The translations under genes were made by a program, and so were the position numbers. From a virus (Duplodnaviria > Caudoviricetes): DNA of 64,000 nucleotides. Every line of letters begins with the position of its first letter. The stretch's first letter is position 1. The notes under the pieces are model-generated. The model did not search any database. It saw only the letters and a program-made list of their open reading frames with translations, and was not told where the DNA came from. This document shows, piece by piece, positions 1 through 64,000 of this stretch. The DNA lies in the IMG/VR virus record IMGVR_UViG_3300029288_004108, positions 13,651-77,650 of that record; one strand, written 5' to 3'.

Positions 1-858
1 TGGTACCGTCTTCCCGTTAAAGTCCATACCAAGGTAGGGGCTAATAATGAAGCAGTGATATGTCCGAGAGTGTTTGGAAAGAAATGTCCGATATGTGAAT
101 ATCAGGTAAAAAGAATCAAGGAGGGAGCAGATAAGGAAGAATTCAAACTGTTGTATCCACAGGAGCGGAGTCTTTATATTGTAATCCCGGTAGGGGTAAA
201 AGATTTGGAGGAAAAACCTTATGTTTGGGATATGAGTGATTTCCTATTCCAGGAAACATTGATTGAGGAACTCCAGGAGGATCCGGATAATGAAGATTTC
301 TTTACTCTCGAGTATGGGAAAACAGCTAATCTTCGATTGAAATGGAAAGAGATTGGTAAGAGTAATTTCCCAGAGATTGTTAGCATTACATTTGAAGATC
401 GGGAACCTTATGGGGAAGAGGTACTTGATGATATCCCTTCACTGGATGATTGTATAAAGGTTTTACCGTATGCTGATCTGGAAGCAAAATTCTTTGATCT
501 CGATAAGGAAGAAGATGCTGGGAAGATTGATGATAGGGAACCTGATGAGGGGGAATCAAAGAGAACAAAAAGGTATGGTCGTCAGGAGAAAAAAGAAGAA
601 CCTGAACCTGAACCAGATCCTAAGGAAGAAGCTCCTCCAAGACGTTCCCGTAATCGTACTCCCGAACCCGAACCAGAATCCGAACCTGAAGAGGAGAAAC
701 CGGCAAGGTCATCCCGGAAGGAAGAGAAATCTAAGGGATCCGATAAATGTCCCCACGGACATAAGTTCGGAGAGGATACTGATAAATTCCCAAAGGACTG
801 TGATAAATGTCAGATTTGGGATGACTGTATAGATGTTTATGAGAAAAACAGAAAGTGA
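1..858 (+). CDS. T4 gp32-like single-stranded DNA-binding protein (5' partial)
   Basis: Frame is open from base 1 (WYRLPVKVHTKVGANNEAVICPRVFGKKCPICE). It has an H..C..CPIC zinc motif, a long acidic/Pro linker, and lies upstream of RecA. Confidence 0.7.
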   Translation, partial: WYRLPVKVHTKVGANNEAVICPRVFGKKCPICEYQVKRIKEGADKEEFKLLYPQERSLYIVIPVGVKDLEEKPYVWDMSDFLFQETLIEELQEDPDNEDFFTLEYGKTANLRLKWKEIGKSNFPEIVSITFEDREPYGEEVLDDIPSLDDCIKVLPYADLEAKFFDLDKEEDAGKIDDREPDEGESKRTKRYGRQEKKEEPEPEPDPKEEAPPRRSRNRTPEPEPESEPEEEKPARSSRKEEKSKGSDKCPHGHKFGEDTDKFPKDCDKCQIWDDCIDVYEKNRK

Positions 859-859
859 T

Positions 860-1243
860 ATGGGATTTTTACCAAAGAAAACAAAAAGGGAAAACTATCG
901 ACTTGTGGGGGCTTCAATGCCTCCACAGGTTCATATCTACCTTACTCTTTATACTCTTGCAAAGGAAATTGGGAAAACTGATGTCATAGCCCAATTACTT
1001 GAAGCATGGACTGAGGAAAGAAGGAAGGAGGAGTCGGAGGATATTTTGATAAAAGAACTTGTAGGTAGGATTCAAAGGAAATGGTTTGAATTGAAAAAGG
1101 AAAAGACCTCTATGACCTTTGATGATTACAAGATTAAGATGACTCAGGAACTTGTCAGTAAAGGTCTTCCGGATGATTATATAGTCACAGTGTTAAACAA
1201 AATTGAGCAGTATGAAGCGGTCAAGAGGGGAAGAACCACTTAG
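860..1243 (+). CDS. Putative ribbon-helix-helix DNA-binding protein
   Basis: LVGASMPPQVHIYLTLYTLAKEIGKTDVIAQLLEAW has a beta-alpha-alpha pattern; ATG at 860. Confidence 0.4.
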   Translation: MGFLPKKTKRENYRLVGASMPPQVHIYLTLYTLAKEIGKTDVIAQLLEAWTEERRKEESEDILIKELVGRIQRKWFELKKEKTSMTFDDYKIKMTQELVSKGLPDDYIVTVLNKIEQYEAVKRGRTT

Positions 1244-2282
1244 CTCTCAGGTCAAGCGGAAAGTTACTCAGGAACCTTTCTCAATCCAACCTATACAAAA
1301 GGAGGAATATGATGGGAACTTTGGAAGAGTTATCAGCACCGGTAGTACATTACTTGACCTTGCAATATCGGGCGGAAGGATTCGTGGTGGAGGAGTGCCA
1401 GGAGGGATTCTTGTTGAGATTTTCGGTCCCTCCGGCTCTGGAAAAACAGTCCTACTTAGTGAAATGGGAGGATCTGTCCAACGGCAAGGTGGAGACCTTA
1501 TGTTCCATGATCCGGAAGCCCGATTAGATAAGACCTTTGCTAAGATGTTTGGAATGGAGGTAAAGGAGGAAAATTATAAACAACCTAATCGTGTCCCGGA
1601 AGTATTTAAAGCTGTCAGGGCTTGGGAACCAGAAGGAGATAAGAATGTTATTCATGGAGTATTTGCCGATTCCCTTGCTGCACTCTCCACTACTCAGGAA
1701 ATGGATAATGATGAAGGTGATAAGATGGGAATGCGTCGGGCAAAGGAATTCAGTGAAGAACTCCGTAAGACCTGCAGGATATTAAAACAGAATAATTACC
1801 TGATGGTCTGCTCAAACCAGGTAAGAATAAACATTGATGCCGGACCTTACGGACAGAAATATACTACACCTGGTGGAGAAAGCATTGGTTTTTATTCCTC
1901 ACTCCGTCTCCGTACACTCAAACCCGAGAAGATCAAACGTAAAATAAAGATCAAAGGGAAAGAGGAAATGCGGGTAATTGGAGTAGAAACCCAGGTGGAG
2001 GTTTTTAAATCATCCATTTGGAAACCATATCATATAGCCCCTGTTACAATACTTTTCGATTATGGAGTGGACGACATTCGGGATTGTCTTCAGTACCTTA
2101 AAGATTATTACCAAACCCGGGTTTATACCATAGGTAATCAGACCTTATCCAATTCCATGGAAGAAGCTATTCAAATGGTAGAGCAGGATAATTTGGAAGA
2201 AGCCTTGCGGGAAGAGGTAATAAATGTATGGGAAGAAATTGAATCTAAGTTTAGATCAGAACGTAAACCAAAAAGACCATGA
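1212..2282 (+). CDS. recA: RecA/UvsX-like recombinase
   Basis: ISTGSTLLDLAI, Walker A EIFGPSGSGKT, Walker B VFADSLAAL, NQVR and TTPGGESIGFYSSLRL motifs. Confidence 0.93.
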   Translation: MKRSRGEEPLSSQVKRKVTQEPFSIQPIQKEEYDGNFGRVISTGSTLLDLAISGGRIRGGGVPGGILVEIFGPSGSGKTVLLSEMGGSVQRQGGDLMFHDPEARLDKTFAKMFGMEVKEENYKQPNRVPEVFKAVRAWEPEGDKNVIHGVFADSLAALSTTQEMDNDEGDKMGMRRAKEFSEELRKTCRILKQNNYLMVCSNQVRINIDAGPYGQKYTTPGGESIGFYSSLRLRTLKPEKIKRKIKIKGKEEMRVIGVETQVEVFKSSIWKPYHIAPVTILFDYGVDDIRDCLQYLKDYYQTRVYTIGNQTLSNSMEEAIQMVEQDNLEEALREEVINVWEEIESKFRSERKPKRP

Positions 2283-2794
2283 TAATACTAACTAATGACC
2301 CGTCTTTTACTGCTTGGGGATATGCTGTACTGGATGATGGGGAAATAATAAAAACAGGATGTATTAAAACTGCTCCTGAACAAAAGAAACGGCGTATCCG
2401 GGCATCCGATGATCGGACTCGTAGAGCATCTGATATTGTACAGGAGTTATTAAAACTCATTGATGAATATGATGTTGACTTTATGGTTAGTGAAGCTCCA
2501 CATGGTTCCCAGAATGCTCAAGCAGCTATTATGATTGGTATGGTAGCAGGGATTACCACAGCTATAGCAGAATGTAAGAATATTCCCATTGAATACTATT
2601 CCGAGCAAGATTCAAAGAAAGCCGTATTAGGTAAACGAGCTGCTACAAAGGAGGATATGATTGAAGCTATTGATAAATTATATGATGTAGACTGGACAAA
2701 GGTAAAGTACATTGATGAAGCCGTAGCTGATGCTCTTGCCATACATTATGTTGCTACAAAACAATCACAGATGCTTAAAATGTTAAAGAGATGA
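2279..2794 (+). CDS. ruvC: RuvC-like Holliday junction resolvase
   Basis: N-terminal ILTNDPSFTAWGYAV (catalytic Asp), MVSEAP (Glu), EAVADALAI (Asp pair). Confidence 0.88.
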   Translation: MIILTNDPSFTAWGYAVLDDGEIIKTGCIKTAPEQKKRRIRASDDRTRRASDIVQELLKLIDEYDVDFMVSEAPHGSQNAQAAIMIGMVAGITTAIAECKNIPIEYYSEQDSKKAVLGKRAATKEDMIEAIDKLYDVDWTKVKYIDEAVADALAIHYVATKQSQMLKMLKR

Positions 2795-3150
2795 GAAATT
2801 ATCAAAATCTAAAACTTATAGTCAATCACGACTACGCTTCTTTTAATGTTTCTATTTACGGTCAGGTAATAGAAGGAACAAGACTTTTTATCATAGGAGC
2901 AGAGGACGGAAGATTAATAGAACAGGAGATCATAGCTGAAAACGAACTTACTCCAATGAAAGAATTCAAACCATTATTAACCATGAGTGAATTTGTTTTT
3001 AACTCATTCCTAAAATCAGTTGTTGAGTATGCAAATAATATTCAAATCAAGACAAAAGATGAAAGTCTTATTGAAGGTAAACTTCAAGCAACAGAGAAAC
3101 ATTTGGAAGATATGAGAACTATTTCTATGAAATTACTTAAAATAGTATAG
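2791..3150 (+). CDS. Hypothetical protein
   Basis: ATGA overlap with ruvC; 119 aa. Confidence 0.6.
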   Translation: MRNYQNLKLIVNHDYASFNVSIYGQVIEGTRLFIIGAEDGRLIEQEIIAENELTPMKEFKPLLTMSEFVFNSFLKSVVEYANNIQIKTKDESLIEGKLQATEKHLEDMRTISMKLLKIV

Positions 3151-3153
3151 GAG

Positions 3154-3468
3154 ATGAAAGAAGATACAAAGTGGAAAATCGTAAATTTTATTAAAAAGAT
3201 TCTTCAAGTCAAAGAACATACTCCTAATTATATAATTGAGGAAAGGAAAATACAAAAAATACAATCAACTCATATAATTCCTATTCATGAAAGAGACCGT
3301 TTTCTCAAGATGGAGGAGGAAATGATAATGCACTACGAGAAAGAACTTTCTATTGGAATTGCTCAAACAATGGTAAGTATGGGAGCAATAAAATTTGAAG
3401 TGGAAGACGATACAATGTCCGGTAATTTGAAAATTAGAGCAACTACTTTTGTACCCGAGAAGATATGA
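3154..3468 (+). CDS. Hypothetical protein
   Basis: 104 aa ORF in a tightly packed operon. Confidence 0.6.
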   Translation: MKEDTKWKIVNFIKKILQVKEHTPNYIIEERKIQKIQSTHIIPIHERDRFLKMEEEMIMHYEKELSIGIAQTMVSMGAIKFEVEDDTMSGNLKIRATTFVPEKI

Positions 3469-4172
3469 AACATTTATGTGAATGTGGTTGTGGAAAAGAA
3501 GTTACTATTTATCGAGGTAAGTCACGTAGATTTATACAAGGCCATCATATGAAGGTTGATTATATTCGTAAAATGCATTCCAAACGAATGATGGGGAATA
3601 AATTATTTCAAGGAGGTAAAATGCCTCAATCTGCTAAAGACAAAATTGCAAAAAGTCAAACAGGAGTAAATAATTCTGTTTGGAATGGAGGAAGAACAAT
3701 AAGCGGTGATGGATACATAACTATATTACAACCAGAACATCCTTTTGCAGATGTTAATGGACGAATAAAAGAAGAAAGATTAGTAATGGAAAAGCATCTT
3801 GGTAGATACTTATTAAAAACAGAAATTATACATCATATAAATAGAAATAAGCAAGATAATAGAATTGAGAATTTACAAATAGTGACAAGTTTAGAACATG
3901 GAAGAATACATCATAAAGGAAATGCATATGCATTGGGATATAAATTCACGGAAGAACAACGCAGAAATTCATCTAAAAGTAAACTTGGTCGTATTGTTTC
4001 TGAAAAAACAAAACACAAATTATCAATAAGTCACATGGGGAAAACTCATACAAAAGAAGCATGTAAAAAGATAAGTATTGCTCGTCAAGGATCAAAAGAC
4101 TCTATTCAAACTCGAATAAATAAAAGTATATCCGCAAAAATTGCTTGGAGTAAAAGAAAAAAATCATGTTGA
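3465..4172 (+). CDS. HNH homing endonuclease with NUMOD3-like C-terminus
   Basis: CECGCG N-terminus, RLVMEKHLGR..IHHINRNKQDNRIENL HNH motif, repeated SEKTKHKLSISH-type segments. Confidence 0.88.
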   Translation: MKHLCECGCGKEVTIYRGKSRRFIQGHHMKVDYIRKMHSKRMMGNKLFQGGKMPQSAKDKIAKSQTGVNNSVWNGGRTISGDGYITILQPEHPFADVNGRIKEERLVMEKHLGRYLLKTEIIHHINRNKQDNRIENLQIVTSLEHGRIHHKGNAYALGYKFTEEQRRNSSKSKLGRIVSEKTKHKLSISHMGKTHTKEACKKISIARQGSKDSIQTRINKSISAKIAWSKRKKSC

Positions 4173-5206
4173 AATCACTACACATTTCCAATTTTCAATC
4201 TCACAAAGACACTTCTCTGGATTTCTCTGACGGAGTAAATATAATCATAGGAGCATCTGACTCGGGTAAATCAGCTGTTATCCGAGCTTTAAAGTGGCTG
4301 ACATGGAACCGACCATCGGGTGATGCCATACGTAGTAACTGGGGTGGAAAGACTGAAGTAGAGTTATTTACCGACGATGCCCATATCGTACGTAGTAAGG
4401 ATAAGGAAGAACTTTATGTCTTAGGTGATCAGCATTTCCGAGCATTCCGGACAGAAGTACCAGAAGAAATTGCCAATGCTTTAAATATGTCGGAAATTAA
4501 CCTACAACAACAGCTTGACTCGCCGTTCCTTCTATCATTAACTTCCGGTCAGGTAGCAGAGCACTTTAATAAAATAGCTAAACTTGAACAGATTGACCGT
4601 GCTACCTCAGCTATAAATAAAGCTATCCGGGAACTGGAGTCGGAGAGAAAATATAAAACAACTGACCTTGAAACCAAAGAGGAAGATATAAAACGGTTTG
4701 AGTATCTTGAAAAGATGGAAGCTGAGGTTGAGGTGTTGGAAGGAATGGAAACTCAGTTAAGGAATCTCCGGAGTTCTTTATCCAATATTACAGTACAAAT
4801 AGATGATTATGATGAATGTGAAAAGTTTATAATATCAAATGAAAGTGTTTTAGCAGATGAGGATAAGGTAAACAATCTTCTTACTCTCTACAGTAGAAAA
4901 AAGGAATTGGAAAGGGAGGAAGAAGAGTTATATCATTTGACTGAGGATATTGATCTTACTCAAGTTGATATTGTTAAACATAAGTTAATTCTGGAGACGG
5001 AACCATTGGTAAACTCCTTACTGGGATTATATGATAATAAAAAAGCCCTTGACAAGGCATTTCTCACCCTCCGGAAGGCACTTTTGGATTTAAATAGTAT
5101 TGACCTATTGCTTAATAAGAAAGTGGCTGATTTGGGCTTTAAACAAGCTCAGTTTAAAAAGGAAATGGGTGATGTTTGTGTTTTATGTGGAAGTAAATTG
5201 AAATAG
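4166..5206 (+). CDS. SbcC/Rad50-like ATPase, N-terminal half (Walker A, coiled coil, zinc hook)
   Basis: LKSLHISNFQSHKDT, GASDSGKS Walker A, QQQLDSPF Q-loop region, coiled coil, ends CVLCGSKLK. Confidence 0.88.
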   Translation: MLKSLHISNFQSHKDTSLDFSDGVNIIIGASDSGKSAVIRALKWLTWNRPSGDAIRSNWGGKTEVELFTDDAHIVRSKDKEELYVLGDQHFRAFRTEVPEEIANALNMSEINLQQQLDSPFLLSLTSGQVAEHFNKIAKLEQIDRATSAINKAIRELESERKYKTTDLETKEEDIKRFEYLEKMEAEVEVLEGMETQLRNLRSSLSNITVQIDDYDECEKFIISNESVLADEDKVNNLLTLYSRKKELEREEEELYHLTEDIDLTQVDIVKHKLILETEPLVNSLLGLYDNKKALDKAFLTLRKALLDLNSIDLLLNKKVADLGFKQAQFKKEMGDVCVLCGSKLK

Positions 5207-5208
5207 AT

Positions 5209-5415
5209 ATGAAAATACCAGCAGAAATAGAATTTAAGATGAATATAAATGATTCCGTTACTAAATTACAAAGACTTGGAGAAGTAGCATATAAAGCAGT
5301 AAATGCTGTAAATGATTTTAATAGAGCTTTGGAAGAATGTAGAAGGATGGATATAGAAATATCTATAAATTATAAACCTTCCACAAAGAAATGGTATCAA
5401 TTTTGGAGGAAGTGA
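5209..5415 (+). CDS. Small coiled-coil protein with aromatic C-terminal tail
   Basis: 68 aa, ends KKWYQFWRK. Confidence 0.6.
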   Translation: MKIPAEIEFKMNINDSVTKLQRLGEVAYKAVNAVNDFNRALEECRRMDIEISINYKPSTKKWYQFWRK

Positions 5416-5416
5416 T

Positions 5417-5647
5417 ATGACACACTTAGTAAAACCAAGTAATGATTTTGGATTAGAGTTATGCAAAATACTTAAACTTGATCCAGGCAAGACAAGGACT
5501 ATAACAATAGTAAGCCCAGTAGATGATTTTGTTCATATAACAGTCGAACAAATATTACAGGAAGATGAAGCAGATAAGTTGATCAAAGTACTGATGAAAT
5601 TTCAATATGCAGAAGATGGAACGGACAAGACAGATAAGGAAGCCTGA
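5417..5647 (+). CDS. Hypothetical protein
   Basis: 76 aa ORF in the operon. Confidence 0.55.
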   Translation: MTHLVKPSNDFGLELCKILKLDPGKTRTITIVSPVDDFVHITVEQILQEDEADKLIKVLMKFQYAEDGTDKTDKEA

Positions 5648-6530
5648 TTTAATCCTCACTTCAGACTGGCACTTACGGGAAGATACTCCTACATGCTGGA
5701 TAGGAAATTTTCAATCAGAACAGTGGGATAGTGTTAATTTTGTAAGTGGATTACAAAAGCGGTGGAATATCCCAGTTATTTGTGCCGGAGATATTTTTCA
5801 TCATTGGAAGCCTTCACCATGGTTACTTACAATGGCAATGGAGTATTTACCAGCAAAATTCTTCTCTTGCGCTGGACAACATGATATGCCACAGCATAAT
5901 ATTGACTTAATTGAAAAAAGTGGTTATTTTACCTTGATGAAAGCGGAAGTAATTAAAACAATAGATGATTGGGATTTAATTTCACATAATCCAAGTAGAA
6001 GTATAGATATTCAATTTTGTCATTTTGGACAATTGCCGAAGAATATGGATAAAAGAAATAAGAATATCCTTGCTTGGCACCACATGACCTACATCACTCC
6101 ACCCTATCCAGGTGCTACGAGTGGGAATGCAATAAGCATATTAAGGAAATATCCTCAATTTGATCTCATAGTCACAGGTGATAATCATCAGTCGTTCTAT
6201 ACTGAATATGAAGGACGGTTACTTGTAAACCCGGGTAATTTAACTCGACAGACAGCTGATCAAATTGATTTTCAACCAAGGGTTGCTCTCTGGTATGCAG
6301 ATACAAACTCGATTGAGTGGGTAAATATTCCTATTCAGAAAGATGTTATAACTCGGGAACACATTGAAGTCAAAGAACAACGGGACGCCCGAATAGATGC
6401 TTTCATATCCAAGTTGAATGGCGACTGGGTGGCTGGAATGTCATTTGAGGAAAACCTTGAAGCCTTCTTTGCTAAGAATGATACAAGGGAATCAGTAAAA
6501 AGTATAATTTATAAAGCAATAGAGTTATGA
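5607..6530 (+). CDS. SbcD/Mre11-like metallophosphoesterase nuclease
   Basis: TSDWHL, AGDIFH, GQHD, AWHH, TGDNHQ, NPGNL motifs. Confidence 0.9.
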   Translation: MQKMERTRQIRKPDLILTSDWHLREDTPTCWIGNFQSEQWDSVNFVSGLQKRWNIPVICAGDIFHHWKPSPWLLTMAMEYLPAKFFSCAGQHDMPQHNIDLIEKSGYFTLMKAEVIKTIDDWDLISHNPSRSIDIQFCHFGQLPKNMDKRNKNILAWHHMTYITPPYPGATSGNAISILRKYPQFDLIVTGDNHQSFYTEYEGRLLVNPGNLTRQTADQIDFQPRVALWYADTNSIEWVNIPIQKDVITREHIEVKEQRDARIDAFISKLNGDWVAGMSFEENLEAFFAKNDTRESVKSIIYKAIEL

Positions 6531-6733
6531 AAAAATTATTTAAAGTTAGTTGTTCAGGAAAGTTTGATACATTTTATGATATTTATGTAATAGCTGATAC
6601 ATATGAAGATGCTGGAAACAAAGCATTGCAGAAAATGAAAGATTTAAGATATGATAAAGTTAGTGATTATGTATCAACAATCGAGTTACTTGCAGATGAA
6701 AAAGAAACTACTAAAAAATTACTAATATTATGA
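6527..6733 (+). CDS. Hypothetical protein
   Basis: 68 aa, ATGA-coupled on both sides. Confidence 0.55.
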   Translation: MKKLFKVSCSGKFDTFYDIYVIADTYEDAGNKALQKMKDLRYDKVSDYVSTIELLADEKETTKKLLIL

Positions 6734-6963
6734 CAGAAAAACAACTACTTGATTTAAAAGATCAGATTGAAGATGCAAAATCATCTGTATCAGAGTTAAA
6801 AGGACAGCAAACAGCTCTCCTTAAACAACTCAAAGATACCTACAAGTGTTCATCTATTGAAGAAGCTGAGAAGAAGGCTGATCAGATGAAAAAGGATATT
6901 GATAAGCTGCAAAAGCAGATTGATGAAGGTTGTAAGGAACTGGAAGAAAAATATGATGTATGA
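6730..6963 (+). CDS. Coiled-coil protein, possibly a middle fragment of Rad50
   Basis: 77 aa, almost entirely heptad repeats, coupled to the SbcC C-terminal gene. Confidence 0.6.
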   Translation: MTEKQLLDLKDQIEDAKSSVSELKGQQTALLKQLKDTYKCSSIEEAEKKADQMKKDIDKLQKQIDEGCKELEEKYDV

Positions 6964-7568
6964 CAATACAACAACTACGACAATCACTGGAACGCCAACA
7001 GGGACAAAAGATTCAGATTGAGCAATCCATCAACCAGCTCAAGACTGATTTAACTGAAAATAAACGATCACTCCGTCGACATGAACAGGCTCGTGAAATT
7101 GTGCGTACCGTTGGCCTCGCTACACAACAGGAACTTCAATTCCACATTTCGGATATTACATCATTGGCACTTGATGCTGTATTTGATGATCCATATGAAT
7201 TAAAGGTGGAATTTGTAGAAAGGAGAAATAAAACTGAGTGTGATTTGAAATTTGTGAGAGGTGATATGGAAATTGATCCTATGACAGCAAGTGGAGTTGG
7301 AGCAGTTGATATAGCGTCATTTGCCCTCAGGATAGCTTCCTGGTCAATGATGCGTCCACGGACAAGACCTACTATAATCCTTGATGAACCATTTAGGTTT
7401 CTATCGGAAAACTATCAGGACAAAGCTTCACAGATGCTAAAAGAGTTATCTGAAAAGCTTGGTTTGCAATTTATCATTGTCACTCACGAGCAGACTCTAT
7501 CGAGTTATGCTGATCGGACATTTGAAGTATCTATTCATAAAGGAGTAAGTAAAGTAAAGCAGTTATGA
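6960..7568 (+). CDS. SbcC/Rad50-like ATPase, C-terminal half
   Basis: ABC signature-like ASGVGAVD, Walker B/D-loop IILDEPFRFL, H-loop IIVTHE. Confidence 0.88.
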   Translation: MTIQQLRQSLERQQGQKIQIEQSINQLKTDLTENKRSLRRHEQAREIVRTVGLATQQELQFHISDITSLALDAVFDDPYELKVEFVERRNKTECDLKFVRGDMEIDPMTASGVGAVDIASFALRIASWSMMRPRTRPTIILDEPFRFLSENYQDKASQMLKELSEKLGLQFIIVTHEQTLSSYADRTFEVSIHKGVSKVKQL

Positions 7569-7849
7569 AAACGTTATTACCTATTATATTATTTATAATC
7601 ATTGTATTATCTTGTGAAAAGGTAGATGATGATTATTGCTGGACCTGCACTACATATTATTATGAAAGGATGTATTTGCAGGATGGAGAGATACTTGAAA
7701 AGCGATACACTGATAGTTTAGATATTTGTGGTTATACTGAACGGGATATTCAAAAATATGAACGATACCGGACGGTTGAGCCATACAATATTAGCACATG
7801 TGGCAATCACATCCGTTGGCAAGAGTGTTTATGTATTAAAAAAGATTAA
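7565..7849 (+). CDS. Bacteroidota-type Cys-rich lipoprotein
   Basis: MKTLLPIILFIIIVLS-C lipobox followed by EKVDDD and CWTC. Confidence 0.7.
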   Translation: MKTLLPIILFIIIVLSCEKVDDDYCWTCTTYYYERMYLQDGEILEKRYTDSLDICGYTERDIQKYERYRTVEPYNISTCGNHIRWQECLCIKKD

Positions 7850-7930
7850 AATGAAACCGACAAAAGAACAGATAATATTTGGTGATGTCAAATTACGGGA
7901 AAAGATTGAACAGCTTAAATCCGAGCTATA

Positions 7931-8299
7931 ATGGAACAACATCGAGCAGTATCAAAGATGATGACTACTCTACGAATGGAATTGGAAGATATAAAACTTC
8001 CTGTTTGGTTTAATGCCTTAATCTGTGAGCATTTCTCACAAATGTATGCTGCTGGATATGACAAAGGCCGTCAGGATGTAGTAGGTAATGCTCAAAAGAA
8101 ACCCGTTGCACAATATAATAGTGATGGTCGACTTATTAATATTTTTCCGGGATTAAATGCAGCAAGCAGATTCACTGGATTTGCAGTAAACAATTTAAAC
8201 CATGCTATTCTACAAGAACGTCCTTGTAAGGGATTTACCTGGAAATATATAACTGTTGAAGAGTATCAGGAAGCTACTCGGGATAAATTGATGTATTAA
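7931..8299 (+). CDS. NUMOD1-like DNA-binding domain protein
   Basis: KKPVAQYNSDGRLINIFPGLNAASRFTG...CKGFTWKY. Confidence 0.7.
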   Translation: MEQHRAVSKMMTTLRMELEDIKLPVWFNALICEHFSQMYAAGYDKGRQDVVGNAQKKPVAQYNSDGRLINIFPGLNAASRFTGFAVNNLNHAILQERPCKGFTWKYITVEEYQEATRDKLMY

Positions 8300-8589
8300 C
8301 GACCTTCAATCAACTCCCATACCTGACCCATAATCAATGTAGGTTGAGTAGCTCCGATAGCTTTTTTAAGTACGAGTAATTCCTCAGTCTTTAGTTCAAC
8401 ATCATCCTTACTATCTTTTATCTTCCGATAAATCTCATATTTCTCCCACTTTGTTTTTTCATTATCCGATTGCTGCGGGATTAGTAAGGAGTTGACACAA
8501 ACATCTTTTACAGTAAGAGTTCTTCCTTTTTCTCCTTTTAACTCTTCATTGTTTGCTCCGATGAGAGCGGTGTTGATTTTGATTTTCAT
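8296..8589 (-). CDS. Hypothetical protein, possible fibre assembly chaperone
   Basis: Last gene of the late arm, follows the LRR-like tail protein. Confidence 0.45.
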   Translation of the reverse strand: MKIKINTALIGANNEELKGEKGRTLTVKDVCVNSLLIPQQSDNEKTKWEKYEIYRKIKDSKDDVELKTEELLVLKKAIGATQPTLIMGQVWELIEGR

Positions 8590-8602
8590 TTTGATTAAAT
8601 AT

Positions 8603-10189
8603 TTAATTGGTTACTACTGTTATATTATGTGCAAGTAAAGAAGCAACGGCAGCATCTGATGCCGATGTCCTTGGCTCATTACTTCCTGTGATATATATAG
8701 TCTTGGCAGTTGCACTTGATGACGTAGTAGAAGTATCAAGATCAATAATAAGTTCATCAACTTCTGCTGACGATAATCCTCCTGCTGATGCTGGCTGAAA
8801 GTTAAATGCTGTAGAGGAAAGGGCAAGTGATTTCCAAGTCCGTCCACCCGATGGAGGAGTATAATTACTAATTGCATTATCTCCAAGTAATTGTATATAA
8901 AGAATATTTGCTGGTAAATCATTGAGATCACCATATATAGTGTTACCCCCAGATAAGTATATTGTTGTGACAGAATTGGATAAGAAAGCAATGTCACCAG
9001 TAATTGTATTATTTCCTAAGATAATTAAAGTGACTAAAGTACTATCGCTTGGAAGATTATTTAATGATCCTCCGACGGTATTATTTCCTATTATATTAAT
9101 ATATGTAGTTAAAGCAGGAATATCTTCAACAAGACCATTTATTGTATTTACTCCAGAAATAGAGAAATATCTTAATGTATCAGGTAAAGTAGTAAATCCT
9201 CCAGTTATTGTATTACTTCCTGCTATGGTCATATTTGCTATTACGGAATCTGATGGCCAGTAATCTAAGTCTCCCCCAATAGTACTATTTCCAGCAATAT
9301 TAATGTTAGTAACCGTAGACTTAATATCCTGAATATCCCCTGATATAGTATTAAGTCCCCCTATTGTTATATTAGTTAAAACAGAACTAAAGTTAGCAAT
9401 ATCTCCGGTAATTGTATTATTTCCAAACACAGAAATAGTAGCCAGTGTTGACGGAAGATTTACTATGTCTCCTGATATAGTATTGTTCCCCGTAACAGAA
9501 AAGAAAGTTAAGCCTTCTTGCAAATTAGTAATATCTCCAGTTAGGGTATTTGATCCCCCAACTTGAAATTGCTTCATACTTGTTGGAATATCTGATATAT
9601 TTCCTGAGAAGGTTGTCGTTTGATTTAAAGAAAATATCTCACATACACCACCAATATCTGTTACAGAACCAGTGATAGTCCCTCCTGCATATGAACTAAA
9701 ATATAATAAATTAGGAGATAACTGACTTAAAGCAATTGACATAATTAAAATTGTACCGTATATAAGATAGACATCAGTACAATTTGGGTAATTCCAATTG
9801 TTCAATGTGAGTGAAGGTGTATTTGCTAAATAAGTAGAGTCCGTTGTTTTATATGCCCAAGAGGGATTCCCGCTGGTCGCTGACATTGTATGTCCAAATC
9901 CTAACAATAAATCAGGATCATTCATTACAAGATTAGCCGTCCCTGAAGGACATTTAACATACTTTGTCTGTAAACTACCTGGAGTAGGAGTCCATGTATC
10001 TGTTCCTGTTCCTGTCCCATCCCAATTATCATAAAATAATGCCGTTCCATCTAATATAAAAGTAGCACCAGCGGCAACCTTAACACTAAAAGAAGCACAT
10101 TTAGATCCATCACCACGTGATGTAACAATCAAAGCACGAGAATAATCATACATAACACGATAAAATCCGGTGGCTTGTATATGAGGCAT
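8603..10189 (-). CDS. Leucine-rich-repeat-like solenoid protein, candidate receptor-binding protein
   Basis: About 12 repeats of ~22-25 aa (xGxNTIxGDIxxLPSTLTxIxI), a C-terminal cap, and a position after the tail genes. Confidence 0.65.
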   Translation of the reverse strand: MPHIQATGFYRVMYDYSRALIVTSRGDGSKCASFSVKVAAGATFILDGTALFYDNWDGTGTGTDTWTPTPGSLQTKYVKCPSGTANLVMNDPDLLLGFGHTMSATSGNPSWAYKTTDSTYLANTPSLTLNNWNYPNCTDVYLIYGTILIMSIALSQLSPNLLYFSSYAGGTITGSVTDIGGVCEIFSLNQTTTFSGNISDIPTSMKQFQVGGSNTLTGDITNLQEGLTFFSVTGNNTISGDIVNLPSTLATISVFGNNTITGDIANFSSVLTNITIGGLNTISGDIQDIKSTVTNINIAGNSTIGGDLDYWPSDSVIANMTIAGSNTITGGFTTLPDTLRYFSISGVNTINGLVEDIPALTTYINIIGNNTVGGSLNNLPSDSTLVTLIILGNNTITGDIAFLSNSVTTIYLSGGNTIYGDLNDLPANILYIQLLGDNAISNYTPPSGGRTWKSLALSSTAFNFQPASAGGLSSAEVDELIIDLDTSTTSSSATAKTIYITGSNEPRTSASDAAVASLLAHNITVVTN

Positions 10190-10944
10190 TATACTTCTAT
10201 TTGTCCAATGGTATAAATAATTTCCTGAGCAGATCCATCACCTACTGCTCGCCATGAGATAATATTATCCTCTCCATCGGAATCATTTAGATTGACCAAT
10301 CCTAATTTCTTTGTGAAAGAGGTACCAAGAGTAATATCTACTCCACTTCCGTCAATAATAAGTTCTAACATCCCTGCATCACCATCTGAAGCATTTAATA
10401 TATCTACTGTACAATCTCCTGTTACAGTACATATCCAATCTTTATACGTTGTACAATCTATATTAAGAGGATTAGCAAAAGCAGCAGTTTGGAATGGTTG
10501 AGCTGATGTAGTTAAATCAAACCACCCTTTCGTCCCTCCTGAGTCAGTCCCATAATATTTGCTATTCCCGGGTGATTCCAGATCGTTTACAAGAGTGACC
10601 TGATTAACACTATCTTTTGATATAGATTGTGCAAAGGAAATGCCTGTAATGTCGAGGTAAGTGGATAAATCCAAATGATAATACTCTGCATCCTTTCCGC
10701 TTGAGTCCCCACTTGATGTTGTCAATCCTCCCTGCAGGTCGAGCAGGTTGTTATGATAGGCATCCGTAATGTTATCAAAATTTACTGATGACTGTCCGGA
10801 TGTTTGTAATTCTAACTTGGTATAATAATTAGCAAGGTAGGACATAAAATCAAAAGCAATACTGCCTCCACTGATAGGACGATTTATTCCCCGTCCTTCA
10901 GCATCCCAGTCAACGTGATAAGCATATTTGTTTATTGTTATCAT
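10189..10944 (-). CDS. Tail fibre-like protein
   Basis: HNNLLDLQGG...EYYHL and PGNSKYYGTDSGGTKGW fibre-type motifs, beta-rich C-terminus. Confidence 0.6.
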   Translation of the reverse strand: MITINKYAYHVDWDAEGRGINRPISGGSIAFDFMSYLANYYTKLELQTSGQSSVNFDNITDAYHNNLLDLQGGLTTSSGDSSGKDAEYYHLDLSTYLDITGISFAQSISKDSVNQVTLVNDLESPGNSKYYGTDSGGTKGWFDLTTSAQPFQTAAFANPLNIDCTTYKDWICTVTGDCTVDILNASDGDAGMLELIIDGSGVDITLGTSFTKKLGLVNLNDSDGEDNIISWRAVGDGSAQEIIYTIGQIEV

Positions 10945-10945
10945 C

Positions 10946-13228
10946 TTACGACCATACTAATGTTTCTTCCGTGCTATCAGCTCCATTTCCCTGAATGTTA
11001 TAAGCACAAACTTTATAAGTAAATGTTTGTCCTGTTGGATCTCCTTCCAGTGACACCATATCTAAATAGGTGTTAGCTGTACCTGAATATAGTAATTTAT
11101 ATGAATCCACCCACGATGAGGAAAGAGTACTGTAAACTGGCTTCCGATAAAGTTTATATCCCTGCGCATTTGCTACGGGGTTCCATGCAGCATAAACTGC
11201 CCGACGGAATAGTACCTGACTCAGAGTTAATCCCGTAGGAGCGTCTGGGACATTCCACTCTCCCGTAGGATTCCCACTGGAGTCATAAGTAGCACCAGTA
11301 ACTGATACTTCCTCTTCACTATAAGCCTCAGCCTCTATATCATATGTCCCATTATTTAAGTCCCATGTAAACCCATTCAATAGAAATGACATAACATCTC
11401 CTGATTCATCCAGTATATTATCGTCAGTAATGATGCAGAATGGTTTAAGTATTTTATCAATTAGTATTGTTCCTTTTAATCTGGAGAGTGTTCGACCGTA
11501 TTTACGAAATTTGGTCTTAGCAAATACTTCATATAGTGGACAGGCTTCCGGAGAGTTTTCTGAAGTCCAAAGATTTGTTAATGTTGTTTCATCACTCAGG
11601 AGTAATCCATTACTATAATTGATATTGTTAAGATCAAACAAATGTAATTCAATCTCATCAGTCTTAACAAAGTTTTCATCCAGCTGGTATTCTATCTTAT
11701 TGTCCAAAGCTGTTTCATTTACCGTAACCTGGAAATCTCCAACATAAGTTGTCATAAAAACTGTTGAAGGATCCCCCGATGGTAGTAAGTTTATCAGTCC
11801 GGGAAGAACAATTAAAATAAACTTCTGAGTTGTAGGAAATCCTAACTGCTCCCATATATCATACAAATCACCTGAGAAACTTATAGACCATGTTGTTGAT
11901 TTATCATCGGTACAGTCGTATATCTGTTTAAATATTACAGCATCAAATGGATCGATAGGTAAAATAGAATCTGTAATTTTCCAATCACCTGTTTCAGGAT
12001 CCTGGTAAACATAATGATTTGTTTGGGCTCCTCCGTCGAGTCTGAGATAGAATTGAGCAGATACTTCCTGACGGGCAGCCAAGGTGTACCCTTCACCTGA
12101 CATTTTATAACTGGCACTCAGATTTGTGGTTTCCTCACTCCCGTCATTAAACTGGAGTTCAAAACTATAATATAATCCTACGGTAGCACTGGGAGCAGAA
12201 AACTTAATCCACTGCTCAATACCTTTACGATTTGTACCTACATCAATATTAGTAAGGTTAGTATCAGCATACCAAGTATTCTTTGTCAGGGCCCCTGCTG
12301 TTGCTGAAGCTGTTGTAAGTATATCAATTGTAAAATCGTTATATACTAAAGTATCCAGTATTTTATCATGCAGTTCTATTATTAATGTATGTAATCCTGC
12401 ATCATACTCAACTATCTGACTACAATCAATATATTCAAATGTTTCCCCATCACTTCCCTGTTTATATATTTCCTGACGGAGACTTCCAATTTCAACTGCT
12501 CCAGTGGAATCATACTTAACCCAATTACCAATACGAGTAATATCTTCCTGTCTTTCCAGTACCCACATATCATTATAACTATACAGAAAGGCACTAAATG
12601 GATGAAGAGCTTTGTTTACAGCTTCATATATATTATCATAATCGTAGGAATTACTATAGAACTGAGCATTTTGAACACAGGTCTGTGGTAAGAATGTATC
12701 CGTTACTGCCTGAGTCATAGTATCTTCAAACAATGTGGAATTAACATATAAAGGTAAATCTAAATCTGTTAATCCAATAATCTCATTTACCAAACCATAG
12801 ACAGTACTCTTCCCTCCTATGTCTTTCAATCCATTGGAATACTTATCTTCCAAGCGCCGCATATAATCTGTAAACTGAACCGTTATGCTACCGTAAGGTA
12901 ATAACTGTCGTTCATTAAGATCACAAATCGAGTACCCACGAAAAGCTACCGTTCCGTCATATGTTATCGTACAAAGGAACTGCCGTTCATATGATCGTAA
13001 CATAGGGGCAAGTACTCCCATTTCATAATCATTTGCTTCAATTACAATCTTTGCCCCACGACCAATGATAGGAGTGTTATCGTCCTGATAATTTGTTTGT
13101 ATCGTTACAGAAGATAATCGCAAATCGTCTTCAACAGAATCAGAGTAGTCCTGCTGGTATATTTTTACAGATACCAGCTTACTGAAATAATTATAAAAAT
13201 CTGATTGAAACCTAAGACCGTATGCCAT
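10946..13228 (-). CDS. Tail tip/baseplate hub protein with C-terminal fibronectin III-like domain
   Basis: Directly follows the tape measure gene; C-terminal PDAPTGLTL...WNPVANAQGYKLYR...YKVCAYN. Confidence 0.7.
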   Translation of the reverse strand: MAYGLRFQSDFYNYFSKLVSVKIYQQDYSDSVEDDLRLSSVTIQTNYQDDNTPIIGRGAKIVIEANDYEMGVLAPMLRSYERQFLCTITYDGTVAFRGYSICDLNERQLLPYGSITVQFTDYMRRLEDKYSNGLKDIGGKSTVYGLVNEIIGLTDLDLPLYVNSTLFEDTMTQAVTDTFLPQTCVQNAQFYSNSYDYDNIYEAVNKALHPFSAFLYSYNDMWVLERQEDITRIGNWVKYDSTGAVEIGSLRQEIYKQGSDGETFEYIDCSQIVEYDAGLHTLIIELHDKILDTLVYNDFTIDILTTASATAGALTKNTWYADTNLTNIDVGTNRKGIEQWIKFSAPSATVGLYYSFELQFNDGSEETTNLSASYKMSGEGYTLAARQEVSAQFYLRLDGGAQTNHYVYQDPETGDWKITDSILPIDPFDAVIFKQIYDCTDDKSTTWSISFSGDLYDIWEQLGFPTTQKFILIVLPGLINLLPSGDPSTVFMTTYVGDFQVTVNETALDNKIEYQLDENFVKTDEIELHLFDLNNINYSNGLLLSDETTLTNLWTSENSPEACPLYEVFAKTKFRKYGRTLSRLKGTILIDKILKPFCIITDDNILDESGDVMSFLLNGFTWDLNNGTYDIEAEAYSEEEVSVTGATYDSSGNPTGEWNVPDAPTGLTLSQVLFRRAVYAAWNPVANAQGYKLYRKPVYSTLSSSWVDSYKLLYSGTANTYLDMVSLEGDPTGQTFTYKVCAYNIQGNGADSTEETLVWS

Positions 13229-16200
13229 TAGTATAACGAGTTTTTCTTATTTGCTTTTTTCAATATACCTACAAGAGCATCCTGTTCGATACGGAATACT
13301 ACTTCTCCTCCCTCAGATGAATCATTACGGGAAGACAGAGAGTCTGCCACATTCTTTGGTAATACTACTTCTCCTGATGATAATAAGGCAGGATAGGAAT
13401 CATTCGGGTAACCTCTTGGAACTACTCCACCTTTAGCAAATCTTCCTGTCTGCATGCTCAGGAAAGATGTAGGACTTACTGATTTCATAAATCCTCCGAC
13501 CTTTGCAGGAGCTATGATTGCCATGATAATTTTCATAGCCAGAAGTCTTGCTAATGCAGCCATCAGTTCATTTATAATGCTTTTCAATATCCCACTCAAT
13601 ACCTGTTGCATATCCTTACCACCTTCCATTATTGATTGGAACATATCAGTAAAAGCATCTGCGAGTAAATCGGTAGCAGTCTGAGCATTGGTGAGGGTTT
13701 GAAGTTGTTTAGCCATTGATTTAAACATCTCCGTACTACCTTGTCCATTCTCAGACATGGATTGTAACTTATTTTCTAAAGTACTTATTTTGCCAGAGAG
13801 CAATTCACTATTGGTTGCTGCGGTATCCAAAGCATTATTCATATCTGTTAACCAAGTAAGCTCCTGTGCATTTTGCAAATCAACCAATTCAATCTTTAAT
13901 CGTTTTATATCATCTACAGTTTTCTGTACTGCTCTCTCATCAAGAATAACTCCCTTTTCTTCCTTCTTGGTAAACATATCACGAAGATCCCGTTGAGCTG
14001 CCTGCAGAGCATAACTGACTACTTCAATTTTACCAGCCAGCCCACCAAAAGCATCAGCTTCCGACTGGAGAATGTTAAGCATTTTGTTATCTTCTGCTTT
14101 TTCCTTCTGCTCATTCCACAACTGAAGATCACGATAAGCTTTCCGGATAATAGCAACCTGAGCTACTATATCTGCTCCGGCAGCAATTCCAAAGAGGGAA
14201 GTTTTCCCTGCTGATTTTGTAACAAGCTCAATCAGACTTTCATAGTTCTTTTTATATGCTTCAAACTTAGCAGAAGTATCATCAAATGAAGGATCTATGA
14301 ATTTATGTAATTGAATGGAAGATAAATCAGCATCCAAAGAATCCTTTAATTTTTGAATAGCTGAAACGGAACCTTCAACTACTCCTTTCCATTTTTTCCA
14401 ATCATCTATTGTTTGTTTTACCCAAGGAACTTTTATGGACAGTTCCGGAGTTTCTGCAATGCGTTTAACAATTCCATCATACAACTCAAAGAATGCTTTA
14501 GCCTTATCTACATCAGATCCATCACCCCAGTCAATTAATCTTTCAATACTTAATTTTCCTACTTTAAGATCCTTTTGAATAGCAGAAATTTTTTCATCTA
14601 ACTCAGCCTGTTTTTTCATCTGCTCTGCTGTCTCCTCAGTAACCTTCAGTAGTTTCTGTATTTCTTCCCTGAGAGTACGATAATATTTTAAATTGGATTC
14701 AGCCGAAGTTTTATCATAACTCATTGCAGCCGTGTAACTATTAATAGCAGCATTTGCTGCTTCTATTTCTTTCTTAGCTCCTACAATAGCAACTCTATTC
14801 TCTTCCCAATGAGGATTGTTCCTATGGGTAAGGTTCCAAATATATTCCTCCTTCTCCCAAATTATTTGTTTTTGTTTTAATATAAATTCATCATTCTTTA
14901 TTCCGTCTTTTTGAGCTGCAAGTATTTTATTGTATTTTGATTCCTCAAGGGAAATACGTTCATCTATCATATTTTGAACTCCTCTCAATTCCTCCTCATT
15001 GAGATTTTTCAAATTACTGATATACTTATTTGTCCCCTCTATTTGCTTATATACAATATCTCCTATTTTAGTATCGAGTTCCATTTCAGGAGTAGTAAAC
15101 GTCAGAGCTTCCTCCATGGTTTTTATCTCGGCCTTTACTTCTCTTATTTTCTTAATCATCACTCCTATTCCAATAGATAAACCAGCAATGACTATCCCAA
15201 ATGGATTGGTTGCAAAGAAAGCAATCAGAGTTTTTAGGGTTTTCCCAAGTGTAACTAAACGAGCACTCCATGAAATTGTAGCTGCTTCAGCTGCAATAAC
15301 AGCTACTCTTGTTCCGGTAACAACCTGAGAGAACCATATTAAAACCTTACCTACTCCATTGAGAGTATTTAATAAACCGGTTAGGACATATCCTAAAGTA
15401 CTAAAAATAAGAGCAACAGGTCCAGCAGCAGCTACAATCAATCCCCACTTAATAACACTTTTCTGTTGAGCTTCTGTCAAGGAATCAAACCATTTAGCAA
15501 CTTTATCAAGTACCCGAGTAAGCCATTCAAGTACAGGAATAAGACCTTCTGCTATTTGCTTCCCTAAGGAAATCATTGAAGTCTGCATCCCTGCTATTGC
15601 CTTATCATATCGGAGTTTGATCGTGTCTGCAACCGCAGCAAATGCTTTTCCGAGAGCTCCTGATGAATTAGTAATCTCCTTCATTATCTCAGAATTATAC
15701 TTCATATTCTTTCCTGATAATGATAAGACTCCAAGCATTGCCCGGATATTTGGAAATACTTTACTGACAAGAGTTTCTCCATAAGCAGCCGACAGCTCAT
15801 TTAATTTTTGCATTAAAGCCATTATACCCTGCTCACGGAGTATCTTTCTCAGATCACCATACGATGTTTTCATCTGTCCAAGAGCTTCTGATGCTTCATC
15901 CATAGCAACAGAACCCTGCTTTGTTTCTTTCATCAACACATTAAACACTCCACGGAGATATGTTGCAGCCTGAGCAGCTGTTGATCCTGTCAGGGTAATC
16001 CCTGCCATTGCCCCTGCTACCTGATCAATGGACACTCCAAGATTTGAAGCAATAGGAGTTAATGACCCCATAGCAGCAGCAAATCCAGATGCTTCTGCTT
16101 TCCCTTCCCTTACGGCAGCAACCAAGACATCCGTAGCATAAGCTGCCGTCAATCCTGTCCCCCGATAGGCATTTAGAACGGATGTAAGATAGTTTGCTAC

Positions 16201-16710
16201 CTCCTGTGTTGTCCCTAATCCAGCGGCAGCCGCTTTAGCGGATTTATTAAGTACATCCAGTGCCTGAGCTCCCTGAATACCAGACGATGCAATAAAATAA
16301 AGACCTTCAGCCAATTCCTTCGGATTACGACCAAACTCCTTAGCCATATTCTGAATATCCTTACTCCAGCCATTTACAACACTCTGAGCCGTTCCGGTTA
16401 ATCCTACAATCTTCTGAATAGCAAATTCATAATCCTTTGCCATTGACATCACGGCTTTACCAGCCAAAGTCATTGGAGCTGTTATTGTAGCTGATGCCAA
16501 GTAACCAAATGTACGGATGCGTTGTGATACCAAAGCAATATGGCCGATAGCTTGTTTTGAGAACACTTCAAATGGTTGAGTTAGAGCAGGAGTGATCTTT
16601 GGAACTTTGTTTTGTATATCCTTGACAAAGTCATTTACTCTTGTCTTGGCTGCAAGTAATCCAGAGTCATCTACCCCGAGTGTAATTGTTAGAGTCCCAA
16701 TATCAGCCAT
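13228..16710 (-). CDS. Tail tape measure protein (TP901-like core)
   Basis: 1160 aa, Ala-rich helical protein, central hydrophobic segments, C-terminal FAKGGVV...PALLSSGEVVL. Confidence 0.93.
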   Translation of the reverse strand: MADIGTLTITLGVDDSGLLAAKTRVNDFVKDIQNKVPKITPALTQPFEVFSKQAIGHIALVSQRIRTFGYLASATITAPMTLAGKAVMSMAKDYEFAIQKIVGLTGTAQSVVNGWSKDIQNMAKEFGRNPKELAEGLYFIASSGIQGAQALDVLNKSAKAAAAGLGTTQEVANYLTSVLNAYRGTGLTAAYATDVLVAAVREGKAEASGFAAAMGSLTPIASNLGVSIDQVAGAMAGITLTGSTAAQAATYLRGVFNVLMKETKQGSVAMDEASEALGQMKTSYGDLRKILREQGIMALMQKLNELSAAYGETLVSKVFPNIRAMLGVLSLSGKNMKYNSEIMKEITNSSGALGKAFAAVADTIKLRYDKAIAGMQTSMISLGKQIAEGLIPVLEWLTRVLDKVAKWFDSLTEAQQKSVIKWGLIVAAAGPVALIFSTLGYVLTGLLNTLNGVGKVLIWFSQVVTGTRVAVIAAEAATISWSARLVTLGKTLKTLIAFFATNPFGIVIAGLSIGIGVMIKKIREVKAEIKTMEEALTFTTPEMELDTKIGDIVYKQIEGTNKYISNLKNLNEEELRGVQNMIDERISLEESKYNKILAAQKDGIKNDEFILKQKQIIWEKEEYIWNLTHRNNPHWEENRVAIVGAKKEIEAANAAINSYTAAMSYDKTSAESNLKYYRTLREEIQKLLKVTEETAEQMKKQAELDEKISAIQKDLKVGKLSIERLIDWGDGSDVDKAKAFFELYDGIVKRIAETPELSIKVPWVKQTIDDWKKWKGVVEGSVSAIQKLKDSLDADLSSIQLHKFIDPSFDDTSAKFEAYKKNYESLIELVTKSAGKTSLFGIAAGADIVAQVAIIRKAYRDLQLWNEQKEKAEDNKMLNILQSEADAFGGLAGKIEVVSYALQAAQRDLRDMFTKKEEKGVILDERAVQKTVDDIKRLKIELVDLQNAQELTWLTDMNNALDTAATNSELLSGKISTLENKLQSMSENGQGSTEMFKSMAKQLQTLTNAQTATDLLADAFTDMFQSIMEGGKDMQQVLSGILKSIINELMAALARLLAMKIIMAIIAPAKVGGFMKSVSPTSFLSMQTGRFAKGGVVPRGYPNDSYPALLSSGEVVLPKNVADSLSSRNDSSEGGEVVFRIEQDALVGILKKANKKNSLY

Positions 16711-17173
16711 TTTGCTTTGGTTTTAAATTTGTTGGTGGACGAGTTGTATCAGCCCTTTTCTGCTTTTTCTGTGAAGCTTCATATATATCTTTCAATGCTT
16801 TTTTCATCTCATCCAAACTTTGTTTCTTGACCTCCTTAGGAGCATTCTTGTCCCACTGAGGCATATAATCAGTCAGTTCAACCAGTTGTACTTTTTTCTT
16901 TCCTGCTCCCCACTTGATAGCAATATTGGTTATTATCGTTGCCAATTCTGCCATCCTAAAATCTGCTCTCCACTCTCCTACAGGATCAAGCTGATCAGCT
17001 GCTTCCCATTCATTTATCTGATCAGCTGTAAGACCTGGAGAATGTTTCCTTAATATAGGGATTCCCAGGAAATAATAAGTACTTACTACACCATCTAAAA
17101 GAACGTCAGGGTGTAAAACCCCTAATTCTCTACAGAGTCGGAACCAGAATTGTCGGCTTGGCCGACTACGGAG
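16703..17173 (-). CDS. -1 frame continuation of the tail assembly chaperone (gpGT/T domain)
   Basis: Open -1 frame from the slippery site reads LRSRPSRQFWFRLCRELGVLHPD...EWRADFRMAELATIITN and is in frame with the 16703..16954 ORF. Confidence 0.85.
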   Translation of the reverse strand, partial: LRSRPSRQFWFRLCRELGVLHPDVLLDGVVSTYYFLGIPILRKHSPGLTADQINEWEAADQLDPVGEWRADFRMAELATIITNIAIKWGAGKKKVQLVELTDYMPQWDKNAPKEVKKQSLDEMKKALKDIYEASQKKQKRADTTRPPTNLKPKQNG

Positions 17174-17532
17174 TTTTTTACTAATGCCTCCTTATCCTGT
17201 TCTGATACCCGATTTATTCGTTGAGCTTCCGTTACAATCTTATCCAGTGATGCCGCAGACATATTCTGACTCAATGTTCCAATATCAGTATGTTGCAGCA
17301 ATAGATTCCCTTCTTCATCACAAAGGGTAGCCACCGCCAGCTTTGCCCGGAAATCATCCAGTGCCTGTTGATACTTTCCACCAGGTCCTTCTTTTAGTAA
17401 GGATGTTTCCCAGCGGTCTCTTTCCCTACCTGACATCTGACGGACAAACACAAAATTATCTTCTCCAAGATCCACTTTTACAATCTGCACTTTCTCTTTC
17501 TGCAGAAGGTCTTTACGATTTAATAGTCCCAT
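17122..17532 (-). CDS. Tail assembly chaperone (gpG-like)
   Basis: Between tail tube and tape measure genes; VFVRQMSGRERDRWE...LCDEEGNLL. Confidence 0.85.
   Translation of the reverse strand: MGLLNRKDLLQKEKVQIVKVDLGEDNFVFVRQMSGRERDRWETSLLKEGPGGKYQQALDDFRAKLAVATLCDEEGNLLLQHTDIGTLSQNMSAASLDKIVTEAQRINRVSEQDKEALVKNSVVGQADNSGSDSVEN
17152..17179 (-). promoter_or_regulatory. Programmed -1 ribosomal frameshift signal
   Basis: A-AAA-AAC heptamer (17179-17173), 6-nt spacer, perfect hairpin GTCGGC-CAA-GCCGAC (17166-17152). Confidence 0.85.
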
Positions 17533-17557
17533 GATTAGTTTTTGTTTTGTTGTTTAT

Positions 17558-17583
17558 AAAATAAAAAATTCTTGATTAGAATT
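17558..17583 (-). terminator. Weak hairpin plus U-tract after the tail tube gene
   Basis: AATTCT-AATCA-AGAATT followed by TTTTATTTT on the minus strand; same loop as the element after the capsid gene. Confidence 0.4.
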
Positions 17584-17597
17584 AGTTTTTCAATCTA

Positions 17598-18032
17598 CTA
17601 CGACGGAGCTTCAGTAGCGGTACCTGAGTTCATTGTTACAGGTCCACTGATCTTAATAGTAACGTCGGCAGTAATCTTATCATCTGTCGGAATGGTAATA
17701 GGACATTCTGTTACCAAACCTTCAAATTCTAATGTAGTTAACTCTGCATCTGAAAGACAGATTTCATAGAAGTGAGAATTAGGATCCTCGAAATCGTCCT
17801 TAAATGCATCGTAGGTAGCTCTGGTGAAGTTCATACTGAGGGAAATTGTTCCTGCATCCCTAAAGCCAGCAATGAACTCCCGATAACCACCAGTGGAATC
17901 CAGTGACGTTACGTCAATGAAATCCCTTGTCATTGTCGGACCGGTGATAGAATTTATTTCTGCCAGATTAGCCCAAGCTGAACCACTCCAGCGACGAAAT
18001 TGTGTTCCTACCCCTGATACTGCATTACTCAT
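17598..18032 (-). CDS. Major tail tube protein
   Basis: AEINSITGPTMTRDFIDVTSLDSTGGYREFIAGFRDAGTISL siphovirus tube motif; strong AAGGAGGT upstream. Confidence 0.88.
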   Translation of the reverse strand: MSNAVSGVGTQFRRWSGSAWANLAEINSITGPTMTRDFIDVTSLDSTGGYREFIAGFRDAGTISLSMNFTRATYDAFKDDFEDPNSHFYEICLSDAELTTLEFEGLVTECPITIPTDDKITADVTIKISGPVTMNSGTATEAPS

Positions 18033-18071
18033 TTGTTTTTACCTCCTTCTCAATAATTAAATTAAACATTT

Positions 18072-18473
18072 TTACCTTCTCTGAATGTCAAAATTTATGA
18101 CAAAATGAGCAAGGCCGTTGTCATCCCAAGTCATGAACGTTGGTCCATTCTTACAAGCAACAACGCTATATAAAGTTCCATTCCATGTCTCCTGTGCCCG
18201 GCCATGGAGAGAACTAATTATATTCTGAGCCAAATCCATCGCTTCCCGGTAATCAGAGTTACGAAGTCTGATCTGTACGGATGGGTAATAATATGCTCCT
18301 TCTGATTTTCCTGCCAAAGACATACTTGGAGGATACCCGTAACTATCCAATATGACAACAGAGTTTTTTGGAGTAGTCGGTTCTTTACCTACGAAAAGAG
18401 TAGTTCCAATGACAAGTCCGAGACTTGTATCGGCAACTAACATGGCAGCAATATCAACTGAAGTAGCATTCAT
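18072..18473 (-). CDS. Tail terminator/completion protein
   Basis: YPSVQIRLRNSDY...FVINFDIQR; canonical position. Confidence 0.75.
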   Translation of the reverse strand: MNATSVDIAAMLVADTSLGLVIGTTLFVGKEPTTPKNSVVILDSYGYPPSMSLAGKSEGAYYYPSVQIRLRNSDYREAMDLAQNIISSLHGRAQETWNGTLYSVVACKNGPTFMTWDDNGLAHFVINFDIQRR

Positions 18474-19039
18474 TTTACTGTAGCATTTTTCTTTATCGTA
18501 TCAATTATCTTGTTCCTATTTTTCTTAAAAGCTGCTTCCAACCATTTTCCTCCTGACCCTGGTCTCGACCAATTAACATCAGGGTGAGTCCCTTCCATCT
18601 CATGCACAAACAAAGCATAGTTAGCAGAATAACCCATCATAACAATAGGGCCTCGTTTTGCAAGAGCATTAACAGCTGCTTTTGCTCCTCCTACGATTGC
18701 TGTGTGTTGTGCTCTCATATCCTTTGCTTTTGCCCCGGTCTTTGGATTCTTTTTGAAATGACCTGATAAACTATCTCCATGTTCCCCTTCAGCTGATACA
18801 ACAAACCAACTTGCCCGGAGATTACCAGTATCAACAGGAGTAAGTGGAGATTCATTTTCTGTAGCATTCCTAATCAATACAGCTGATTCAATCAGTCCCT
18901 TAGAAGTACGATCTTTAATTCCAAGGATTTGAACATTGAGATTTTTTAACACCTCATCCAACCCGGTGATAGTTGTCTGATTATATCCTCCGAGATGACC
19001 AACACTTCTTTGTCCAAATCCTCTTAGTCGCTTTGCCAT
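18470..19039 (-). CDS. HK97 gp10-like neck protein
   Basis: TPVDTGNLRASW, YALFVHE, KWLEAAF motifs. Confidence 0.85.
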   Translation of the reverse strand: MAKRLRGFGQRSVGHLGGYNQTTITGLDEVLKNLNVQILGIKDRTSKGLIESAVLIRNATENESPLTPVDTGNLRASWFVVSAEGEHGDSLSGHFKKNPKTGAKAKDMRAQHTAIVGGAKAAVNALAKRGPIVMMGYSANYALFVHEMEGTHPDVNWSRPGSGGKWLEAAFKKNRNKIIDTIKKNATVK

Positions 19040-19040
19040 A

Positions 19041-19451
19041 TTATGTTAACCAAGGTGTTAAAAATGCTTTTCGTAAAAATACAGTATTTGAACCAACTGC
19101 AGGTGTCTTTTCAAATCTTTTAATTATATGAGCTCCCACAATTTTATGAGGATCATAAAAGCTACCACTGCTATCACTGCTATCTTCCAAATCAGTCAAT
19201 GAACCAAGATACAGAAATCCTTCTTCATCCAAATCCTGATTGACAAAAACTATTGCCCTACAAATATCCTGATAACCAATAACCTGGTTCCCGGTAATGG
19301 TTCCAAGCACCTGAGCTTTTTCTTCCCACCTACATACAATTTCCACAGGATCATCAAATGTAATAGAACCATAACCATCTTCCTGAGGATTCCCCCAATA
19401 GACAGCAGTCTGTACTAATCTTGATGTTATGAAATCTGCTATACTCATCAC
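19041..19451 (-). CDS. Head closure (stopper) protein
   Basis: QTAVYWG...GSITFDDPVEIVCRWEEK; follows the adaptor gene; carries DSSDSSG. Confidence 0.7.
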   Translation of the reverse strand: MMSIADFITSRLVQTAVYWGNPQEDGYGSITFDDPVEIVCRWEEKAQVLGTITGNQVIGYQDICRAIVFVNQDLDEEGFLYLGSLTDLEDSSDSSGSFYDPHKIVGAHIIKRFEKTPAVGSNTVFLRKAFLTPWLT

Positions 19452-19828
19452 TCGAAACTTTTAACTGCATATATTGATGCTGCTTTCAAACCGGTCTTTG
19501 CAATTAACCCTGATGGATCAAGAGCAAGTAGGAGTTGTCCGTAGGGGGTAGATTCAAAACCTTTCCCCCACTGTCCGGCGTACTTTATCCTTGCATCTCC
19601 GATCTGCTCCTCCATAGCAACCCGGGAAGTCGTACTGGCTATGATGTGAGCAACATAACAGGCTTGAATCTTTGCAAGTAAAGTATCACTGATTGTCCCG
19701 GTATAATATTCATATACCTTTGTAAGTATCAAATCGACTGTTTCCAATAAAACATTGACATAACCTTCACCAAGACTTGAGTCCTGCATCAGATCAGCTA
19801 CATCATCTGTTGTTGCTAATACGGCCAT
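19448..19828 (-). CDS. Head-tail adaptor/connector protein
   Basis: ATTDDV..., EEQIGDARIKY, STPYGQLLLALD pattern; first neck gene. Confidence 0.7.
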   Translation of the reverse strand: MAVLATTDDVADLMQDSSLGEGYVNVLLETVDLILTKVYEYYTGTISDTLLAKIQACYVAHIIASTTSRVAMEEQIGDARIKYAGQWGKGFESTPYGQLLLALDPSGLIAKTGLKAASIYAVKSFE

Positions 19829-20528
19829 ATTTTACCTCCTTTTCTTTCTTACGTGTTGTTTCCAATAATGGATCAATATAATTGAATACTGATGGCTTCC
19901 ATCGCAGTCGGAGCCAATCGAGTGTTTCATACAACTGGGAATAATCTCCATAAACTAATCTCTCAGGATACACTACTTTACAATCCAGTCCTTCCGTGAT
20001 CATCTCCACAAACCGCTTTTCATATTCATGAACCAACCATAACCACCCTTCCTTCTCAGACGAAATCCCTACGGCTTTCCTTTTATCGGGATCCTTGAAG
20101 GCTTGCATATATCCTGTCTTTTGACAAGATTCCACTATATCTGCTGTTCTCCTGCGAACGATTACCCATTTAGCATGAGGGTAGGCTGAGTGCCATACAG
20201 CCCAAATGAGAGCTGCTCTACTGCTTTTATAAAACCATTCCCCTTTTTCATATCCTTCTCTTTCAAATATCTCATCTACAGAATCCTTCCAGGTAAGTGG
20301 AATTTTTATATGTTGTTTATCCGGTAGTGGGTATTGTCCCATTTCATCAGCCCAAATACTTGCAAGGTAAGGTTTTTCAAGTACCTCCTTTATAGCATCA
20401 TTTTCATTTACCCCTTTATACCCGGACATACTTCCACCAAATGCTCCACAACGATTTATCACTCCTGCAATCATGGAAGCTCCTGATCGTGGGACACCTG
20501 TAACTATTATTGGAGGACGTTCTATCAT
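19803..20528 (-). CDS. Sulfotransferase-like P-loop protein
   Basis: IIVTGVPRSGASMI (5'-PSB-like loop); VIVRRRTADIVES (3'-PB-like). Confidence 0.7.
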   Translation of the reverse strand: MIERPPIIVTGVPRSGASMIAGVINRCGAFGGSMSGYKGVNENDAIKEVLEKPYLASIWADEMGQYPLPDKQHIKIPLTWKDSVDEIFEREGYEKGEWFYKSSRAALIWAVWHSAYPHAKWVIVRRRTADIVESCQKTGYMQAFKDPDKRKAVGISSEKEGWLWLVHEYEKRFVEMITEGLDCKVVYPERLVYGDYSQLYETLDWLRLRWKPSVFNYIDPLLETTRKKEKEVKYGRISNNR

Positions 20529-21790
20529 GCTCTGTATTTATTTCGCACCATTACTCTTTCTGCCATTTTTTCACTATCCGGAACAACCCGGACTTTCTGC
20601 TGAGGATGTCGGCGATAGTGAGCAAGTATTGACGGACAATACCCCAGTTTCAATCCTGCTTTGAAACAACGTAGACTAAATTCATACTCCTCCATTGTGT
20701 TTAATGACTCGTCAAATGTACCTATTTTTTCAAATACTTCCTTACGATACATTAAAGTTGCTGAATGAATATAATTCTTTACAAGCATATCACGAAGTGT
20801 GGGATGCTCTATTTTAGGTTTATATAATATCCGATCAGACTTATATGAATAAAATTCCTCTGCCCACCCATGAATAAAATCAGCTCCGGTGCTTTCAAAA
20901 GTCCTGATGGAATCCTCAATACAGTTTGGAGAGAGCATATCATCTTCATGTAAATAACGAATGTAATCTCCTTCCGCCTGTGGGAGGACTTTATTAAAGT
21001 TTGCCGGCCAATTTCCACTACCCTGTCCAAGTAATAACTGAACACCTTTCGGCACACTGTCAATAGCATCCTGGAGCCATCCTCTGTCCACTTTGTAGGG
21101 AATAATTACAGTTACTAACCTGTTGAAGAACACTCTTTGTTGCACGTAGTGATTTACCCAATCTAAACCTATTGCCTGTAATATACGGGGTTTCCCGTGG
21201 AAACAGATAAGATTGGCTCCGTGGGGGATGCTATCTAACAGTTGCCTGCTCCTTGGTTTAAAATCATATATGGTGTTTGTAATGTTTTGCCAAAATAAAT
21301 CTGCTTGTATAACTGTCCGTAAATAAGTATCCATACGCTTCCCCGTAGGAGCTTTGAAGGATTGCCAAACCTTCTTTATCTTCTCCGATTCGGCAGGGAA
21401 CCAAACCAAACCAGTAGCCAACTGCCCTACCTGCCAAAAGTCTTGGAGTGTAATAAACTTTTTACGATCAGGAATGATATCAATAAGGCGTTCCAGAGAG
21501 TTGATTACAGCGGTATCTAAATCAATGTAAAGGAACGGTCGGTATTGTTCCATTGCAGGAGAGTAGAGTTCCATACGAGACCATGTACCGGGGAGAGTAG
21601 TCTGTAAAGGAATTACTTCAAATCCCTGCAGGTCATAATGAGTAGAGGCTTTATCCCACATGCAGATAATTCGTGGACGAACAGGAGATTGCCATTTTCC
21701 ATTAATGTGTCGGGCAATCAGCTGGACATCTCCCATCGAGAAATCTCCTCCTGAACGTAATACAAGCATTATGGTTTCTCTCTTTTTCAT
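20525..21790 (-). CDS. Bifunctional glycosyltransferase (GT8-like N-domain + GT2 C-domain)
   Basis: N-domain: WSRMELY, FLYIDLD, CFHGKP. C-domain: VTVIIPY, YLHEDD, EEYEFSLR. Confidence 0.82.
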   Translation of the reverse strand: MKKRETIMLVLRSGGDFSMGDVQLIARHINGKWQSPVRPRIICMWDKASTHYDLQGFEVIPLQTTLPGTWSRMELYSPAMEQYRPFLYIDLDTAVINSLERLIDIIPDRKKFITLQDFWQVGQLATGLVWFPAESEKIKKVWQSFKAPTGKRMDTYLRTVIQADLFWQNITNTIYDFKPRSRQLLDSIPHGANLICFHGKPRILQAIGLDWVNHYVQQRVFFNRLVTVIIPYKVDRGWLQDAIDSVPKGVQLLLGQGSGNWPANFNKVLPQAEGDYIRYLHEDDMLSPNCIEDSIRTFESTGADFIHGWAEEFYSYKSDRILYKPKIEHPTLRDMLVKNYIHSATLMYRKEVFEKIGTFDESLNTMEEYEFSLRCFKAGLKLGYCPSILAHYRRHPQQKVRVVPDSEKMAERVMVRNKYRA

Positions 21791-22614
21791 ATCTTCCCCA
21801 GTAAATCCGTTACAGCATGCTCAAGTTGTTCTTTTGGATTAAGCCATGTTTTGGAAAGCAGATAATTCTTTTCCATTGCTATCTTTGCTTTCCGGTAATC
21901 GTCCGGAGTCAACTGATTACATACTTCCACAATCTCCTCTATATTATTAACCCTGATCATACCAGCAGGATCAAAATACTGCTCAATATTTGAACAACCA
22001 TAATATATTGGAAGAGTATGTGATTGGAAACAATCCAAAAGCTTTTCTGAAAAGTAATTCCGGATTGACGTATTTTCAATAGCTATATGGAACATTGAAT
22101 CAAACAATGGTTCCTTTGATGCTCCCAGTATCAATTCCCCTTCATAATTTACTTCTGTCCACGGGACAAAGGTATGCCAAAACTTAGCATTTCCACTCAG
22201 ATAAAATCTCTTTGGAACTGTTATCCTATCACGATTCTTCCAAACCTGATGACGCAATTCATACCCTTCCATCTTAGAATCACTCTTCCCACCAACAACA
22301 GTAGATACTGAGAAATGCTTCCGTGGAGATTTGTAATTGATTACCCACGGTTTTGTCATATGAAATTTTATAGCCTTTAAATTAGACTTGAGTAGCTCGT
22401 TATGAAAAGTAAACAGATAAGAATAATATTCCGGATGCTTCTTTACCAATCTGTATAATAGACCTTTTCTTGGTTCTTCCAATACCTGAATACGGATATT
22501 TCCACGCTGTACTCTCGAACGGTTCAATTCATCTATGTAAACATCCACATCCTTGTCTGAGTAAACCTCAAACGGGACGGGATTATTACCATAGTGAAAT
22601 CTTACCTTTTTCAT
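21787..22614 (-). CDS. GT10-like (alpha-1,3-fucosyltransferase family) glycosyltransferase
   Basis: FHIAIENTSIRNYFSEKLLDCFQSHTLPIYYG GT10 motif. Confidence 0.78.
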   Translation of the reverse strand: MKKVRFHYGNNPVPFEVYSDKDVDVYIDELNRSRVQRGNIRIQVLEEPRKGLLYRLVKKHPEYYSYLFTFHNELLKSNLKAIKFHMTKPWVINYKSPRKHFSVSTVVGGKSDSKMEGYELRHQVWKNRDRITVPKRFYLSGNAKFWHTFVPWTEVNYEGELILGASKEPLFDSMFHIAIENTSIRNYFSEKLLDCFQSHTLPIYYGCSNIEQYFDPAGMIRVNNIEEIVEVCNQLTPDDYRKAKIAMEKNYLLSKTWLNPKEQLEHAVTDLLGKI

Positions 22615-23105
22615 ACCTTTGCTACTAATACATCTTTTTCAACATAACCATCTTCCAAATAAAACTGATATGCCTGATTGATCTTTGTTATTTTGTGTCG
22701 GAGAATATCGGTATTGAATCCACATTTTTCCTTTTTCCAGTCCCTGAGATCATCAATCAGGAGAGTGTGAGTCTTAACAGGATGGTTCCGAATAATTTCC
22801 AATTCCTGAAGTAAAGGAGATTTTCCATTTCCTTTGTGAGCATCAAGCCAGAAAGTAACAGGTTCTTCTATATATCTTAATAACACTCCCAGCACTTTTA
22901 CTGTATCTCCAAGAAGTAGATGGACATCCGGGTGATCCTTAAATCTTTCCTGGCAGTGATTATATCTCTCAGGGTCTATCTCAATAGAGTAAACAATCTC
23001 AAACCCTTCATCCAGTGCCTGTTGAATCCCATCGCCATAATTGGAACCGGTCTCAACAAAAACCCTATTTAAGTATTTTCCAAATAATCCCTTAGTCGCT
23101 GACAT
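22611..23105 (-). CDS. Class I SAM-dependent methyltransferase-like protein
   Basis: FVETGSNYGDG motif I, VYSIEID, FWLDAH, LIDD. Confidence 0.65.
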   Translation of the reverse strand: MSATKGLFGKYLNRVFVETGSNYGDGIQQALDEGFEIVYSIEIDPERYNHCQERFKDHPDVHLLLGDTVKVLGVLLRYIEEPVTFWLDAHKGNGKSPLLQELEIIRNHPVKTHTLLIDDLRDWKKEKCGFNTDILRHKITKINQAYQFYLEDGYVEKDVLVAKV

Positions 23106-23910
23106 AACTCCTTATTTTATCTTTCCAATAATTAAAAGTTAATTTCTCCTTATCCCATTTTCCTTTCTTATACAATTCCCATATATTATCAAGAATTTCT
23201 TTTGTAACCTCTTCCCATTCACTTACGTATACTATAGGTAAATCATTATAAAACCATGTATTAATACCTTTCTTTACAATCGGTATAGCTCCCATGTAGA
23301 GTGTTTCCCAAAGGCGGTGAGTATCTATACCATTTCCATCAGGACAGAATACATATTTATGATTGTAAATATTATTCAAATATTCATCAAATCCTACTCC
23401 ATTAACTCCATGGAAAGATGTAACCCAAGGTTCTTTTTCAAACAAATCATACAACGGCTGTCGTTCCTTTGGATTGGTTTTTACATTGGAATTAAGATAT
23501 ACAAGATTCTTGTATTTCCTTGGTATTTTCAACCAAGCTTCCATCTTCTCTTTCTTCCGGATATTCTTAAACCACTTATCATTTTCCAACCCTATTGGGA
23601 TCGACTCTACCTTAGGATTAGTAGTATTTACATTTTGAGTAAACCAATGAATAACATTATCCGGAACCTGGAAAGAATCATCTATATTTACATCACAATT
23701 ATGAGTAACAATAACAAACTCACACTTTAATCCTTTGATTTCCTCAAACAGCTGACGGACATACATTGTATGAGTATAAACAATATTCCTTTCCTTTAAA
23801 GCACAAGGACAATAAGTATTTTCCAAAGGGTTGCAATCTTTAACTCCCTTTGGATAGTAAACAAGATCAGCTACCCCTACAAATTTTTCTCCTGTAATCC
23901 AATCCATCAT
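23092..23910 (-). CDS. Exostosin-like GT47 glycosyltransferase
   Basis: KYVFCPDGNGIDTHRLWETLYMGAIPIV motif. Confidence 0.75.
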   Translation of the reverse strand: MMDWITGEKFVGVADLVYYPKGVKDCNPLENTYCPCALKERNIVYTHTMYVRQLFEEIKGLKCEFVIVTHNCDVNIDDSFQVPDNVIHWFTQNVNTTNPKVESIPIGLENDKWFKNIRKKEKMEAWLKIPRKYKNLVYLNSNVKTNPKERQPLYDLFEKEPWVTSFHGVNGVGFDEYLNNIYNHKYVFCPDGNGIDTHRLWETLYMGAIPIVKKGINTWFYNDLPIVYVSEWEEVTKEILDNIWELYKKGKWDKEKLTFNYWKDKIRSYVSD

Positions 23911-24569
23911 GTTACCCGTTTACGATTTTTAAACAAACAATTTGTTAATCCTTCTTTACGGTTTCCCAATAAACCACTCCCAATGAGTAAATCAAATCCA
24001 TGTTTATCAAGATACTGTTTTACCTCTGCAAATAAATGGTCACCAGTATAATAATGTTCAAACACTACTTCCGTGATTATATATTGTACAGTAGATAGGT
24101 AATCTCCCAAACCTTCGAACACTTCTATTTCCACTCCTTGTACATCCATGCAAAGGAGATTGATCCTGTCCAGTCTGACCTGTCGCATAAATGTATCCAG
24201 TCGGGTAGCTTCAACAAGAGTCTTTCTTTGGAAAAATTCATTTTGATTGTCCCTATGCCAAAGTAAAGAAGAAGCTCCAATATTTTTATCTACACTCCTT
24301 TCCATATCAGTTGGAAAGAAATCCACCATTCCATCCAGATTGTAAACAGCTTTTTCAACAAGGGTAATAAATGGATTATGTTGCAGATTTTGTTTGCAGA
24401 GAGCGATGGATTCCGGATTACATTCAAACGTGTATAATTTTTCAGGATGATAATATTTCCAAAGCTCAACCGTATCCAACCCATCCCTGCTACCACATTC
24501 AATAATCGTTCTTACCCTCTCAGGATTTATCCGGTTTAAGAATTTTCTATTTAAGTATGAACTATTCAT
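23907..24569 (-). CDS. FkbM-family methyltransferase
   Basis: IIECGSRDGLD, YTFECNP, LLCMDVQGVEIEVFEG. Confidence 0.85.
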   Translation of the reverse strand: MNSSYLNRKFLNRINPERVRTIIECGSRDGLDTVELWKYYHPEKLYTFECNPESIALCKQNLQHNPFITLVEKAVYNLDGMVDFFPTDMERSVDKNIGASSLLWHRDNQNEFFQRKTLVEATRLDTFMRQVRLDRINLLCMDVQGVEIEVFEGLGDYLSTVQYIITEVVFEHYYTGDHLFAEVKQYLDKHGFDLLIGSGLLGNRKEGLTNCLFKNRKRVT

Positions 24570-25455
24570 TACTCATGTATAAGTGAAGATTCTTTGAATG
24601 AATATGTAAATTATTAATCTTTACATCTTTGCAATCATACCTGAAGTAAGGGACTTTCCTTCCGTCTCCATTTTTCCAAATAACAGTATAATCCAGATGT
24701 GCCCTAAGTAATTGTCCGATGTAATGATCTTCTGGTTTTACTCCCGGAATACCATCAGGAGTTCCCCCAACATACTGCCCCCACGAAGCCGGATCAAATA
24801 TTGATTGAAATTTATCAAAACCAACAGAGCACTCCGCAAATGGTAATGTAGGTAATGGAACCATCAAACCCGGGTATTCTTTGGTATATACCCTCATCAG
24901 GGTCATTTCATTTACCATATCCATTCCATAACGACGACGGATTTCCCGGACTTTATATTGATGTAATAGTCCAAGAATGAAAGTAGTCATGTGAGAAAGT
25001 GCTTTCGGATTTTTAATAAACATCATTCCTGTCATCACTTTGTCCGGACCACCGTAGGTAATAGCAAGATTTTGATAAGAATGAATAAATATAGGGTGAT
25101 AAGATTCAATATCAAAGTAAATCAGTACATCATTTTCAAAATGATAAACATCATGTAAATTCCTGGTAGTTATAAAATTTGCTATATACATTAATCTGGT
25201 AGTGGTGATTGTCCAAAAATCATTTTCCCCTCTACCATAAAGAACTTCAAAAGTATGAATATCATCCGATGTACATTCCCGTTTATCTACAACATTTATA
25301 TTATAGAGGGAGAACACCGGGTCACTCATCCAAATATGATCAGTAATGAAATAAACAGTAACGTTTGGATTAAACAAACGGAATTGCTTGAAAGTATATT
25401 TCAAATAATCCGGTAAACTTCCTCCACTATGGAACATCACGACTGTCATAACCAC
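24562..25455 (-). CDS. Putative GT-A fold glycosyltransferase
   Basis: VYHFENDVLIY (DxD-like), FDPASWGQYVGG, NLHIHSK; sits among glycosyltransferases. Confidence 0.5.
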   Translation of the reverse strand: MVMTVVMFHSGGSLPDYLKYTFKQFRLFNPNVTVYFITDHIWMSDPVFSLYNINVVDKRECTSDDIHTFEVLYGRGENDFWTITTTRLMYIANFITTRNLHDVYHFENDVLIYFDIESYHPIFIHSYQNLAITYGGPDKVMTGMMFIKNPKALSHMTTFILGLLHQYKVREIRRRYGMDMVNEMTLMRVYTKEYPGLMVPLPTLPFAECSVGFDKFQSIFDPASWGQYVGGTPDGIPGVKPEDHYIGQLLRAHLDYTVIWKNGDGRKVPYFRYDCKDVKINNLHIHSKNLHLYMSNE

Positions 25456-26183
25456 GAGTGCATTGTTAAAAGATCATTATTTGTATGACGGAAAGTTGAT
25501 ACATAATTTCTTATCTCATCATCAGTCCACCTACGTTTTTTCCAGCGATGACAAACACTTACATTTTTGTAGGTATAAGCATTAGGCCAATATTTTGATA
25601 CAAAATTACCATAAAGTTCATATTCAGAAAATCCACTTCCTTCATTCATCTGATTGATCACTTCCACACAATTATTAAAGAACTCTTCCGGAGTCATCTT
25701 CTTTTCATTGAGCAAATATTGAATCATACCCCTCTTGAAAAACATTAACTCCGATATAAATGAATGAGGATAAATCCGGTCGAGATCCAATACAGTTTTC
25801 ATCAAATGGAAATATGGAAGATGATGTTGGTCTCTCCCGAGAAAGAAACAAGGAGAAGCCGGTTCTATTTCAATCGGCTTATTTATTATTGTATCAGCAT
25901 CAACTACAAGATAATTATTTGTAGTAACCTGCTGAAAGAGTTTTATGAATTGTTGTCGATACCATCCCTGACGGGAAGTCATCTTAATCTTTGAAAAATC
26001 AAAATCAATTACTTCTTCATCCCGGTGTGTATCAGCTTCCACCCAAATATATTCCTCCGGAATTGCTACCGGAGCTATCAAATGATATTTATGAATACCC
26101 TTGATATGAAAATTAATGGATTCCAACACAAACGGAAGTTTGTTAAAATCCTTTTGGGAAACGGTTATTAATACATCAAACAT
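25446..26183 (-). CDS. DUF6492-like putative glycosyltransferase
   Basis: WYRQQFIKL, YLVVDADT, FSEYELYGNF. Confidence 0.65.
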   Translation of the reverse strand: MFDVLITVSQKDFNKLPFVLESINFHIKGIHKYHLIAPVAIPEEYIWVEADTHRDEEVIDFDFSKIKMTSRQGWYRQQFIKLFQQVTTNNYLVVDADTIINKPIEIEPASPCFFLGRDQHHLPYFHLMKTVLDLDRIYPHSFISELMFFKRGMIQYLLNEKKMTPEEFFNNCVEVINQMNEGSGFSEYELYGNFVSKYWPNAYTYKNVSVCHRWKKRRWTDDEIRNYVSTFRHTNNDLLTMHSWL

Positions 26184-26955
26184 CAGCTGATAATTTTATC
26201 CAGTCAGCAGGAAAGTTATTTCTTTTAGCCCTATCCAGTCGGGTTATCCAGAAATCAGGAGTAACCACAACTTTATCAGGATTGGTATTAAGTAGAGCAG
26301 CCCACCAGGAAAATGTTGAATTTGCTATGATCTGATGTTTACATAACCGCAGCAATTCAAAATCCAGGTAGTATTGTAAATGCACAAATGTTATCTTCCT
26401 ATCAAAATAATCCTCTATGAAATGTCTTTTACACCAAGCAATATCATCAGAGAAGATATACAATGGTCCATCAACCATGCTTATTGCCCGGGCATAATAA
26501 CTGAAAGGTAATGTTGGAATGGTATCACTTGTCAGGTAATCATCCCTACGGATATGAACCCCAATAGAATTTTCCAAACGTATCTGCTCAAGCAAAGCAT
26601 AATACTCTTCCGTATGAACCTGTTCCTTTAACCAAACTTCCCTTTGAAGCATTGGAAGTATATCTTTAAAGTATTCCATATACTGCCAATATCCAAAGAA
26701 GTTCTTTCCATCCATTTTTTGGTAGGAAAGATCAAATGTAGGACGATGTTTTGAGTCAGTAATAGTCTGGGCTCCCACAAAAGGAGAAAAGGCTAATTCC
26801 AAAAGGAAATTGCCTAACATATATTCCCTATGTTTACTTTTCCCGAAGTTAGATATATCATACCGGACAACGATTCCATTCTCTTGCATCTGTCGACCAA
26901 AAGCATATTGGAAAAGTTGATTTCCCAGTCCACCCATTAATCTAACTACGTTCAT
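26176..26955 (-). CDS. GT11 alpha-1,2-fucosyltransferase family protein
   Basis: RLMGGLGNQLFQYA, GYWQ, GVHIRRDDY, FSDD, IIANSTFSWWAA. Confidence 0.9.
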   Translation of the reverse strand: MNVVRLMGGLGNQLFQYAFGRQMQENGIVVRYDISNFGKSKHREYMLGNFLLELAFSPFVGAQTITDSKHRPTFDLSYQKMDGKNFFGYWQYMEYFKDILPMLQREVWLKEQVHTEEYYALLEQIRLENSIGVHIRRDDYLTSDTIPTLPFSYYARAISMVDGPLYIFSDDIAWCKRHFIEDYFDRKITFVHLQYYLDFELLRLCKHQIIANSTFSWWAALLNTNPDKVVVTPDFWITRLDRAKRNNFPADWIKLSADV

Positions 26956-27655
26956 CGAGAATTTCTTTTACAGTCAACTTACGGAACTGTGTAATAGCAG
27001 ATGTAGGTGATGCATTTAAGATTTCAATTCCCATTGCCTGAGCATCACGAGCAATGTCTTCAAATCCTCTCAGGTGACGTTCAAACGGAAGCTTTCTCCG
27101 TTTCCTTTCATCACCGACATTTATAACACCTCTCCCATATAGATTATGCCAGTGCTGACGATTATCACCATTTAGTGACATATCAAACCCGAGTAGGATA
27201 ATTCGCTTTGCCCCGGCATGAGCTGCAACACTCACTGCGGCAGCTCCGGAGTTCCCATTCCATGAAACAAGATTAGGAGCAGAACTTATACCTCTTGGTT
27301 TCCTTCCGTCCCTCCCCAAAAACTTAATCCATGTTTCCTTTGAGGCTCCATTATGACATGTAATTTTCATTCCCGGGAACACTGCTAACCGAGTCCGGTG
27401 AGTCTGATAAAAACCACTATCTCCAAAGAACACCATGTCAATCCAGTCACCAATCAAATACGCTACATTTATACCTATTACATGTTTATCATGTAAAGGT
27501 TTCATGTAATCGGAATAGACGCTTGGAGGGGATGTACCTGCAAGTACATTATCAACAACCTCTTTTGGAATATCGAATTGGGTAAAGACCGATGGTCCAC
27601 CCCCTAATATCCAAACGTCTCCACCTTCCCATATTCGTGGGACTCGCCAGTTCAT
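26942..27655 (-). CDS. DUF115/Maf(MptE)-like protein
   Basis: ILGGGPS, IGINVAY, NSGAAAVSVAAHAGAKRIILLGFDM, ILNAS motifs. Confidence 0.7.
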   Translation of the reverse strand: MNWRVPRIWEGGDVWILGGGPSVFTQFDIPKEVVDNVLAGTSPPSVYSDYMKPLHDKHVIGINVAYLIGDWIDMVFFGDSGFYQTHRTRLAVFPGMKITCHNGASKETWIKFLGRDGRKPRGISSAPNLVSWNGNSGAAAVSVAAHAGAKRIILLGFDMSLNGDNRQHWHNLYGRGVINVGDERKRRKLPFERHLRGFEDIARDAQAMGIEILNASPTSAITQFRKLTVKEILDERS

Positions 27656-27996
27656 CCGGCTAAGTCTTTAGCAAACTGTTCAGCTGCTTCTTTCTTTAAG
27701 GCCTTTTCATTGATAACCTTCCCTTTGCTATCAACAACATCAAACCATACTTTGCTTTCTCCTCTTGGTTTGACTTCATAAGCTGACTTGGTTATCTCAA
27801 TAGGCGGAGGAGGTGGAGGAGTAGGAAGCTCTTCCAATGGAACGCAGAGATCACGGAAACCTTTTGGAATTTCTTCCACATAGGCAGTAAATACCTGCCC
27901 GGGTTTGATGAGGTGTCCTTTGAAAACAAATCCACCACCACCAGTTTTCTTCCAACGAATTGGTCTATTCTCGTCTGTCATTCTTTTTCTTTCCAT
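27652..27996 (-). CDS. Capsid-adjacent hypothetical protein with poly-Pro linker
   Basis: Directly after the capsid gene; TPPPPPP; C-terminal INEKALKKEAA. Confidence 0.55.
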   Translation of the reverse strand: MERKRMTDENRPIRWKKTGGGGFVFKGHLIKPGQVFTAYVEEIPKGFRDLCVPLEELPTPPPPPPIEITKSAYEVKPRGESKVWFDVVDSKGKVINEKALKKEAAEQFAKDLAG

Positions 27997-28009
27997 AATT
28001 TCAAAAATT

Positions 28010-28031
28010 AAAAAAATTACTTGATTAGTAA
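28010..28031 (-). terminator. Weak hairpin plus U-tract after the major capsid gene
   Basis: TTACT-AATCA-AGTAA followed by a T run on the minus strand. Confidence 0.35.
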
Positions 28032-28039
28032 CTCATTTA

Positions 28040-29149
28040 TTATGCAAGATGAACAATCCCGGTCTTACCGTTCTGGTCGGAACGGATCTGAGGAACCTGG
28101 ATGGTCATCACTTTGAATTTGCTTATCATACCACCTTCGGTATTCCATTCAACGTTCTGCATAGCCATTCCCTGAACGAGGCGGACTACATCAGAAGTCA
28201 TCTGAACCATAAGGACGTTGTCATCCGGCAGGGTATCGACAACTTTGATACCTTTGATACCGTCGATCTTCATGATCCTTTCCCTGATGGTTGTTCCAGG
28301 GGTCTGAGTATCATAATCGTCATCAAGAACGGTTTCATAATCGGTCGGAATATACAACTGCCACGGACCATAGTGGTAAGCCGCAATTGAAGCTTTCTTC
28401 ATCTCCAGAACATCCTGAAGAATACCGGCAGCGGTCATTGCTGAAGCATCCCAAGGAATACTTAGGTTGACCAGGTTACGGTCAGGATGATTGATGTAAC
28501 TGTAAATCGAATTACGGCTACGGGAGTCGGTTGCTCCATAACTGTAGGTGATGTCTGTGAAGAGCATAGCTTCCAGTTTCTCAAGGATCCTACGGGCAGC
28601 TCTTTCTGCAGATGTGGTATCGAGTGGGTTCCCAAGATTCCTGCTTGCAGCAAGTACCCTTGCATTGATTTCATAATCAACATGGATTATGGGAATCGGC
28701 AGGTAGTTGTGCTGGAATACAGGACGGTCGTTATTTCCACGAGTTACACCATCCATGGTAACAACAGCCTCCATAGCATCACTTACGTCATGCCATTCAA
28801 GGACAGTTGTCCCAAGACCATTACCAAGATTATAGATCAGACCAGCTGCTCTTAAATCTTCAAAGCCACCAAGGCGCTGACGGGATACTTCCATAATGGC
28901 TGTATCCAGCTGTTTCCACTCATCGTGACGAAGAGTAGCAGTGGTGTTTGTCTGAATTGTAGCCCAGTTTTCCGGTTTCTTAGGATCTCCACCACGGTAA
29001 ACCGTCATGTAATTTCCCCAATTTCCGTTTTTATCCTGAGCCATGTACGGGCGCATACGACCAAGGTTCAGAGAACCATTGGCTGAGAGAGTATTAGCAA
29101 GAATACCTATGCCACCGTTCGGAGCGATTAAATCAACATTTACTTCCAT
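28040..29149 (-). CDS. Major capsid protein (HK97 fold, encapsulin/Linocin-M18-like type)
   Basis: TLRHDEWKQLD..., LPIPIIHVDYEINARVLAASR, YGPWQLYIP; follows the decoration gene. ATG at 29149 is preferred to TTG 29176. Confidence 0.88.
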   Translation of the reverse strand: MEVNVDLIAPNGGIGILANTLSANGSLNLGRMRPYMAQDKNGNWGNYMTVYRGGDPKKPENWATIQTNTTATLRHDEWKQLDTAIMEVSRQRLGGFEDLRAAGLIYNLGNGLGTTVLEWHDVSDAMEAVVTMDGVTRGNNDRPVFQHNYLPIPIIHVDYEINARVLAASRNLGNPLDTTSAERAARRILEKLEAMLFTDITYSYGATDSRSRNSIYSYINHPDRNLVNLSIPWDASAMTAAGILQDVLEMKKASIAAYHYGPWQLYIPTDYETVLDDDYDTQTPGTTIRERIMKIDGIKGIKVVDTLPDDNVLMVQMTSDVVRLVQGMAMQNVEWNTEGGMISKFKVMTIQVPQIRSDQNGKTGIVHLA

Positions 29150-29168
29150 TTTCTTACGGTATTTAGCA

Positions 29169-29657
29169 TTAAACAATTCTTACTTTGATCCTCTTATTGA
29201 CCCCCAGTCCACCACCTACATCCTGACCAGATGAATCAGCACTGGCATCCATCTCTTCGAGTGAAATACCTACGATGACATTGGTCTGAACATTAGCTGT
29301 AACAGATGCTTCATCTGCTGCGTGAGCAATCAGATAACCAGCACCATTGGATTCAAGTAGTGTCCCTTCAGCAACATCCTGACCATCGGCCAGAATCCCG
29401 AGAACGACATCACCAGGAGCAGGAAACCAAACCTGCACCTTATCACCAGCTGCATAGGCATCGTCAATCCCTTTGCCCTGAAGTTCATCTTCAAGAGCAA
29501 ACATTTTAGGACCAACGTTACCTCCAGCGGTAGCATGGACTTTGACTTCATTATCAGTATTAAGCTCCAGCAAACTTCCCGGAAGGATAGCTGCATCAGC
29601 TACATACTCATCAATGTTGTCAGAGTACTTTTTAATCTTAATCGTGTTGTACGACAT
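29169..29657 (-). CDS. Capsid decoration/cement protein
   Basis: ADAAILPGSLLEL, FALEDELQGKGIDDAYAAGD, ends RIKVRIV; lies between scaffold and capsid genes. Confidence 0.75.
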   Translation of the reverse strand: MSYNTIKIKKYSDNIDEYVADAAILPGSLLELNTDNEVKVHATAGGNVGPKMFALEDELQGKGIDDAYAAGDKVQVWFPAPGDVVLGILADGQDVAEGTLLESNGAGYLIAHAADEASVTANVQTNVIVGISLEEMDASADSSGQDVGGGLGVNKRIKVRIV

Positions 29658-29674
29658 TTCTTATACCTCCTTTT

Positions 29675-30151
29675 TTACTTTTTAGGTTCTACTCCAGCAG
29701 GATACAGTGGTTCTACCGTAGAGGTAGAAACATTGGTCTGGAAACCAGTGTTGAGTGAATAATCAACCACTTCTTCCTTCTTAACTGACTGAGCCAATTT
29801 TTCCAAATGAGCATCAGACATTGTTTTGAGTTCTTCATCAGTCCAAACATCTTTGGTGTTTGCCTGAATCTTTTGGATCCATCCATCTCTCCTCTCCTTC
29901 AGCTGACGCTTCCCGAAATCGAGAGCAGCCTGATCTTCAGGAGTGAGTTTATTGACCTCAACGGTCTTTGTTACCTCTTTTTCCACAACTTTCTCAACTT
30001 CAATGGGTTTAGCCATTTTATCGAGTATTGCTTCATTTAAGGTCTCCAGCATTTCCCTGTCGTCTTCAGTATATTTTCCCTGACTGTTTGCAATCAGTTC
30101 ATCTACCTTCTTTTTGACACAAGGAGTGCATTTTACAGCATTTTCTGCCAT
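29675..30151 (-). CDS. Nested in-frame scaffold protein (158 aa)
   Basis: AAAAAGGAGGTACAAGAAATG internal start at the protease/scaffold boundary. Confidence 0.55.
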   Translation of the reverse strand: MAENAVKCTPCVKKKVDELIANSQGKYTEDDREMLETLNEAILDKMAKPIEVEKVVEKEVTKTVEVNKLTPEDQAALDFGKRQLKERRDGWIQKIQANTKDVWTDEELKTMSDAHLEKLAQSVKKEEVVDYSLNTGFQTNVSTSTVEPLYPAGVEPKK

Positions 30152-30955
30152 TTCTTGTACCTCCTTTTTATTAATATTAAACATCGGTTTTGGATCATCC
30201 TCTTTATCAGAATGATCACTATTAGCTCTGATACCACAGCCATCTGCCATTGAACAAGCACCAACACTGCCGGGCAGAAGTGCTAAGTGATCTGGTCTAT
30301 GATTTCTGGCTATTGCATCATAATGCTCTCCATTCCATTCTCCCTCTGTGAAATCATCCTCAGTAAACATACCAAGACTAACTTCTAACGGTTCTCCATT
30401 CTTGATATGATTAAAGGCTTCCAGAGAAATCTCTTGTAGTTTCAAGGAGTCCAACCAAGCTTCCGCCATAAGTTTATTTCCTTCTACTCTCGTATTATAT
30501 ACTGTCCCTACTACTTGATTCTCTGCAATCAGTGGATCATTAGCAGAAACATTTACCCCATCAACTTCAGGGTGATTAATTACAACAGGTCTCCCATTCC
30601 AAGACTGAGGAATTTTTCCTAACTCTGTTATTTCATGAAGTAATGGTCCATGACTTCCATGATGAACTCCTTCTACCATCATAACAACAGGAACTATCAA
30701 ATGCTCTCTTCCTTGGTAGATCCTTTGTTTTGTCATGTACTTAGCACTCTGTTGAGTCAGGACAATGACTGTCTTACTTTCATTATCTACAACACCATTT
30801 GCCTGACGGATAGCAGAAGCAGCACAGGTTTCATCTGTCCCTCCTTTTGCAATACAAGATTGAAGAGCAGAGTTTGCTATATGGACCCATTGTTCCTTCT
30901 GTTTATCGGAAAGACCTTTTTTGTGAGATTCTACATCCTGTTTACTCCACGGCAT
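29675..30955 (-). CDS. DUF2213-like prohead protease/scaffold protein
   Basis: WNGRPVVINHP, EVSLG, RPDHLALLP..GACS..DGCG, followed by a charged helical scaffold. Confidence 0.82.
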   Translation of the reverse strand: MPWSKQDVESHKKGLSDKQKEQWVHIANSALQSCIAKGGTDETCAASAIRQANGVVDNESKTVIVLTQQSAKYMTKQRIYQGREHLIVPVVMMVEGVHHGSHGPLLHEITELGKIPQSWNGRPVVINHPEVDGVNVSANDPLIAENQVVGTVYNTRVEGNKLMAEAWLDSLKLQEISLEAFNHIKNGEPLEVSLGMFTEDDFTEGEWNGEHYDAIARNHRPDHLALLPGSVGACSMADGCGIRANSDHSDKEDDPKPMFNINKKEVQEMAENAVKCTPCVKKKVDELIANSQGKYTEDDREMLETLNEAILDKMAKPIEVEKVVEKEVTKTVEVNKLTPEDQAALDFGKRQLKERRDGWIQKIQANTKDVWTDEELKTMSDAHLEKLAQSVKKEEVVDYSLNTGFQTNVSTSTVEPLYPAGVEPKK

Positions 30956-30968
30956 CTTAATTTCCTCC

Positions 30969-31427
30969 TTATCTTTTCAGGTTTAAATATACTGGTTTTC
31001 TTGAATATATGATATCTCTCAACGAATAATTTATTTCATGTTTAATGAAAACTATGTTTTTGAACATTAGAAACATATTATCATCTCCCCCAAAATGGCT
31101 AAATCCTTCGGTTTTATAATCTCCATCTCTTCCTGATGCAACCAATATGACTGGTATATTTTCATGATCAATATAATTCCTGATACCTTCCCATGCCCGG
31201 AAGAAGAATGGAGTAATGGTATAGACTATTGGAATCTTTCCTGATAGAGCCATTCCTACTGCTATATCAACTGCCACCTGCTCGGCTGCTCCTACATTAA
31301 AGAATTGCTTTGGAAATTCCTCACTGATCTTATCAAACATTCCGTAACCCAAATCAGCTGTAATCAGGACAATGGAAGAGTCTTCTTTCATTAATTCATA
31401 CAAATCCGTTGCAAACTTCTTTCTCAT
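30969..31427 (-). CDS. Transketolase-like protein, pyrimidine-binding half (short)
   Basis: LITADLGYG, FFNVGAAEQ, GMALSG..PIVY, HFGGDD; lacks the usual C-terminal domain. Confidence 0.85.
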   Translation of the reverse strand: MRKKFATDLYELMKEDSSIVLITADLGYGMFDKISEEFPKQFFNVGAAEQVAVDIAVGMALSGKIPIVYTITPFFFRAWEGIRNYIDHENIPVILVASGRDGDYKTEGFSHFGGDDNMFLMFKNIVFIKHEINYSLRDIIYSRKPVYLNLKR

Positions 31428-32002
31428 ATCTTTACATAATGAGCAGATAAACCATCAAGTCCATACTCCTCTACATGAGTCTCTCTCACTCTGATCTGAG
31501 GCATTATGTGAACCACATTACTTATCATCTGCAAGTCTATCTTATCATAGGCGGAATAGCCATTCCAATTAAGATATATCAGCAAGTTATATACCTGATA
31601 CTTTCTAATAACATTAGCTGCTTCCCAAATGGAACCTTCTGTGCATTCTCCATCCGATACCAAACACCAAACTTTCCTTTCCCTATCAGCCAAAGCCATT
31701 CCTACTGCTATTGGAAGCCCATGACCAAGACTACCCGTAGAACAATAGATATGAAAGTATTCCTCCCTTTCAGGATGAGTTCCAAATTTCTTAAATAACC
31801 ACTCTGCATCATACTCATAGTACTTCTCCAACACTACATATAATGCTAACCCTGCATGACCAGAGGATAAGATAAAAGGTTCATCTGCTCCTTTCTCCTG
31901 ATATATCTCATCAATTATACCAACTGTCGTCAGATTACTCCCAAGGTGAGAAAGCCCGAGCCGGTGAGAAATATCAATTATCCTATCATGTAAAGCACTC
32001 AT
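31424..32002 (-). CDS. Transketolase-like protein, ThDP-binding N-half (short)
   Basis: SHLGS, FILSSGHAGLALY, STGSLGHGL, SDGECTEGSIWEA..N. Confidence 0.88.
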   Translation of the reverse strand: MSALHDRIIDISHRLGLSHLGSNLTTVGIIDEIYQEKGADEPFILSSGHAGLALYVVLEKYYEYDAEWLFKKFGTHPEREEYFHIYCSTGSLGHGLPIAVGMALADRERKVWCLVSDGECTEGSIWEAANVIRKYQVYNLLIYLNWNGYSAYDKIDLQMISNVVHIMPQIRVRETHVEEYGLDGLSAHYVKI

Positions 32003-33105
32003 ATAGAGAGAATATCTTTAATTGTATGACAAATATAAACAACCTGAGCTTGAGTTAACCGATAAGGACAAGGGAGATTAATTCCATTATCTCCAATGTG
32101 TCTGGCTACCGGATTATTAGCATTTTCAAACATTGGAAAAGAACTCATTGGTGGGAAGAATGGTCGGGAATCAATTCCTTTTTCCTTCATCTTACTCATC
32201 AACTCATCTCTCCCTACATTGAACTTATCATTCAATACAATTGACGTCATCCAGTGATTTGACCTCTCAACATATGTTGATTTCTTACTCAACCGCACCC
32301 CTTCTATTCCCCACAATTCCTGATCATACCAATTATAAATAAGGTGTTTCTTTGCAAGTAATTCCTCTATCCTCTCCAGTTGAGCCAGTCCCCAAGCTGC
32401 CTGCAGGTTAGACATTTTATATTTATAACCAATATCACTTATATGAAATCCTGATCCGGAACGACCATGCTCGGAGTAATGATGAATCTTTTCAAACAAC
32501 TCATCATTATCTGTAACAATCATTCCACCTTCTCCGGTAGATAGCAATTTTGCTCCTTGGAAACTGAAACAACCAATATCACCAAAACTCCCTGTCCGGT
32601 GATGATCAATTTCAGCTCCTATGGACGGGGCAGCATCCTCCACGATCTTCAATCCATAAGTGTGAGCAATATGGAGTAATGGAATCATATCTGAAGGATG
32701 CCCATAATTATGAACAGGAATAATAGCTTTTGTATTTTTGGTAATCAATCTTTCTACACTCACCGGGTCTATACACCAGGTATCCTTTCTTACATCAGCA
32801 AATACCGGACGGGCTCCTACATATCGGACAACACTTGCCGTAGCTATCCACGATGTATCAGGAACAATGACTTCATCTCCTTCTTTTATTCCAAGAGCAA
32901 TCAAAGCTAAATGTAATGCTCCAGTACAGGAAGAAGTGGTTTTTGCATGTTTTACTCCAATATATTTTGCAAATGCTTCTTCAAACCTCTTAATGTAATC
33001 ACCCCAGTGATCTTCATGACCATTGGTAATAGCATCAGTAACATAACCAATTTCCTTCTGTGTTATGGAAGGACCAGCAGTTAATATCATTTTCTTTACT
33101 GACAT
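31999..33105 (-). CDS. DegT/DnrJ/EryC1/StrS sugar aminotransferase (perosamine synthase-like)
   Basis: SSCTGALHLAL, IVEDAAPS, SFQGAKLLSTGEGG (PLP Lys), GYKYKMSN. Confidence 0.92.
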   Translation of the reverse strand: MSVKKMILTAGPSITQKEIGYVTDAITNGHEDHWGDYIKRFEEAFAKYIGVKHAKTTSSCTGALHLALIALGIKEGDEVIVPDTSWIATASVVRYVGARPVFADVRKDTWCIDPVSVERLITKNTKAIIPVHNYGHPSDMIPLLHIAHTYGLKIVEDAAPSIGAEIDHHRTGSFGDIGCFSFQGAKLLSTGEGGMIVTDNDELFEKIHHYSEHGRSGSGFHISDIGYKYKMSNLQAAWGLAQLERIEELLAKKHLIYNWYDQELWGIEGVRLSKKSTYVERSNHWMTSIVLNDKFNVGRDELMSKMKEKGIDSRPFFPPMSSFPMFENANNPVARHIGDNGINLPCPYRLTQAQVVYICHTIKDILSI

Positions 33106-33767
33106 AGCTCCATTACAATATACGACTTTTCAGATCGACGTTCCTCATGCTCGTCCAGAGGAATCCACTCGATCATACCATCATGTTCTACTCTATATAA
33201 TGGTATCTGATTGACTTCCTTAAATCCTAATCTCTCATAGAAAGTAATTGCATGAGGATTATCAGACAAAACTTTTAAATAAAATTCTTTAATCTTTAAT
33301 CCCGTCCGCCCATAATTTATAAGGGTATTCACTGCATAAGACATCATACCTTTATATACATTCTTAACTCCACGCACTACATTATCTATTTCTACTGAGG
33401 GAATATCATAATTGAAAGAAGAATAACCAATATGACCAATAGGGAGGGCATCAGCTGTATGTGGATGAATCATAAATAAAAGACGATCCTTCCTTGGTAG
33501 TAAAACATTGTCTATCCAATTCATTGTTTGCTCCTCTGTCCCCTTAAATCTATTTGCAAAACCAATAGAATTTTCCTCTCTCCACTGTTTTATCAATGGT
33601 ATATAATTAGGATATAATATTTGTTTATATAGATACGTGATTGGTTTAAGATCACCTATAATCTCCTTTTTGGAATTCAAAATAGGAAGATAATGCCAAT
33701 GATATTCCTTTTGTCCAAAATTTTTGAACGTATCAAATGTTTGCTCTATGAATGATTTATATTCCAT
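33096..33767 (-). CDS. GNAT-family N-acetyltransferase
   Basis: IGHIG, EIDNVVRG...KGMM, LKVLSDNPHAITFYERLGF. Confidence 0.8.
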   Translation of the reverse strand: MEYKSFIEQTFDTFKNFGQKEYHWHYLPILNSKKEIIGDLKPITYLYKQILYPNYIPLIKQWREENSIGFANRFKGTEEQTMNWIDNVLLPRKDRLLFMIHPHTADALPIGHIGYSSFNYDIPSVEIDNVVRGVKNVYKGMMSYAVNTLINYGRTGLKIKEFYLKVLSDNPHAITFYERLGFKEVNQIPLYRVEHDGMIEWIPLDEHEERRSEKSYIVMELCQ

Positions 33768-35041
33768 TGTTTGATTACATTATAAATATATTCAAATACA
33801 GGTTCCTCATAATGAGGAGCACAACCTAAGAAAAACACTTTATCCAGTACCTGATTTGCTTCCGGATAATCATTACAATCTGATAACCAGTAGTAACCAG
33901 GGTGGAGAAGTATATTGCCTGAAAAATAATTACGAGTCTGAATTTTATTTTGCTCAAGGAACTGAACCAATTCTTGCTTTAATTCCTTTGTCTCACAGAT
34001 AAATGGAACTCCAAACCAACACACATCAGATTTTTCAAATTGTTGAACACTTTTTACTCCTTCTATATTACTTGTCAGAATTGGTTCAATTATATATTTT
34101 GAACGCTTTCTTCTCCGATCAATTTCATCAAACTTTTCTAACTGTACTCTCCCAATAGCTCCTTGAAGATCCAGTGGTTTAAGGTTATACCCCATCTGAG
34201 AAAATACATATTTATGATCAACCACTCCATCATAAGCCTCCAGCCACTTTCCAAATCTCCTTCCACAAGAACCATCTTTCAACATATTAGCTTCCCCGAC
34301 ACAAGTACAATCTCTTCCCCACCAAGCTATACTCCGCATTATCCTCATCAAATCAATATCATCCGTGCTAACCATACCCCCTTCTCCGGTACAAATATGG
34401 TGAGCAGGATAAAATGAACAACTGGAAGCCACAGCATATTCATTGAGATACCTTCCATCCCAACGACTGCCTAAGCTATCACACCCATCCAGTATTAGCT
34501 TAATATCATGCCGGCGGCATATTTCCATTAATCTATCCATATCTGGAGGATTTCCAAGGACTGGAGAAACAATAATAGCCTTAACCCAGTCATACATTCT
34601 TTCTGCAACCCTGTCCAAATCAAAATTTAATGTGTCCCATTCAATATCAGCAAATACAGGAGTTAGGTTATTCTGTACAATAACAGATACGGTAGTAGGG
34701 AAACCTACAGGGGAAACAATAATTCCATCATCCGCTTTCCATCCATAATATTGTTTGAGAGCAGTTAACATAACCAGGTTGGCAGATGATCCGGAATTAA
34801 CCATGAGAGAATGCTTAACATTAAACTTATGACTAAATTCCTTTTCAAATGCATCTACATTTTCTCCAGCCGTGATCCATGAACCATTCAAAAATGTATT
34901 TATTGCAGCAATAGCTTCCCTACTATCCCAATATGGACCGGAATACGGAATGAGTGTTTCTCCGGGAACAAAATGCTTTCCATATAGATATGGAGGAACG
35001 TGGTTCCCAACAATACTTGTTATTTTACTCAAATCAATCAT
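33746..35041 (-). CDS. rfbH: RfbH/E1-type CDP-4-keto-6-deoxyglucose 3-dehydrase
   Basis: SFYPAHHICTGEGG (His in place of the PLP Lys), GRDCTC...GSCG Fe-S motif, YDHKYVFS-like segment. Confidence 0.85.
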   Translation of the reverse strand: MIDLSKITSIVGNHVPPYLYGKHFVPGETLIPYSGPYWDSREAIAAINTFLNGSWITAGENVDAFEKEFSHKFNVKHSLMVNSGSSANLVMLTALKQYYGWKADDGIIVSPVGFPTTVSVIVQNNLTPVFADIEWDTLNFDLDRVAERMYDWVKAIIVSPVLGNPPDMDRLMEICRRHDIKLILDGCDSLGSRWDGRYLNEYAVASSCSFYPAHHICTGEGGMVSTDDIDLMRIMRSIAWWGRDCTCVGEANMLKDGSCGRRFGKWLEAYDGVVDHKYVFSQMGYNLKPLDLQGAIGRVQLEKFDEIDRRRKRSKYIIEPILTSNIEGVKSVQQFEKSDVCWFGVPFICETKELKQELVQFLEQNKIQTRNYFSGNILLHPGYYWLSDCNDYPEANQVLDKVFFLGCAPHYEEPVFEYIYNVIKQWNINHS

Positions 35042-35769
35042 AATTCCTCCAATTCAGGATACGATGATTTAGCTACCCAAAATTTCCTTTCTCTCAAGCA
35101 AGCTCCTTTATCTTTCAAGTAATTTGCATGAGCAATAGGGTTTTGATCATTATAAACATAAAGTACCTTATCAATAAATCGCATGTGCTTTTGACCACAC
35201 ATTTCAATCATTGGGTATAACATAGTACAATCAAATGAGTTATTCGGATAATTCCCATTTGAATAAAGCAAATCCTCTTTCTTTATAGCATCAAATAACT
35301 TCTTTCGACAAGTAACCAAATGTGAAGCAAACCAATTTCCACTTCTCCGGTATAATTGGGTGTCCAAGATTGGAAAACATCCTTTACCATGTAATCCGCT
35401 TGTCCGTATAAAATTTCCATAAGTCAACCATATTTCTTTTTGATATACTTCATTCAGATACTCCAGAACATCATCCGAGTAAAGATAATCATCACCACTC
35501 AGGAATGCAATTACATCTTCCCTATCGGTAGCCATCAGATTTATTCCTGCTATAAAATTTGCAATATGATAAGGTTGTTTTGGAGTATGTATGGCTTGAA
35601 ATAAGGAATATTCTTTTTGAATTATTTCCCACGTCCCGTCATCACTATCATCATCCATTATAATAACCTCATAATTCTTATAGGTCTGCATCAGAACAGA
35701 ATCCAGACATTTCCTTATGTAAGGAGCTGCATTACGCTGGGTGACTAATATGATAAATCTGTTAAGCAT
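35038..35769 (-). CDS. GT2-family glycosyltransferase
   Basis: RNAAPYIRKCLDSVLMQTYKNYEVIIMDDDSDDGT, FLSGDD; ATG at 35769. Confidence 0.88.
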   Translation of the reverse strand: MLNRFIILVTQRNAAPYIRKCLDSVLMQTYKNYEVIIMDDDSDDGTWEIIQKEYSLFQAIHTPKQPYHIANFIAGINLMATDREDVIAFLSGDDYLYSDDVLEYLNEVYQKEIWLTYGNFIRTSGLHGKGCFPILDTQLYRRSGNWFASHLVTCRKKLFDAIKKEDLLYSNGNYPNNSFDCTMLYPMIEMCGQKHMRFIDKVLYVYNDQNPIAHANYLKDKGACLRERKFWVAKSSYPELEEL

Positions 35770-36007
35770 TATATGAGTAAACTGTTCCTTGTATATGTTT
35801 TTTATAAAGGGTGACGGAGATAGCAGTAGAACCACTTATGGTAAAAGTGACAATATCATGAAGTTTTACATTCCATTCCTTTGGTCTACCCGTTCCCCCT
35901 TCCCGGGCAAATGTATATTTTAGTCCAGTCTGCAGATCCATCAACACACCCTTATTAGGGGTATTGTAATGTCCATCATCCATTTTTATAACCTGTCCGT
36001 AAGCCAT
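35762..36007 (-). CDS. Small OB-fold/cold-shock-like protein
   Basis: GQVIK...NKGVL...KYTF...DIVTFTI...AISV spacing resembles a cold-shock domain. Confidence 0.35.
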   Translation of the reverse strand: MAYGQVIKMDDGHYNTPNKGVLMDLQTGLKYTFAREGGTGRPKEWNVKLHDIVTFTISGSTAISVTLYKKHIQGTVYSYNA

Positions 36008-36008
36008 A

Positions 36009-37049
36009 TCATTCTTCTATAAAAGGTAAAGCAATACAACGACACATAGGATGCAAAGGAATCATTGGTTCAATCTCATCCAAAGTAAATATTTTTCCTT
36101 CCAATTCAGCACATCGTTCACAAACCCGATCATCGCCAGCTGTTTTCCATTCCCCCTTAACTTTTATTCCCAGTACTCCCCAATTACGATATTCCTGAAT
36201 TGTAGCCAGGTGATGAGCTCTAATGAGTTCAGTCCGGGCAATCATCTCTGCCCGACGTTTTGCAGGAATAAATCTTCCAAGCTTATCAGTTATTCCTAAA
36301 GTGCCTGTTCCTGTTCCATCAATAGCAGCAACCATCTTCCGGGCAAGTAACACCGGACCATCTCCGTCGATCATTCCCTGAGCAAGAATCTGAGCAATAT
36401 TATTTGCCATAGCCTCTGTAACTCCAACGAGCTCCGCGAACACTCTGGTAAATAATACTCCCACACGATCCATATGAAACGGAGTCCCAAACACTACATC
36501 TATCCCACCAGAAGAATCAATTGAAGGAATATCCATTCCAGCAGCAATCATTTCCTGCCTTGCCCTTATTATTCCTCTCTTGTATGAATCTGCTACATAC
36601 ATATTTGTCCAAGCAGATTCAATTGCAACTCCTATCTGTTGAAATTGAGTGGTTGTCAATATCCCACGATCAACCTGTTGCCGAAGCCAACGCATAAATA
36701 CCTCTATCCGGTCAGAAGAACGGGGGTAATCAAACGCATGCCACCCGGGTGGTATCATTTGCTGGGTAGTCACCGATCGTTTCTTAGCACCAAAACAATC
36801 CTTATCTACAACAGCAATTTTGATAACCTTTATTAATTCATCAAATCTACGATTCATTGCCCGGGAAAAAGCATTACGAAGTGCCGTGGTCCGGGTAGGA
36901 TCGTAGTTGTTGGAAAGGGTTAATATAGCATGTTCACACAGATGCACTTGGTAATCTTCTACGTTGTTTAGGTTCTCCTCTTTGAGCCTTTGATTTTTCC
37001 TTTGGTTTCTCCGGAGCCGGAGCAGGTGGGTTGAGCAGATCCATAGCAT
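36009..37049 (-). CDS. Head morphogenesis minor protein (Mu gpF/SPP1 gp7 family)
   Basis: RAEMIARTE, WKTAGDDRVCERC, PLHPMCRC; start position uncertain. Confidence 0.9.
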   Translation of the reverse strand: MLWICSTHLLRLRRNQRKNQRLKEENLNNVEDYQVHLCEHAILTLSNNYDPTRTTALRNAFSRAMNRRFDELIKVIKIAVVDKDCFGAKKRSVTTQQMIPPGWHAFDYPRSSDRIEVFMRWLRQQVDRGILTTTQFQQIGVAIESAWTNMYVADSYKRGIIRARQEMIAAGMDIPSIDSSGGIDVVFGTPFHMDRVGVLFTRVFAELVGVTEAMANNIAQILAQGMIDGDGPVLLARKMVAAIDGTGTGTLGITDKLGRFIPAKRRAEMIARTELIRAHHLATIQEYRNWGVLGIKVKGEWKTAGDDRVCERCAELEGKIFTLDEIEPMIPLHPMCRCIALPFIEE

Positions 37050-38412
37050 CTTTCATCTTAGATAATTCCTCTTTCATTTCTGCATCCCGCATACTGTGGA
37101 CTAATTCAATCTCATCAGTAGTAAATCCAGCAAACTTTTCAAGGAAAACACTCGGAGGGACTATTTCTATTGCCATAGGATTGGAAGTATATTCTCTGAG
37201 AGCATTTGCTCGTGCCTTTCCTATTTCCACTCTCATCTTCTCACTCTGAGCAAACAGATCGGACCATTTAACACTATAATCATCCGATGGCTCCGGTAAT
37301 ACTCCATATTCGATCAACTTATCTACAAACGGCCGGACAATACAAGGTTCCGCATGTTCCTCCCTACGAGTCTGTACATATGATAACCACTCACTTCTAT
37401 CTTCCGACGATGCTAATTCCCCACGCTCACTACCGGTTAAAATTCTGATAGGAATGCCTGTTTCCGATGAGATAAGTTTTAACTGAATATCTATGTGAGA
37501 GGAGGGGTCTGATACCTGTTGTTGAAGAGCTTCTATGTCAATACCTTCATTAACCAATATCCTACGAAGGTTATGTTCAAACTCATCAATCTGGTTTTTC
37601 AAATCAACCTTAAACTCAGGTGTAGCCTGATATTCCGGATCAAGTTTCCCATGATAACCCGGACGAGCACCACGCCAAAACATTTCGGCATCACCACCAG
37701 CAATCTTCTCAACATCCATCAATCGGTTGAAAATAGCTTCCAGACGTGGAGTTCCATATACATCAGATTCCAGTGGACTATCTGTAACATGAATTACCCT
37801 GCTATAATGAACTTTTACTGCTCTACTTCCTTTTGTAGAAGGATCAATGGTTTGAATGTTATACAGTAAAGGCATTCCATATCGCTCATTACCAGGATTG
37901 TCTTCAAAAGAATCAATCTCAGCGGTACTTTCTCCAAGTGGACGAATGTACTTTAATTGTTTCTTTCCGGCAGATAATGGTTTTATCCAATCTTCATTCC
38001 GGGAAATATCATTGAAACCCAGCAGGAGTACACCATATCTTCCGATACCAGTAAGACGATCAAGGCGGGAAAGTTTTGATTTTAAACCAAGGTCCCGATT
38101 GAGTTCTCTCCAAGCTTTTTCAAACTCGGTTTCTTCTGGTTCATTGGACTCCTGTAATTCCAAAACCCCTTGCCATGTAGCTTTGACCGGACGATCAATA
38201 ACCGCTTTGGCAATTTCCTGACGCTTATAACGGGCAAAGAAATCAGTAAATACTAACTCAGCTTTATATCCCAAAGCTAACATTAAATCCCGATTCCCCC
38301 CGTAAGACTGAGTACCAAGTTGAGTAGCTAACATAGCCCTTCCTACAATTTCACTAAGGACTTGTATCTGCTTTGGGTCAACTGGTACTGGTGTACTCCT
38401 TACTCGTTTCAT
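36934..38412 (-). CDS. Portal protein (DUF1073 type)
   Basis: IAKAVIDRP, RLTGIGRYG, VHYSRVIH, GIPIRILTG...ELAS..D. Confidence 0.88.
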   Translation of the reverse strand: MKRVRSTPVPVDPKQIQVLSEIVGRAMLATQLGTQSYGGNRDLMLALGYKAELVFTDFFARYKRQEIAKAVIDRPVKATWQGVLELQESNEPEETEFEKAWRELNRDLGLKSKLSRLDRLTGIGRYGVLLLGFNDISRNEDWIKPLSAGKKQLKYIRPLGESTAEIDSFEDNPGNERYGMPLLYNIQTIDPSTKGSRAVKVHYSRVIHVTDSPLESDVYGTPRLEAIFNRLMDVEKIAGGDAEMFWRGARPGYHGKLDPEYQATPEFKVDLKNQIDEFEHNLRRILVNEGIDIEALQQQVSDPSSHIDIQLKLISSETGIPIRILTGSERGELASSEDRSEWLSYVQTRREEHAEPCIVRPFVDKLIEYGVLPEPSDDYSVKWSDLFAQSEKMRVEIGKARANALREYTSNPMAIEIVPPSVFLEKFAGFTTDEIELVHSMRDAEMKEELSKMKDAMDLLNPPAPAPEKPKEKSKAQRGEPKQRRRLPSASV

Positions 38413-38422
38413 TAATATATAT

Positions 38423-38884
38423 TTAAAATTTCCAACTTGCTCCAAGCAAGATTAGTGGTACTTTATTTGTAAAGTCATATCCACCACCGGCATTAACAAA
38501 ATCAATAAAGTTTACTGTGCCCGCAATACCAAAACCTACATTCGTAGGATCATTAAAATTTATAATGAATAATACGTTTGCTCCATAATCATTTACGAGC
38601 ACTCCATTTTGCTCAATATAATGCTGTACTCCTGCACCAAGACCAGCAGCAGTAAAAGCACTACCTCCCCATTTCTTTGCTTCTTTGTCATATACAAGAT
38701 TAACGGCATTGAGCTCAGCTGTAGGTTTTGCAAACCACTGTATCGACTTGTCTCCTTCTCCTTTAAATACAAGAGTAGCAGACGCCCCCCTTGTCTTTTT
38801 TAAGAACTGACTGAATATTCCATCCTGTGCCATAAGTACCACAGGAAAAAGTAGGATAATTAAAAGTGCCAACAATTTTTTCAT
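38423..38884 (-). CDS. Secreted putative outer-membrane beta-barrel protein
   Basis: Signal peptide ending MA-Q; alternating hydrophobic strands; C-terminal GASWKF. Confidence 0.55.
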   Translation of the reverse strand: MKKLLALLIILLFPVVLMAQDGIFSQFLKKTRGASATLVFKGEGDKSIQWFAKPTAELNAVNLVYDKEAKKWGGSAFTAAGLGAGVQHYIEQNGVLVNDYGANVLFIINFNDPTNVGFGIAGTVNFIDFVNAGGGYDFTNKVPLILLGASWKF

Positions 38885-38885
38885 C

Positions 38886-39218
38886 TTACTTTCCTCCTCT
38901 TACTGCTTTAATTTCTTTATCCGACATATACTTACCTTTGATGGAAGGAACCTGTTTCCTGATCAGTTTTCCTACCCAACTCCAGATTAAACCCAGAACA
39001 GAACCTTGTTTTATAATATTGGTCTGTCCAAAGAGAGTTTCCAAGAAAGCATACAAAATGAAGATCAGACTCCACATATTTGCTTTTAGAAATTCTACAA
39101 TAGTGTCAAAGCCAGTGACAATAACCACATTGGTTGAGTCAGGCTGTTCCTGTGCTATCACAGCTATCGCTGCAACAAACAACATCATCAAAAACATAAA
39201 GAACTTTTTCATTTTCAT
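38886..39218 (-). CDS. Membrane protein with signal peptide (holin-like)
   Basis: Signal peptide ending IA-Q, hydrophobic helices, basic C-terminus. Confidence 0.5.
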   Translation of the reverse strand: MKMKKFFMFLMMLFVAAIAVIAQEQPDSTNVVIVTGFDTIVEFLKANMWSLIFILYAFLETLFGQTNIIKQGSVLGLIWSWVGKLIRKQVPSIKGKYMSDKEIKAVRGGK

Positions 39219-40057
39219 TCTACAAATTTAATTACCCACATATCAAAAGACTTTTTACTATCTAAAATATATTTCCAAGGAATTAAGCACCCTCCATCAC
39301 TCCCCCAATTCCTCCCCCAACTATTAAGCTCAAACACGCCTGCTGATTCATAATCAGTTACGCATTTGCAATGTCCACCAATTTGATCTTCAAAACACTT
39401 CGGATAAGGAACTACTCCTGTCCGAGCAACTTCCTCGGACATAAAGGATTCATAAAGGAGCTGTCCATAAACAATAGCATATCCTTCATAAATTGCACTC
39501 ATTATAGCTTCTTTTGTCACCGGATATATCCTGTAATATTCCAAAGTCTGATGTTTCTCTCCTTCTGTATAAGCCTGATCTGAAGGTTTTACAGCAAACT
39601 TTGATGGAATGTATGGCCAGGTTTCTTCCTTACACAACCCATATTTATTCAATCCCTTTATCACATCCCTTATACTTGCTCCGCTATCTTCCCCCTTACA
39701 ATCATCTTCCCGGGCATTATAATAAGCATACAATCGGGAAGGATCATAAATAGGTTGATTATTTTTTATGAGAGCCCTGATGAATCCTGCGGCAGCTCCA
39801 TGACCAGTGCAGGAACCGATAGAGCCCTGATCCCAACGAAAAGGGAAATTCTTGAAATTCCTCCTTTCTGTAGATTCCGGGAGAAGTACCCGGGCTTTAT
39901 ATCTTGGGGTATATACCCTATCCCGTGGATCCACCTTATCTCGTTTTAAACCAAAATTCCGGACTGGAACTGGTTTACGTTTGAAAAGTCTTCTTATAAA
40001 TCTTATCATTGCTATAATATTAAATGTTTGAACATATGGTAATTTCTCTGGTCTCAT
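39215..40057 (-). CDS. Papain-like C1 family cysteine peptidase
   Basis: DQGSIGSCTG (Cys), GGHC (His), NSWG..WG.DG (Asn). Confidence 0.9.
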   Translation of the reverse strand: MRPEKLPYVQTFNIIAMIRFIRRLFKRKPVPVRNFGLKRDKVDPRDRVYTPRYKARVLLPESTERRNFKNFPFRWDQGSIGSCTGHGAAAGFIRALIKNNQPIYDPSRLYAYYNAREDDCKGEDSGASIRDVIKGLNKYGLCKEETWPYIPSKFAVKPSDQAYTEGEKHQTLEYYRIYPVTKEAIMSAIYEGYAIVYGQLLYESFMSEEVARTGVVPYPKCFEDQIGGHCKCVTDYESAGVFELNSWGRNWGSDGGCLIPWKYILDSKKSFDMWVIKFVE

Positions 40058-40488
40058 ACTATATTAATATATAACTCCTCTCCAGCTGTTTTATATGCTT
40101 TTAACATAGCAGTAAGTTTTTTCTCATAATACTCTCCATTGGATAATTCTCCTTTCTTAGTATTGTCCCCTACAAGCATACAACCTGCGGTATTCTTTAC
40201 TGTCCTCCCACGATGTACCCGAATTCCTATGAAGTGTTTTACATCAAGTATGATTGGTAAATCTCTCTTGAATTTAGGACTATATGTTACATCCACTTTA
40301 TATCTGCCATAAGGAATAGCAGTTTCCCCATAGATTTTCATTTCACCTGGATCTTCCAAATCACCATCTTTGTTAAAATCCCTAACAGGATCTTCCAAAG
40401 TATTGCAAAACGGTCGATCACCGATGGAGAGTATCCCCACAGTATGTGTTGGTTTACAAAATAATCGTTCAAGAAATAAATTTATCAT
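40054..40488 (-). CDS. DUF5675-like putative endolysin (L,D-transpeptidase-like)
   Basis: FCNTLED, TAIPYGRY, GIRVHRG..VKNTAGCMLVG. Confidence 0.8.
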   Translation of the reverse strand: MINLFLERLFCKPTHTVGILSIGDRPFCNTLEDPVRDFNKDGDLEDPGEMKIYGETAIPYGRYKVDVTYSPKFKRDLPIILDVKHFIGIRVHRGRTVKNTAGCMLVGDNTKKGELSNGEYYEKKLTAMLKAYKTAGEELYINIV

Positions 40489-40709
40489 TTCTTTTTTCCT
40501 TTAATTATGGGAAATATCAAATCTTTGAAAAGATAGTAAACAATCACAACCACACAAACTGTCATAAATACCATTCCAAATACCTGTGCAACGTTTGTTG
40601 CTGCAAAATCTTTGAATATCATAGCAAATTCCATATATATTTCAATGACAACCAAACCAATATAAACCCCAAAACAATACCTGATACGATCCGTAAGCCA
40701 ATATTCCAA
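40485..40709 (-). CDS. Small membrane protein (holin candidate)
   Basis: Hydrophobic segment(s) and a KGKKK tail, directly upstream of the endolysin; true start may be ATG 40634. Confidence 0.45.
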   Translation of the reverse strand: MEYWLTDRIRYCFGVYIGLVVIEIYMEFAMIFKDFAATNVAQVFGMVFMTVCVVVIVYYLFKDLIFPIIKGKKK

Positions 40710-41212
40710 AGACTATTTAATCGGATTGATCGAGAAAGTAACGGTGCAAGTTCCTCCATTTCCTGCCGGCATTTTGTAATAATATCCGGTTGAAGCATTT
40801 CCACCTTTGCTTCAAGTTCTGCAAGTTTCTTTTTCTTCTTTTCCAATCTTCCTTCCACTACTGTTATTCTACTGTCTTCACTTTCAACCTTGGTTTCCAT
40901 CTCATCCAAACGACTCTTTATTTCCGTTATATTATCTGATATGACTTTCTGTCCCAAAGCTAATTCCGCAAGTTTATCATTGATTGGAACCAATACTTCC
41001 GCAAGCTCTTTGGCAATAGATACAACAAGATCCTTTCGAAACTCTTCATCAAACGTTTGTTTGAAAGCTTCATTACTCAAATCCTGAAGACGAATTAAAT
41101 ATTGGAGATCATAAATATTTAAACTCATCTTCTCCCGACTTGAAGGAGTCATCGGGACACGGTTGATTTCATTCATCACATCAACCTCAGTAGATTTCTT
41201 TTTTGCAGTCAT
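40619..41212 (-). CDS. Coiled-coil protein with C-terminal transmembrane anchor
   Basis: Long heptad region, then RIVSGIVLGFILVWLSL. Confidence 0.6.
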   Translation of the reverse strand: MTAKKKSTEVDVMNEINRVPMTPSSREKMSLNIYDLQYLIRLQDLSNEAFKQTFDEEFRKDLVVSIAKELAEVLVPINDKLAELALGQKVISDNITEIKSRLDEMETKVESEDSRITVVEGRLEKKKKKLAELEAKVEMLQPDIITKCRQEMEELAPLLSRSIRLNSLWNIGLRIVSGIVLGFILVWLSLKYIWNLL

Positions 41213-41613
41213 TGTTTTTTACGGATTGTAATTTTTGTTTTTAATGTATCTTGCCAGCTTACCTTTTCAACCGTTAATCCATCCATATATTGGTAAAATT
41301 CTTCTTTTGTCAGAGAATTATCACGCATAAGATAACGACCATACGATTTTTGTGTATTATCTAAAGAACGTGTTAATGAAACAATATCAAGTTGTAAATC
41401 CTGAATTGATTGATTTACACGATAACTTTGTGATTGCACATTATCAAATGCCTTATATATACTATCCACCTTGAGTACCATTTGCTTTGAAAGAGTGATA
41501 GTATTATTGGTGGAATCTATAAACTTGAAAGCCCCGAAAAGAACAACAAGTGCTGCAAATGCCCCAGTTATACAACTGGCTATCTTTGAAATGTTAAGTA
41601 ATTTTTCTGTCAT
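41209..41613 (-). CDS. N-anchored coiled-coil membrane protein (i-spanin-like)
   Basis: N-terminal TM helix followed by coiled coil; ATG at 41613. Confidence 0.45.
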   Translation of the reverse strand: MTEKLLNISKIASCITGAFAALVVLFGAFKFIDSTNNTITLSKQMVLKVDSIYKAFDNVQSQSYRVNQSIQDLQLDIVSLTRSLDNTQKSYGRYLMRDNSLTKEEFYQYMDGLTVEKVSWQDTLKTKITIRKKQ

Positions 41614-42005
41614 ACGCTGATTCCTAATAAAAAACATATTCCCATTGGAAGAAACATAGTAAACTTGCAAAACCATCCAAATCCACCAAACCATACCATT
41701 ACTTTATCATACCACTTTTTATCACCATAGTAATTCCATGGTTTCTTTGCAAACAAGTTATATGTCAAATCAAATACTCCAAACCGTAAAAAGATATATC
41801 CACAAATCAATTGCCAATCTGGAACGTAATACCTGTCAAAATTCCTAGCTATCAATAAATACCATATTGCAAAAAGAAGAACAGCCAGTACAAACTGTAC
41901 CCATCCTTTGAAAATAAAATCTCTAAAGGAGGATTGTGTCAAGCTCAATCTCCCTTCAAAAATAGCTTCTGGTAAAATAAATAATGTTGCGTAAAGTAAT
42001 AGCAT
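41610..42005 (-). CDS. Multi-pass membrane protein
   Basis: 3-4 hydrophobic segments; FDLTYNL...YYG...DK. Confidence 0.6.
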   Translation of the reverse strand: MLLLYATLFILPEAIFEGRLSLTQSSFRDFIFKGWVQFVLAVLLFAIWYLLIARNFDRYYVPDWQLICGYIFLRFGVFDLTYNLFAKKPWNYYGDKKWYDKVMVWFGGFGWFCKFTMFLPMGICFLLGISV

Positions 42006-42009
42006 CTTA

Positions 42010-42297
42010 TTAAAGTGTAATATTCAAATAAACTATGTATGCCATGTAAATCAATATTGCTGTCGTTAGGCTTGCCCAGATTGTAGCATAAGCATCCTTA
42101 AATTCTGGTGTGCCCTTACCTAATAACTTATCCCAGATTAATTCTTTGCCTATCCCAGCTAATATACCTACTAAGGCAGAAAATAAAGTTACTTCAGGAT
42201 GAGCAATAGGTATCCAAATAATTATGATCAGTACCGCTGCAATAGCTGTAATAAGTGATCCTCTTCCAAGATGTTTTATTTTGTCTTTTGGTATCAT
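42010..42297 (-). CDS. Small VanZ/YfiM-like membrane protein (paralog 1)
   Basis: DKIKH...GIGKELIWDK...KDAYAT. Confidence 0.6.
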   Translation of the reverse strand: MIPKDKIKHLGRGSLITAIAAVLIIIIWIPIAHPEVTLFSALVGILAGIGKELIWDKLLGKGTPEFKDAYATIWASLTTAILIYMAYIVYLNITL

Positions 42298-42298
42298 T

Positions 42299-43216
42299 TT
42301 ATATTGGACTTGGAAAATTATATCTTATACGTTCATTTACAATTCCACAATGTTTCTTTAAATAATGAGAAGTAGCTTCAAGTTTTGAATGTCGAAGCTG
42401 ATCCATTAATTCCCGCATTGAAATTCCTGACATATGTAAATTAGAAGCTCCTGTATGTTTAAATGAATAAAATTTTATGCTTTTTGATAAATTAAACTGA
42501 TCACGAAATTTATTAAAACGCCAACGAAGCATATTAGTCGAACATGGGCGATTTCCTATTACTTTCTTATTTCCAAATACAAATAAAGATTTATCAGCTA
42601 TATCTATATGATATTCTTGACAAAGATCTATTAAATGTTGTGGCATTGTGACAATTTGTCGTGTTTTATTCTTTGCTAACTCCTGTCGAACAGTAATTGT
42701 TCCCTGAATGCAATCAATATCTCCTACCTTTAATAATCGTAATTCTTTCCCTGGACGAATGAAACAGTAATACTGAATCATGCATGCCAGATAAAGCTGC
42801 GGATCCTTTTCTTTGATCTCGAGCAAGAGAGGTTTAAGAATGTCCTGGGGAATAATGTCAGCTCCCTGATCCGGTTTCTTCTTTGGCATGACAACAAGAT
42901 CGAAAGGCAGGTATTCAACCTCTCCCCTTTTCAATGCATAGCGGAATAGCTGGCGAAGGTTCAGAAGAAAATGTTCGCATGATGGTTTATCAAGATTCCT
43001 TTCGCTTCCAAGATATAGGAAGAAGTCAGCCATGTTTTGCTGCGAGATCTTCCGCATAGGTATATCAGCCAGGCCCTTAATTTCAAGCCATTCCTTAAAC
43101 ACTCTGAAGTTATTTAGGTACGGCAAAAAGGATTTATGCTGGACTGCAACCTCTTTCTCGGCCAGGAATCCGGGTATCATATCTTTCACCGTTTTATGTC
43201 GTCTGAATAAACTCAT
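42299..43216 (-). CDS. Tyrosine recombinase (Bacteroidota type, no arm-binding domain)
   Basis: FIRPGKELR (Arg), AKNK (Lys), YSFKHTG, QLRHS...TSHY (His, Tyr). Confidence 0.88.
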   Translation of the reverse strand: MSLFRRHKTVKDMIPGFLAEKEVAVQHKSFLPYLNNFRVFKEWLEIKGLADIPMRKISQQNMADFFLYLGSERNLDKPSCEHFLLNLRQLFRYALKRGEVEYLPFDLVVMPKKKPDQGADIIPQDILKPLLLEIKEKDPQLYLACMIQYYCFIRPGKELRLLKVGDIDCIQGTITVRQELAKNKTRQIVTMPQHLIDLCQEYHIDIADKSLFVFGNKKVIGNRPCSTNMLRWRFNKFRDQFNLSKSIKFYSFKHTGASNLHMSGISMRELMDQLRHSKLEATSHYLKKHCGIVNERIRYNFPSPI

Positions 43217-43431
43217 TGATATATAACCATTACCCAGTAAGCTATGAAACCGCCTCCGAAGGTAAGAGCCAGGTCAGACCAGTCGAAGATCTCTCTGTCA
43301 TGGTATTTATCCCATAACTCCTTGCTTATACCAAAAAGAACAGCAATTGCTACTGACCATATCCCTGCGAACTGGAAGCAAGTTGTCAGGAAAAAGCCAG
43401 CCAAAAAATGAAGTATTAAATCTGTTCTCAT
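43213..43431 (-). CDS. Small VanZ/YfiM-like membrane protein (paralog 2)
   Basis: DLILHF...GISKELWDK...DWSDLALTFGG. Confidence 0.6.
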   Translation of the reverse strand: MRTDLILHFLAGFFLTTCFQFAGIWSVAIAVLFGISKELWDKYHDREIFDWSDLALTFGGGFIAYWVMVIYQ

Positions 43432-43462
43432 TTCGTTGTCGTAGTTATCCGTAAGTCACTAT

Positions 43463-45472
43463 CTATAAAGTTACTTCTGCATAAAATAATTCTCCTACTG
43501 TAACACCGCCTACTACTCCCCTATAACAGCTATACCACATCTTAACAATATTACCTAAAACTATGGGCGAAATGCTCTGGGGTTGGTCAATAGAATCATC
43601 CCCCGCTGAATCACCAAGGACTTTCCCCAATTTATACCATGTTATTAAATCTTCGGAATAAGCAAGCCCAATAGAATTATTTGCCCCATCATAAGCCCAG
43701 TACCACATATACCATAACCCATTTATAAGAACAGGTATTGATGGTCTAATATAATAGTCGTCAAATTCCCCCGATAGCCCAACAGAAATTAATGGGTTAT
43801 TGGCATGTTTTGTCCAGTTGATACCGTCAGGAGATGTGGCTAACCCTATTTTATATGTATTGGGGGATGTTGCCTTTGCACCGGCATAAAACATATAATA
43901 AGTTGATCCATTTTTAATTACACAAGGATGATGAACAAAATTATCGTCCCATGCTCCTGATGCACCACGTTCTAATACAGAACCGACTTTTGTCCAAGTA
44001 TTGCCATCAGTTGATGTCGCATATCCTATCTTGTCCCAAACATCTGATCCATTAATAGCATCAAACCACATCTTCCAATCACTAACACCGTCATAGATTA
44101 CCGAAGGATCAGCCTGCCCTTTTTCATCAAATGATCCCACTCCCCCTACTGCTAATAATGGGCTTGATTTTACAGAAAATGTCAAACCATCAGCAGATGT
44201 TCTTTTTTCAATAGTCCATATAGGTGTAGTAGCGTGTTGTGTTTCTTCAAAAAAATGATAAGTATTACCGACTAAGGTCATTGCCCTTGCGTTAATATTA
44301 TCTATACTTAATGCATCCCCATTCGCAACAGGATCATTTAGATCATCATCAAGTGAATTTTTATAACCATTGAATGCATCAGTAAGCATAATAACATTCG
44401 CCTCAGTCATGTATTTACCTATAAAAGAAAATGAAATTTGAGATGTAGAAAACAGAGTCGCTGTACCATTATCATTCTGTGCTAATTCATATATTTCGTG
44501 TGCAGATAACGCTCTCGATAATGCCGTCCCTGTGTATGAATCAAATGCAACTTTATTATGGTATGCTTTTAGGTCTGTTAGGTTTGCACCATTCCTTATA
44601 GCGATAAACATCCCAGAACCATCTGTTGTGGCTTTTGTTAAGTCTCCTGAACCGGGGAAGTGGTTTAGTCTCATATAACTTATATCCCCTGTGAATCGTG
44701 CAAGAATATTTATATAAGTATCATCCCCTGTAATTACATCTGCTGTACCGAACTGACAACTTGCAGTTAACGCAGACGTGTTTATATACACCCCAAATGA
44801 TGCATCGTTTTGAGCTAATCTAACAGCGTTTGTCGATGGCACATAATTACTTCGTAAATAAGAACTTGTCCCGTTGCCGGAAAATCCAGCAAAAGCCTGA
44901 AATGGGACGGCATTAACAAGAGTAGCGTGATAAGCATTCCCTATGATATTTTTCAATGAACTTTCTGATGTCTGCCCCATATAAATGCGCATATAATCAA
45001 ATTGTTCAGAGAGGCTTGTAATGCCGAATCCTTGTTTAATGGTGTATATAAATCTGCCTAATCTTGATAGTTGCTTAGAAGACAGCGATGTAGAAAGTCC
45101 TGTTATATATGTATTTAAGTCTGCATCTATCACAACATTATTTGTTACATTAGTTGTCCCCCCCGTCTTAACAAAAGTCATAACAACTACATCACCATAA
45201 ACAACTGCACTTGCCAAAACAACTGTCCAAACATTACCCGCCCATGATGCAGAAATGACCACCCTCGCCACACCATTTACAGTACAGGTTATATCAGTAG
45301 CTAAAAGCGAAGTCCTTGCAGCCGGGAAAGTCAAAACTACATGAGTAGGTGCAGCATTCTCAACCGTCGCTGAAATCAGTGAAGACCAGTACGTACTGCC
45401 CGAAATTCCTTCACTTTTAATAGATGACTTAACAATTGGTCGAATTATGTTTTTCACTACTGATTTAATCAT
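43463..45472 (-). CDS. Multidomain protein: Ig-like + lectin-like + five-bladed beta-propeller glycosidase-like domain
   Basis: C-terminal blades ADPSVI, IGYATSTDGNTWTK, HHPCVIK, IGLATSPDGINWTK, IGLAYSEDLITWYK. Confidence 0.7.
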   Translation of the reverse strand: MIKSVVKNIIRPIVKSSIKSEGISGSTYWSSLISATVENAAPTHVVLTFPAARTSLLATDITCTVNGVARVVISASWAGNVWTVVLASAVVYGDVVVMTFVKTGGTTNVTNNVVIDADLNTYITGLSTSLSSKQLSRLGRFIYTIKQGFGITSLSEQFDYMRIYMGQTSESSLKNIIGNAYHATLVNAVPFQAFAGFSGNGTSSYLRSNYVPSTNAVRLAQNDASFGVYINTSALTASCQFGTADVITGDDTYINILARFTGDISYMRLNHFPGSGDLTKATTDGSGMFIAIRNGANLTDLKAYHNKVAFDSYTGTALSRALSAHEIYELAQNDNGTATLFSTSQISFSFIGKYMTEANVIMLTDAFNGYKNSLDDDLNDPVANGDALSIDNINARAMTLVGNTYHFFEETQHATTPIWTIEKRTSADGLTFSVKSSPLLAVGGVGSFDEKGQADPSVIYDGVSDWKMWFDAINGSDVWDKIGYATSTDGNTWTKVGSVLERGASGAWDDNFVHHPCVIKNGSTYYMFYAGAKATSPNTYKIGLATSPDGINWTKHANNPLISVGLSGEFDDYYIRPSIPVLINGLWYMWYWAYDGANNSIGLAYSEDLITWYKLGKVLGDSAGDDSIDQPQSISPIVLGNIVKMWYSCYRGVVGGVTVGELFYAEVTL

Positions 45473-45484
45473 AGTCTGTAATTG

Positions 45485-45862
45485 TTACCAATCAAAACCA
45501 AACCGTACACTGCCACTTGTATATTCATCACTACGTACACCGGCACGCCATACTACACCCATGCCATTATCATCAATCTCTACCCGATTACCAATAGCAA
45601 ACGTTGATCCATCCAACGAATCAAAATCAGTCCAATCGGCATCACCTGGACATTTAAATTGTAAAGCTACCGTAATAGTAGATGCTGCCGAAGGTGCTTC
45701 AGATTGTTCAAGAGCAGCCTCTCTGATCGAAAAGAAAATTCTGCCTCCTAACTTCTGTATGTGTCGTGCATCAATCTCTTTGGTAAAATACCCAGTTGAT
45801 CCGGGCAAAGTATCAACTGTTGCATACTCATAATTATTACCTGAACTTTGTGAATTTGCCAT
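45485..45862 (-). CDS. Small beta-rich hypothetical protein, possibly virion-associated
   Basis: 125 aa, beta-sandwich-like pattern, between two fibre-like genes. Confidence 0.5.
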   Translation of the reverse strand: MANSQSSGNNYEYATVDTLPGSTGYFTKEIDARHIQKLGGRIFFSIREAALEQSEAPSAASTITVALQFKCPGDADWTDFDSLDGSTFAIGNRVEIDDNGMGVVWRAGVRSDEYTSGSVRFGFDW

Positions 45863-45881
45863 TTCTTTATCGTTTTATAGT

Positions 45882-46580
45882 TTATGAACTAAATGCCGGA
45901 GCATTGGTAGTATCTAACATTGATCCTAACTCCAAAGCCACCCACTGAGAACCATTCCATTGTAAAAGTGCAAATTCTCCAGTAGTATTAAACGTAAGTG
46001 TACTAACATCACTGCCAAATGTCCCTGTGACTTTTCCTTCACCACTGCCAACGGAGTCTCCACCGTCGGCTTTCATCAGTATCTTTTTTAACTGTCCTGT
46101 AACCGTTCCATCGGGGAGTATAAAAGTATCTCCGGCAGAATCAGTGGAAATAAGTGAAAGATATTTATCTACATCGAGAGTTGTTTCAGATTCTCCTGCC
46201 GATATCTCTTCCTGAGCTTCATAGAGTTTATTAAGAATAGCCCGGGTTTCTTCAACAGTCTTTTTGACAAACGCACCAGAACCACTGGCAACCACAAAAT
46301 CATTTGCCGCTGTGGCTAAAGCATGTGTGACATAAGCGGTTGTGGCTGTATATGCGGCTGAACCAAGACTCAATGTGGTTTTAACCTGAGCAAGAGTCTG
46401 TTTTGCAAATGCTCCGGAACCTGATGCTACGAGAAAATCATTAGCAGCCGTTGCAAGTGAATGTTTTACATACTGGGTTTCCGGATTGGAACCAAGATTT
46501 AACCGAGTACGGAGTTCCGTAAGACGTTCTCCTGCCCCAGCACCTTTCAGAGTGTATAATTCTTTTACTACTTTTTTCAT
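45882..46580 (-). CDS. Fibre/whisker-like protein with internal duplication
   Basis: Two copies of YVxHxLATAANDFxVASGSGAFxKxT; C-terminal LPDG..GQLKKI..WNGSQW. Confidence 0.6.
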   Translation of the reverse strand: MKKVVKELYTLKGAGAGERLTELRTRLNLGSNPETQYVKHSLATAANDFLVASGSGAFAKQTLAQVKTTLSLGSAAYTATTAYVTHALATAANDFVVASGSGAFVKKTVEETRAILNKLYEAQEEISAGESETTLDVDKYLSLISTDSAGDTFILPDGTVTGQLKKILMKADGGDSVGSGEGKVTGTFGSDVSTLTFNTTGEFALLQWNGSQWVALELGSMLDTTNAPAFSS

Positions 46581-46608
46581 TTCTTTTTATGTTATGCGTT
46601 GTGCAAAT

Positions 46609-47400
46609 TTATATAATTTTCTTGCGTTTACTTTCACTTATTTTCATTCTTGTTTCCATGGAGACAATACGTCCTGTTCTTTTCTCAGCAGATTTCCTTA
46701 CTGATTCCGGATTTTTCTTCCTTCCTTTCTGATATAAAGCTATTTTCTCTTTGGTTTCCTCAGAATGATGAAATCCTTTATTCCAATGACCCCCTCTTTC
46801 TTCTATTGCTTTACAAAGGCTTTTTGATAATTTCCTTTTAGTCTCTTCAGAAATTTTACATCCTTTATGAGAAATACTCTGGTGGAGAAGGGCTTCCGGA
46901 CTTGCTTTCTTTCCTTTATTCCAAGGTACTTGTGATCCCTTTTTCCCTTTATTCCAAGGGGGAGTTTTCATTTTCCTTCCTTTACTCCAAGGAATATGAC
47001 CTAATAAAGTTTTGGAAATTTGTTGCCGTTGCTCAATTGGTATAATTTTACCTTTTTGGGACTCTGATATTTTTCTTTTTGTTTCCTCTGTAAATTTTAC
47101 TCCTAAATTACTTTCAGCCTTCTTCCGAATATTAAAAGCAGGATGAAGTAAATCCATATAATATTGTTCTCTTTCTATTAATTTTTTCTTAGGGCAACTC
47201 TCTACTATAGAAAACACTAAATCATCTACCCCATATTTATTTGTATGATTTTGTAAGTGTCGAGTATTTTTATTATACCGAAGGGACATAATATGTTCTT
47301 TCCAACGCTTTCCTATATTAACGGCACTTCCAATATAAATCTTTCCATTTATTTTGGATTGAATTTGATAAATTCCAGATATATGTCTAAATCTAATCAT
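46609..47400 (-). CDS. GIY-YIG homing endonuclease with NUMOD3 repeats
   Basis: SGIYQIQSKINGKIYIGSA, REQYY, SEETKRKISES repeats. Confidence 0.92.
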   Translation of the reverse strand: MIRFRHISGIYQIQSKINGKIYIGSAVNIGKRWKEHIMSLRYNKNTRHLQNHTNKYGVDDLVFSIVESCPKKKLIEREQYYMDLLHPAFNIRKKAESNLGVKFTEETKRKISESQKGKIIPIEQRQQISKTLLGHIPWSKGRKMKTPPWNKGKKGSQVPWNKGKKASPEALLHQSISHKGCKISEETKRKLSKSLCKAIEERGGHWNKGFHHSEETKEKIALYQKGRKKNPESVRKSAEKRTGRIVSMETRMKISESKRKKII

Positions 47401-47403
47401 TTG

Positions 47404-48918
47404 TTAAGTAATCCTCTGAGCAAACTTTTTCTGTGTTAAATGGCTAAAAGCCCCGCTACAGGCATCAGTCTGATCTTTGTACGTGGAAGCTGGGAAAAAC
47501 CGAAGCTCTTCTATTAAATCCCTGTGCCAATTTCCAATCAGGAGCATTACATTCCCATTGTTTACCTGAACGGAAAATGGATCAGCTCTAAATGCCTTAT
47601 CACCTGTTGGTCTCTCAGCATAAGCCAAATAACCACCCAAATTACGAATTGTCCCTTCAGCTGATTCCTTACCACCTGAACCTGGTTCCTGTTCTATCCA
47701 AATGTGACATGATTTCCCATCCGTTTCCGCTACGTTTCTTATTATCCTTTCCCTTTCGTCTGTCCCCCAACGACCACGCTTTACATCCTCTATAACCCAG
47801 CGACCACTCATCAATAATGACATCTTCACCCCCGCTGTCCACGCTCCGGCATCCTGTGTTCCAGCTTTATCCCAATAACGGACTGTTTTTACAATGTGTG
47901 CAGGAGAAGGCATTTGGGTAAGGACTGTAAACCTATCAACCTTGAACATTCCTCCACCTGGAGGAGTCGGATTCTGTCCGATCTGTCCGGCATAACCATA
48001 TTGACCAAGGTCAGCCTGAAGGTCTTCCAACACCGGCCAAGACAGCCGACTTGGATCCATCAGATCATCTTTGTAGTATTTTATCAACTCCGGAGGTGAC
48101 ACCTGCTTACGAAAATTCCGGCATTCTCCGGGAATACATATATGTTTAATATTTTCCTTTTGTTTTGTCAGCATGTGCCCCGATGGATCATCCTGATGAA
48201 GACGCTGCATTATTAATATGGTAGGGGTAGTAGCTTTATCGGTTTTACGGGTAGAGAGCGTTTGTTCCATCCACCGGTTTGCATTCCCGAGTTCAATCTC
48301 GGATATTGCCTGAGTGGGATTAATCGGATCATCCACGATCAATATATCACCATGAAATCCCATAAGGGTACCACCGACGGATGTTGAAAACCGATATCCA
48401 CCCGGAGTGATTTTTGGAGGACGACCTGGAGATACCACTTCTTTTTTCACCATTTTGAAATTTGACTTGGTATCCTTATCCTCTTTTATGTCGATGTCAG
48501 GATAGAGTTCCTGGAATTTTCCCGATCTCACCAATTCCCTACAAGACTCTGCAGATTCCAACGACAAAGCTCCCGAGTAGGATGCACAGATAAACCTCAT
48601 CCACCACCACCGGGTCCAGCACCATACGGGAAACATTATTGAACATGTGATAGTTTTTGTGCTACCAGGTGGTACATTGATAATTGCATCATATTCCTTT
48701 GGTTTTTTCTCCGCTACCCGATAAGCGATATGTTCCAGCTCTCCACAAAGATACTCGATATGCCAGTTGGGTTGAAATTGATGAGCGGAGACGACAGGCC
48801 AGAAATACTGGAGAAAATGATAAAAAGACCGATTATTAAGTTCCCGGATTATAAGGAGGGGATTTTCCAATAATACCCGCATCCTTTCCTTTTTTGATTC
48901 TACATCAATCTCCGGCAT
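47404..48918 (-). CDS. terL: Terminase large subunit
   Basis: NVPPGSTKT Walker A, ILIVDDP Walker B, YWDKAG, DQTDA RNase H motifs. Confidence 0.93.
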   Translation of the reverse strand: MPEIDVESKKERMRVLLENPLLIIRELNNRSFYHFLQYFWPVVSAHQFQPNWHIEYLCGELEHIAYRVAEKKPKEYDAIINVPPGSTKTITCSIMFPVWCWTRWWWMRFICASYSGALSLESAESCRELVRSGKFQELYPDIDIKEDKDTKSNFKMVKKEVVSPGRPPKITPGGYRFSTSVGGTLMGFHGDILIVDDPINPTQAISEIELGNANRWMEQTLSTRKTDKATTPTILIMQRLHQDDPSGHMLTKQKENIKHICIPGECRNFRKQVSPPELIKYYKDDLMDPSRLSWPVLEDLQADLGQYGYAGQIGQNPTPPGGGMFKVDRFTVLTQMPSPAHIVKTVRYWDKAGTQDAGAWTAGVKMSLLMSGRWVIEDVKRGRWGTDERERIIRNVAETDGKSCHIWIEQEPGSGGKESAEGTIRNLGGYLAYAERPTGDKAFRADPFSVQVNNGNVMLLIGNWHRDLIEELRFFPASTYKDQTDACSGAFSHLTQKKFAQRIT

Positions 48919-49402
48919 CCGCTTGTGGTAATTGTTTTGATATTATGGATTTCATCAACATCAATTCCTCCGACGACATATCATCCATATTAAAATTATT
49001 GATATTGACTGTCCGATTATCTGTTATGGAAATATTATGAGATTCCGACCATTTCTCCCGCTGACGGAGAGAGAGCCATTTATTTGCCGCCCACGCATCA
49101 GGTCCTTTATACTTTTTAACTGTTGTAATAATCACCTCTCCTTTCACCACATGGACAACTTCCTCTTCATATTCATACCCCATTGCACACTTTAACAACG
49201 ACTCAGCCACCTTAGCGTCAGTCTGAATTTTCCCTCTCTCCATTGCTTCAGAGAACTCGGGTTTTGTGCGTTTCCAAAAATCAATCGTAACGGGTTCCAC
49301 TCCCAACACCTCAGCCACCTCCCGATCGGTTGCCCCAAGCAGACACAATAAATATACCTGCCTTGATAAATCCTCCTTCCACTTTATTGGGTATTTTGAC
49401 AT
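48905..49402 (-). CDS. terS: Terminase small subunit
   Basis: HTH GATDREVAEVLGVEPVTIDFWK, PEFSEAM..GK...DAKV; overlaps terL. Confidence 0.85.
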   Translation of the reverse strand: MSKYPIKWKEDLSRQVYLLCLLGATDREVAEVLGVEPVTIDFWKRTKPEFSEAMERGKIQTDAKVAESLLKCAMGYEYEEEVVHVVKGEVIITTVKKYKGPDAWAANKWLSLRQREKWSESHNISITDNRTVNINNFNMDDMSSEELMLMKSIISKQLPQADAGD

Positions 49403-49818
49403 TCCTCAAAATTTTTCCAGTCAAAAATAAAATTTCTTTTCAGATAACAATCATCCAATTCAATTATTCATATACATTTTTTCAATTTTCCAATTTTCAG
49501 ATATTCATGGAATATTTTTCAACACGTATCATTTTTCATAAAATCTTTGGAGGAATTTTTTCATTCCAAAACCAAAATAAAATTTTGAAAATTTTTACCC
49601 ACTAATAAAATAAAGAGTTCCAAGATAAAAACACCAAATCTGAAAAACAATCGATCCCTATATATAGATAAATATGATTATATCAGTATATATTTATTGG
49701 AGGAATAATTCCTTTTTCTCGTTTGGAGATGAGAATATTCCGGAAAACACGGTGCAGACCATTTTGACACGTCAGAATTTTAGTGGGGTCCTTGACCCGA
49801 TTCCCCAATATCCATCCG

Positions 49819-49842
49819 TCAGATAGGGGGGTCCCTATCTGA
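49819..49842. repeat. Perfect 10-bp stem hairpin
   Basis: TCAGATAGGG-GGGT-CCCTATCTGA. Confidence 0.85.
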
Positions 49843-49867
49843 TCATATCTATATATGTAGATATATC

Positions 49868-49961
49868 CATATATTGATTGATCCCGTATCGTATTGATAT
49901 ATTGATATATGTAAATGTTTCTGTATCTATGATACGATACATATCTAATTATCAATATATG
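49868..49961. repeat. Nested inverted repeats (about 94-nt imperfect palindrome)
   Basis: CATATATTGAT/ATCAATATATG enclosing GTATCGTAT/ATACGATAC. Confidence 0.8.
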
Positions 49962-50383
49962 TTATTTATTCATTATTTTATTTTTAAATTGATCACCTGG
50001 GTTCAGTAGGGGTCAGGGGACTTTTTGATATTTTCAGATTCCCATATCTATATATTTACATACTTATATATTTACCTAATTATATATACATTGATACCCC
50101 TCCTATTCATATATTACCCCTTCTCCGGGAAGAATACAATACATATGATCATATCTACATATATCTATTATTCCTCCTCCTTACATATATACATATCTAT
50201 ATTTATTCCTCCTCTCTTTGATATTGATCTTTTATATATTCCTATTCATCTTTTTCATTATTATGTGTCTTTTCTCCTTATTTTATATTCCTGGATATCA
50301 GTCTACATCATTATTTAGAATCATTATAAATTACGGTTTATTATTAAAATATTCAATAAAACAGTTTTTAAATCAATATATTT

Positions 50384-50395
50384 ACCGTATCTTTA
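50384..50395 (+). promoter_or_regulatory. Putative early promoter -7 element
   Basis: ACCGTATCTTTA; matches ACC-TATCTTTA upstream of the next gene; both are followed by ATTTATTAATCA. Confidence 0.5.
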
Positions 50396-50438
50396 TATCG
50401 TTATCAATTTATTAATCATTTAATCGTTCTTTCAAACT

Positions 50439-50768
50439 ATGACAAACAAGACCAAATCAGCCCACGGAGTGGATACACTCCCGGCTACCGACGAATCCAT
50501 GTTCAACGACCTTCAGACCATCCGTCAGGAGGAAACTCCCAAAAAGGAGCCCAAAGTGACCAAGAAAGTGATCGTCATCAGGAACCTTGAAAAAGAGGGT
50601 GGGGCAACCATTGATCGTATCGCTCAGGAGATTGTTGACCTGGGTATGGACTCAGACCTTGAAAAGAATAAGAGGGTCGTCCGACTCTGGATCAGCAAAA
50701 TAGGGTTTAAGGTCGACTCCCGTAAGGAGGAGGAATCAGGAGCCCGCTACTACTTTAAGGCAAAGTAG
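50439..50768 (+). CDS. Putative winged-helix DNA-binding protein, first early gene
   Basis: KEGGATIDRIAQEI...VVRLWISK...GARYY; has its own promoter and terminator. Confidence 0.5.
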   Translation: MTNKTKSAHGVDTLPATDESMFNDLQTIRQEETPKKEPKVTKKVIVIRNLEKEGGATIDRIAQEIVDLGMDSDLEKNKRVVRLWISKIGFKVDSRKEEESGARYYFKAK

Positions 50769-50784
50769 TCAGTCTGGAGAAATG

Positions 50785-50812
50785 AGTCCGGGAATTTTTC
50801 CGGACTTTTTTT
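50785..50812 (+). terminator. Rho-independent terminator
   Basis: AGTCCGGGA-ATTT-TTCCGGACT followed by a T run. Confidence 0.85.
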
Positions 50813-50889
50813 GTGTCCGTGGGTCTTTGGTTGTCCTATTTAAATTGACTCTAAATTAAGATGACATCAAAAGAATTTCTCCCGTCAAT

Positions 50890-50920
50890 TTTGATCGTTA
50901 TTTTTATCTACCTATCTTTA
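50890..50920 (+). promoter_or_regulatory. Bacteroidota-type promoter
   Basis: TTTG-N19-TATCTTTA. Confidence 0.6.
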
Positions 50921-50960
50921 TTATGATAAAATCATTTATTAATCAAATAATTTCATTATC

Positions 50961-51266
50961 ATGAAACAGATTCCAACACTTAACCTTCTCCCGCATTCCC
51001 TTGGTCATACCCAGCGGGGTAAACTCATTTATGATCGTATTGGTTCCTGGTCGGAGATGTGGATTGCCCATTGGACCTGGACAGCTGCTGATCACTTTGA
51101 AGCTGAAAAAATTATCCGTGAAAAAGTTCTGAAAGGCTATTTCACAAAAAAGGTAATGTATATCAATAATTCAAGGCAGACAATGTACCGTATGGAGGAT
51201 ACCTCAGATCAGGCCCTCCTTGTTGCCCAAATGCATCATGAATTAGGAAAAAGGAAACAAAAATAA
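50961..51266 (+). CDS. Hypothetical early protein
   Basis: 101 aa ORF downstream of a promoter. Confidence 0.6.
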   Translation: MKQIPTLNLLPHSLGHTQRGKLIYDRIGSWSEMWIAHWTWTAADHFEAEKIIREKVLKGYFTKKVMYINNSRQTMYRMEDTSDQALLVAQMHHELGKRKQK

Positions 51267-51274
51267 AGATTATA

Positions 51275-51344
51275 CTCCGGTAACAACCCTGGCAGGACTC
51301 AAAAATAATAATGAGTGAAAGTTCGATCCTTTCTGCCGGAGCAA
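51275..51344 (+). ncRNA. tRNA-like element with degenerate anticodon arm
   Basis: Acceptor stem CTCCGGTA/TGCCGGAG, T-arm GAAAG-TTCGATC-CTTTC, CCTGGCAGG D-like arm, ACTCA/TGAGT stem with a 10-nt A-rich loop. Confidence 0.55.
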
Positions 51345-51389
51345 CTCAAAAATGTTCTTTCTTTATTTATTAATCAAAAAATTAAAACA

Positions 51390-51482
51390 ATGAAAAAAGT
51401 AGTAGAAATTTCAGAAAAAATCCTTTGGATTTATTACATCATCGCCGTAGCATTTGTTGTAGTAACAACCACTATCTGGTAA
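51390..51482 (+). CDS. 30-aa single-TM peptide
   Basis: MKKVVEISEKILWIYYIIAVAFVVVTTTIW with an A-rich leader; below the ORF-track cutoff. Confidence 0.5.
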   Translation: MKKVVEISEKILWIYYIIAVAFVVVTTTIW

Positions 51483-51486
51483 AAAC

Positions 51487-51540
51487 AGCAAGGGACAATC
51501 TCGTGAAAGCCGAGATCAGGAAGTAATTCCTGCTCCGCTC
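51487..51540 (+). ncRNA. Candidate structured RNA with two GNRA-capped hairpins
   Basis: ATCTCGT-GAAA-GCCGAGAT directly followed by CAGGAA-GTAA-TTCCTG; a GC-rich island in AT-rich DNA. Confidence 0.45.
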
Positions 51541-51541
51541 A

Positions 51542-51784
51542 ATGTTTAACTTAAAAATTGGAAAGATGAGAACTATTGAAAATGATTACAAAAGGAAAGC
51601 CTATTTTGATTCTGTAATAGATGCATATATCAATGGGAATATAAAATATCACAAAGATTTACTGGGGAAATTAAGTAAAATTGATATTGTCAGACTAACA
51701 AATTATTTGAGATTCTTTACTTATGGTTTGTATTTGGATATAAATGGAAATAAAGAATTAAATTTATTTGAACTAAAAAAATAA
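51542..51784 (+). CDS. Hypothetical early protein
   Basis: 80 aa ORF. Confidence 0.5.
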   Translation: MFNLKIGKMRTIENDYKRKAYFDSVIDAYINGNIKYHKDLLGKLSKIDIVRLTNYLRFFTYGLYLDINGNKELNLFELKK

Positions 51785-51788
51785 TACT

Positions 51789-52016
51789 ATGAAAAACACA
51801 TTTTACAACTGGGACAATTCCCTTACAAAATATGCTTTCTGTTGTGGATATGTCCAACGGAAGGAAAAGAATGGAAAATGGAAGAAAATGTATATGGAAC
51901 ATAATCATTTCCATGTTTTAGCTGGTGAAGACGGAGAAAAATATAAGTTGTGGGAAGTCTTTGAATATGATCAGCTCACAAAAGCAAGGAAATTCTTCAA
52001 ATCAATAAAACTATGA
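51789..52016 (+). CDS. Hypothetical early protein
   Basis: 75 aa; LTKYAFCCGYVQ. Confidence 0.6.
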   Translation: MKNTFYNWDNSLTKYAFCCGYVQRKEKNGKWKKMYMEHNHFHVLAGEDGEKYKLWEVFEYDQLTKARKFFKSIKL

Positions 52017-52234
52017 GAATTAGAAACGGACTTTTGTATTTAAACAATCGTGGTTCCAGGTGGATTGTCTATAAAAATGGACATCTTGAAAAAAGAACCT
52101 GGAAAACTCAGTCAGGGAAAGAAATAACTCGGGCTGTACTCTTTTATGAATCCTTTGGAAATTTTGGTTCCTGCTGTATTTCCTATAAAGGGAAGAAAAT
52201 AATGGTTTTGGCTGATACAATTTTAGACGATTAA
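52013..52234 (+). CDS. Hypothetical early protein
   Basis: 73 aa, ATGA-coupled. Confidence 0.55.
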   Translation: MRIRNGLLYLNNRGSRWIVYKNGHLEKRTWKTQSGKEITRAVLFYESFGNFGSCCISYKGKKIMVLADTILDD

Positions 52235-52246
52235 AACTTCAAAACA

Positions 52247-52585
52247 ATGTTCTTAGACGAAAGACTATTTCAAATAGGATCAAAATTCAATGGTTTAAAC
52301 GATATTGAGTTGATCAAAGAAATGATTAAGGAATGTATAAAGGAATCTCAGATTATCCTCAAAATAACTCAAGATGATAGTTATTTGGAACCAACATTCA
52401 AAAGAATTAATAATTCTTGGAACATAGCTATTAAGAAACTAAGAAATGAAAATAAATCATTTGTAGATGAGGATGGTTTCTTATCATTTCTATTACTCAA
52501 TGACCTTTTTAAAGTTGTTCATCCAATTGTTAGTAAAATATTTAAAGACATTAGGAAAAATGAATCCAACAAAAGAAGAACTTGA
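52247..52585 (+). CDS. Hypothetical early protein
   Basis: 112 aa helical ORF. Confidence 0.55.
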   Translation: MFLDERLFQIGSKFNGLNDIELIKEMIKECIKESQIILKITQDDSYLEPTFKRINNSWNIAIKKLRNENKSFVDEDGFLSFLLLNDLFKVVHPIVSKIFKDIRKNESNKRRT

Positions 52586-52718
52586 AGATACTCTGTGGTT
52601 CTATGAAAATATGGACGACAGATTGACTGATTCCGATATCCTTGACATTTGGAATGTTGAAGATCATCTCCGGACACTCCGCCAATATTACCCAGCTTAT
52701 GCATATAACATGAACTGA
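52560..52718 (+). CDS. Hypothetical early protein
   Basis: ATG at 52560; MNPTKEELEDTLWFY. Confidence 0.5.
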   Translation: MNPTKEELEDTLWFYENMDDRLTDSDILDIWNVEDHLRTLRQYYPAYAYNMN

Positions 52719-52850
52719 GCGATTTTAAAAGGATGTAAGGGGAGATAATAAAAAATGATATCCCAATATCAGGGCAGGAGTACAAATTGATGTAAGGGGG
52801 GTTCCTTTTAGAGGAAAATGGCTTAATCTGAAAGATATTAAAAAAAGATA

Positions 52851-53168
52851 ATGACTCAAAGATTTTCATTAAAACCATTTTTAAATTCAGATAATTTTAT
52901 TATCTTTAATTTTGATATCAAATTATCTGAACTATTTATGACAATTTCTCTGAAGGAAAATACATATCAAATCACAAAAATTGGTAGTAGGAAGGCTTTA
53001 AAAGTCGTTGTTTCCAATGCGGGACTGACGATTGAATTTAAACGGATATCCGATGGCTGGATGTCGACACATCAAAGTTTATCAGATCCGATATTCCCTG
53101 AAGATGATGTTTGGCAAATCCTGGAAATACTTGATTTCTTATATATCTTGAAAAATCAATTAAACTGA
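52851..53168 (+). CDS. Hypothetical early protein
   Basis: 105 aa ORF. Confidence 0.5.
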   Translation: MTQRFSLKPFLNSDNFIIFNFDIKLSELFMTISLKENTYQITKIGSRKALKVVVSNAGLTIEFKRISDGWMSTHQSLSDPIFPEDDVWQILEILDFLYILKNQLN

Positions 53169-53173
53169 AAAAG

Positions 53174-53422
53174 ATGAATAAACTAACTGAAATGTTTGAC
53201 TTAGGCAAGGTCAGACAAATGATTAAAGAATGTCCAAAGGATGAGACAGTCATTCTTTGTGGGCATTGGTCAATAAACCGTCCAAAATACTCTGACGAAG
53301 AACAGGAAATAGCCTGTGAGTATTTTGATGCAGAGGATTTTGAAGCAGAAGTCGGATGTTCCCTCATCTGGACTGATTATGATGATCTTGTATTGGATCC
53401 ACATGGAGTTTATCAATTTTAA
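53174..53422 (+). CDS. Hypothetical acidic protein
   Basis: 82 aa ORF. Confidence 0.55.
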
Positions 53423-53433
53423 AAATAGAAAAG

Positions 53434-54213
53434 ATGAAAACAAAAATTCAGATTAAATCTTATTTTGGAAATGTTCTTTTTGAATTTGAAAAGGAAGACA
53501 ATTCTATTAAACAAACACTTGAAGAAGCCATAAGGCAGAGAGCTAATTTACAGAGAGCTGATTTGCAGAGAGCTGATTTGCAGAGAGCTGATTTGTATGG
53601 AGCTGATTTGCGGGGAGCTAATTTGCAGAGAGCTTATTTGTATGGAGCTTATTTGCAGGGAGCTGATTTGCAGGGAGCTAATTTGCAGGGAGCTAATTTG
53701 CAGGGAGCTAATTTGTATGGAGCTAATTTGTAGGGAGCTAATTTGCAGGGAGCTAATTTGCAGAGAGCTAATTTGCAGGGAGCTAATTTGCAGAGAGCTA
53801 ATTTGCAGGGAGCTAATTTGCAGAGAGCTAATTTGCAGAGAGCTAATTTGCAGAGAGCTGATTTAGAAAAAATCAGACATCTATTTTCTATACTTCCTGA
53901 AGGGGAATTAATAGTATGGAAAAAATTACGAGATGGATATGTAGCTAAACTTCTCATTCCTACAAAAGCAAAAAGAGTAAATGCTTTATCATCCAGAAAG
54001 TGCAGATTTGAATATGCAAAAGTTATAAAAATTTACTCCAGTAGAAGAAAAATTTTTCATGGAGAAGTTGCAGGACTACATGATTCTACTTTTATGTATA
54101 AAGAAGGGGAAACTGTAAGACCAGACTCATTCAATGATTCTCCACTTATTGAATGCTCAAATGGGATCCATGCTTTTATTACAAGGAAAGAAGCTGAAGA
54201 ATATGAAGATTAA
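53434..54213 (+). pseudogene. Pentapeptide repeat protein with DUF5758-like C-terminus, interrupted by an in-frame TAG at 53731
   Basis: One frame across both ORFs; A(N/D)LQ(G/R) repeats; C-terminal LLIP..AKR..RKCR..GIHAFITRKEAEEY. Confidence 0.8.
53536..53865 (+). repeat. 22 tandem copies of a 15-bp unit
   Basis: Consensus CAG(A/G)GAGCT(A/G)ATTTG. Confidence 0.92.
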
Positions 54214-54218
54214 ATAAA

Positions 54219-54446
54219 ATGAAAAAACTACTTAGACATAACTGGGGAAAAGGCAGATCATGGCCTTACAGACATGTTTGCGTAAAATGTGGATGTGTAA
54301 AATACTTTGATTTTGATTACCAGAGAATAATGTATCAGTGGGGAACAAAAACAACTTATCGTCCACCTGATTGTATTGCAGTAATAAATGGTCAGAAACC
54401 ATATGATCCGGAACTTGTAAAATCAATTAAATCTGAACAAAAATGA
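54219..54446 (+). CDS. Small Cys/His-containing protein
   Basis: RHNW...RHVCVKCGC motif. Confidence 0.55.
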   Translation: MKKLLRHNWGKGRSWPYRHVCVKCGCVKYFDFDYQRIMYQWGTKTTYRPPDCIAVINGQKPYDPELVKSIKSEQK

Positions 54447-54640
54447 CAACCAGAAAAGAACTTGAATTATCTGTAGGAGCTATGAATAAGCCCTTACAGG
54501 AAAGAGTAGAATCAATGACACTCATTGAACTACTCAGAAACTGTGATCCGGCATACCGGAGTGACTTTGCCAGCCGATTATACAAAGCTGGTGATCTTAA
54601 AAAGGAAGAAGCAAAAGAATTTACAAAAATTGTTGGTTAA
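54443..54640 (+). CDS. Hypothetical protein
   Basis: 65 aa, ATGA-coupled. Confidence 0.55.
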   Translation: MTTRKELELSVGAMNKPLQERVESMTLIELLRNCDPAYRSDFASRLYKAGDLKKEEAKEFTKIVG

Positions 54641-54659
54641 ACTTTAAAAATCTGAAAAA

Positions 54660-55040
54660 ATGTGCTTAGTAACAAGACAAATCAAACCAAAGACAATGAA
54701 GAAAGACTTGATTGTCTGGAAATCTGTAAAATTAGATTGGAGTGATAGAAACAAGGCTTATAGTAGATATTATGAGTTTGAATGGACGAGAGGAGTAATA
54801 TATGAAAAAGATCTGGTAAAGACTCGTTCTACTTGGAAAGAAGCTGAAAAATATGATTATGTAGTATGGGTAGCTTATCCAGATCAGACTGGAAAATTTA
54901 CTTCAGTATCTGAAGGATTTCATGCCTGTAAGCAAGAAAGAAGAGGTGGCGCTTGGGATAGATTCCTTATACCAAAAGGTGCATTGTATTTTGAAGATGA
55001 ATCAGGATTAATCGTAGCAAATAAAATGATGTACATATGA
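54660..55040 (+). CDS. Hypothetical protein of a common Bacteroidota-phage type
   Basis: MCL...DLIVWK...EGFHAC...LIPKGALYF pattern. Confidence 0.55.
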   Translation: MCLVTRQIKPKTMKKDLIVWKSVKLDWSDRNKAYSRYYEFEWTRGVIYEKDLVKTRSTWKEAEKYDYVVWVAYPDQTGKFTSVSEGFHACKQERRGGAWDRFLIPKGALYFEDESGLIVANKMMYI

Positions 55041-55264
55041 CAGTAGGGGAATTAAGAGACCTGTTAGAAGGACTTGACGATGATGTTGAAGTCCGTCTTG
55101 CTATGCAACCTGCATGGCCGTTTGAATATTCTATTGGTGATTCTTGTCTGATTGAAAAAGAGGATGAGAATAATCAAAGAGAAGAAACTATTTTGTATCT
55201 TGTAGAAGGAGAGCAGCTTGATTATCTTCCGGAAGATGTATGTGATAAACTTGGTTGGAAATAA
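55037..55264 (+). CDS. Hypothetical acidic protein
   Basis: MTVGELRDLLEGLDDDVEVRLAMQPAWPFEYSI. Confidence 0.6.
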   Translation: MTVGELRDLLEGLDDDVEVRLAMQPAWPFEYSIGDSCLIEKEDENNQREETILYLVEGEQLDYLPEDVCDKLGWK

Positions 55265-55275
55265 AAATCTGAAAA

Positions 55276-55425
55276 ATGACAAAAGCAGAAATATTTAAAA
55301 AAATGGAAGAGATTCTTGAAATATCAAGTAAAGAAACTCTTCTCACACTGATGTTTAATTATTTTCCATCAGATGATCTGGAAGGATTTCTGGAATTCAT
55401 AAAGGAGGAATTTGAATATGAATAA
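55276..55425 (+). CDS. 49-aa hypothetical protein
   Basis: MTKAEIFKKMEEILEIS... preceded by AAAATCTGAAAA; below the track cutoff. Confidence 0.5.
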   Translation: MTKAEIFKKMEEILEISSKETLLTLMFNYFPSDDLEGFLEFIKEEFEYE

Positions 55426-55651
55426 TGGACTATACTCTCCATCGGATATAATATTTGAAGATGGAAAATTCCGGACTGTTGATGATCTCTATTATGCACA
55501 GTCTGATGCACTCGGACTCTGGACATGGCAAAAACGATCAAAGTCAAGTCTGAAAATTCCTGCCTATAATCATTATGTGGATGATGCTTTTTTCACTCAT
55601 CAGGAGGCTGTTGAAAAACTGAATGAGTATCTCAAGAGTCAAATGGTTTAA
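55412..55651 (+). CDS. Hypothetical protein
   Basis: 79 aa ORF. Confidence 0.55.
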   Translation: MNMNNGLYSPSDIIFEDGKFRTVDDLYYAQSDALGLWTWQKRSKSSLKIPAYNHYVDDAFFTHQEAVEKLNEYLKSQMV

Positions 55652-55671
55652 TTTAAAAATTCATTAAATCA

Positions 55672-55703
55672 TTTGATTCATTCCGATTATTTTATTATAT
55701 TTG
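55672..55703 (+). promoter_or_regulatory. Bacteroidota sigma-ABfr consensus promoter
   Basis: TTTG-N20-TATATTTG. Confidence 0.72.
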
Positions 55704-55731
55704 ATTTTGATTAATTAAAAAATCTGAAAAA

Positions 55732-56022
55732 ATGACAGAAAAAGATGTTAAAAAATTAGTTGAGCTTCAGCAGAATATAGAGCAATTAAAGAAAATAGCT
55801 AAGCTCTTACGGGAATATGAATTCCGTGTTACTTTCCCAAATTATTCTAATTATGAATATCTTCCTTTCCACCTAATACCAGAATTGGAAGAACAGACAA
55901 AGTATTTATTTACTGAGATGGTTGATGAGAGATTACAAGAATTGGAGGGTAAATTAAATACCCTAACTTTATGTAAACAGATCCCAGGAGGACCATCATA
56001 TACTCCCACAGAACTGGAATAA
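55732..56022 (+). CDS. Hypothetical protein
   Basis: 96 aa, first gene after the promoter. Confidence 0.6.
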   Translation: MTEKDVKKLVELQQNIEQLKKIAKLLREYEFRVTFPNYSNYEYLPFHLIPELEEQTKYLFTEMVDERLQELEGKLNTLTLCKQIPGGPSYTPTELE

Positions 56023-56023
56023 T

Positions 56024-57646
56024 ATGACATATCATCAGAAAAAATCTGCTTCCCTCTTTCAGACTGCTAAGGGGGAAGCAGTAATAAAAATAGTATTTCC
56101 TTATGATCCTGATGATATTGAAAAGGTAAGGACATTGCCTGGAAGAAAGTATCATAAAGAAGATCACTGCTGGTCATGCCCTATATTCCCAAAATCTGTG
56201 GAGATGTTGAAAGAGTGGGGATTTGAAATAGAACCCAGTCTTGCAATATCTTTACAAAAATCAAAGGAAAGACCAACGAAAATCAACATATCCGGTATAA
56301 AAGGACTTAAAGGAAAATTATATCCTTTTCAAAATGAAGGAGTAGCTTTTATTGAAACCAATAATGGAAGGGCTTTAATTGCCGATGACATGGGCTTGGG
56401 GAAGAGCCTCCAGTCTATTGCCTGGTTACAAATGCATCCCGAGAAACGTCCGGTAATCATTGTTGTTCCTGCATCACTCAAATTAAACTGGAAACAGGAG
56501 ATTGAAAAATGGACTGATGGATACCGAATAGAAATATTATCAGGAACTTCCCCTTGGCAATTATCAAAGAAGATTGATATTTTTATAATAAATTATGATA
56601 TTCTTTATTCCTGGATTGAATCATTGAAAGCTGTAAGTCCCAAGGTATTGATTACAGATGAGTGTCATCTCTATAAATCGAATTCTGCAAAACGCACTAA
56701 AGCTGTAAAGATGTTAGGGAAAGGAATTCCTCATATCATTGCCCTATCAGGTACTCCGATTGTAAACCGACCGATTGAAGCATTTAATGCAATTAAACTC
56801 ATTGAGCCAACACTTTTCAAAGATATGATGTGGTACGGGAGAAGATATTGTGGAGCTAATTATAATGGTTTTGGTTGGGATTTCTCAGGAGCTACCAATA
56901 CTGAGGAGTTAAATCAAACCTTGAAATCTACTATAATGATCCGTCGATTAAAGCAGGATGTTTTGAAAGAGCTTCCGGATAAAATAAAATCATTCACTCC
57001 CATTGAACTTGATAATCGAAAAGATTATCAATCAGCGGAAGATGATTTCATAGGATACATCCAACGGACAAGGGGTTTAGCGGCCAGTGAAAGGATATCC
57101 AATACTCAAGCCTTATCATCAATAGAAGGCTTAAAACAACTGGCTGTAAAGGGGAAATTAAAAGAAGCAACCGATTGGATCGATAACTTCCTGGAAGCAG
57201 ATGGAAAGTTAGTTATATTTATCACTCATCACTTTGTATCTGATCATTTGATGGAGCGATTTGGAAAGATTGCTGTAAAGGTTGATGGTGGGGTATCACT
57301 CCCGGAAAGACAAAGAGTAGTGGAAAAATTTCAAAAGGATCCATCCATAAAGTTATTTGTAGGAAATATAAAAGCTGCAGGTGTTGGACTTACCCTGACC
57401 GCTTCTTCCAATGTAGCATTCCTGGAACTTCCATGGACTCCGGGTGAGTTGATTCAGGCAGAAGATCGTTGTCATAGGATTGGGCAAAAGGATACAGTAA
57501 ATGTGTATTATCTGCTTGCAAAAAATACAATTGAAGAAAAAATTGCAAAGATTATTGATCGAAAAAGAAAAATACTGGATTCCGTACTTGATGGAAAACA
57601 AACCGATCAGGATTCATTATTATCAGAATTATTGAAAGAATACTAA
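56024..57646 (+). CDS. SNF2-family helicase with N-terminal HARP-like domain
   Basis: IVFPYD...LPGRKY...W; LYPFQ, ADDMGLGKS, DECH, LSGTP, QAEDRCHRIGQ. Confidence 0.9.
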   Translation: MTYHQKKSASLFQTAKGEAVIKIVFPYDPDDIEKVRTLPGRKYHKEDHCWSCPIFPKSVEMLKEWGFEIEPSLAISLQKSKERPTKINISGIKGLKGKLYPFQNEGVAFIETNNGRALIADDMGLGKSLQSIAWLQMHPEKRPVIIVVPASLKLNWKQEIEKWTDGYRIEILSGTSPWQLSKKIDIFIINYDILYSWIESLKAVSPKVLITDECHLYKSNSAKRTKAVKMLGKGIPHIIALSGTPIVNRPIEAFNAIKLIEPTLFKDMMWYGRRYCGANYNGFGWDFSGATNTEELNQTLKSTIMIRRLKQDVLKELPDKIKSFTPIELDNRKDYQSAEDDFIGYIQRTRGLAASERISNTQALSSIEGLKQLAVKGKLKEATDWIDNFLEADGKLVIFITHHFVSDHLMERFGKIAVKVDGGVSLPERQRVVEKFQKDPSIKLFVGNIKAAGVGLTLTASSNVAFLELPWTPGELIQAEDRCHRIGQKDTVNVYYLLAKNTIEEKIAKIIDRKRKILDSVLDGKQTDQDSLLSELLKEY

Positions 57647-58543
57647 ATGGATATCATTCAGTTATATCAGGATTTCTCAGTCCCGTTTGTCACGGAAGGA
57701 CATAAACATTCCCGGGAAGGTTGGGTTAATGTTGAGTGTCCATGGTGTGAGGGAAATCCGGGTTATCATTTAGGATATGAACTATCGTCAGATCACTATT
57801 ACTGCTGGCGTTGTGGCTGGCATCCGATTACTCCCACTGTAGCCCGATTGATTAATAAATCTGAAAGGGAAGTAGGGAGATTGATAAAAGAATATGGTTT
57901 GAGAATTCATCCTATACAAAAAGAAGAACTCAAACCAAAGAAAGAACATATATTACCAACAGGAGTAATGCCTTTACAATCAAAGCACATTGAGTATCTG
58001 GAAGCCCGGGGATTTGATTATACCCGGATATCAAAAATTTGGAACATCATGGGCACAGGGCCTGTCTCCCGCTTAGACAATATTGACTTTAAGCACCGGA
58101 TAATAATACCAATCATTTGGGATGGACAGGAAGTATCTTTCACATCAAGGGATGTAACGGGAAAGACTGATATGAGATATATTACCTGTCCGAAAGATCG
58201 TGAGTTAATTCATCATAAACATATACTTTATGGAAGATCCGAGTATTGGAAAGATATCGGGATATTGGTGGAGGGTCCGACTGATGTCTGGCGCATGGGT
58301 ACCAGCAGTTGTGCCACATTTGGAATCAAGTTTACTCATACTCAAATTAGAACTATTGCCTCCCGATTTAAAAGAATGGCAGTCTGCTTCGACGATGACT
58401 CCCAAGCCATCGTACAAGCTAATAAAATTGTGGCTGAATTAAAATTCCGTGGAGTAGATTCTTTCCGGGTTGATATCAAAGGAGATCCAGGAAGTATGCC
58501 TCAAGAAGATGCAGATTATTTAGTTAAACAATTAATAAAATGA
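57647..58543 (+). CDS. DNA primase (Zn-binding + TOPRIM)
   Basis: CPWC...CWRCGWH, RIIIPI, LVEGPTD, CFDDD. Confidence 0.85.
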   Translation: MDIIQLYQDFSVPFVTEGHKHSREGWVNVECPWCEGNPGYHLGYELSSDHYYCWRCGWHPITPTVARLINKSEREVGRLIKEYGLRIHPIQKEELKPKKEHILPTGVMPLQSKHIEYLEARGFDYTRISKIWNIMGTGPVSRLDNIDFKHRIIIPIIWDGQEVSFTSRDVTGKTDMRYITCPKDRELIHHKHILYGRSEYWKDIGILVEGPTDVWRMGTSSCATFGIKFTHTQIRTIASRFKRMAVCFDDDSQAIVQANKIVAELKFRGVDSFRVDIKGDPGSMPQEDADYLVKQLIK

Positions 58544-58731
58544 AAAAAGAATTTCCTTTAACTGATCGAGAAACAGCTTATTTCTACCTAAAGAAAGACT
58601 TTCTTTCTGCCTATAACAATAATGGGAAGAATATTCAACTTGCACTTGAGCAGGTATCTAATTTAAGGATGCTTCAAAAAGAATATGTTAGAAGTATTTT
58701 ATCTGATTATATTAAACAATTAAAGAAATGA
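58540..58731 (+). CDS. Hypothetical protein
   Basis: 63 aa, ATGA-coupled. Confidence 0.5.
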   Translation: MKKEFPLTDRETAYFYLKKDFLSAYNNNGKNIQLALEQVSNLRMLQKEYVRSILSDYIKQLKK

Positions 58732-58735
58732 AATT

Positions 58736-59056
58736 ATGAAATCATTTGTAAAGAAAATTACTTGGTTACCTTTCACTCCTCATGGTTGGGGTAATGGGTA
58801 TGTTATTATTCCAGAAGGACATCCGTGTCATGGAAAACATTATGATGATATTAATGTTTCTATTCACGGAGGATTAACTTTTTCAGCTTCCGTCAAAGAA
58901 TGTGACTGGGAAGAATTAAAAGGGGAAGATCCGGAAGGTTGGGTTGTAGGATTTGATACTGCTCACTATAATGATTCTCTATCTTCCTGGCCAAAAGTGG
59001 AAGTAGTAAAAGAAGCAAGAAGACTGGCAAAACAACTTGAAAAATTAGGAGAATGA
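58736..59056 (+). CDS. Conserved-type phage hypothetical protein (HGGLT / GFDTAH motifs)
   Basis: GNGYVIIPEGHP..IHGGLTFS..WVVGFDTAH. Confidence 0.65.
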   Translation: MKSFVKKITWLPFTPHGWGNGYVIIPEGHPCHGKHYDDINVSIHGGLTFSASVKECDWEELKGEDPEGWVVGFDTAHYNDSLSSWPKVEVVKEARRLAKQLEKLGE

Positions 59057-59208
59057 AAAAGCATAAAGAACTCACCCCGGAATTTATAGCTGAGCTTAAA
59101 GAAAGAATTGAGCTCCGGGAACAAATCATAGAAAATCAACGAAAGCTGATTGATGCTCTCCGAGATGATCTGAAAAGAAAACGTAAATGGTATCAATTTT
59201 GGAAATAA
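59053..59208 (+). CDS. 51-aa coiled-coil protein with aromatic tail
   Basis: Ends KRKWYQFWK; below the track cutoff. Confidence 0.6.
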   Translation: MKKHKELTPEFIAELKERIELREQIIENQRKLIDALRDDLKRKRKWYQFWK

Positions 59209-59224
59209 TAAAAAATTAATAGAA

Positions 59225-59524
59225 ATGAAAGAAAAGAAAATTACATACACTCGAGTGTATATTAAATCTAAAAAAGATTTACCAAAAGTTGATGGTGTAT
59301 ATTTTGTTATGGAACATTGTAAAGCTCGAACAGCTTCTGATACAGATATAGTCATTCCTGCACATGATGAGATAACAATCGCTGGATTTTTTCCAAATAA
59401 ACCAACACTGGATGATCCACGATATCGTCCTTATGACTATATTGCGGGATGGTTACAAACCATAAGATGGTATTTAATACCTGATGACAAGAATGAATTA
59501 TGGAGTGATTACCATAAATATTAA
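59225..59524 (+). CDS. Hypothetical protein
   Basis: 99 aa ORF. Confidence 0.5.
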
Positions 59525-59526
59525 TT

Positions 59527-60477
59527 ATGAAAAGAATCCTTGTAACCGGAGGTGCTGGATTTATCGGATCACATCTCTGTGAATATCTACTCGATCAGGG
59601 GAATGAAGTAATCTGTATGGATAATTATTTCTCAGGTTCAAAAGATAACATCCGACACCTATTGAACAATCCATATTTTGAAGTGATGAGAGGAGATGTT
59701 CAACGGGCATTTATGATTGACTGTGATCAAATCTACAATCTGGCTTGTCCTGCATCACCTGTTCATTATCAACGATTCCCAGTCCAGACCATAAACACTT
59801 CTGTCAAAGGAATGATAAACACTCTCAATATTGGTAGAGCATTGGATATTCCTGTTTTGCAAGCATCAACATCAGAAGTATATGGAAGTCCGATGGTTCA
59901 TCCTCAGACAGAATCCTATTGGGGGAATGTAAACCCTGTCGGGATAAGATCATGTTATGATGAAGGAAAACGTTGTGCAGAAACAATTTGCATGGACTAC
60001 TACAGACAGTATGGAGTAAAAATAAAGATTGCCCGTATCTTCAATACCTATGGAACAAGGATGAGGAAAGACGATGGGAGAGTGATCAGTAATTTTATTG
60101 TTCAAGCTCTCAAAGGACTACCAATTACAATCTATGGAGGAGGCAATCAGACAAGATCCTTCCAGTATGTTGATGATCTTGTGGAAGGACTTGTCAGATT
60201 TATGAATACCGACGATAAAATAACCGGACCATTAAACATTGGTAATCCGGGAGAGTTTACAATGAAGGAATTGGCTGAGAAGGTATTGGAAATGACAGGG
60301 AGTAAATCAACAATAATTTATCTCCCTTTACCATCAGATGATCCTCCACAACGTCAACCCGATATTTCCCTTGCCATGGGAACAATTAACTGGAGACCAA
60401 AGATTACTCTTGACACTGGCCTCTTAAAAACAATTCAATATTTTGAACGATTACTCACAAAAGATAAAGAGATATGA
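59527..60477 (+). CDS. UDP-glucuronate decarboxylase (UDP-xylose synthase)
   Basis: [59 protein letters not shown]. Confidence 0.92.
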
Positions 60478-60860
60478 AACCAAAAAACATTAAAGAATTT
60501 CAGGCTTTAGTCAAAAGATACGAGACTATTACGCTTGATGAAATTAAAGAGGTGTGGAATGGAAAATATTGCAACCCAGCGAGAGGGCTTACGGGATTTG
60601 GTAGTAAATCGACCTGTTCATTATGTAATGCAGCTCTTAAAGTCTGTGTCTTTTGTGTTTATGGGCCAGCCCACTATGATTCAGACGGAGAACTTGAATC
60701 TTTTGCCTGTGTCGGTCATGAAAACTTTGAGAGTTATGAGGGAATTGATAACGCTAGTACCCCTAAAGAACTCCTTCTTGCCTACCGCAACCGTGCCAAA
60801 CATCTCCGTAAAACTTACTCTCAATACTTAACCGATGAAGCTCTCAAAGAAGAAGAATAA
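60474..60860 (+). CDS. Cys-rich hypothetical protein
   Basis: CSLC...CVFCVY...C zinc-binding pattern. Confidence 0.55.
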
Positions 60861-60882
60861 ACCTGAACCTTACCGATTCCGG

Positions 60883-61002
60883 ATGAATCATCCTTGGAAG
60901 ATGGATAACTGGGTATTTTGGATACTATTGGTAATGATGGGAGGATTGCTGGGAGCAGTGATATATTTGGGAGTAATTTATAGTCAATCAATAATAAAGT
61001 GA
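60883..61002 (+). CDS. 39-aa single-TM peptide
   Basis: MNHPWKMDNWVFWILLVMMGGLLGAVIYLGVIYSQSIIK. Confidence 0.45.
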   Translation: MNHPWKMDNWVFWILLVMMGGLLGAVIYLGVIYSQSIIK

Positions 61003-61008
61003 AAACTA

Positions 61009-61040
61009 TTTGGATTTTCAGATTATTTTTATTATTTTTG
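61009..61040 (+). promoter_or_regulatory. Bacteroidota sigma-ABfr consensus promoter
   Basis: TTTG-N20-TATTTTTG; spacer resembles that of the 55672 promoter. Confidence 0.7.
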
Positions 61041-61193
61041 ATTTTTAATGATCATAATTATATGGAGGCAGACATAAATAGATATAATTCCGGTTCATTT
61101 TTTCAGATTTTTTTGATTGATAAATTGATGGGTAATCAGGGGATTAGGTGCTGCCTCACCGAAGTCTCCTGATTTTTTTATTCCCTTATCGGT

Positions 61194-62036
61194 ATGGAAG
61201 AAAAAATAAATCAAACATTAGTATTAGAATTATTCCGAACAGAAGGATTTATTGTTTTAAACAAAAAAGCAATAAAAATTCTGGGATTAGTTCCAGCAGT
61301 TGTTTTAGGAAGTTACCTGGAAAGATATTCCTATTTTGTAAAGAACCATCCGGAGAATGACGGGTGGTTTTTTTCTGTTCATCAACAAATGTTGGAAGAA
61401 CTTAATATTGGAATAACAGTATTGAGAAAAGCAAAAAATGAATTAATTGAAAAGGGTATAATAAAAACAGAATTACGGGGAGTTCCTTCAAAAGAATGGA
61501 TAAGTATTGACTTCGATACCTTAACCCTATACGTTATAAAATCGGATCCCAAGGGTTCAGATTCCCGGATCAATATTAATAATAATAAAAATAATAATAA
61601 TATTCCGTCGAAACCTTCGGTTTCTCCTGTAGAAGAAGAGGATTTATCTGAAAAACATATTACCCTCTCCATGTTTGAATTATTTTGGAAAGCATACCCA
61701 AAAAAGATTGATAAGGGGAAAGCTCTTACTTCTTGGAAAAAATTATGCAATAAACCTCCAAAGGAAAAGCCTTTATGGAGGGTTCTTCGTAGAGCAATTC
61801 AACAACAGAAGCAAACTGAACGTTGGGGAGACCCCAAATTTATACCACATGCTTCTACCTGGTTAAATCAATCCAGATGGTTGGATGATCCAAAGGAAAT
61901 GAAAAATATTCAGTTTGGTGATAACCCCAACACTAAAGGGAAACCATCTTTTATTCATGATGATGGAATAAGATATGATTTAAGAGACGATGGGTATTAT
62001 TATCATTGTGTATCAGGAGAAAGGTATATTCCATGA
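61194..62036 (+). CDS. Replication initiator protein (N-terminal wHTH, C-terminal DnaD-like)
   Basis: Asn-rich linker, FELFWKAYPKKIDKGKA...HASTWLNQSRWLD. Confidence 0.8.
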   Translation: MEEKINQTLVLELFRTEGFIVLNKKAIKILGLVPAVVLGSYLERYSYFVKNHPENDGWFFSVHQQMLEELNIGITVLRKAKNELIEKGIIKTELRGVPSKEWISIDFDTLTLYVIKSDPKGSDSRININNNKNNNNIPSKPSVSPVEEEDLSEKHITLSMFELFWKAYPKKIDKGKALTSWKKLCNKPPKEKPLWRVLRRAIQQQKQTERWGDPKFIPHASTWLNQSRWLDDPKEMKNIQFGDNPNTKGKPSFIHDDGIRYDLRDDGYYYHCVSGERYIP

Positions 62037-63271
62037 TAGAACGTAGAATTATAATAGGATTGATAACCTCCACGGATTATCTAAAAACCATTCAGTCGAT
62101 GTGGAATCAATCCTACCTGGAATCATCCACAGCTAAGCACCTCTCACGCTGGTGTTGGGAATATTTTGAAAAATACCAAAAGGCTCCCGGCAAGGATATT
62201 GAAGCTATTTACTACACAAAAATCCGTTCAAATAAATTTCCAAAACAGTCAGCAGAAGAGATTGAGCAGGATATCTTACCCGGGTTGAGTAAGGAATATG
62301 AACAAACCGGGGCTGATCTTAAACCACTTCTTGATGATACCTCTCAGTATTTCCTCGAAAGGAAATTATCTATTCTCTCCACTTCTATTCAAGCTCTGAT
62401 TAAGGATGGCCAGTTGGAGGAAGCAGAAAAAATGATTGATGAATTTAAAACCCTTTCTACCTCCCCGATTAATCTTGAAAACTTTATACTTGATGTAGCA
62501 ACCATAAGGAATAGAAAGAAAAAGAAACCAATGTTATTAATGAAGCCTTGGTTGAGGGAAGGGCAGTTTACAATCATTTATGGAAATTATGGAACGGGCA
62601 AATCACTTCTGACACTTACCATTTGTTATCTACTCGGTTTAAGGGAATCGGATGCGGAGTTTGGTCCGTGGATGGTGAAAAATTCTACCGGTACTCTTTA
62701 TATTGACGGTGAGTTGGGGGAACAGGAAATGGAGGAAAGAGTATCAAAATTGGAATGGTTAGGAAAACAAAAGGCTTCCCTCAAACTCCGGGTATTATCC
62801 GTTCCGGAATATCAACATGCAACAGAAGATCATTTTCATCTATCGGATAGACCAAATCAGTTGAAAATAATTAATTGGTTAAAAGGAAATCCAGATTATA
62901 AAGTTGTGGTATTGGATAGTGTATCAACATTATTTGGTCTGGAAGAAGAAAATTCAAACTCTGAGTGGAATAATAAGGTAAATCCATTCCTGAGGGATCT
63001 CCGGGCAATTAATGTTGCCTGTATACTTTTACATCATGCCGGAAAGGATAATAAGAAAGGTTTGAGGGGAGCAAGTTCCATGGGAGCTATGGCAGAGAAT
63101 ATTTATCGTCTGACTAATAGTGATCATAAGTTGCCAGAAGCAGGAGAAGCATACTTCAAATTGACTAAAGATAAACAACGGGCAGGAGGATTTAGCTTTA
63201 ATCCTTTTTCTGCTCATTTCTTCCAGGAAAATAACGATAAGGAAATTCATTGGGAGATTACAGAAAACTAA
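62033..63271 (+). CDS. DnaB/RepA-like SF4 replicative helicase
   Basis: YGNYGTGKS Walker A, LYIDGE, VVLDS Walker B, LLHHAGK..RGAS. Confidence 0.85.
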   Translation: MIERRIIIGLITSTDYLKTIQSMWNQSYLESSTAKHLSRWCWEYFEKYQKAPGKDIEAIYYTKIRSNKFPKQSAEEIEQDILPGLSKEYEQTGADLKPLLDDTSQYFLERKLSILSTSIQALIKDGQLEEAEKMIDEFKTLSTSPINLENFILDVATIRNRKKKKPMLLMKPWLREGQFTIIYGNYGTGKSLLTLTICYLLGLRESDAEFGPWMVKNSTGTLYIDGELGEQEMEERVSKLEWLGKQKASLKLRVLSVPEYQHATEDHFHLSDRPNQLKIINWLKGNPDYKVVVLDSVSTLFGLEEENSNSEWNNKVNPFLRDLRAINVACILLHHAGKDNKKGLRGASSMGAMAENIYRLTNSDHKLPEAGEAYFKLTKDKQRAGGFSFNPFSAHFFQENNDKEIHWEITEN

Positions 63272-63296
63272 ATACTTAAAATTATGTGGGGAAAAT

Positions 63297-64000
63297 ATGA
63301 GTAAAGTTATTAAATATCAATATTCTTCCGGAGTTTATCAAATATTGTCTAAAATAAATGGAAAATTTTACATTGGATCCAGTGTAAATTTAAAGCAAAG
63401 AAAAGAGTTACATTTAATCCATTTAAGAGGAAGAGTTCACTCAAATAAACATCTTCAACGACATTATGATAAATATGGTATAAATGATTTATTATTTATT
63501 CCAATAGAATATTGCCCAAAAGAAAAATTAATAATAAGAGAGCAATTTTATATAGATAAATTAAAACCAGAGTTTAATATATTACAGAAAGCTTATTCTA
63601 CACTTGGATTGATTCATTCAGAAGAAAGTAAAAAGAAATCAAGTGAATCAAAGAGAGGAGAAAAGAATGCTTCTTACGGTATTCCAAAATCGGAAGAACA
63701 AAAACAAAAAATAAGTAAAAAATTAAAAGGTCGTGTTTTTTCAAAAGAAACAAGATTAAAAATAGGAATAAAATCTAAAGGTAGAATTGTATCAAAAGAA
63801 ACAAGATTAAAAATAGGTATTGCTCAAAAAGGTAGAATTCCTTGGAATAAAGGAAGGAAAACACCGGAAGAAGTAAAAAAGAAAATTAGTGAATCAGGAA
63901 AAGGGAAGCATTTTCATTCAGATGAAGTAAAAAAGAAAATTAGTACTTCTTTGAAAGGAAGAGTATTTACACAAGAATGGAAAGATAAAATTAATATTGC
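63297..64000 (+). CDS. GIY-YIG homing endonuclease with NUMOD3 repeats (3' partial)
   Basis: SGVYQILSKINGKFYIGSS, REQFY, SKETRLKIG repeats; runs off the window end. Confidence 0.88.
   Translation, partial: MSKVIKYQYSSGVYQILSKINGKFYIGSSVNLKQRKELHLIHLRGRVHSNKHLQRHYDKYGINDLLFIPIEYCPKEKLIIREQFYIDKLKPEFNILQKAYSTLGLIHSEESKKKSSESKRGEKNASYGIPKSEEQKQKISKKLKGRVFSKETRLKIGIKSKGRIVSKETRLKIGIAQKGRIPWNKGRKTPEEVKKKISESGKGKHFHSDEVKKKISTSLKGRVFTQEWKDKINI

Follow-up and report, generated by a model that had tools for sequence, protein, structure and literature searches.

Why do soluble glycan enzymes lie within the capsid-and-neck operon of an uncultured phage from sludge/landfill, and what would they modify? 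The window (the whole stretch of DNA analysed, 64,000 nt) contains 16 glycan/sulfate ORFs on the minus strand, in two blocks at 19803-27655 and 30969-35769, which alternate with genes for the portal, MuF-like protein, protease, decoration protein, capsid and neck. A sequence-only reading of the same DNA had counted about 15 glycan genes in two blocks among head and neck genes, in agreement with these ORF calls. The first block comprises 10 contiguous ORFs. The second (block B) has six, with a called span of 30969-35835; the ATG at 35769, where the sequence-only reading had ended this block, is likely to be the true start of its GT2 gene.

Layout of the island within the late operon

The structural genes of the operon share the minus strand with the island. 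The portal gene (36934-38445; phrog_146, 3.5e-64) and a gene for a MuF/SPP1 gp7-like head morphogenesis protein (36009-37049; phrog_758, 8e-28) lie 5′ of block B. Between the blocks are genes for a prohead protease/scaffold protein with DUF2213 (29675-30955; PF09979, 8.4e-10; phrog_760/530), a head decoration protein (29169-29657; phrog_766, 3.1e-14), the HK97-fold major capsid protein with DUF6260 (28040-29176; PF19774, 1.4e-19; phrog_771) and a 114-aa protein (27652-27996) that has no family match and in alignment shows two domains joined by a poly-Pro linker. Neck/adaptor genes and the gene for the major tail protein (tail tube) follow at 17598-19828 (phrog_5, phrog_2595, phrog_158). Throughout the run between MuF-like gene and tail tube, neighbouring genes either overlap by 4-26 nt or are separated by no more than 43 nt, and nearly all island ORFs are coupled via overlapping stop/start codons, as expected from the earlier description of late-strand genes with overlapping ends. 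A scan for promoter- and terminator-like sites gave a count not above that in shuffled sequence, with none in the few intergenic gaps.

This arrangement was recovered in independent sludge and digester runs, in contigs spanning 18000-30166 at roughly 96-98% identity (estimated from listed differences), and the synteny survey found the same layout in 53 IMG/VR relatives; it is therefore no assembly artefact. RNA-library contigs cover the genes for capsid, decoration protein and protease, and 234 nt of the Maf-like gene described below; as DNA carry-over is possible, they lend the virion-modification reading weak support from expression.

No glycan ORF contains a hydrophobic 19-mer with a Kyte-Doolittle mean of at least 1.6. 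In the whole 77,650-bp record the tape measure is the only polytopic membrane protein (at least three TM-like segments), and a Bac_transf initiating transferase was not found. The absence of TM helices from the glycan genes, and of membrane export genes, thus withstood the check.

Two conserved anchors and the genes between and beyond them

The block at 19803-27655 is bounded by two genes that we call anchors. The first (26942-27655; phrog_4603, 1.9e-32) encodes a Maf/GT42 sialyltransferase-like (MptE-like) protein. Its AF2 model (pLDDT 93.8) is structurally most similar to the catalytic domain of the flagellin O-glycosyltransferase Maf (5mu5; Z 14.7 over 192 aa, rmsd 3.6), with the GT42 sialyltransferases Cst-I/II next (Z 11-12). 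The MptE pyrophosphokinase shares the Maf-like fold (Z 10.4), so the fold does not fix the substrate. In an alignment of 28 orthologues (32-69% identity) GGGxS, N63, D79 and GFD158 are invariant and H168, H170 and H194 nearly so; these residues (a nucleotide-binding-like GGGxS, Asp/Asn and His) speak for catalytic activity. Fusions of this domain to GT2, TupA ATP-grasp and methyltransferase domains recur, which points to a glycan-metabolism enzyme. PF01973 matches 22 of the 28 orthologues; the Pfam matches of both anchors lie below gathering thresholds (18.3 versus 34.6 bits and 20 versus 27 bits). We propose, from the modelled fold, that the first anchor may be an initiating protein glycosyltransferase. 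Maf and GT42 enzymes use CMP-nonulosonate donors. Neither NeuB nor a CMP-sugar synthetase was found in the phage; if a CMP-nonulosonate is used it would therefore be host-made, and otherwise the donor is a different one.

The second anchor, the last gene of the cassette (19803-20528), encodes a predicted PAPS-type sulfotransferase with invariant PRSG and RRRTxD...S motifs in the alignment. The top matches of its AF2 model (pLDDT 91.1) are human TPST1/2 (Z 15.2-15.8; best over 193 aa, rmsd 3.3). The next class scores about 2 Z lower, with a curacin sulfotransferase at 13.7 and heparan 3-OST at 11-12. The modelled fold is thus nearest to tyrosylprotein sulfotransferases, and the sulfate acceptor may be protein rather than glycan. 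The sulfated glycan of the sequence-only reading is accordingly not established. No tyrosine column tracks the presence of the sulfotransferase.

Family support was obtained for 13 of the 16 island ORFs. Between the anchors lie genes for a GT11 protein of the alpha-1,2-fucosyltransferase family (26176-26955; PF01531, 1.2e-21), an FkbM-family methyltransferase (23907-24569; PF05050, 1.4e-17; TIGR01444, 4.7e-19, above cut-off), a GT10 protein of the alpha-1,3/4-fucosyltransferase family (C-terminal domain; 21787-22614; PF00852, 8.8e-7, 29.2 bits versus a cut-off of 23.9) and a protein with a GT2 domain in its C-terminal half (20525-21790; PF13632, 2e-8; PF00535, 4.4e-7). Matches below cut-off (PF24785, 2.1e-5; PF03016, 1.7e-3) weakly suggest a GT47/RXYLT1-like putative glycosyltransferase at 23092-23910. 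The three ORFs outside the supported set are also here. One (25446-26183) is DUF6492-like, with PF20102 at 1.6e-4, below cut-off; PF20102 matches six of 17 proteins scanned (best 4.2e-6), which we take to be this ORF and five orthologues. The 297-aa product of 24562-25455 has no match in Pfam or PDB; its Atlas features are nearest to PF03407/DUF6492 clusters (0.91-0.92, few features being shared), a lead to a possible GT-A nucleotide-sugar transferase. The 164-aa product of 22611-23105 had no match in family searches.

Block B encodes a GT2 glycosyltransferase (35038-35835; PF00535, 2.4e-19), an RfbH/E1-like PLP/PMP sugar 3-dehydrase of the DegT family (33746-35041; PF01041, 8e-71; NF011936 RfbH, 9.4e-105, 351 bits, below the cut-off of 423), a GNAT N-acyltransferase (33096-33767; PF13302, 4.6e-8; weak PseH match), a LegC/PseC-like sugar aminotransferase (31999-33105; PF01041, 4e-111; TIGR04181, 2.6e-92, below cut-off) and a transketolase-like ThDP enzyme (30969-32002; PF00456, 1.2e-8; PF02779, 3.7e-17) split into an N half (31424-32002) and a pyrimidine-binding half (30969-31427). 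A possible source of its precursor is an extended-SDR NDP-sugar 4,6-dehydratase/epimerase-like enzyme encoded on the plus strand in the replication module (59527-60477; PF01370, 2.9e-48), whose top NCBIfam matches, to LegB and dTDP-glucose dehydratase, all fall well short of the cut-off. With this dehydratase-like SDR so far off, no NeuB or CMP-sugar synthetase, and no nucleotidyltransferase among annotated genes, the pathway is incomplete, contrary to the near-complete one first described, and the donor sugars would therefore come from the host.

Conservation and turnover among relatives

The survey covered 37 capsid clusters, 23 of them with a complete capsid-to-neck interval, whose length ranges from 306 to 9734 bp. 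The Maf-like anchor is present in 22 of the 23 intervals and the TPST-like anchor in 17. The 114-aa protein, kept in 17, travels with the Maf-like gene. Nearly every gene exchanged between the anchors encodes a glycan enzyme; represented are GT2, GT32 and Caps_synth, along with methyltransferases, NDP-sugar dehydratases, formyltransferase and radical SAM. Block B occurs in a minority of relatives only, and in two (L011 and L013) a homing endonuclease lies within it. The capsid/neck and MuF/protease sites are clearly insertion hot spots. A further variable island is found between terminase and portal.

The nearest cultured capsid relatives are without the island, which is thus an insertion. Cultured Pseudomonas D3-like phages have a reduced version: a Maf-like homologue directly after the capsid gene in PMG1 or among the neck genes in PAJU2 (ORF010, labelled ‘structural protein’ by its depositors), and a cluster of methyltransferase genes within the neck region. 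The host of the present phage is probably a member of the Bacteroidales with variable capsules.

What the island would modify

We favour, with a probability of about 60%, a phage-encoded cytoplasmic system that would modify the phage's own virion proteins in late assembly, carried by a variable island at a fixed capsid/neck site. The modelled likeness of the anchors to protein modifiers fits virion proteins better than LPS or capsule as the target. The earlier proposal that a glycan is built on assembling particles retains the support of soluble, late, coupled genes and protein-modifier-like anchors; the particle glycan itself we infer from the genes, along with its acceptors, donors, order of steps and product on particles.

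A different target, which we consider fairly unlikely, is the host envelope. The late soluble enzymes would act on undecaprenyl-linked O-antigen/capsule intermediates in a Bacteroidales-like host, which would itself supply the initiating transferase, flippase and polymerase, and the changed surface would block superinfection or re-adsorption of progeny to debris. Undecaprenyl-linked host glycans are the usual target of soluble glycosyltransferases of the island families, and O-antigen/capsule-type glycosyltransferases are normally soluble, without TM helices, so that the absence of such helices is by itself compatible with these targets. GT2, GT10, GT11, GT32, Caps_synth, RfbH and DegT are typical families of O-antigen/capsule loci, and the variable capsules of the probable host agree with a role at its surface. 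Benler et al. gave the same reading to a kinase-ATPase-GT cluster lying between portal and capsid genes in Bacteroides-infecting ‘Gratiaviridae’ (PMC8008677). Against it, neither conserved anchor is closest to a polysaccharide-locus enzyme: one is nearest to a flagellin glycosyltransferase, the other to a protein tyrosine sulfotransferase. The translational coupling to head/neck genes, with promoter-like sites at shuffled background, tells against it too, the fixed capsid-adjacent site in 22 of 23 lineages is hard to square with a host-surface role, and a new polymer in the final minutes of the lytic cycle would seem a poor investment.

It is improbable that the first anchor is a structural or assembly protein with a non-catalytic GT42-like fold and the other genes ‘morons’ that share no target and pile up at a recombination-tolerant site. 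The depositors' label in PAJU2, the hot spots with their homing endonuclease and the second variable island would suit such a history; however, the GGGxS, Asp/Asn and His residues are kept across the divergent orthologues, the domain fusions noted above recur, and the inserted genes are nearly all glycan enzymes rather than a random mix.

We know of no DNA glycan with RfbH, ThDP enzyme, aminotransferase or sulfotransferase chemistry. That sugars are put on modified genome bases before packaging, for restriction evasion, is very improbable, since no base-hydroxymethylating enzymes adjoin the island among annotated genes and both the head/neck placement and the protein-modifier-like anchors are a misfit, although phage glycosyltransferases reportedly decorate DNA with diverse glycans (work attributed to Pyle et al. 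2024).

Under the virion-protein reading, the Maf/GT42-like enzyme would put the first sugar on exposed Ser/Thr, possibly in acidic, Ser/Gly-rich segments (loops or tails) of the decoration protein, the neck proteins and the tail tube. The decoration protein has such a loop at residues ~135-150 (...DASADSSGQD...), a candidate acceptor by its sequence; alignments show an insertion, SSDSSGS, in the neck protein neck136 (19041-19451) and a Ser/Thr/Gly-rich C-terminal tail on the major tail protein (17598-18032). DSSG occurs four times versus 0.33 expected and is confined to virion proteins. The sole relative without the Maf-like gene (L034), a single case, has the Ser-rich loop of its decoration protein deleted. 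In the cassette-less relatives MaInes and Hardycor1 this position is occupied by a short D-x-S-G-G turn, so this ‘sequon’ is partly ancestral structure. The glycan would then be extended by the GT11, GT10, GT47-like and GT2 enzymes, possibly with the DUF6492-like and 297-aa proteins, and capped by the FkbM methyltransferase; the TPST-like enzyme would sulfate the glycan or virion-protein tyrosines directly. Block B and the distant SDR dehydratase may convert a host NDP-hexose into a rare deoxy, branched, N-acylated amino sugar, for transfer by the block B GT2.

The system had been thought unusual; its layout is instead no one-off but standard in a large uncultured lineage, and a reduced form of it extends to cultured D3-like phages.

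Glycan genes within the late operon

The IMG/VR source record, rated complete by CheckV, is 77,650 bp long, and the window is its bases 13651–77650. A megablast search with window positions 19000–38500 gave no match to cultured phages, none of which is close at the DNA level; near-identical sequence is present in runs from landfill, sludge, anaerobic-digester, bioreactor and wastewater metagenomes. The host is probably a Bacteroidales bacterium, since two Bacteroidales MAG contigs carry capsid relatives and two small ORFs upstream of the portal gene (38423–39218, minus strand; 153 and 110 aa) have Bacteroidota-style signal peptides (MKKLLALLIILLFPVVLMAQ...). The products of these ORFs, encoded in the late operon, are predicted to be secreted proteins or lipoproteins.

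On the minus strand, the late operon extends from the terminase genes (47404–49402) as far as the tail genes (about 8300). Along it are encoded, all on this strand, the portal (36934–38445), a MuF/gp7-like protein (36009–37049), a DUF2213 protease/scaffold (29675–30955), a decoration protein (29169–29657), an HK97-fold capsid protein (28040–29176), neck and adaptor proteins (18072–19828), the tail tube (17598–18032) and the tape measure (13228–16710).

Glycan genes had been reported by the sequence-only reading in two blocks interleaved with the head and neck genes, and this arrangement was borne out: we found 16 genes, of which 13 are supported by family or fold matches. Block B (30969–35769, minus strand), between the MuF-like gene and the protease, encodes a GT2 glycosyltransferase, an RfbH/E1-like 3-dehydrase (351 bits to the RfbH equivalog, whose cut-off is 423), a GNAT protein, a LegC/PseC-like aminotransferase and a transketolase-like ThDP enzyme split into two ORFs. 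Block A (19803–27655, minus strand) encodes an MptE-like protein (26942–27655, hereafter the Maf-like gene or anchor 1), a GT11 enzyme, a DUF6492-like protein (25446–26183), a 297-aa protein (24562–25455), an FkbM methyltransferase, a weak GT47/RXYLT1-like match, a 164-aa protein (22611–23105), GT10 and GT2 enzymes, and a protein with a weak Sulfotransfer_3 match (19803–20528, the TPST-like gene or anchor 2). The 297-aa and 164-aa proteins have no family assignment; for these two and the DUF6492-like protein, a profile search against PDB sequences returned noise only, and a lenient Pfam scan added DUF6492 alone. Genes meet in overlaps of 4–26 nt or small gaps, and the arrangement of block A is reproduced in independent assemblies from other studies.

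It had also been claimed that the glycan ORFs have no TM helices and that membrane genes of the Gtr, flippase or polymerase type are absent. Both statements held: TM-like segments occur in none of the glycan ORFs, and the tape measure is the record's only ORF with at least three of them. The 77.65-kb record contains no match to PF02397 (Bac_transf), the initiating phosphoglycosyltransferase family, and neither NeuB nor a CMP-sugar synthetase (CTP_transf_3). With the Pfam TGT model, no DpdA was detected in the record. For the CDP-3,6-dideoxyhexose pathway, no E3 reductase, cytidylyltransferase or CDP-glucose dehydratase equivalog was identified. A generic match to an extended-SDR NDP-sugar dehydratase/epimerase lies among helicase and primase genes (59527–60477, plus strand), apart from the late glycan blocks and on the opposite strand; it is possibly expressed earlier.

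A scan for promoters and terminators, which used a sigma-70 consensus not used by Bacteroidota, gave nothing above shuffled sequence. An anaerobic-digester RNA library (run X20) has contigs over the capsid, decoration and protease genes and one neck gene, and covers a 234-nt piece of the Maf-like gene; most of the cassette has no contig, which is not evidence of silence. Patchiness of this kind is more in keeping with transcripts than with carried-over DNA, though contigs neither prove transcription nor show its timing.

Elsewhere in the operon, an insert of about 9 kb (39215–47400, minus strand) separates the large terminase and portal genes, which lie side by side in most relatives (e.g. loci L019 and L021). 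The insert carries a GIY-YIG homing endonuclease, a tyrosine recombinase, a peptidase-like gene, several small single-TM ORFs and a gene for a 669-aa protein with a C-terminal 5-bladed-propeller glycoside-hydrolase-like domain (GH130/32/43 matches); it resembles another variable island, or else a mobile element within the late operon. Within the protease/scaffold gene, 468 nt of positions 30166–30950 are skipped in two sequencing runs (X5 and X6) and replaced by 801 other letters in contigs otherwise ~97% identical, which points to a variable segment within the scaffold region.

Two anchor genes and their candidate substrates

The AF2 model of anchor 1 (26942–27655, minus strand) has a pLDDT of 93.8, and a structure search with it recovered the GT42/Maf catalytic-domain fold. 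The top-ranking structure is the catalytic domain of Maf, a flagellin O-glycosyltransferase (5mu5, Z 14.7 over 192 aa, rmsd 3.6), followed by the GT42 sialyltransferases Cst-I/II (Z 11–12, residues 1–237), MptE kinase (Z 10.4) and GT29 sialyltransferases (~9); the next unrelated class falls below Z 5. Against PF01973 the protein scores 18.3 bits (gathering cut-off 34.6), and 22 of 28 orthologues match that family at E<=0.01, the best at 2.7e-8. It is a member of phrog_4603 (1.9e-32), labelled 'alpha-2,3-sialyltransferase' in PHROGs. Aligned orthologues conserve GGGxS, invariant Asn and Asp residues (including D158), H168, H170 and H194.

The Maf-like family comprises 7,091 clusters (50% identity) at E<=1e-3. 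Because many of its members are fused to GT2, TupA ATP-grasp or methyltransferase domains, the Maf-like domain belongs to glycan assembly and not to pterin metabolism. Giant fusions of up to 1,215 aa (proteins P0122, P0174, P0193, P0206 and P0240) place the Maf-like domain at the N-terminus and carry GT2, TupA-like ATP-grasp or SAM methyltransferase domains after it. Within the lineage, fusions occur at loci L049 (976 aa), L043 (430 aa) and L032 (763 aa), and locus L040 has two Maf-like paralogues in tandem. Were the donor of the Maf-like enzyme a CMP-nonulosonate, it could come from the host; alternatively, the donor could differ. A complex prediction from alignments of the enzyme and the decoration protein gave no answer (score 0.01) and was counted neither way.

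Between the capsid gene and block A lies a conserved ORF for a 114-aa protein (27652–27996, minus strand) without family, in which a variable, Pro-rich linker joins an N-terminal part with the motif RWKKxGGG...IIKPG to a C-terminal domain that is conserved. The gene is duplicated in locus L027 and truncated in locus L034. Possible roles of its product are those of adaptor, carrier or acceptor.

Anchor 2 (19803–20528, minus strand; pLDDT 91) has a predicted sulfotransferase fold, whose closest class in a structure search is human TPST1/2 (Z 15.2–15.8), with lower matches to a polyketide (curacin) sulfotransferase (Z 13.7), a mycobacterial one (12.9) and heparan-sulfate enzymes (3-OST, 11–12). 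TPST1/2 is thus the nearest fold, yet identity is only 19%, and the PF13469 score of 20 bits lies below the gathering cut-off of 27. Under what we take to be the definitions of the two cofactor motifs, the alignment has an invariant 5′-PSB P-loop, P6...T10 G11...R14 S15 G16 (PRSG), and an invariant 3′-PB motif, R125 R126 R127 T128 D130 ... S134 (RRRTxD...S). The P-loop of the window protein has Arg (PRSG), as in TPST and in RaxST, a bacterial tyrosylprotein sulfotransferase, and not the Lys of carbohydrate sulfotransferases. Its substrate could equally be a glycan or a tyrosine.

The capsid protein (28040–29176) has at residues ~276–290 a conserved, highly acidic tyrosine stretch (...PTDYETVLDDDYD..., including ...DDDYD...) resembling the classical context of tyrosine sulfation. 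Relatives keep this stretch with or without the sulfotransferase, and no Tyr column convincingly tracked the presence of that gene, in a comparison whose groups are imperfect (the gene was missed in loci L002 and L036) and confounded by phylogeny.

Several virion proteins have loops or tails rich in Ser and Gly, which are no more than suggestive as candidate acceptors. In the decoration protein (29169–29657) an acidic Ser/Gly-rich loop just before the last strand has the consensus ...D[LM]S[GD]SSGx[ED]SS... (DASADSSGQD in the window). Its length varies among relatives, and it is deleted in locus L034, the sole relative without a Maf-like gene, a single case. A similar insertion, SSG[ED]SSG, occurs in the neck protein (19041–19451) of the window and several relatives, and DSSG is found four times in the proteome against 0.33 expected, in virion proteins only. 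At the end of the tail-tube protein (17598–18032), nearly all relatives have a tail rich in Ser, Thr and Gly, which recalls the glycosylation of mycobacteriophage capsid and tail-tube subunits at their C-termini, as reported in PMC12619734.

Fixed sites and a variable middle

We identified 53 IMG/VR loci with capsid proteins 57–73% identical to that of the window, forming 37 clusters. The interval from capsid to neck is complete in 23 of the 37 and measures 306 to 9,734 bp (median 6.2 kb). Of the complete intervals, 22 hold the Maf-like gene, every time near the capsid end, and 17 the TPST-like gene, every time at the neck end. Genes between the anchors change with the lineage and are, by Pfam, almost all glycan enzymes: glycosyltransferases (GT2, GT32, Caps_synth and TcdA/B-type), several methyltransferase classes, NDP-sugar dehydratases/epimerases, UDP-GlcNAc 2-epimerase, formyltransferase, C-methyltransferase and radical SAM proteins. 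Block B was found in 4 of the 30 clusters with a readable site between the MuF-like gene and the protease, and 16 of the 30 have essentially no spacer there. In the nearest cultured capsid relatives, Brevundimonas phage MaInes and Halorubrum phage Hardycor1, the capsid gene is followed directly by neck genes; these cassette-less phages also have a short D-x-S-G-G turn at the position of the decoration-protein loop, a caveat to reading that loop as an acceptor.

Because interval contents vary, block B is rare and the cultured relatives are without the island, the islands are insertions particular to lineages. Their sites are fixed hot spots; the two anchors are conserved, and the middle changes fast. 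GIY-YIG homing endonucleases recur, in loci L011 and L013 (7211–7525, between block B and the protease) and in the window at 46609–47400 and 63297–63998; the copies in L011 and L013 fit the block B/protease junction being a hot spot of recombination or insertion.

Homologues of anchor 1 also occur in D3-like Pseudomonas phages (Detrevirus), which have a hypothetical–hypothetical–methyltransferase cluster before the tail terminator. In PAJU2 (L061/L065) the homologue lies among the neck genes (7780–8349; tblastn 6e-8 over 95%) and is labelled 'structural protein' by the depositors of the original GenBank record; in PMG1 (L062) it directly follows the major head gene (5813–6409). The orf7-type gene of D3, PMG1 and PAJU2 (phrog_4603) is thus like anchor 1 and sits in the head–neck module, but these phages have only about 3–4 such genes, no variable cassette and no sulfotransferase. 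Our literature search found no work on the function of the D3-type homologue.

Proposed function and comparison with known systems

The genomic pattern of the island is strong and widespread; its function is what we infer. We consider that blocks A and B encode a cytoplasmic virion-modification system, with a probability of roughly 0.6. The Maf-like enzyme would prime Ser/Thr residues on exposed loops and tails of virion proteins, and variable glycosyltransferases would extend the glycan, which FkbM would methylate. The TPST-like enzyme would then sulfate the glycan, or tyrosines directly, and block B, with the distant SDR (59527–60477), would supply a rare sugar. For this widespread lineage of Bacteroidales-associated phages a narrower version is tentative and rather doubtful: a 'virion serotype island' in which the Maf-like and TPST-like genes frame a rapidly exchanged cassette, giving particles with strain-specific, methylated and sulfated surfaces, perhaps with tyrosine sulfation of capsid or neck proteins.

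Remodelling of the host O-antigen or capsule is the foremost alternative, although we regard it as unlikely. Glycan ORFs without TM helices are compatible with it, and it is the proposal of Benler et al. for the 'Gratiaviridae', where a glycosyltransferase cluster lies between the portal and capsid genes (PMC8008677). Against it speak the resemblance of the anchors to protein modifiers, the fixed site beside the capsid gene and the operon coupling of the island to head and neck genes. Less likely than host remodelling are a non-catalytic structural role of anchor 1 accompanied by unrelated morons, which is improbable, and DNA glycosylation, which we consider more remote still.

Glycosylation of virions by the phage's own enzymes is an established process in mycobacteriophages. 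Mycobacteriophages Che8, Corndog and Myrna (Freeman et al. 2023, Cell Host Microbe) encode soluble glycosyltransferases, some with methyltransferases, and papers citing that work describe the enzymes as proposed or shown to glycosylate capsid and tail-tube subunits in the cytoplasm (PMC12619734, PMC11256854, PMC10877033). The window likewise encodes soluble glycosyltransferases. However, where cluster F1 mycobacteriophages are described as having few such genes, near the genome 3′ end and outside the head operon (PMC11256854), the window has 16 genes within it, including nucleotide-sugar tailoring, a Maf/GT42-like candidate initiator, a TPST-like sulfotransferase and cassette turnover across the lineage. 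The mycobacteriophages have an actinobacterial host, whereas that of the window is probably from Bacteroidales, and the window system is known from genes alone.

In the Maf flagellin system, a self-assembling structural protein has its Ser/Thr residues modified in the cytoplasm, ahead of assembly; the same logic is proposed for the window. Anchor 1 shares the fold and falls by sequence in the MptE-like/DUF115 superfamily, but is a ~230-aa catalytic core without the Maf flanking domains; its Pfam score is below threshold, and the phage lacks a nonulosonate pathway. Capsid glycosylation in chloroviruses and Mimiviridae does without membrane machinery: the virus encodes cytoplasmic glycosyltransferases, along with sugar-nucleotide enzymes and methyltransferases, which assemble an atypical glycan on its major capsid protein. 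Their logic parallels that of the window, and DUF115/MptE-like folds also occur in Mimiviridae; they differ in being eukaryotic giant viruses with dispersed genes, other GT families and glycans solved experimentally. Serotype-converting loci (Gtr, O-acetylase, Wzy-type) are phage-borne glycan enzymes too, but they encode polytopic membrane proteins expressed from prophages; the 77.65-kb record has no GtrA/B/C, Wzx, Wzy or acetylase membrane enzyme, and its glycan genes lie inside the late operon.

Our literature search found no description of a Maf-like initiator beside a phage capsid module or of a sialyltransferase/Maf-like gene in phage head modules, nor of a TPST-like sulfotransferase as second anchor, of hypervariable cassette turnover spanning a large lineage of uncultured phages, or of a link of such islands to the D3-type gene. 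To our knowledge, the only phages with demonstrated virion glycosylation are some mycobacteriophages; tyrosine sulfation, if true, would be the first we know of in any phage virion, and the serotype-island reading, if true, would give the first hypervariable particle-glycan locus that we are aware of in phages.

Phage particles are commonly regarded as bare protein. If the proposed virion modification is correct, particle glycosylation, perhaps with sulfation, would be common in an abundant lineage of uncultured phages from sludge, digesters and landfill; the genes for it would occupy a fixed hot spot and diversify in the manner of an O-antigen locus. Such diversification would imply strong selection on the appearance of the particle surface; possible selective agents are capsid-sensing defence, adsorption to debris or mucus, grazers and proteases. 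The enzymes would be of use for cytoplasmic protein glyco-engineering, and the system would be tractable in cultured D3-like Pseudomonas phages, in which the homologue beside the capsid gene has stood unexplained since the first genome annotation. The self-assembling substrates of Maf-like enzymes would then comprise flagellin and a second class.
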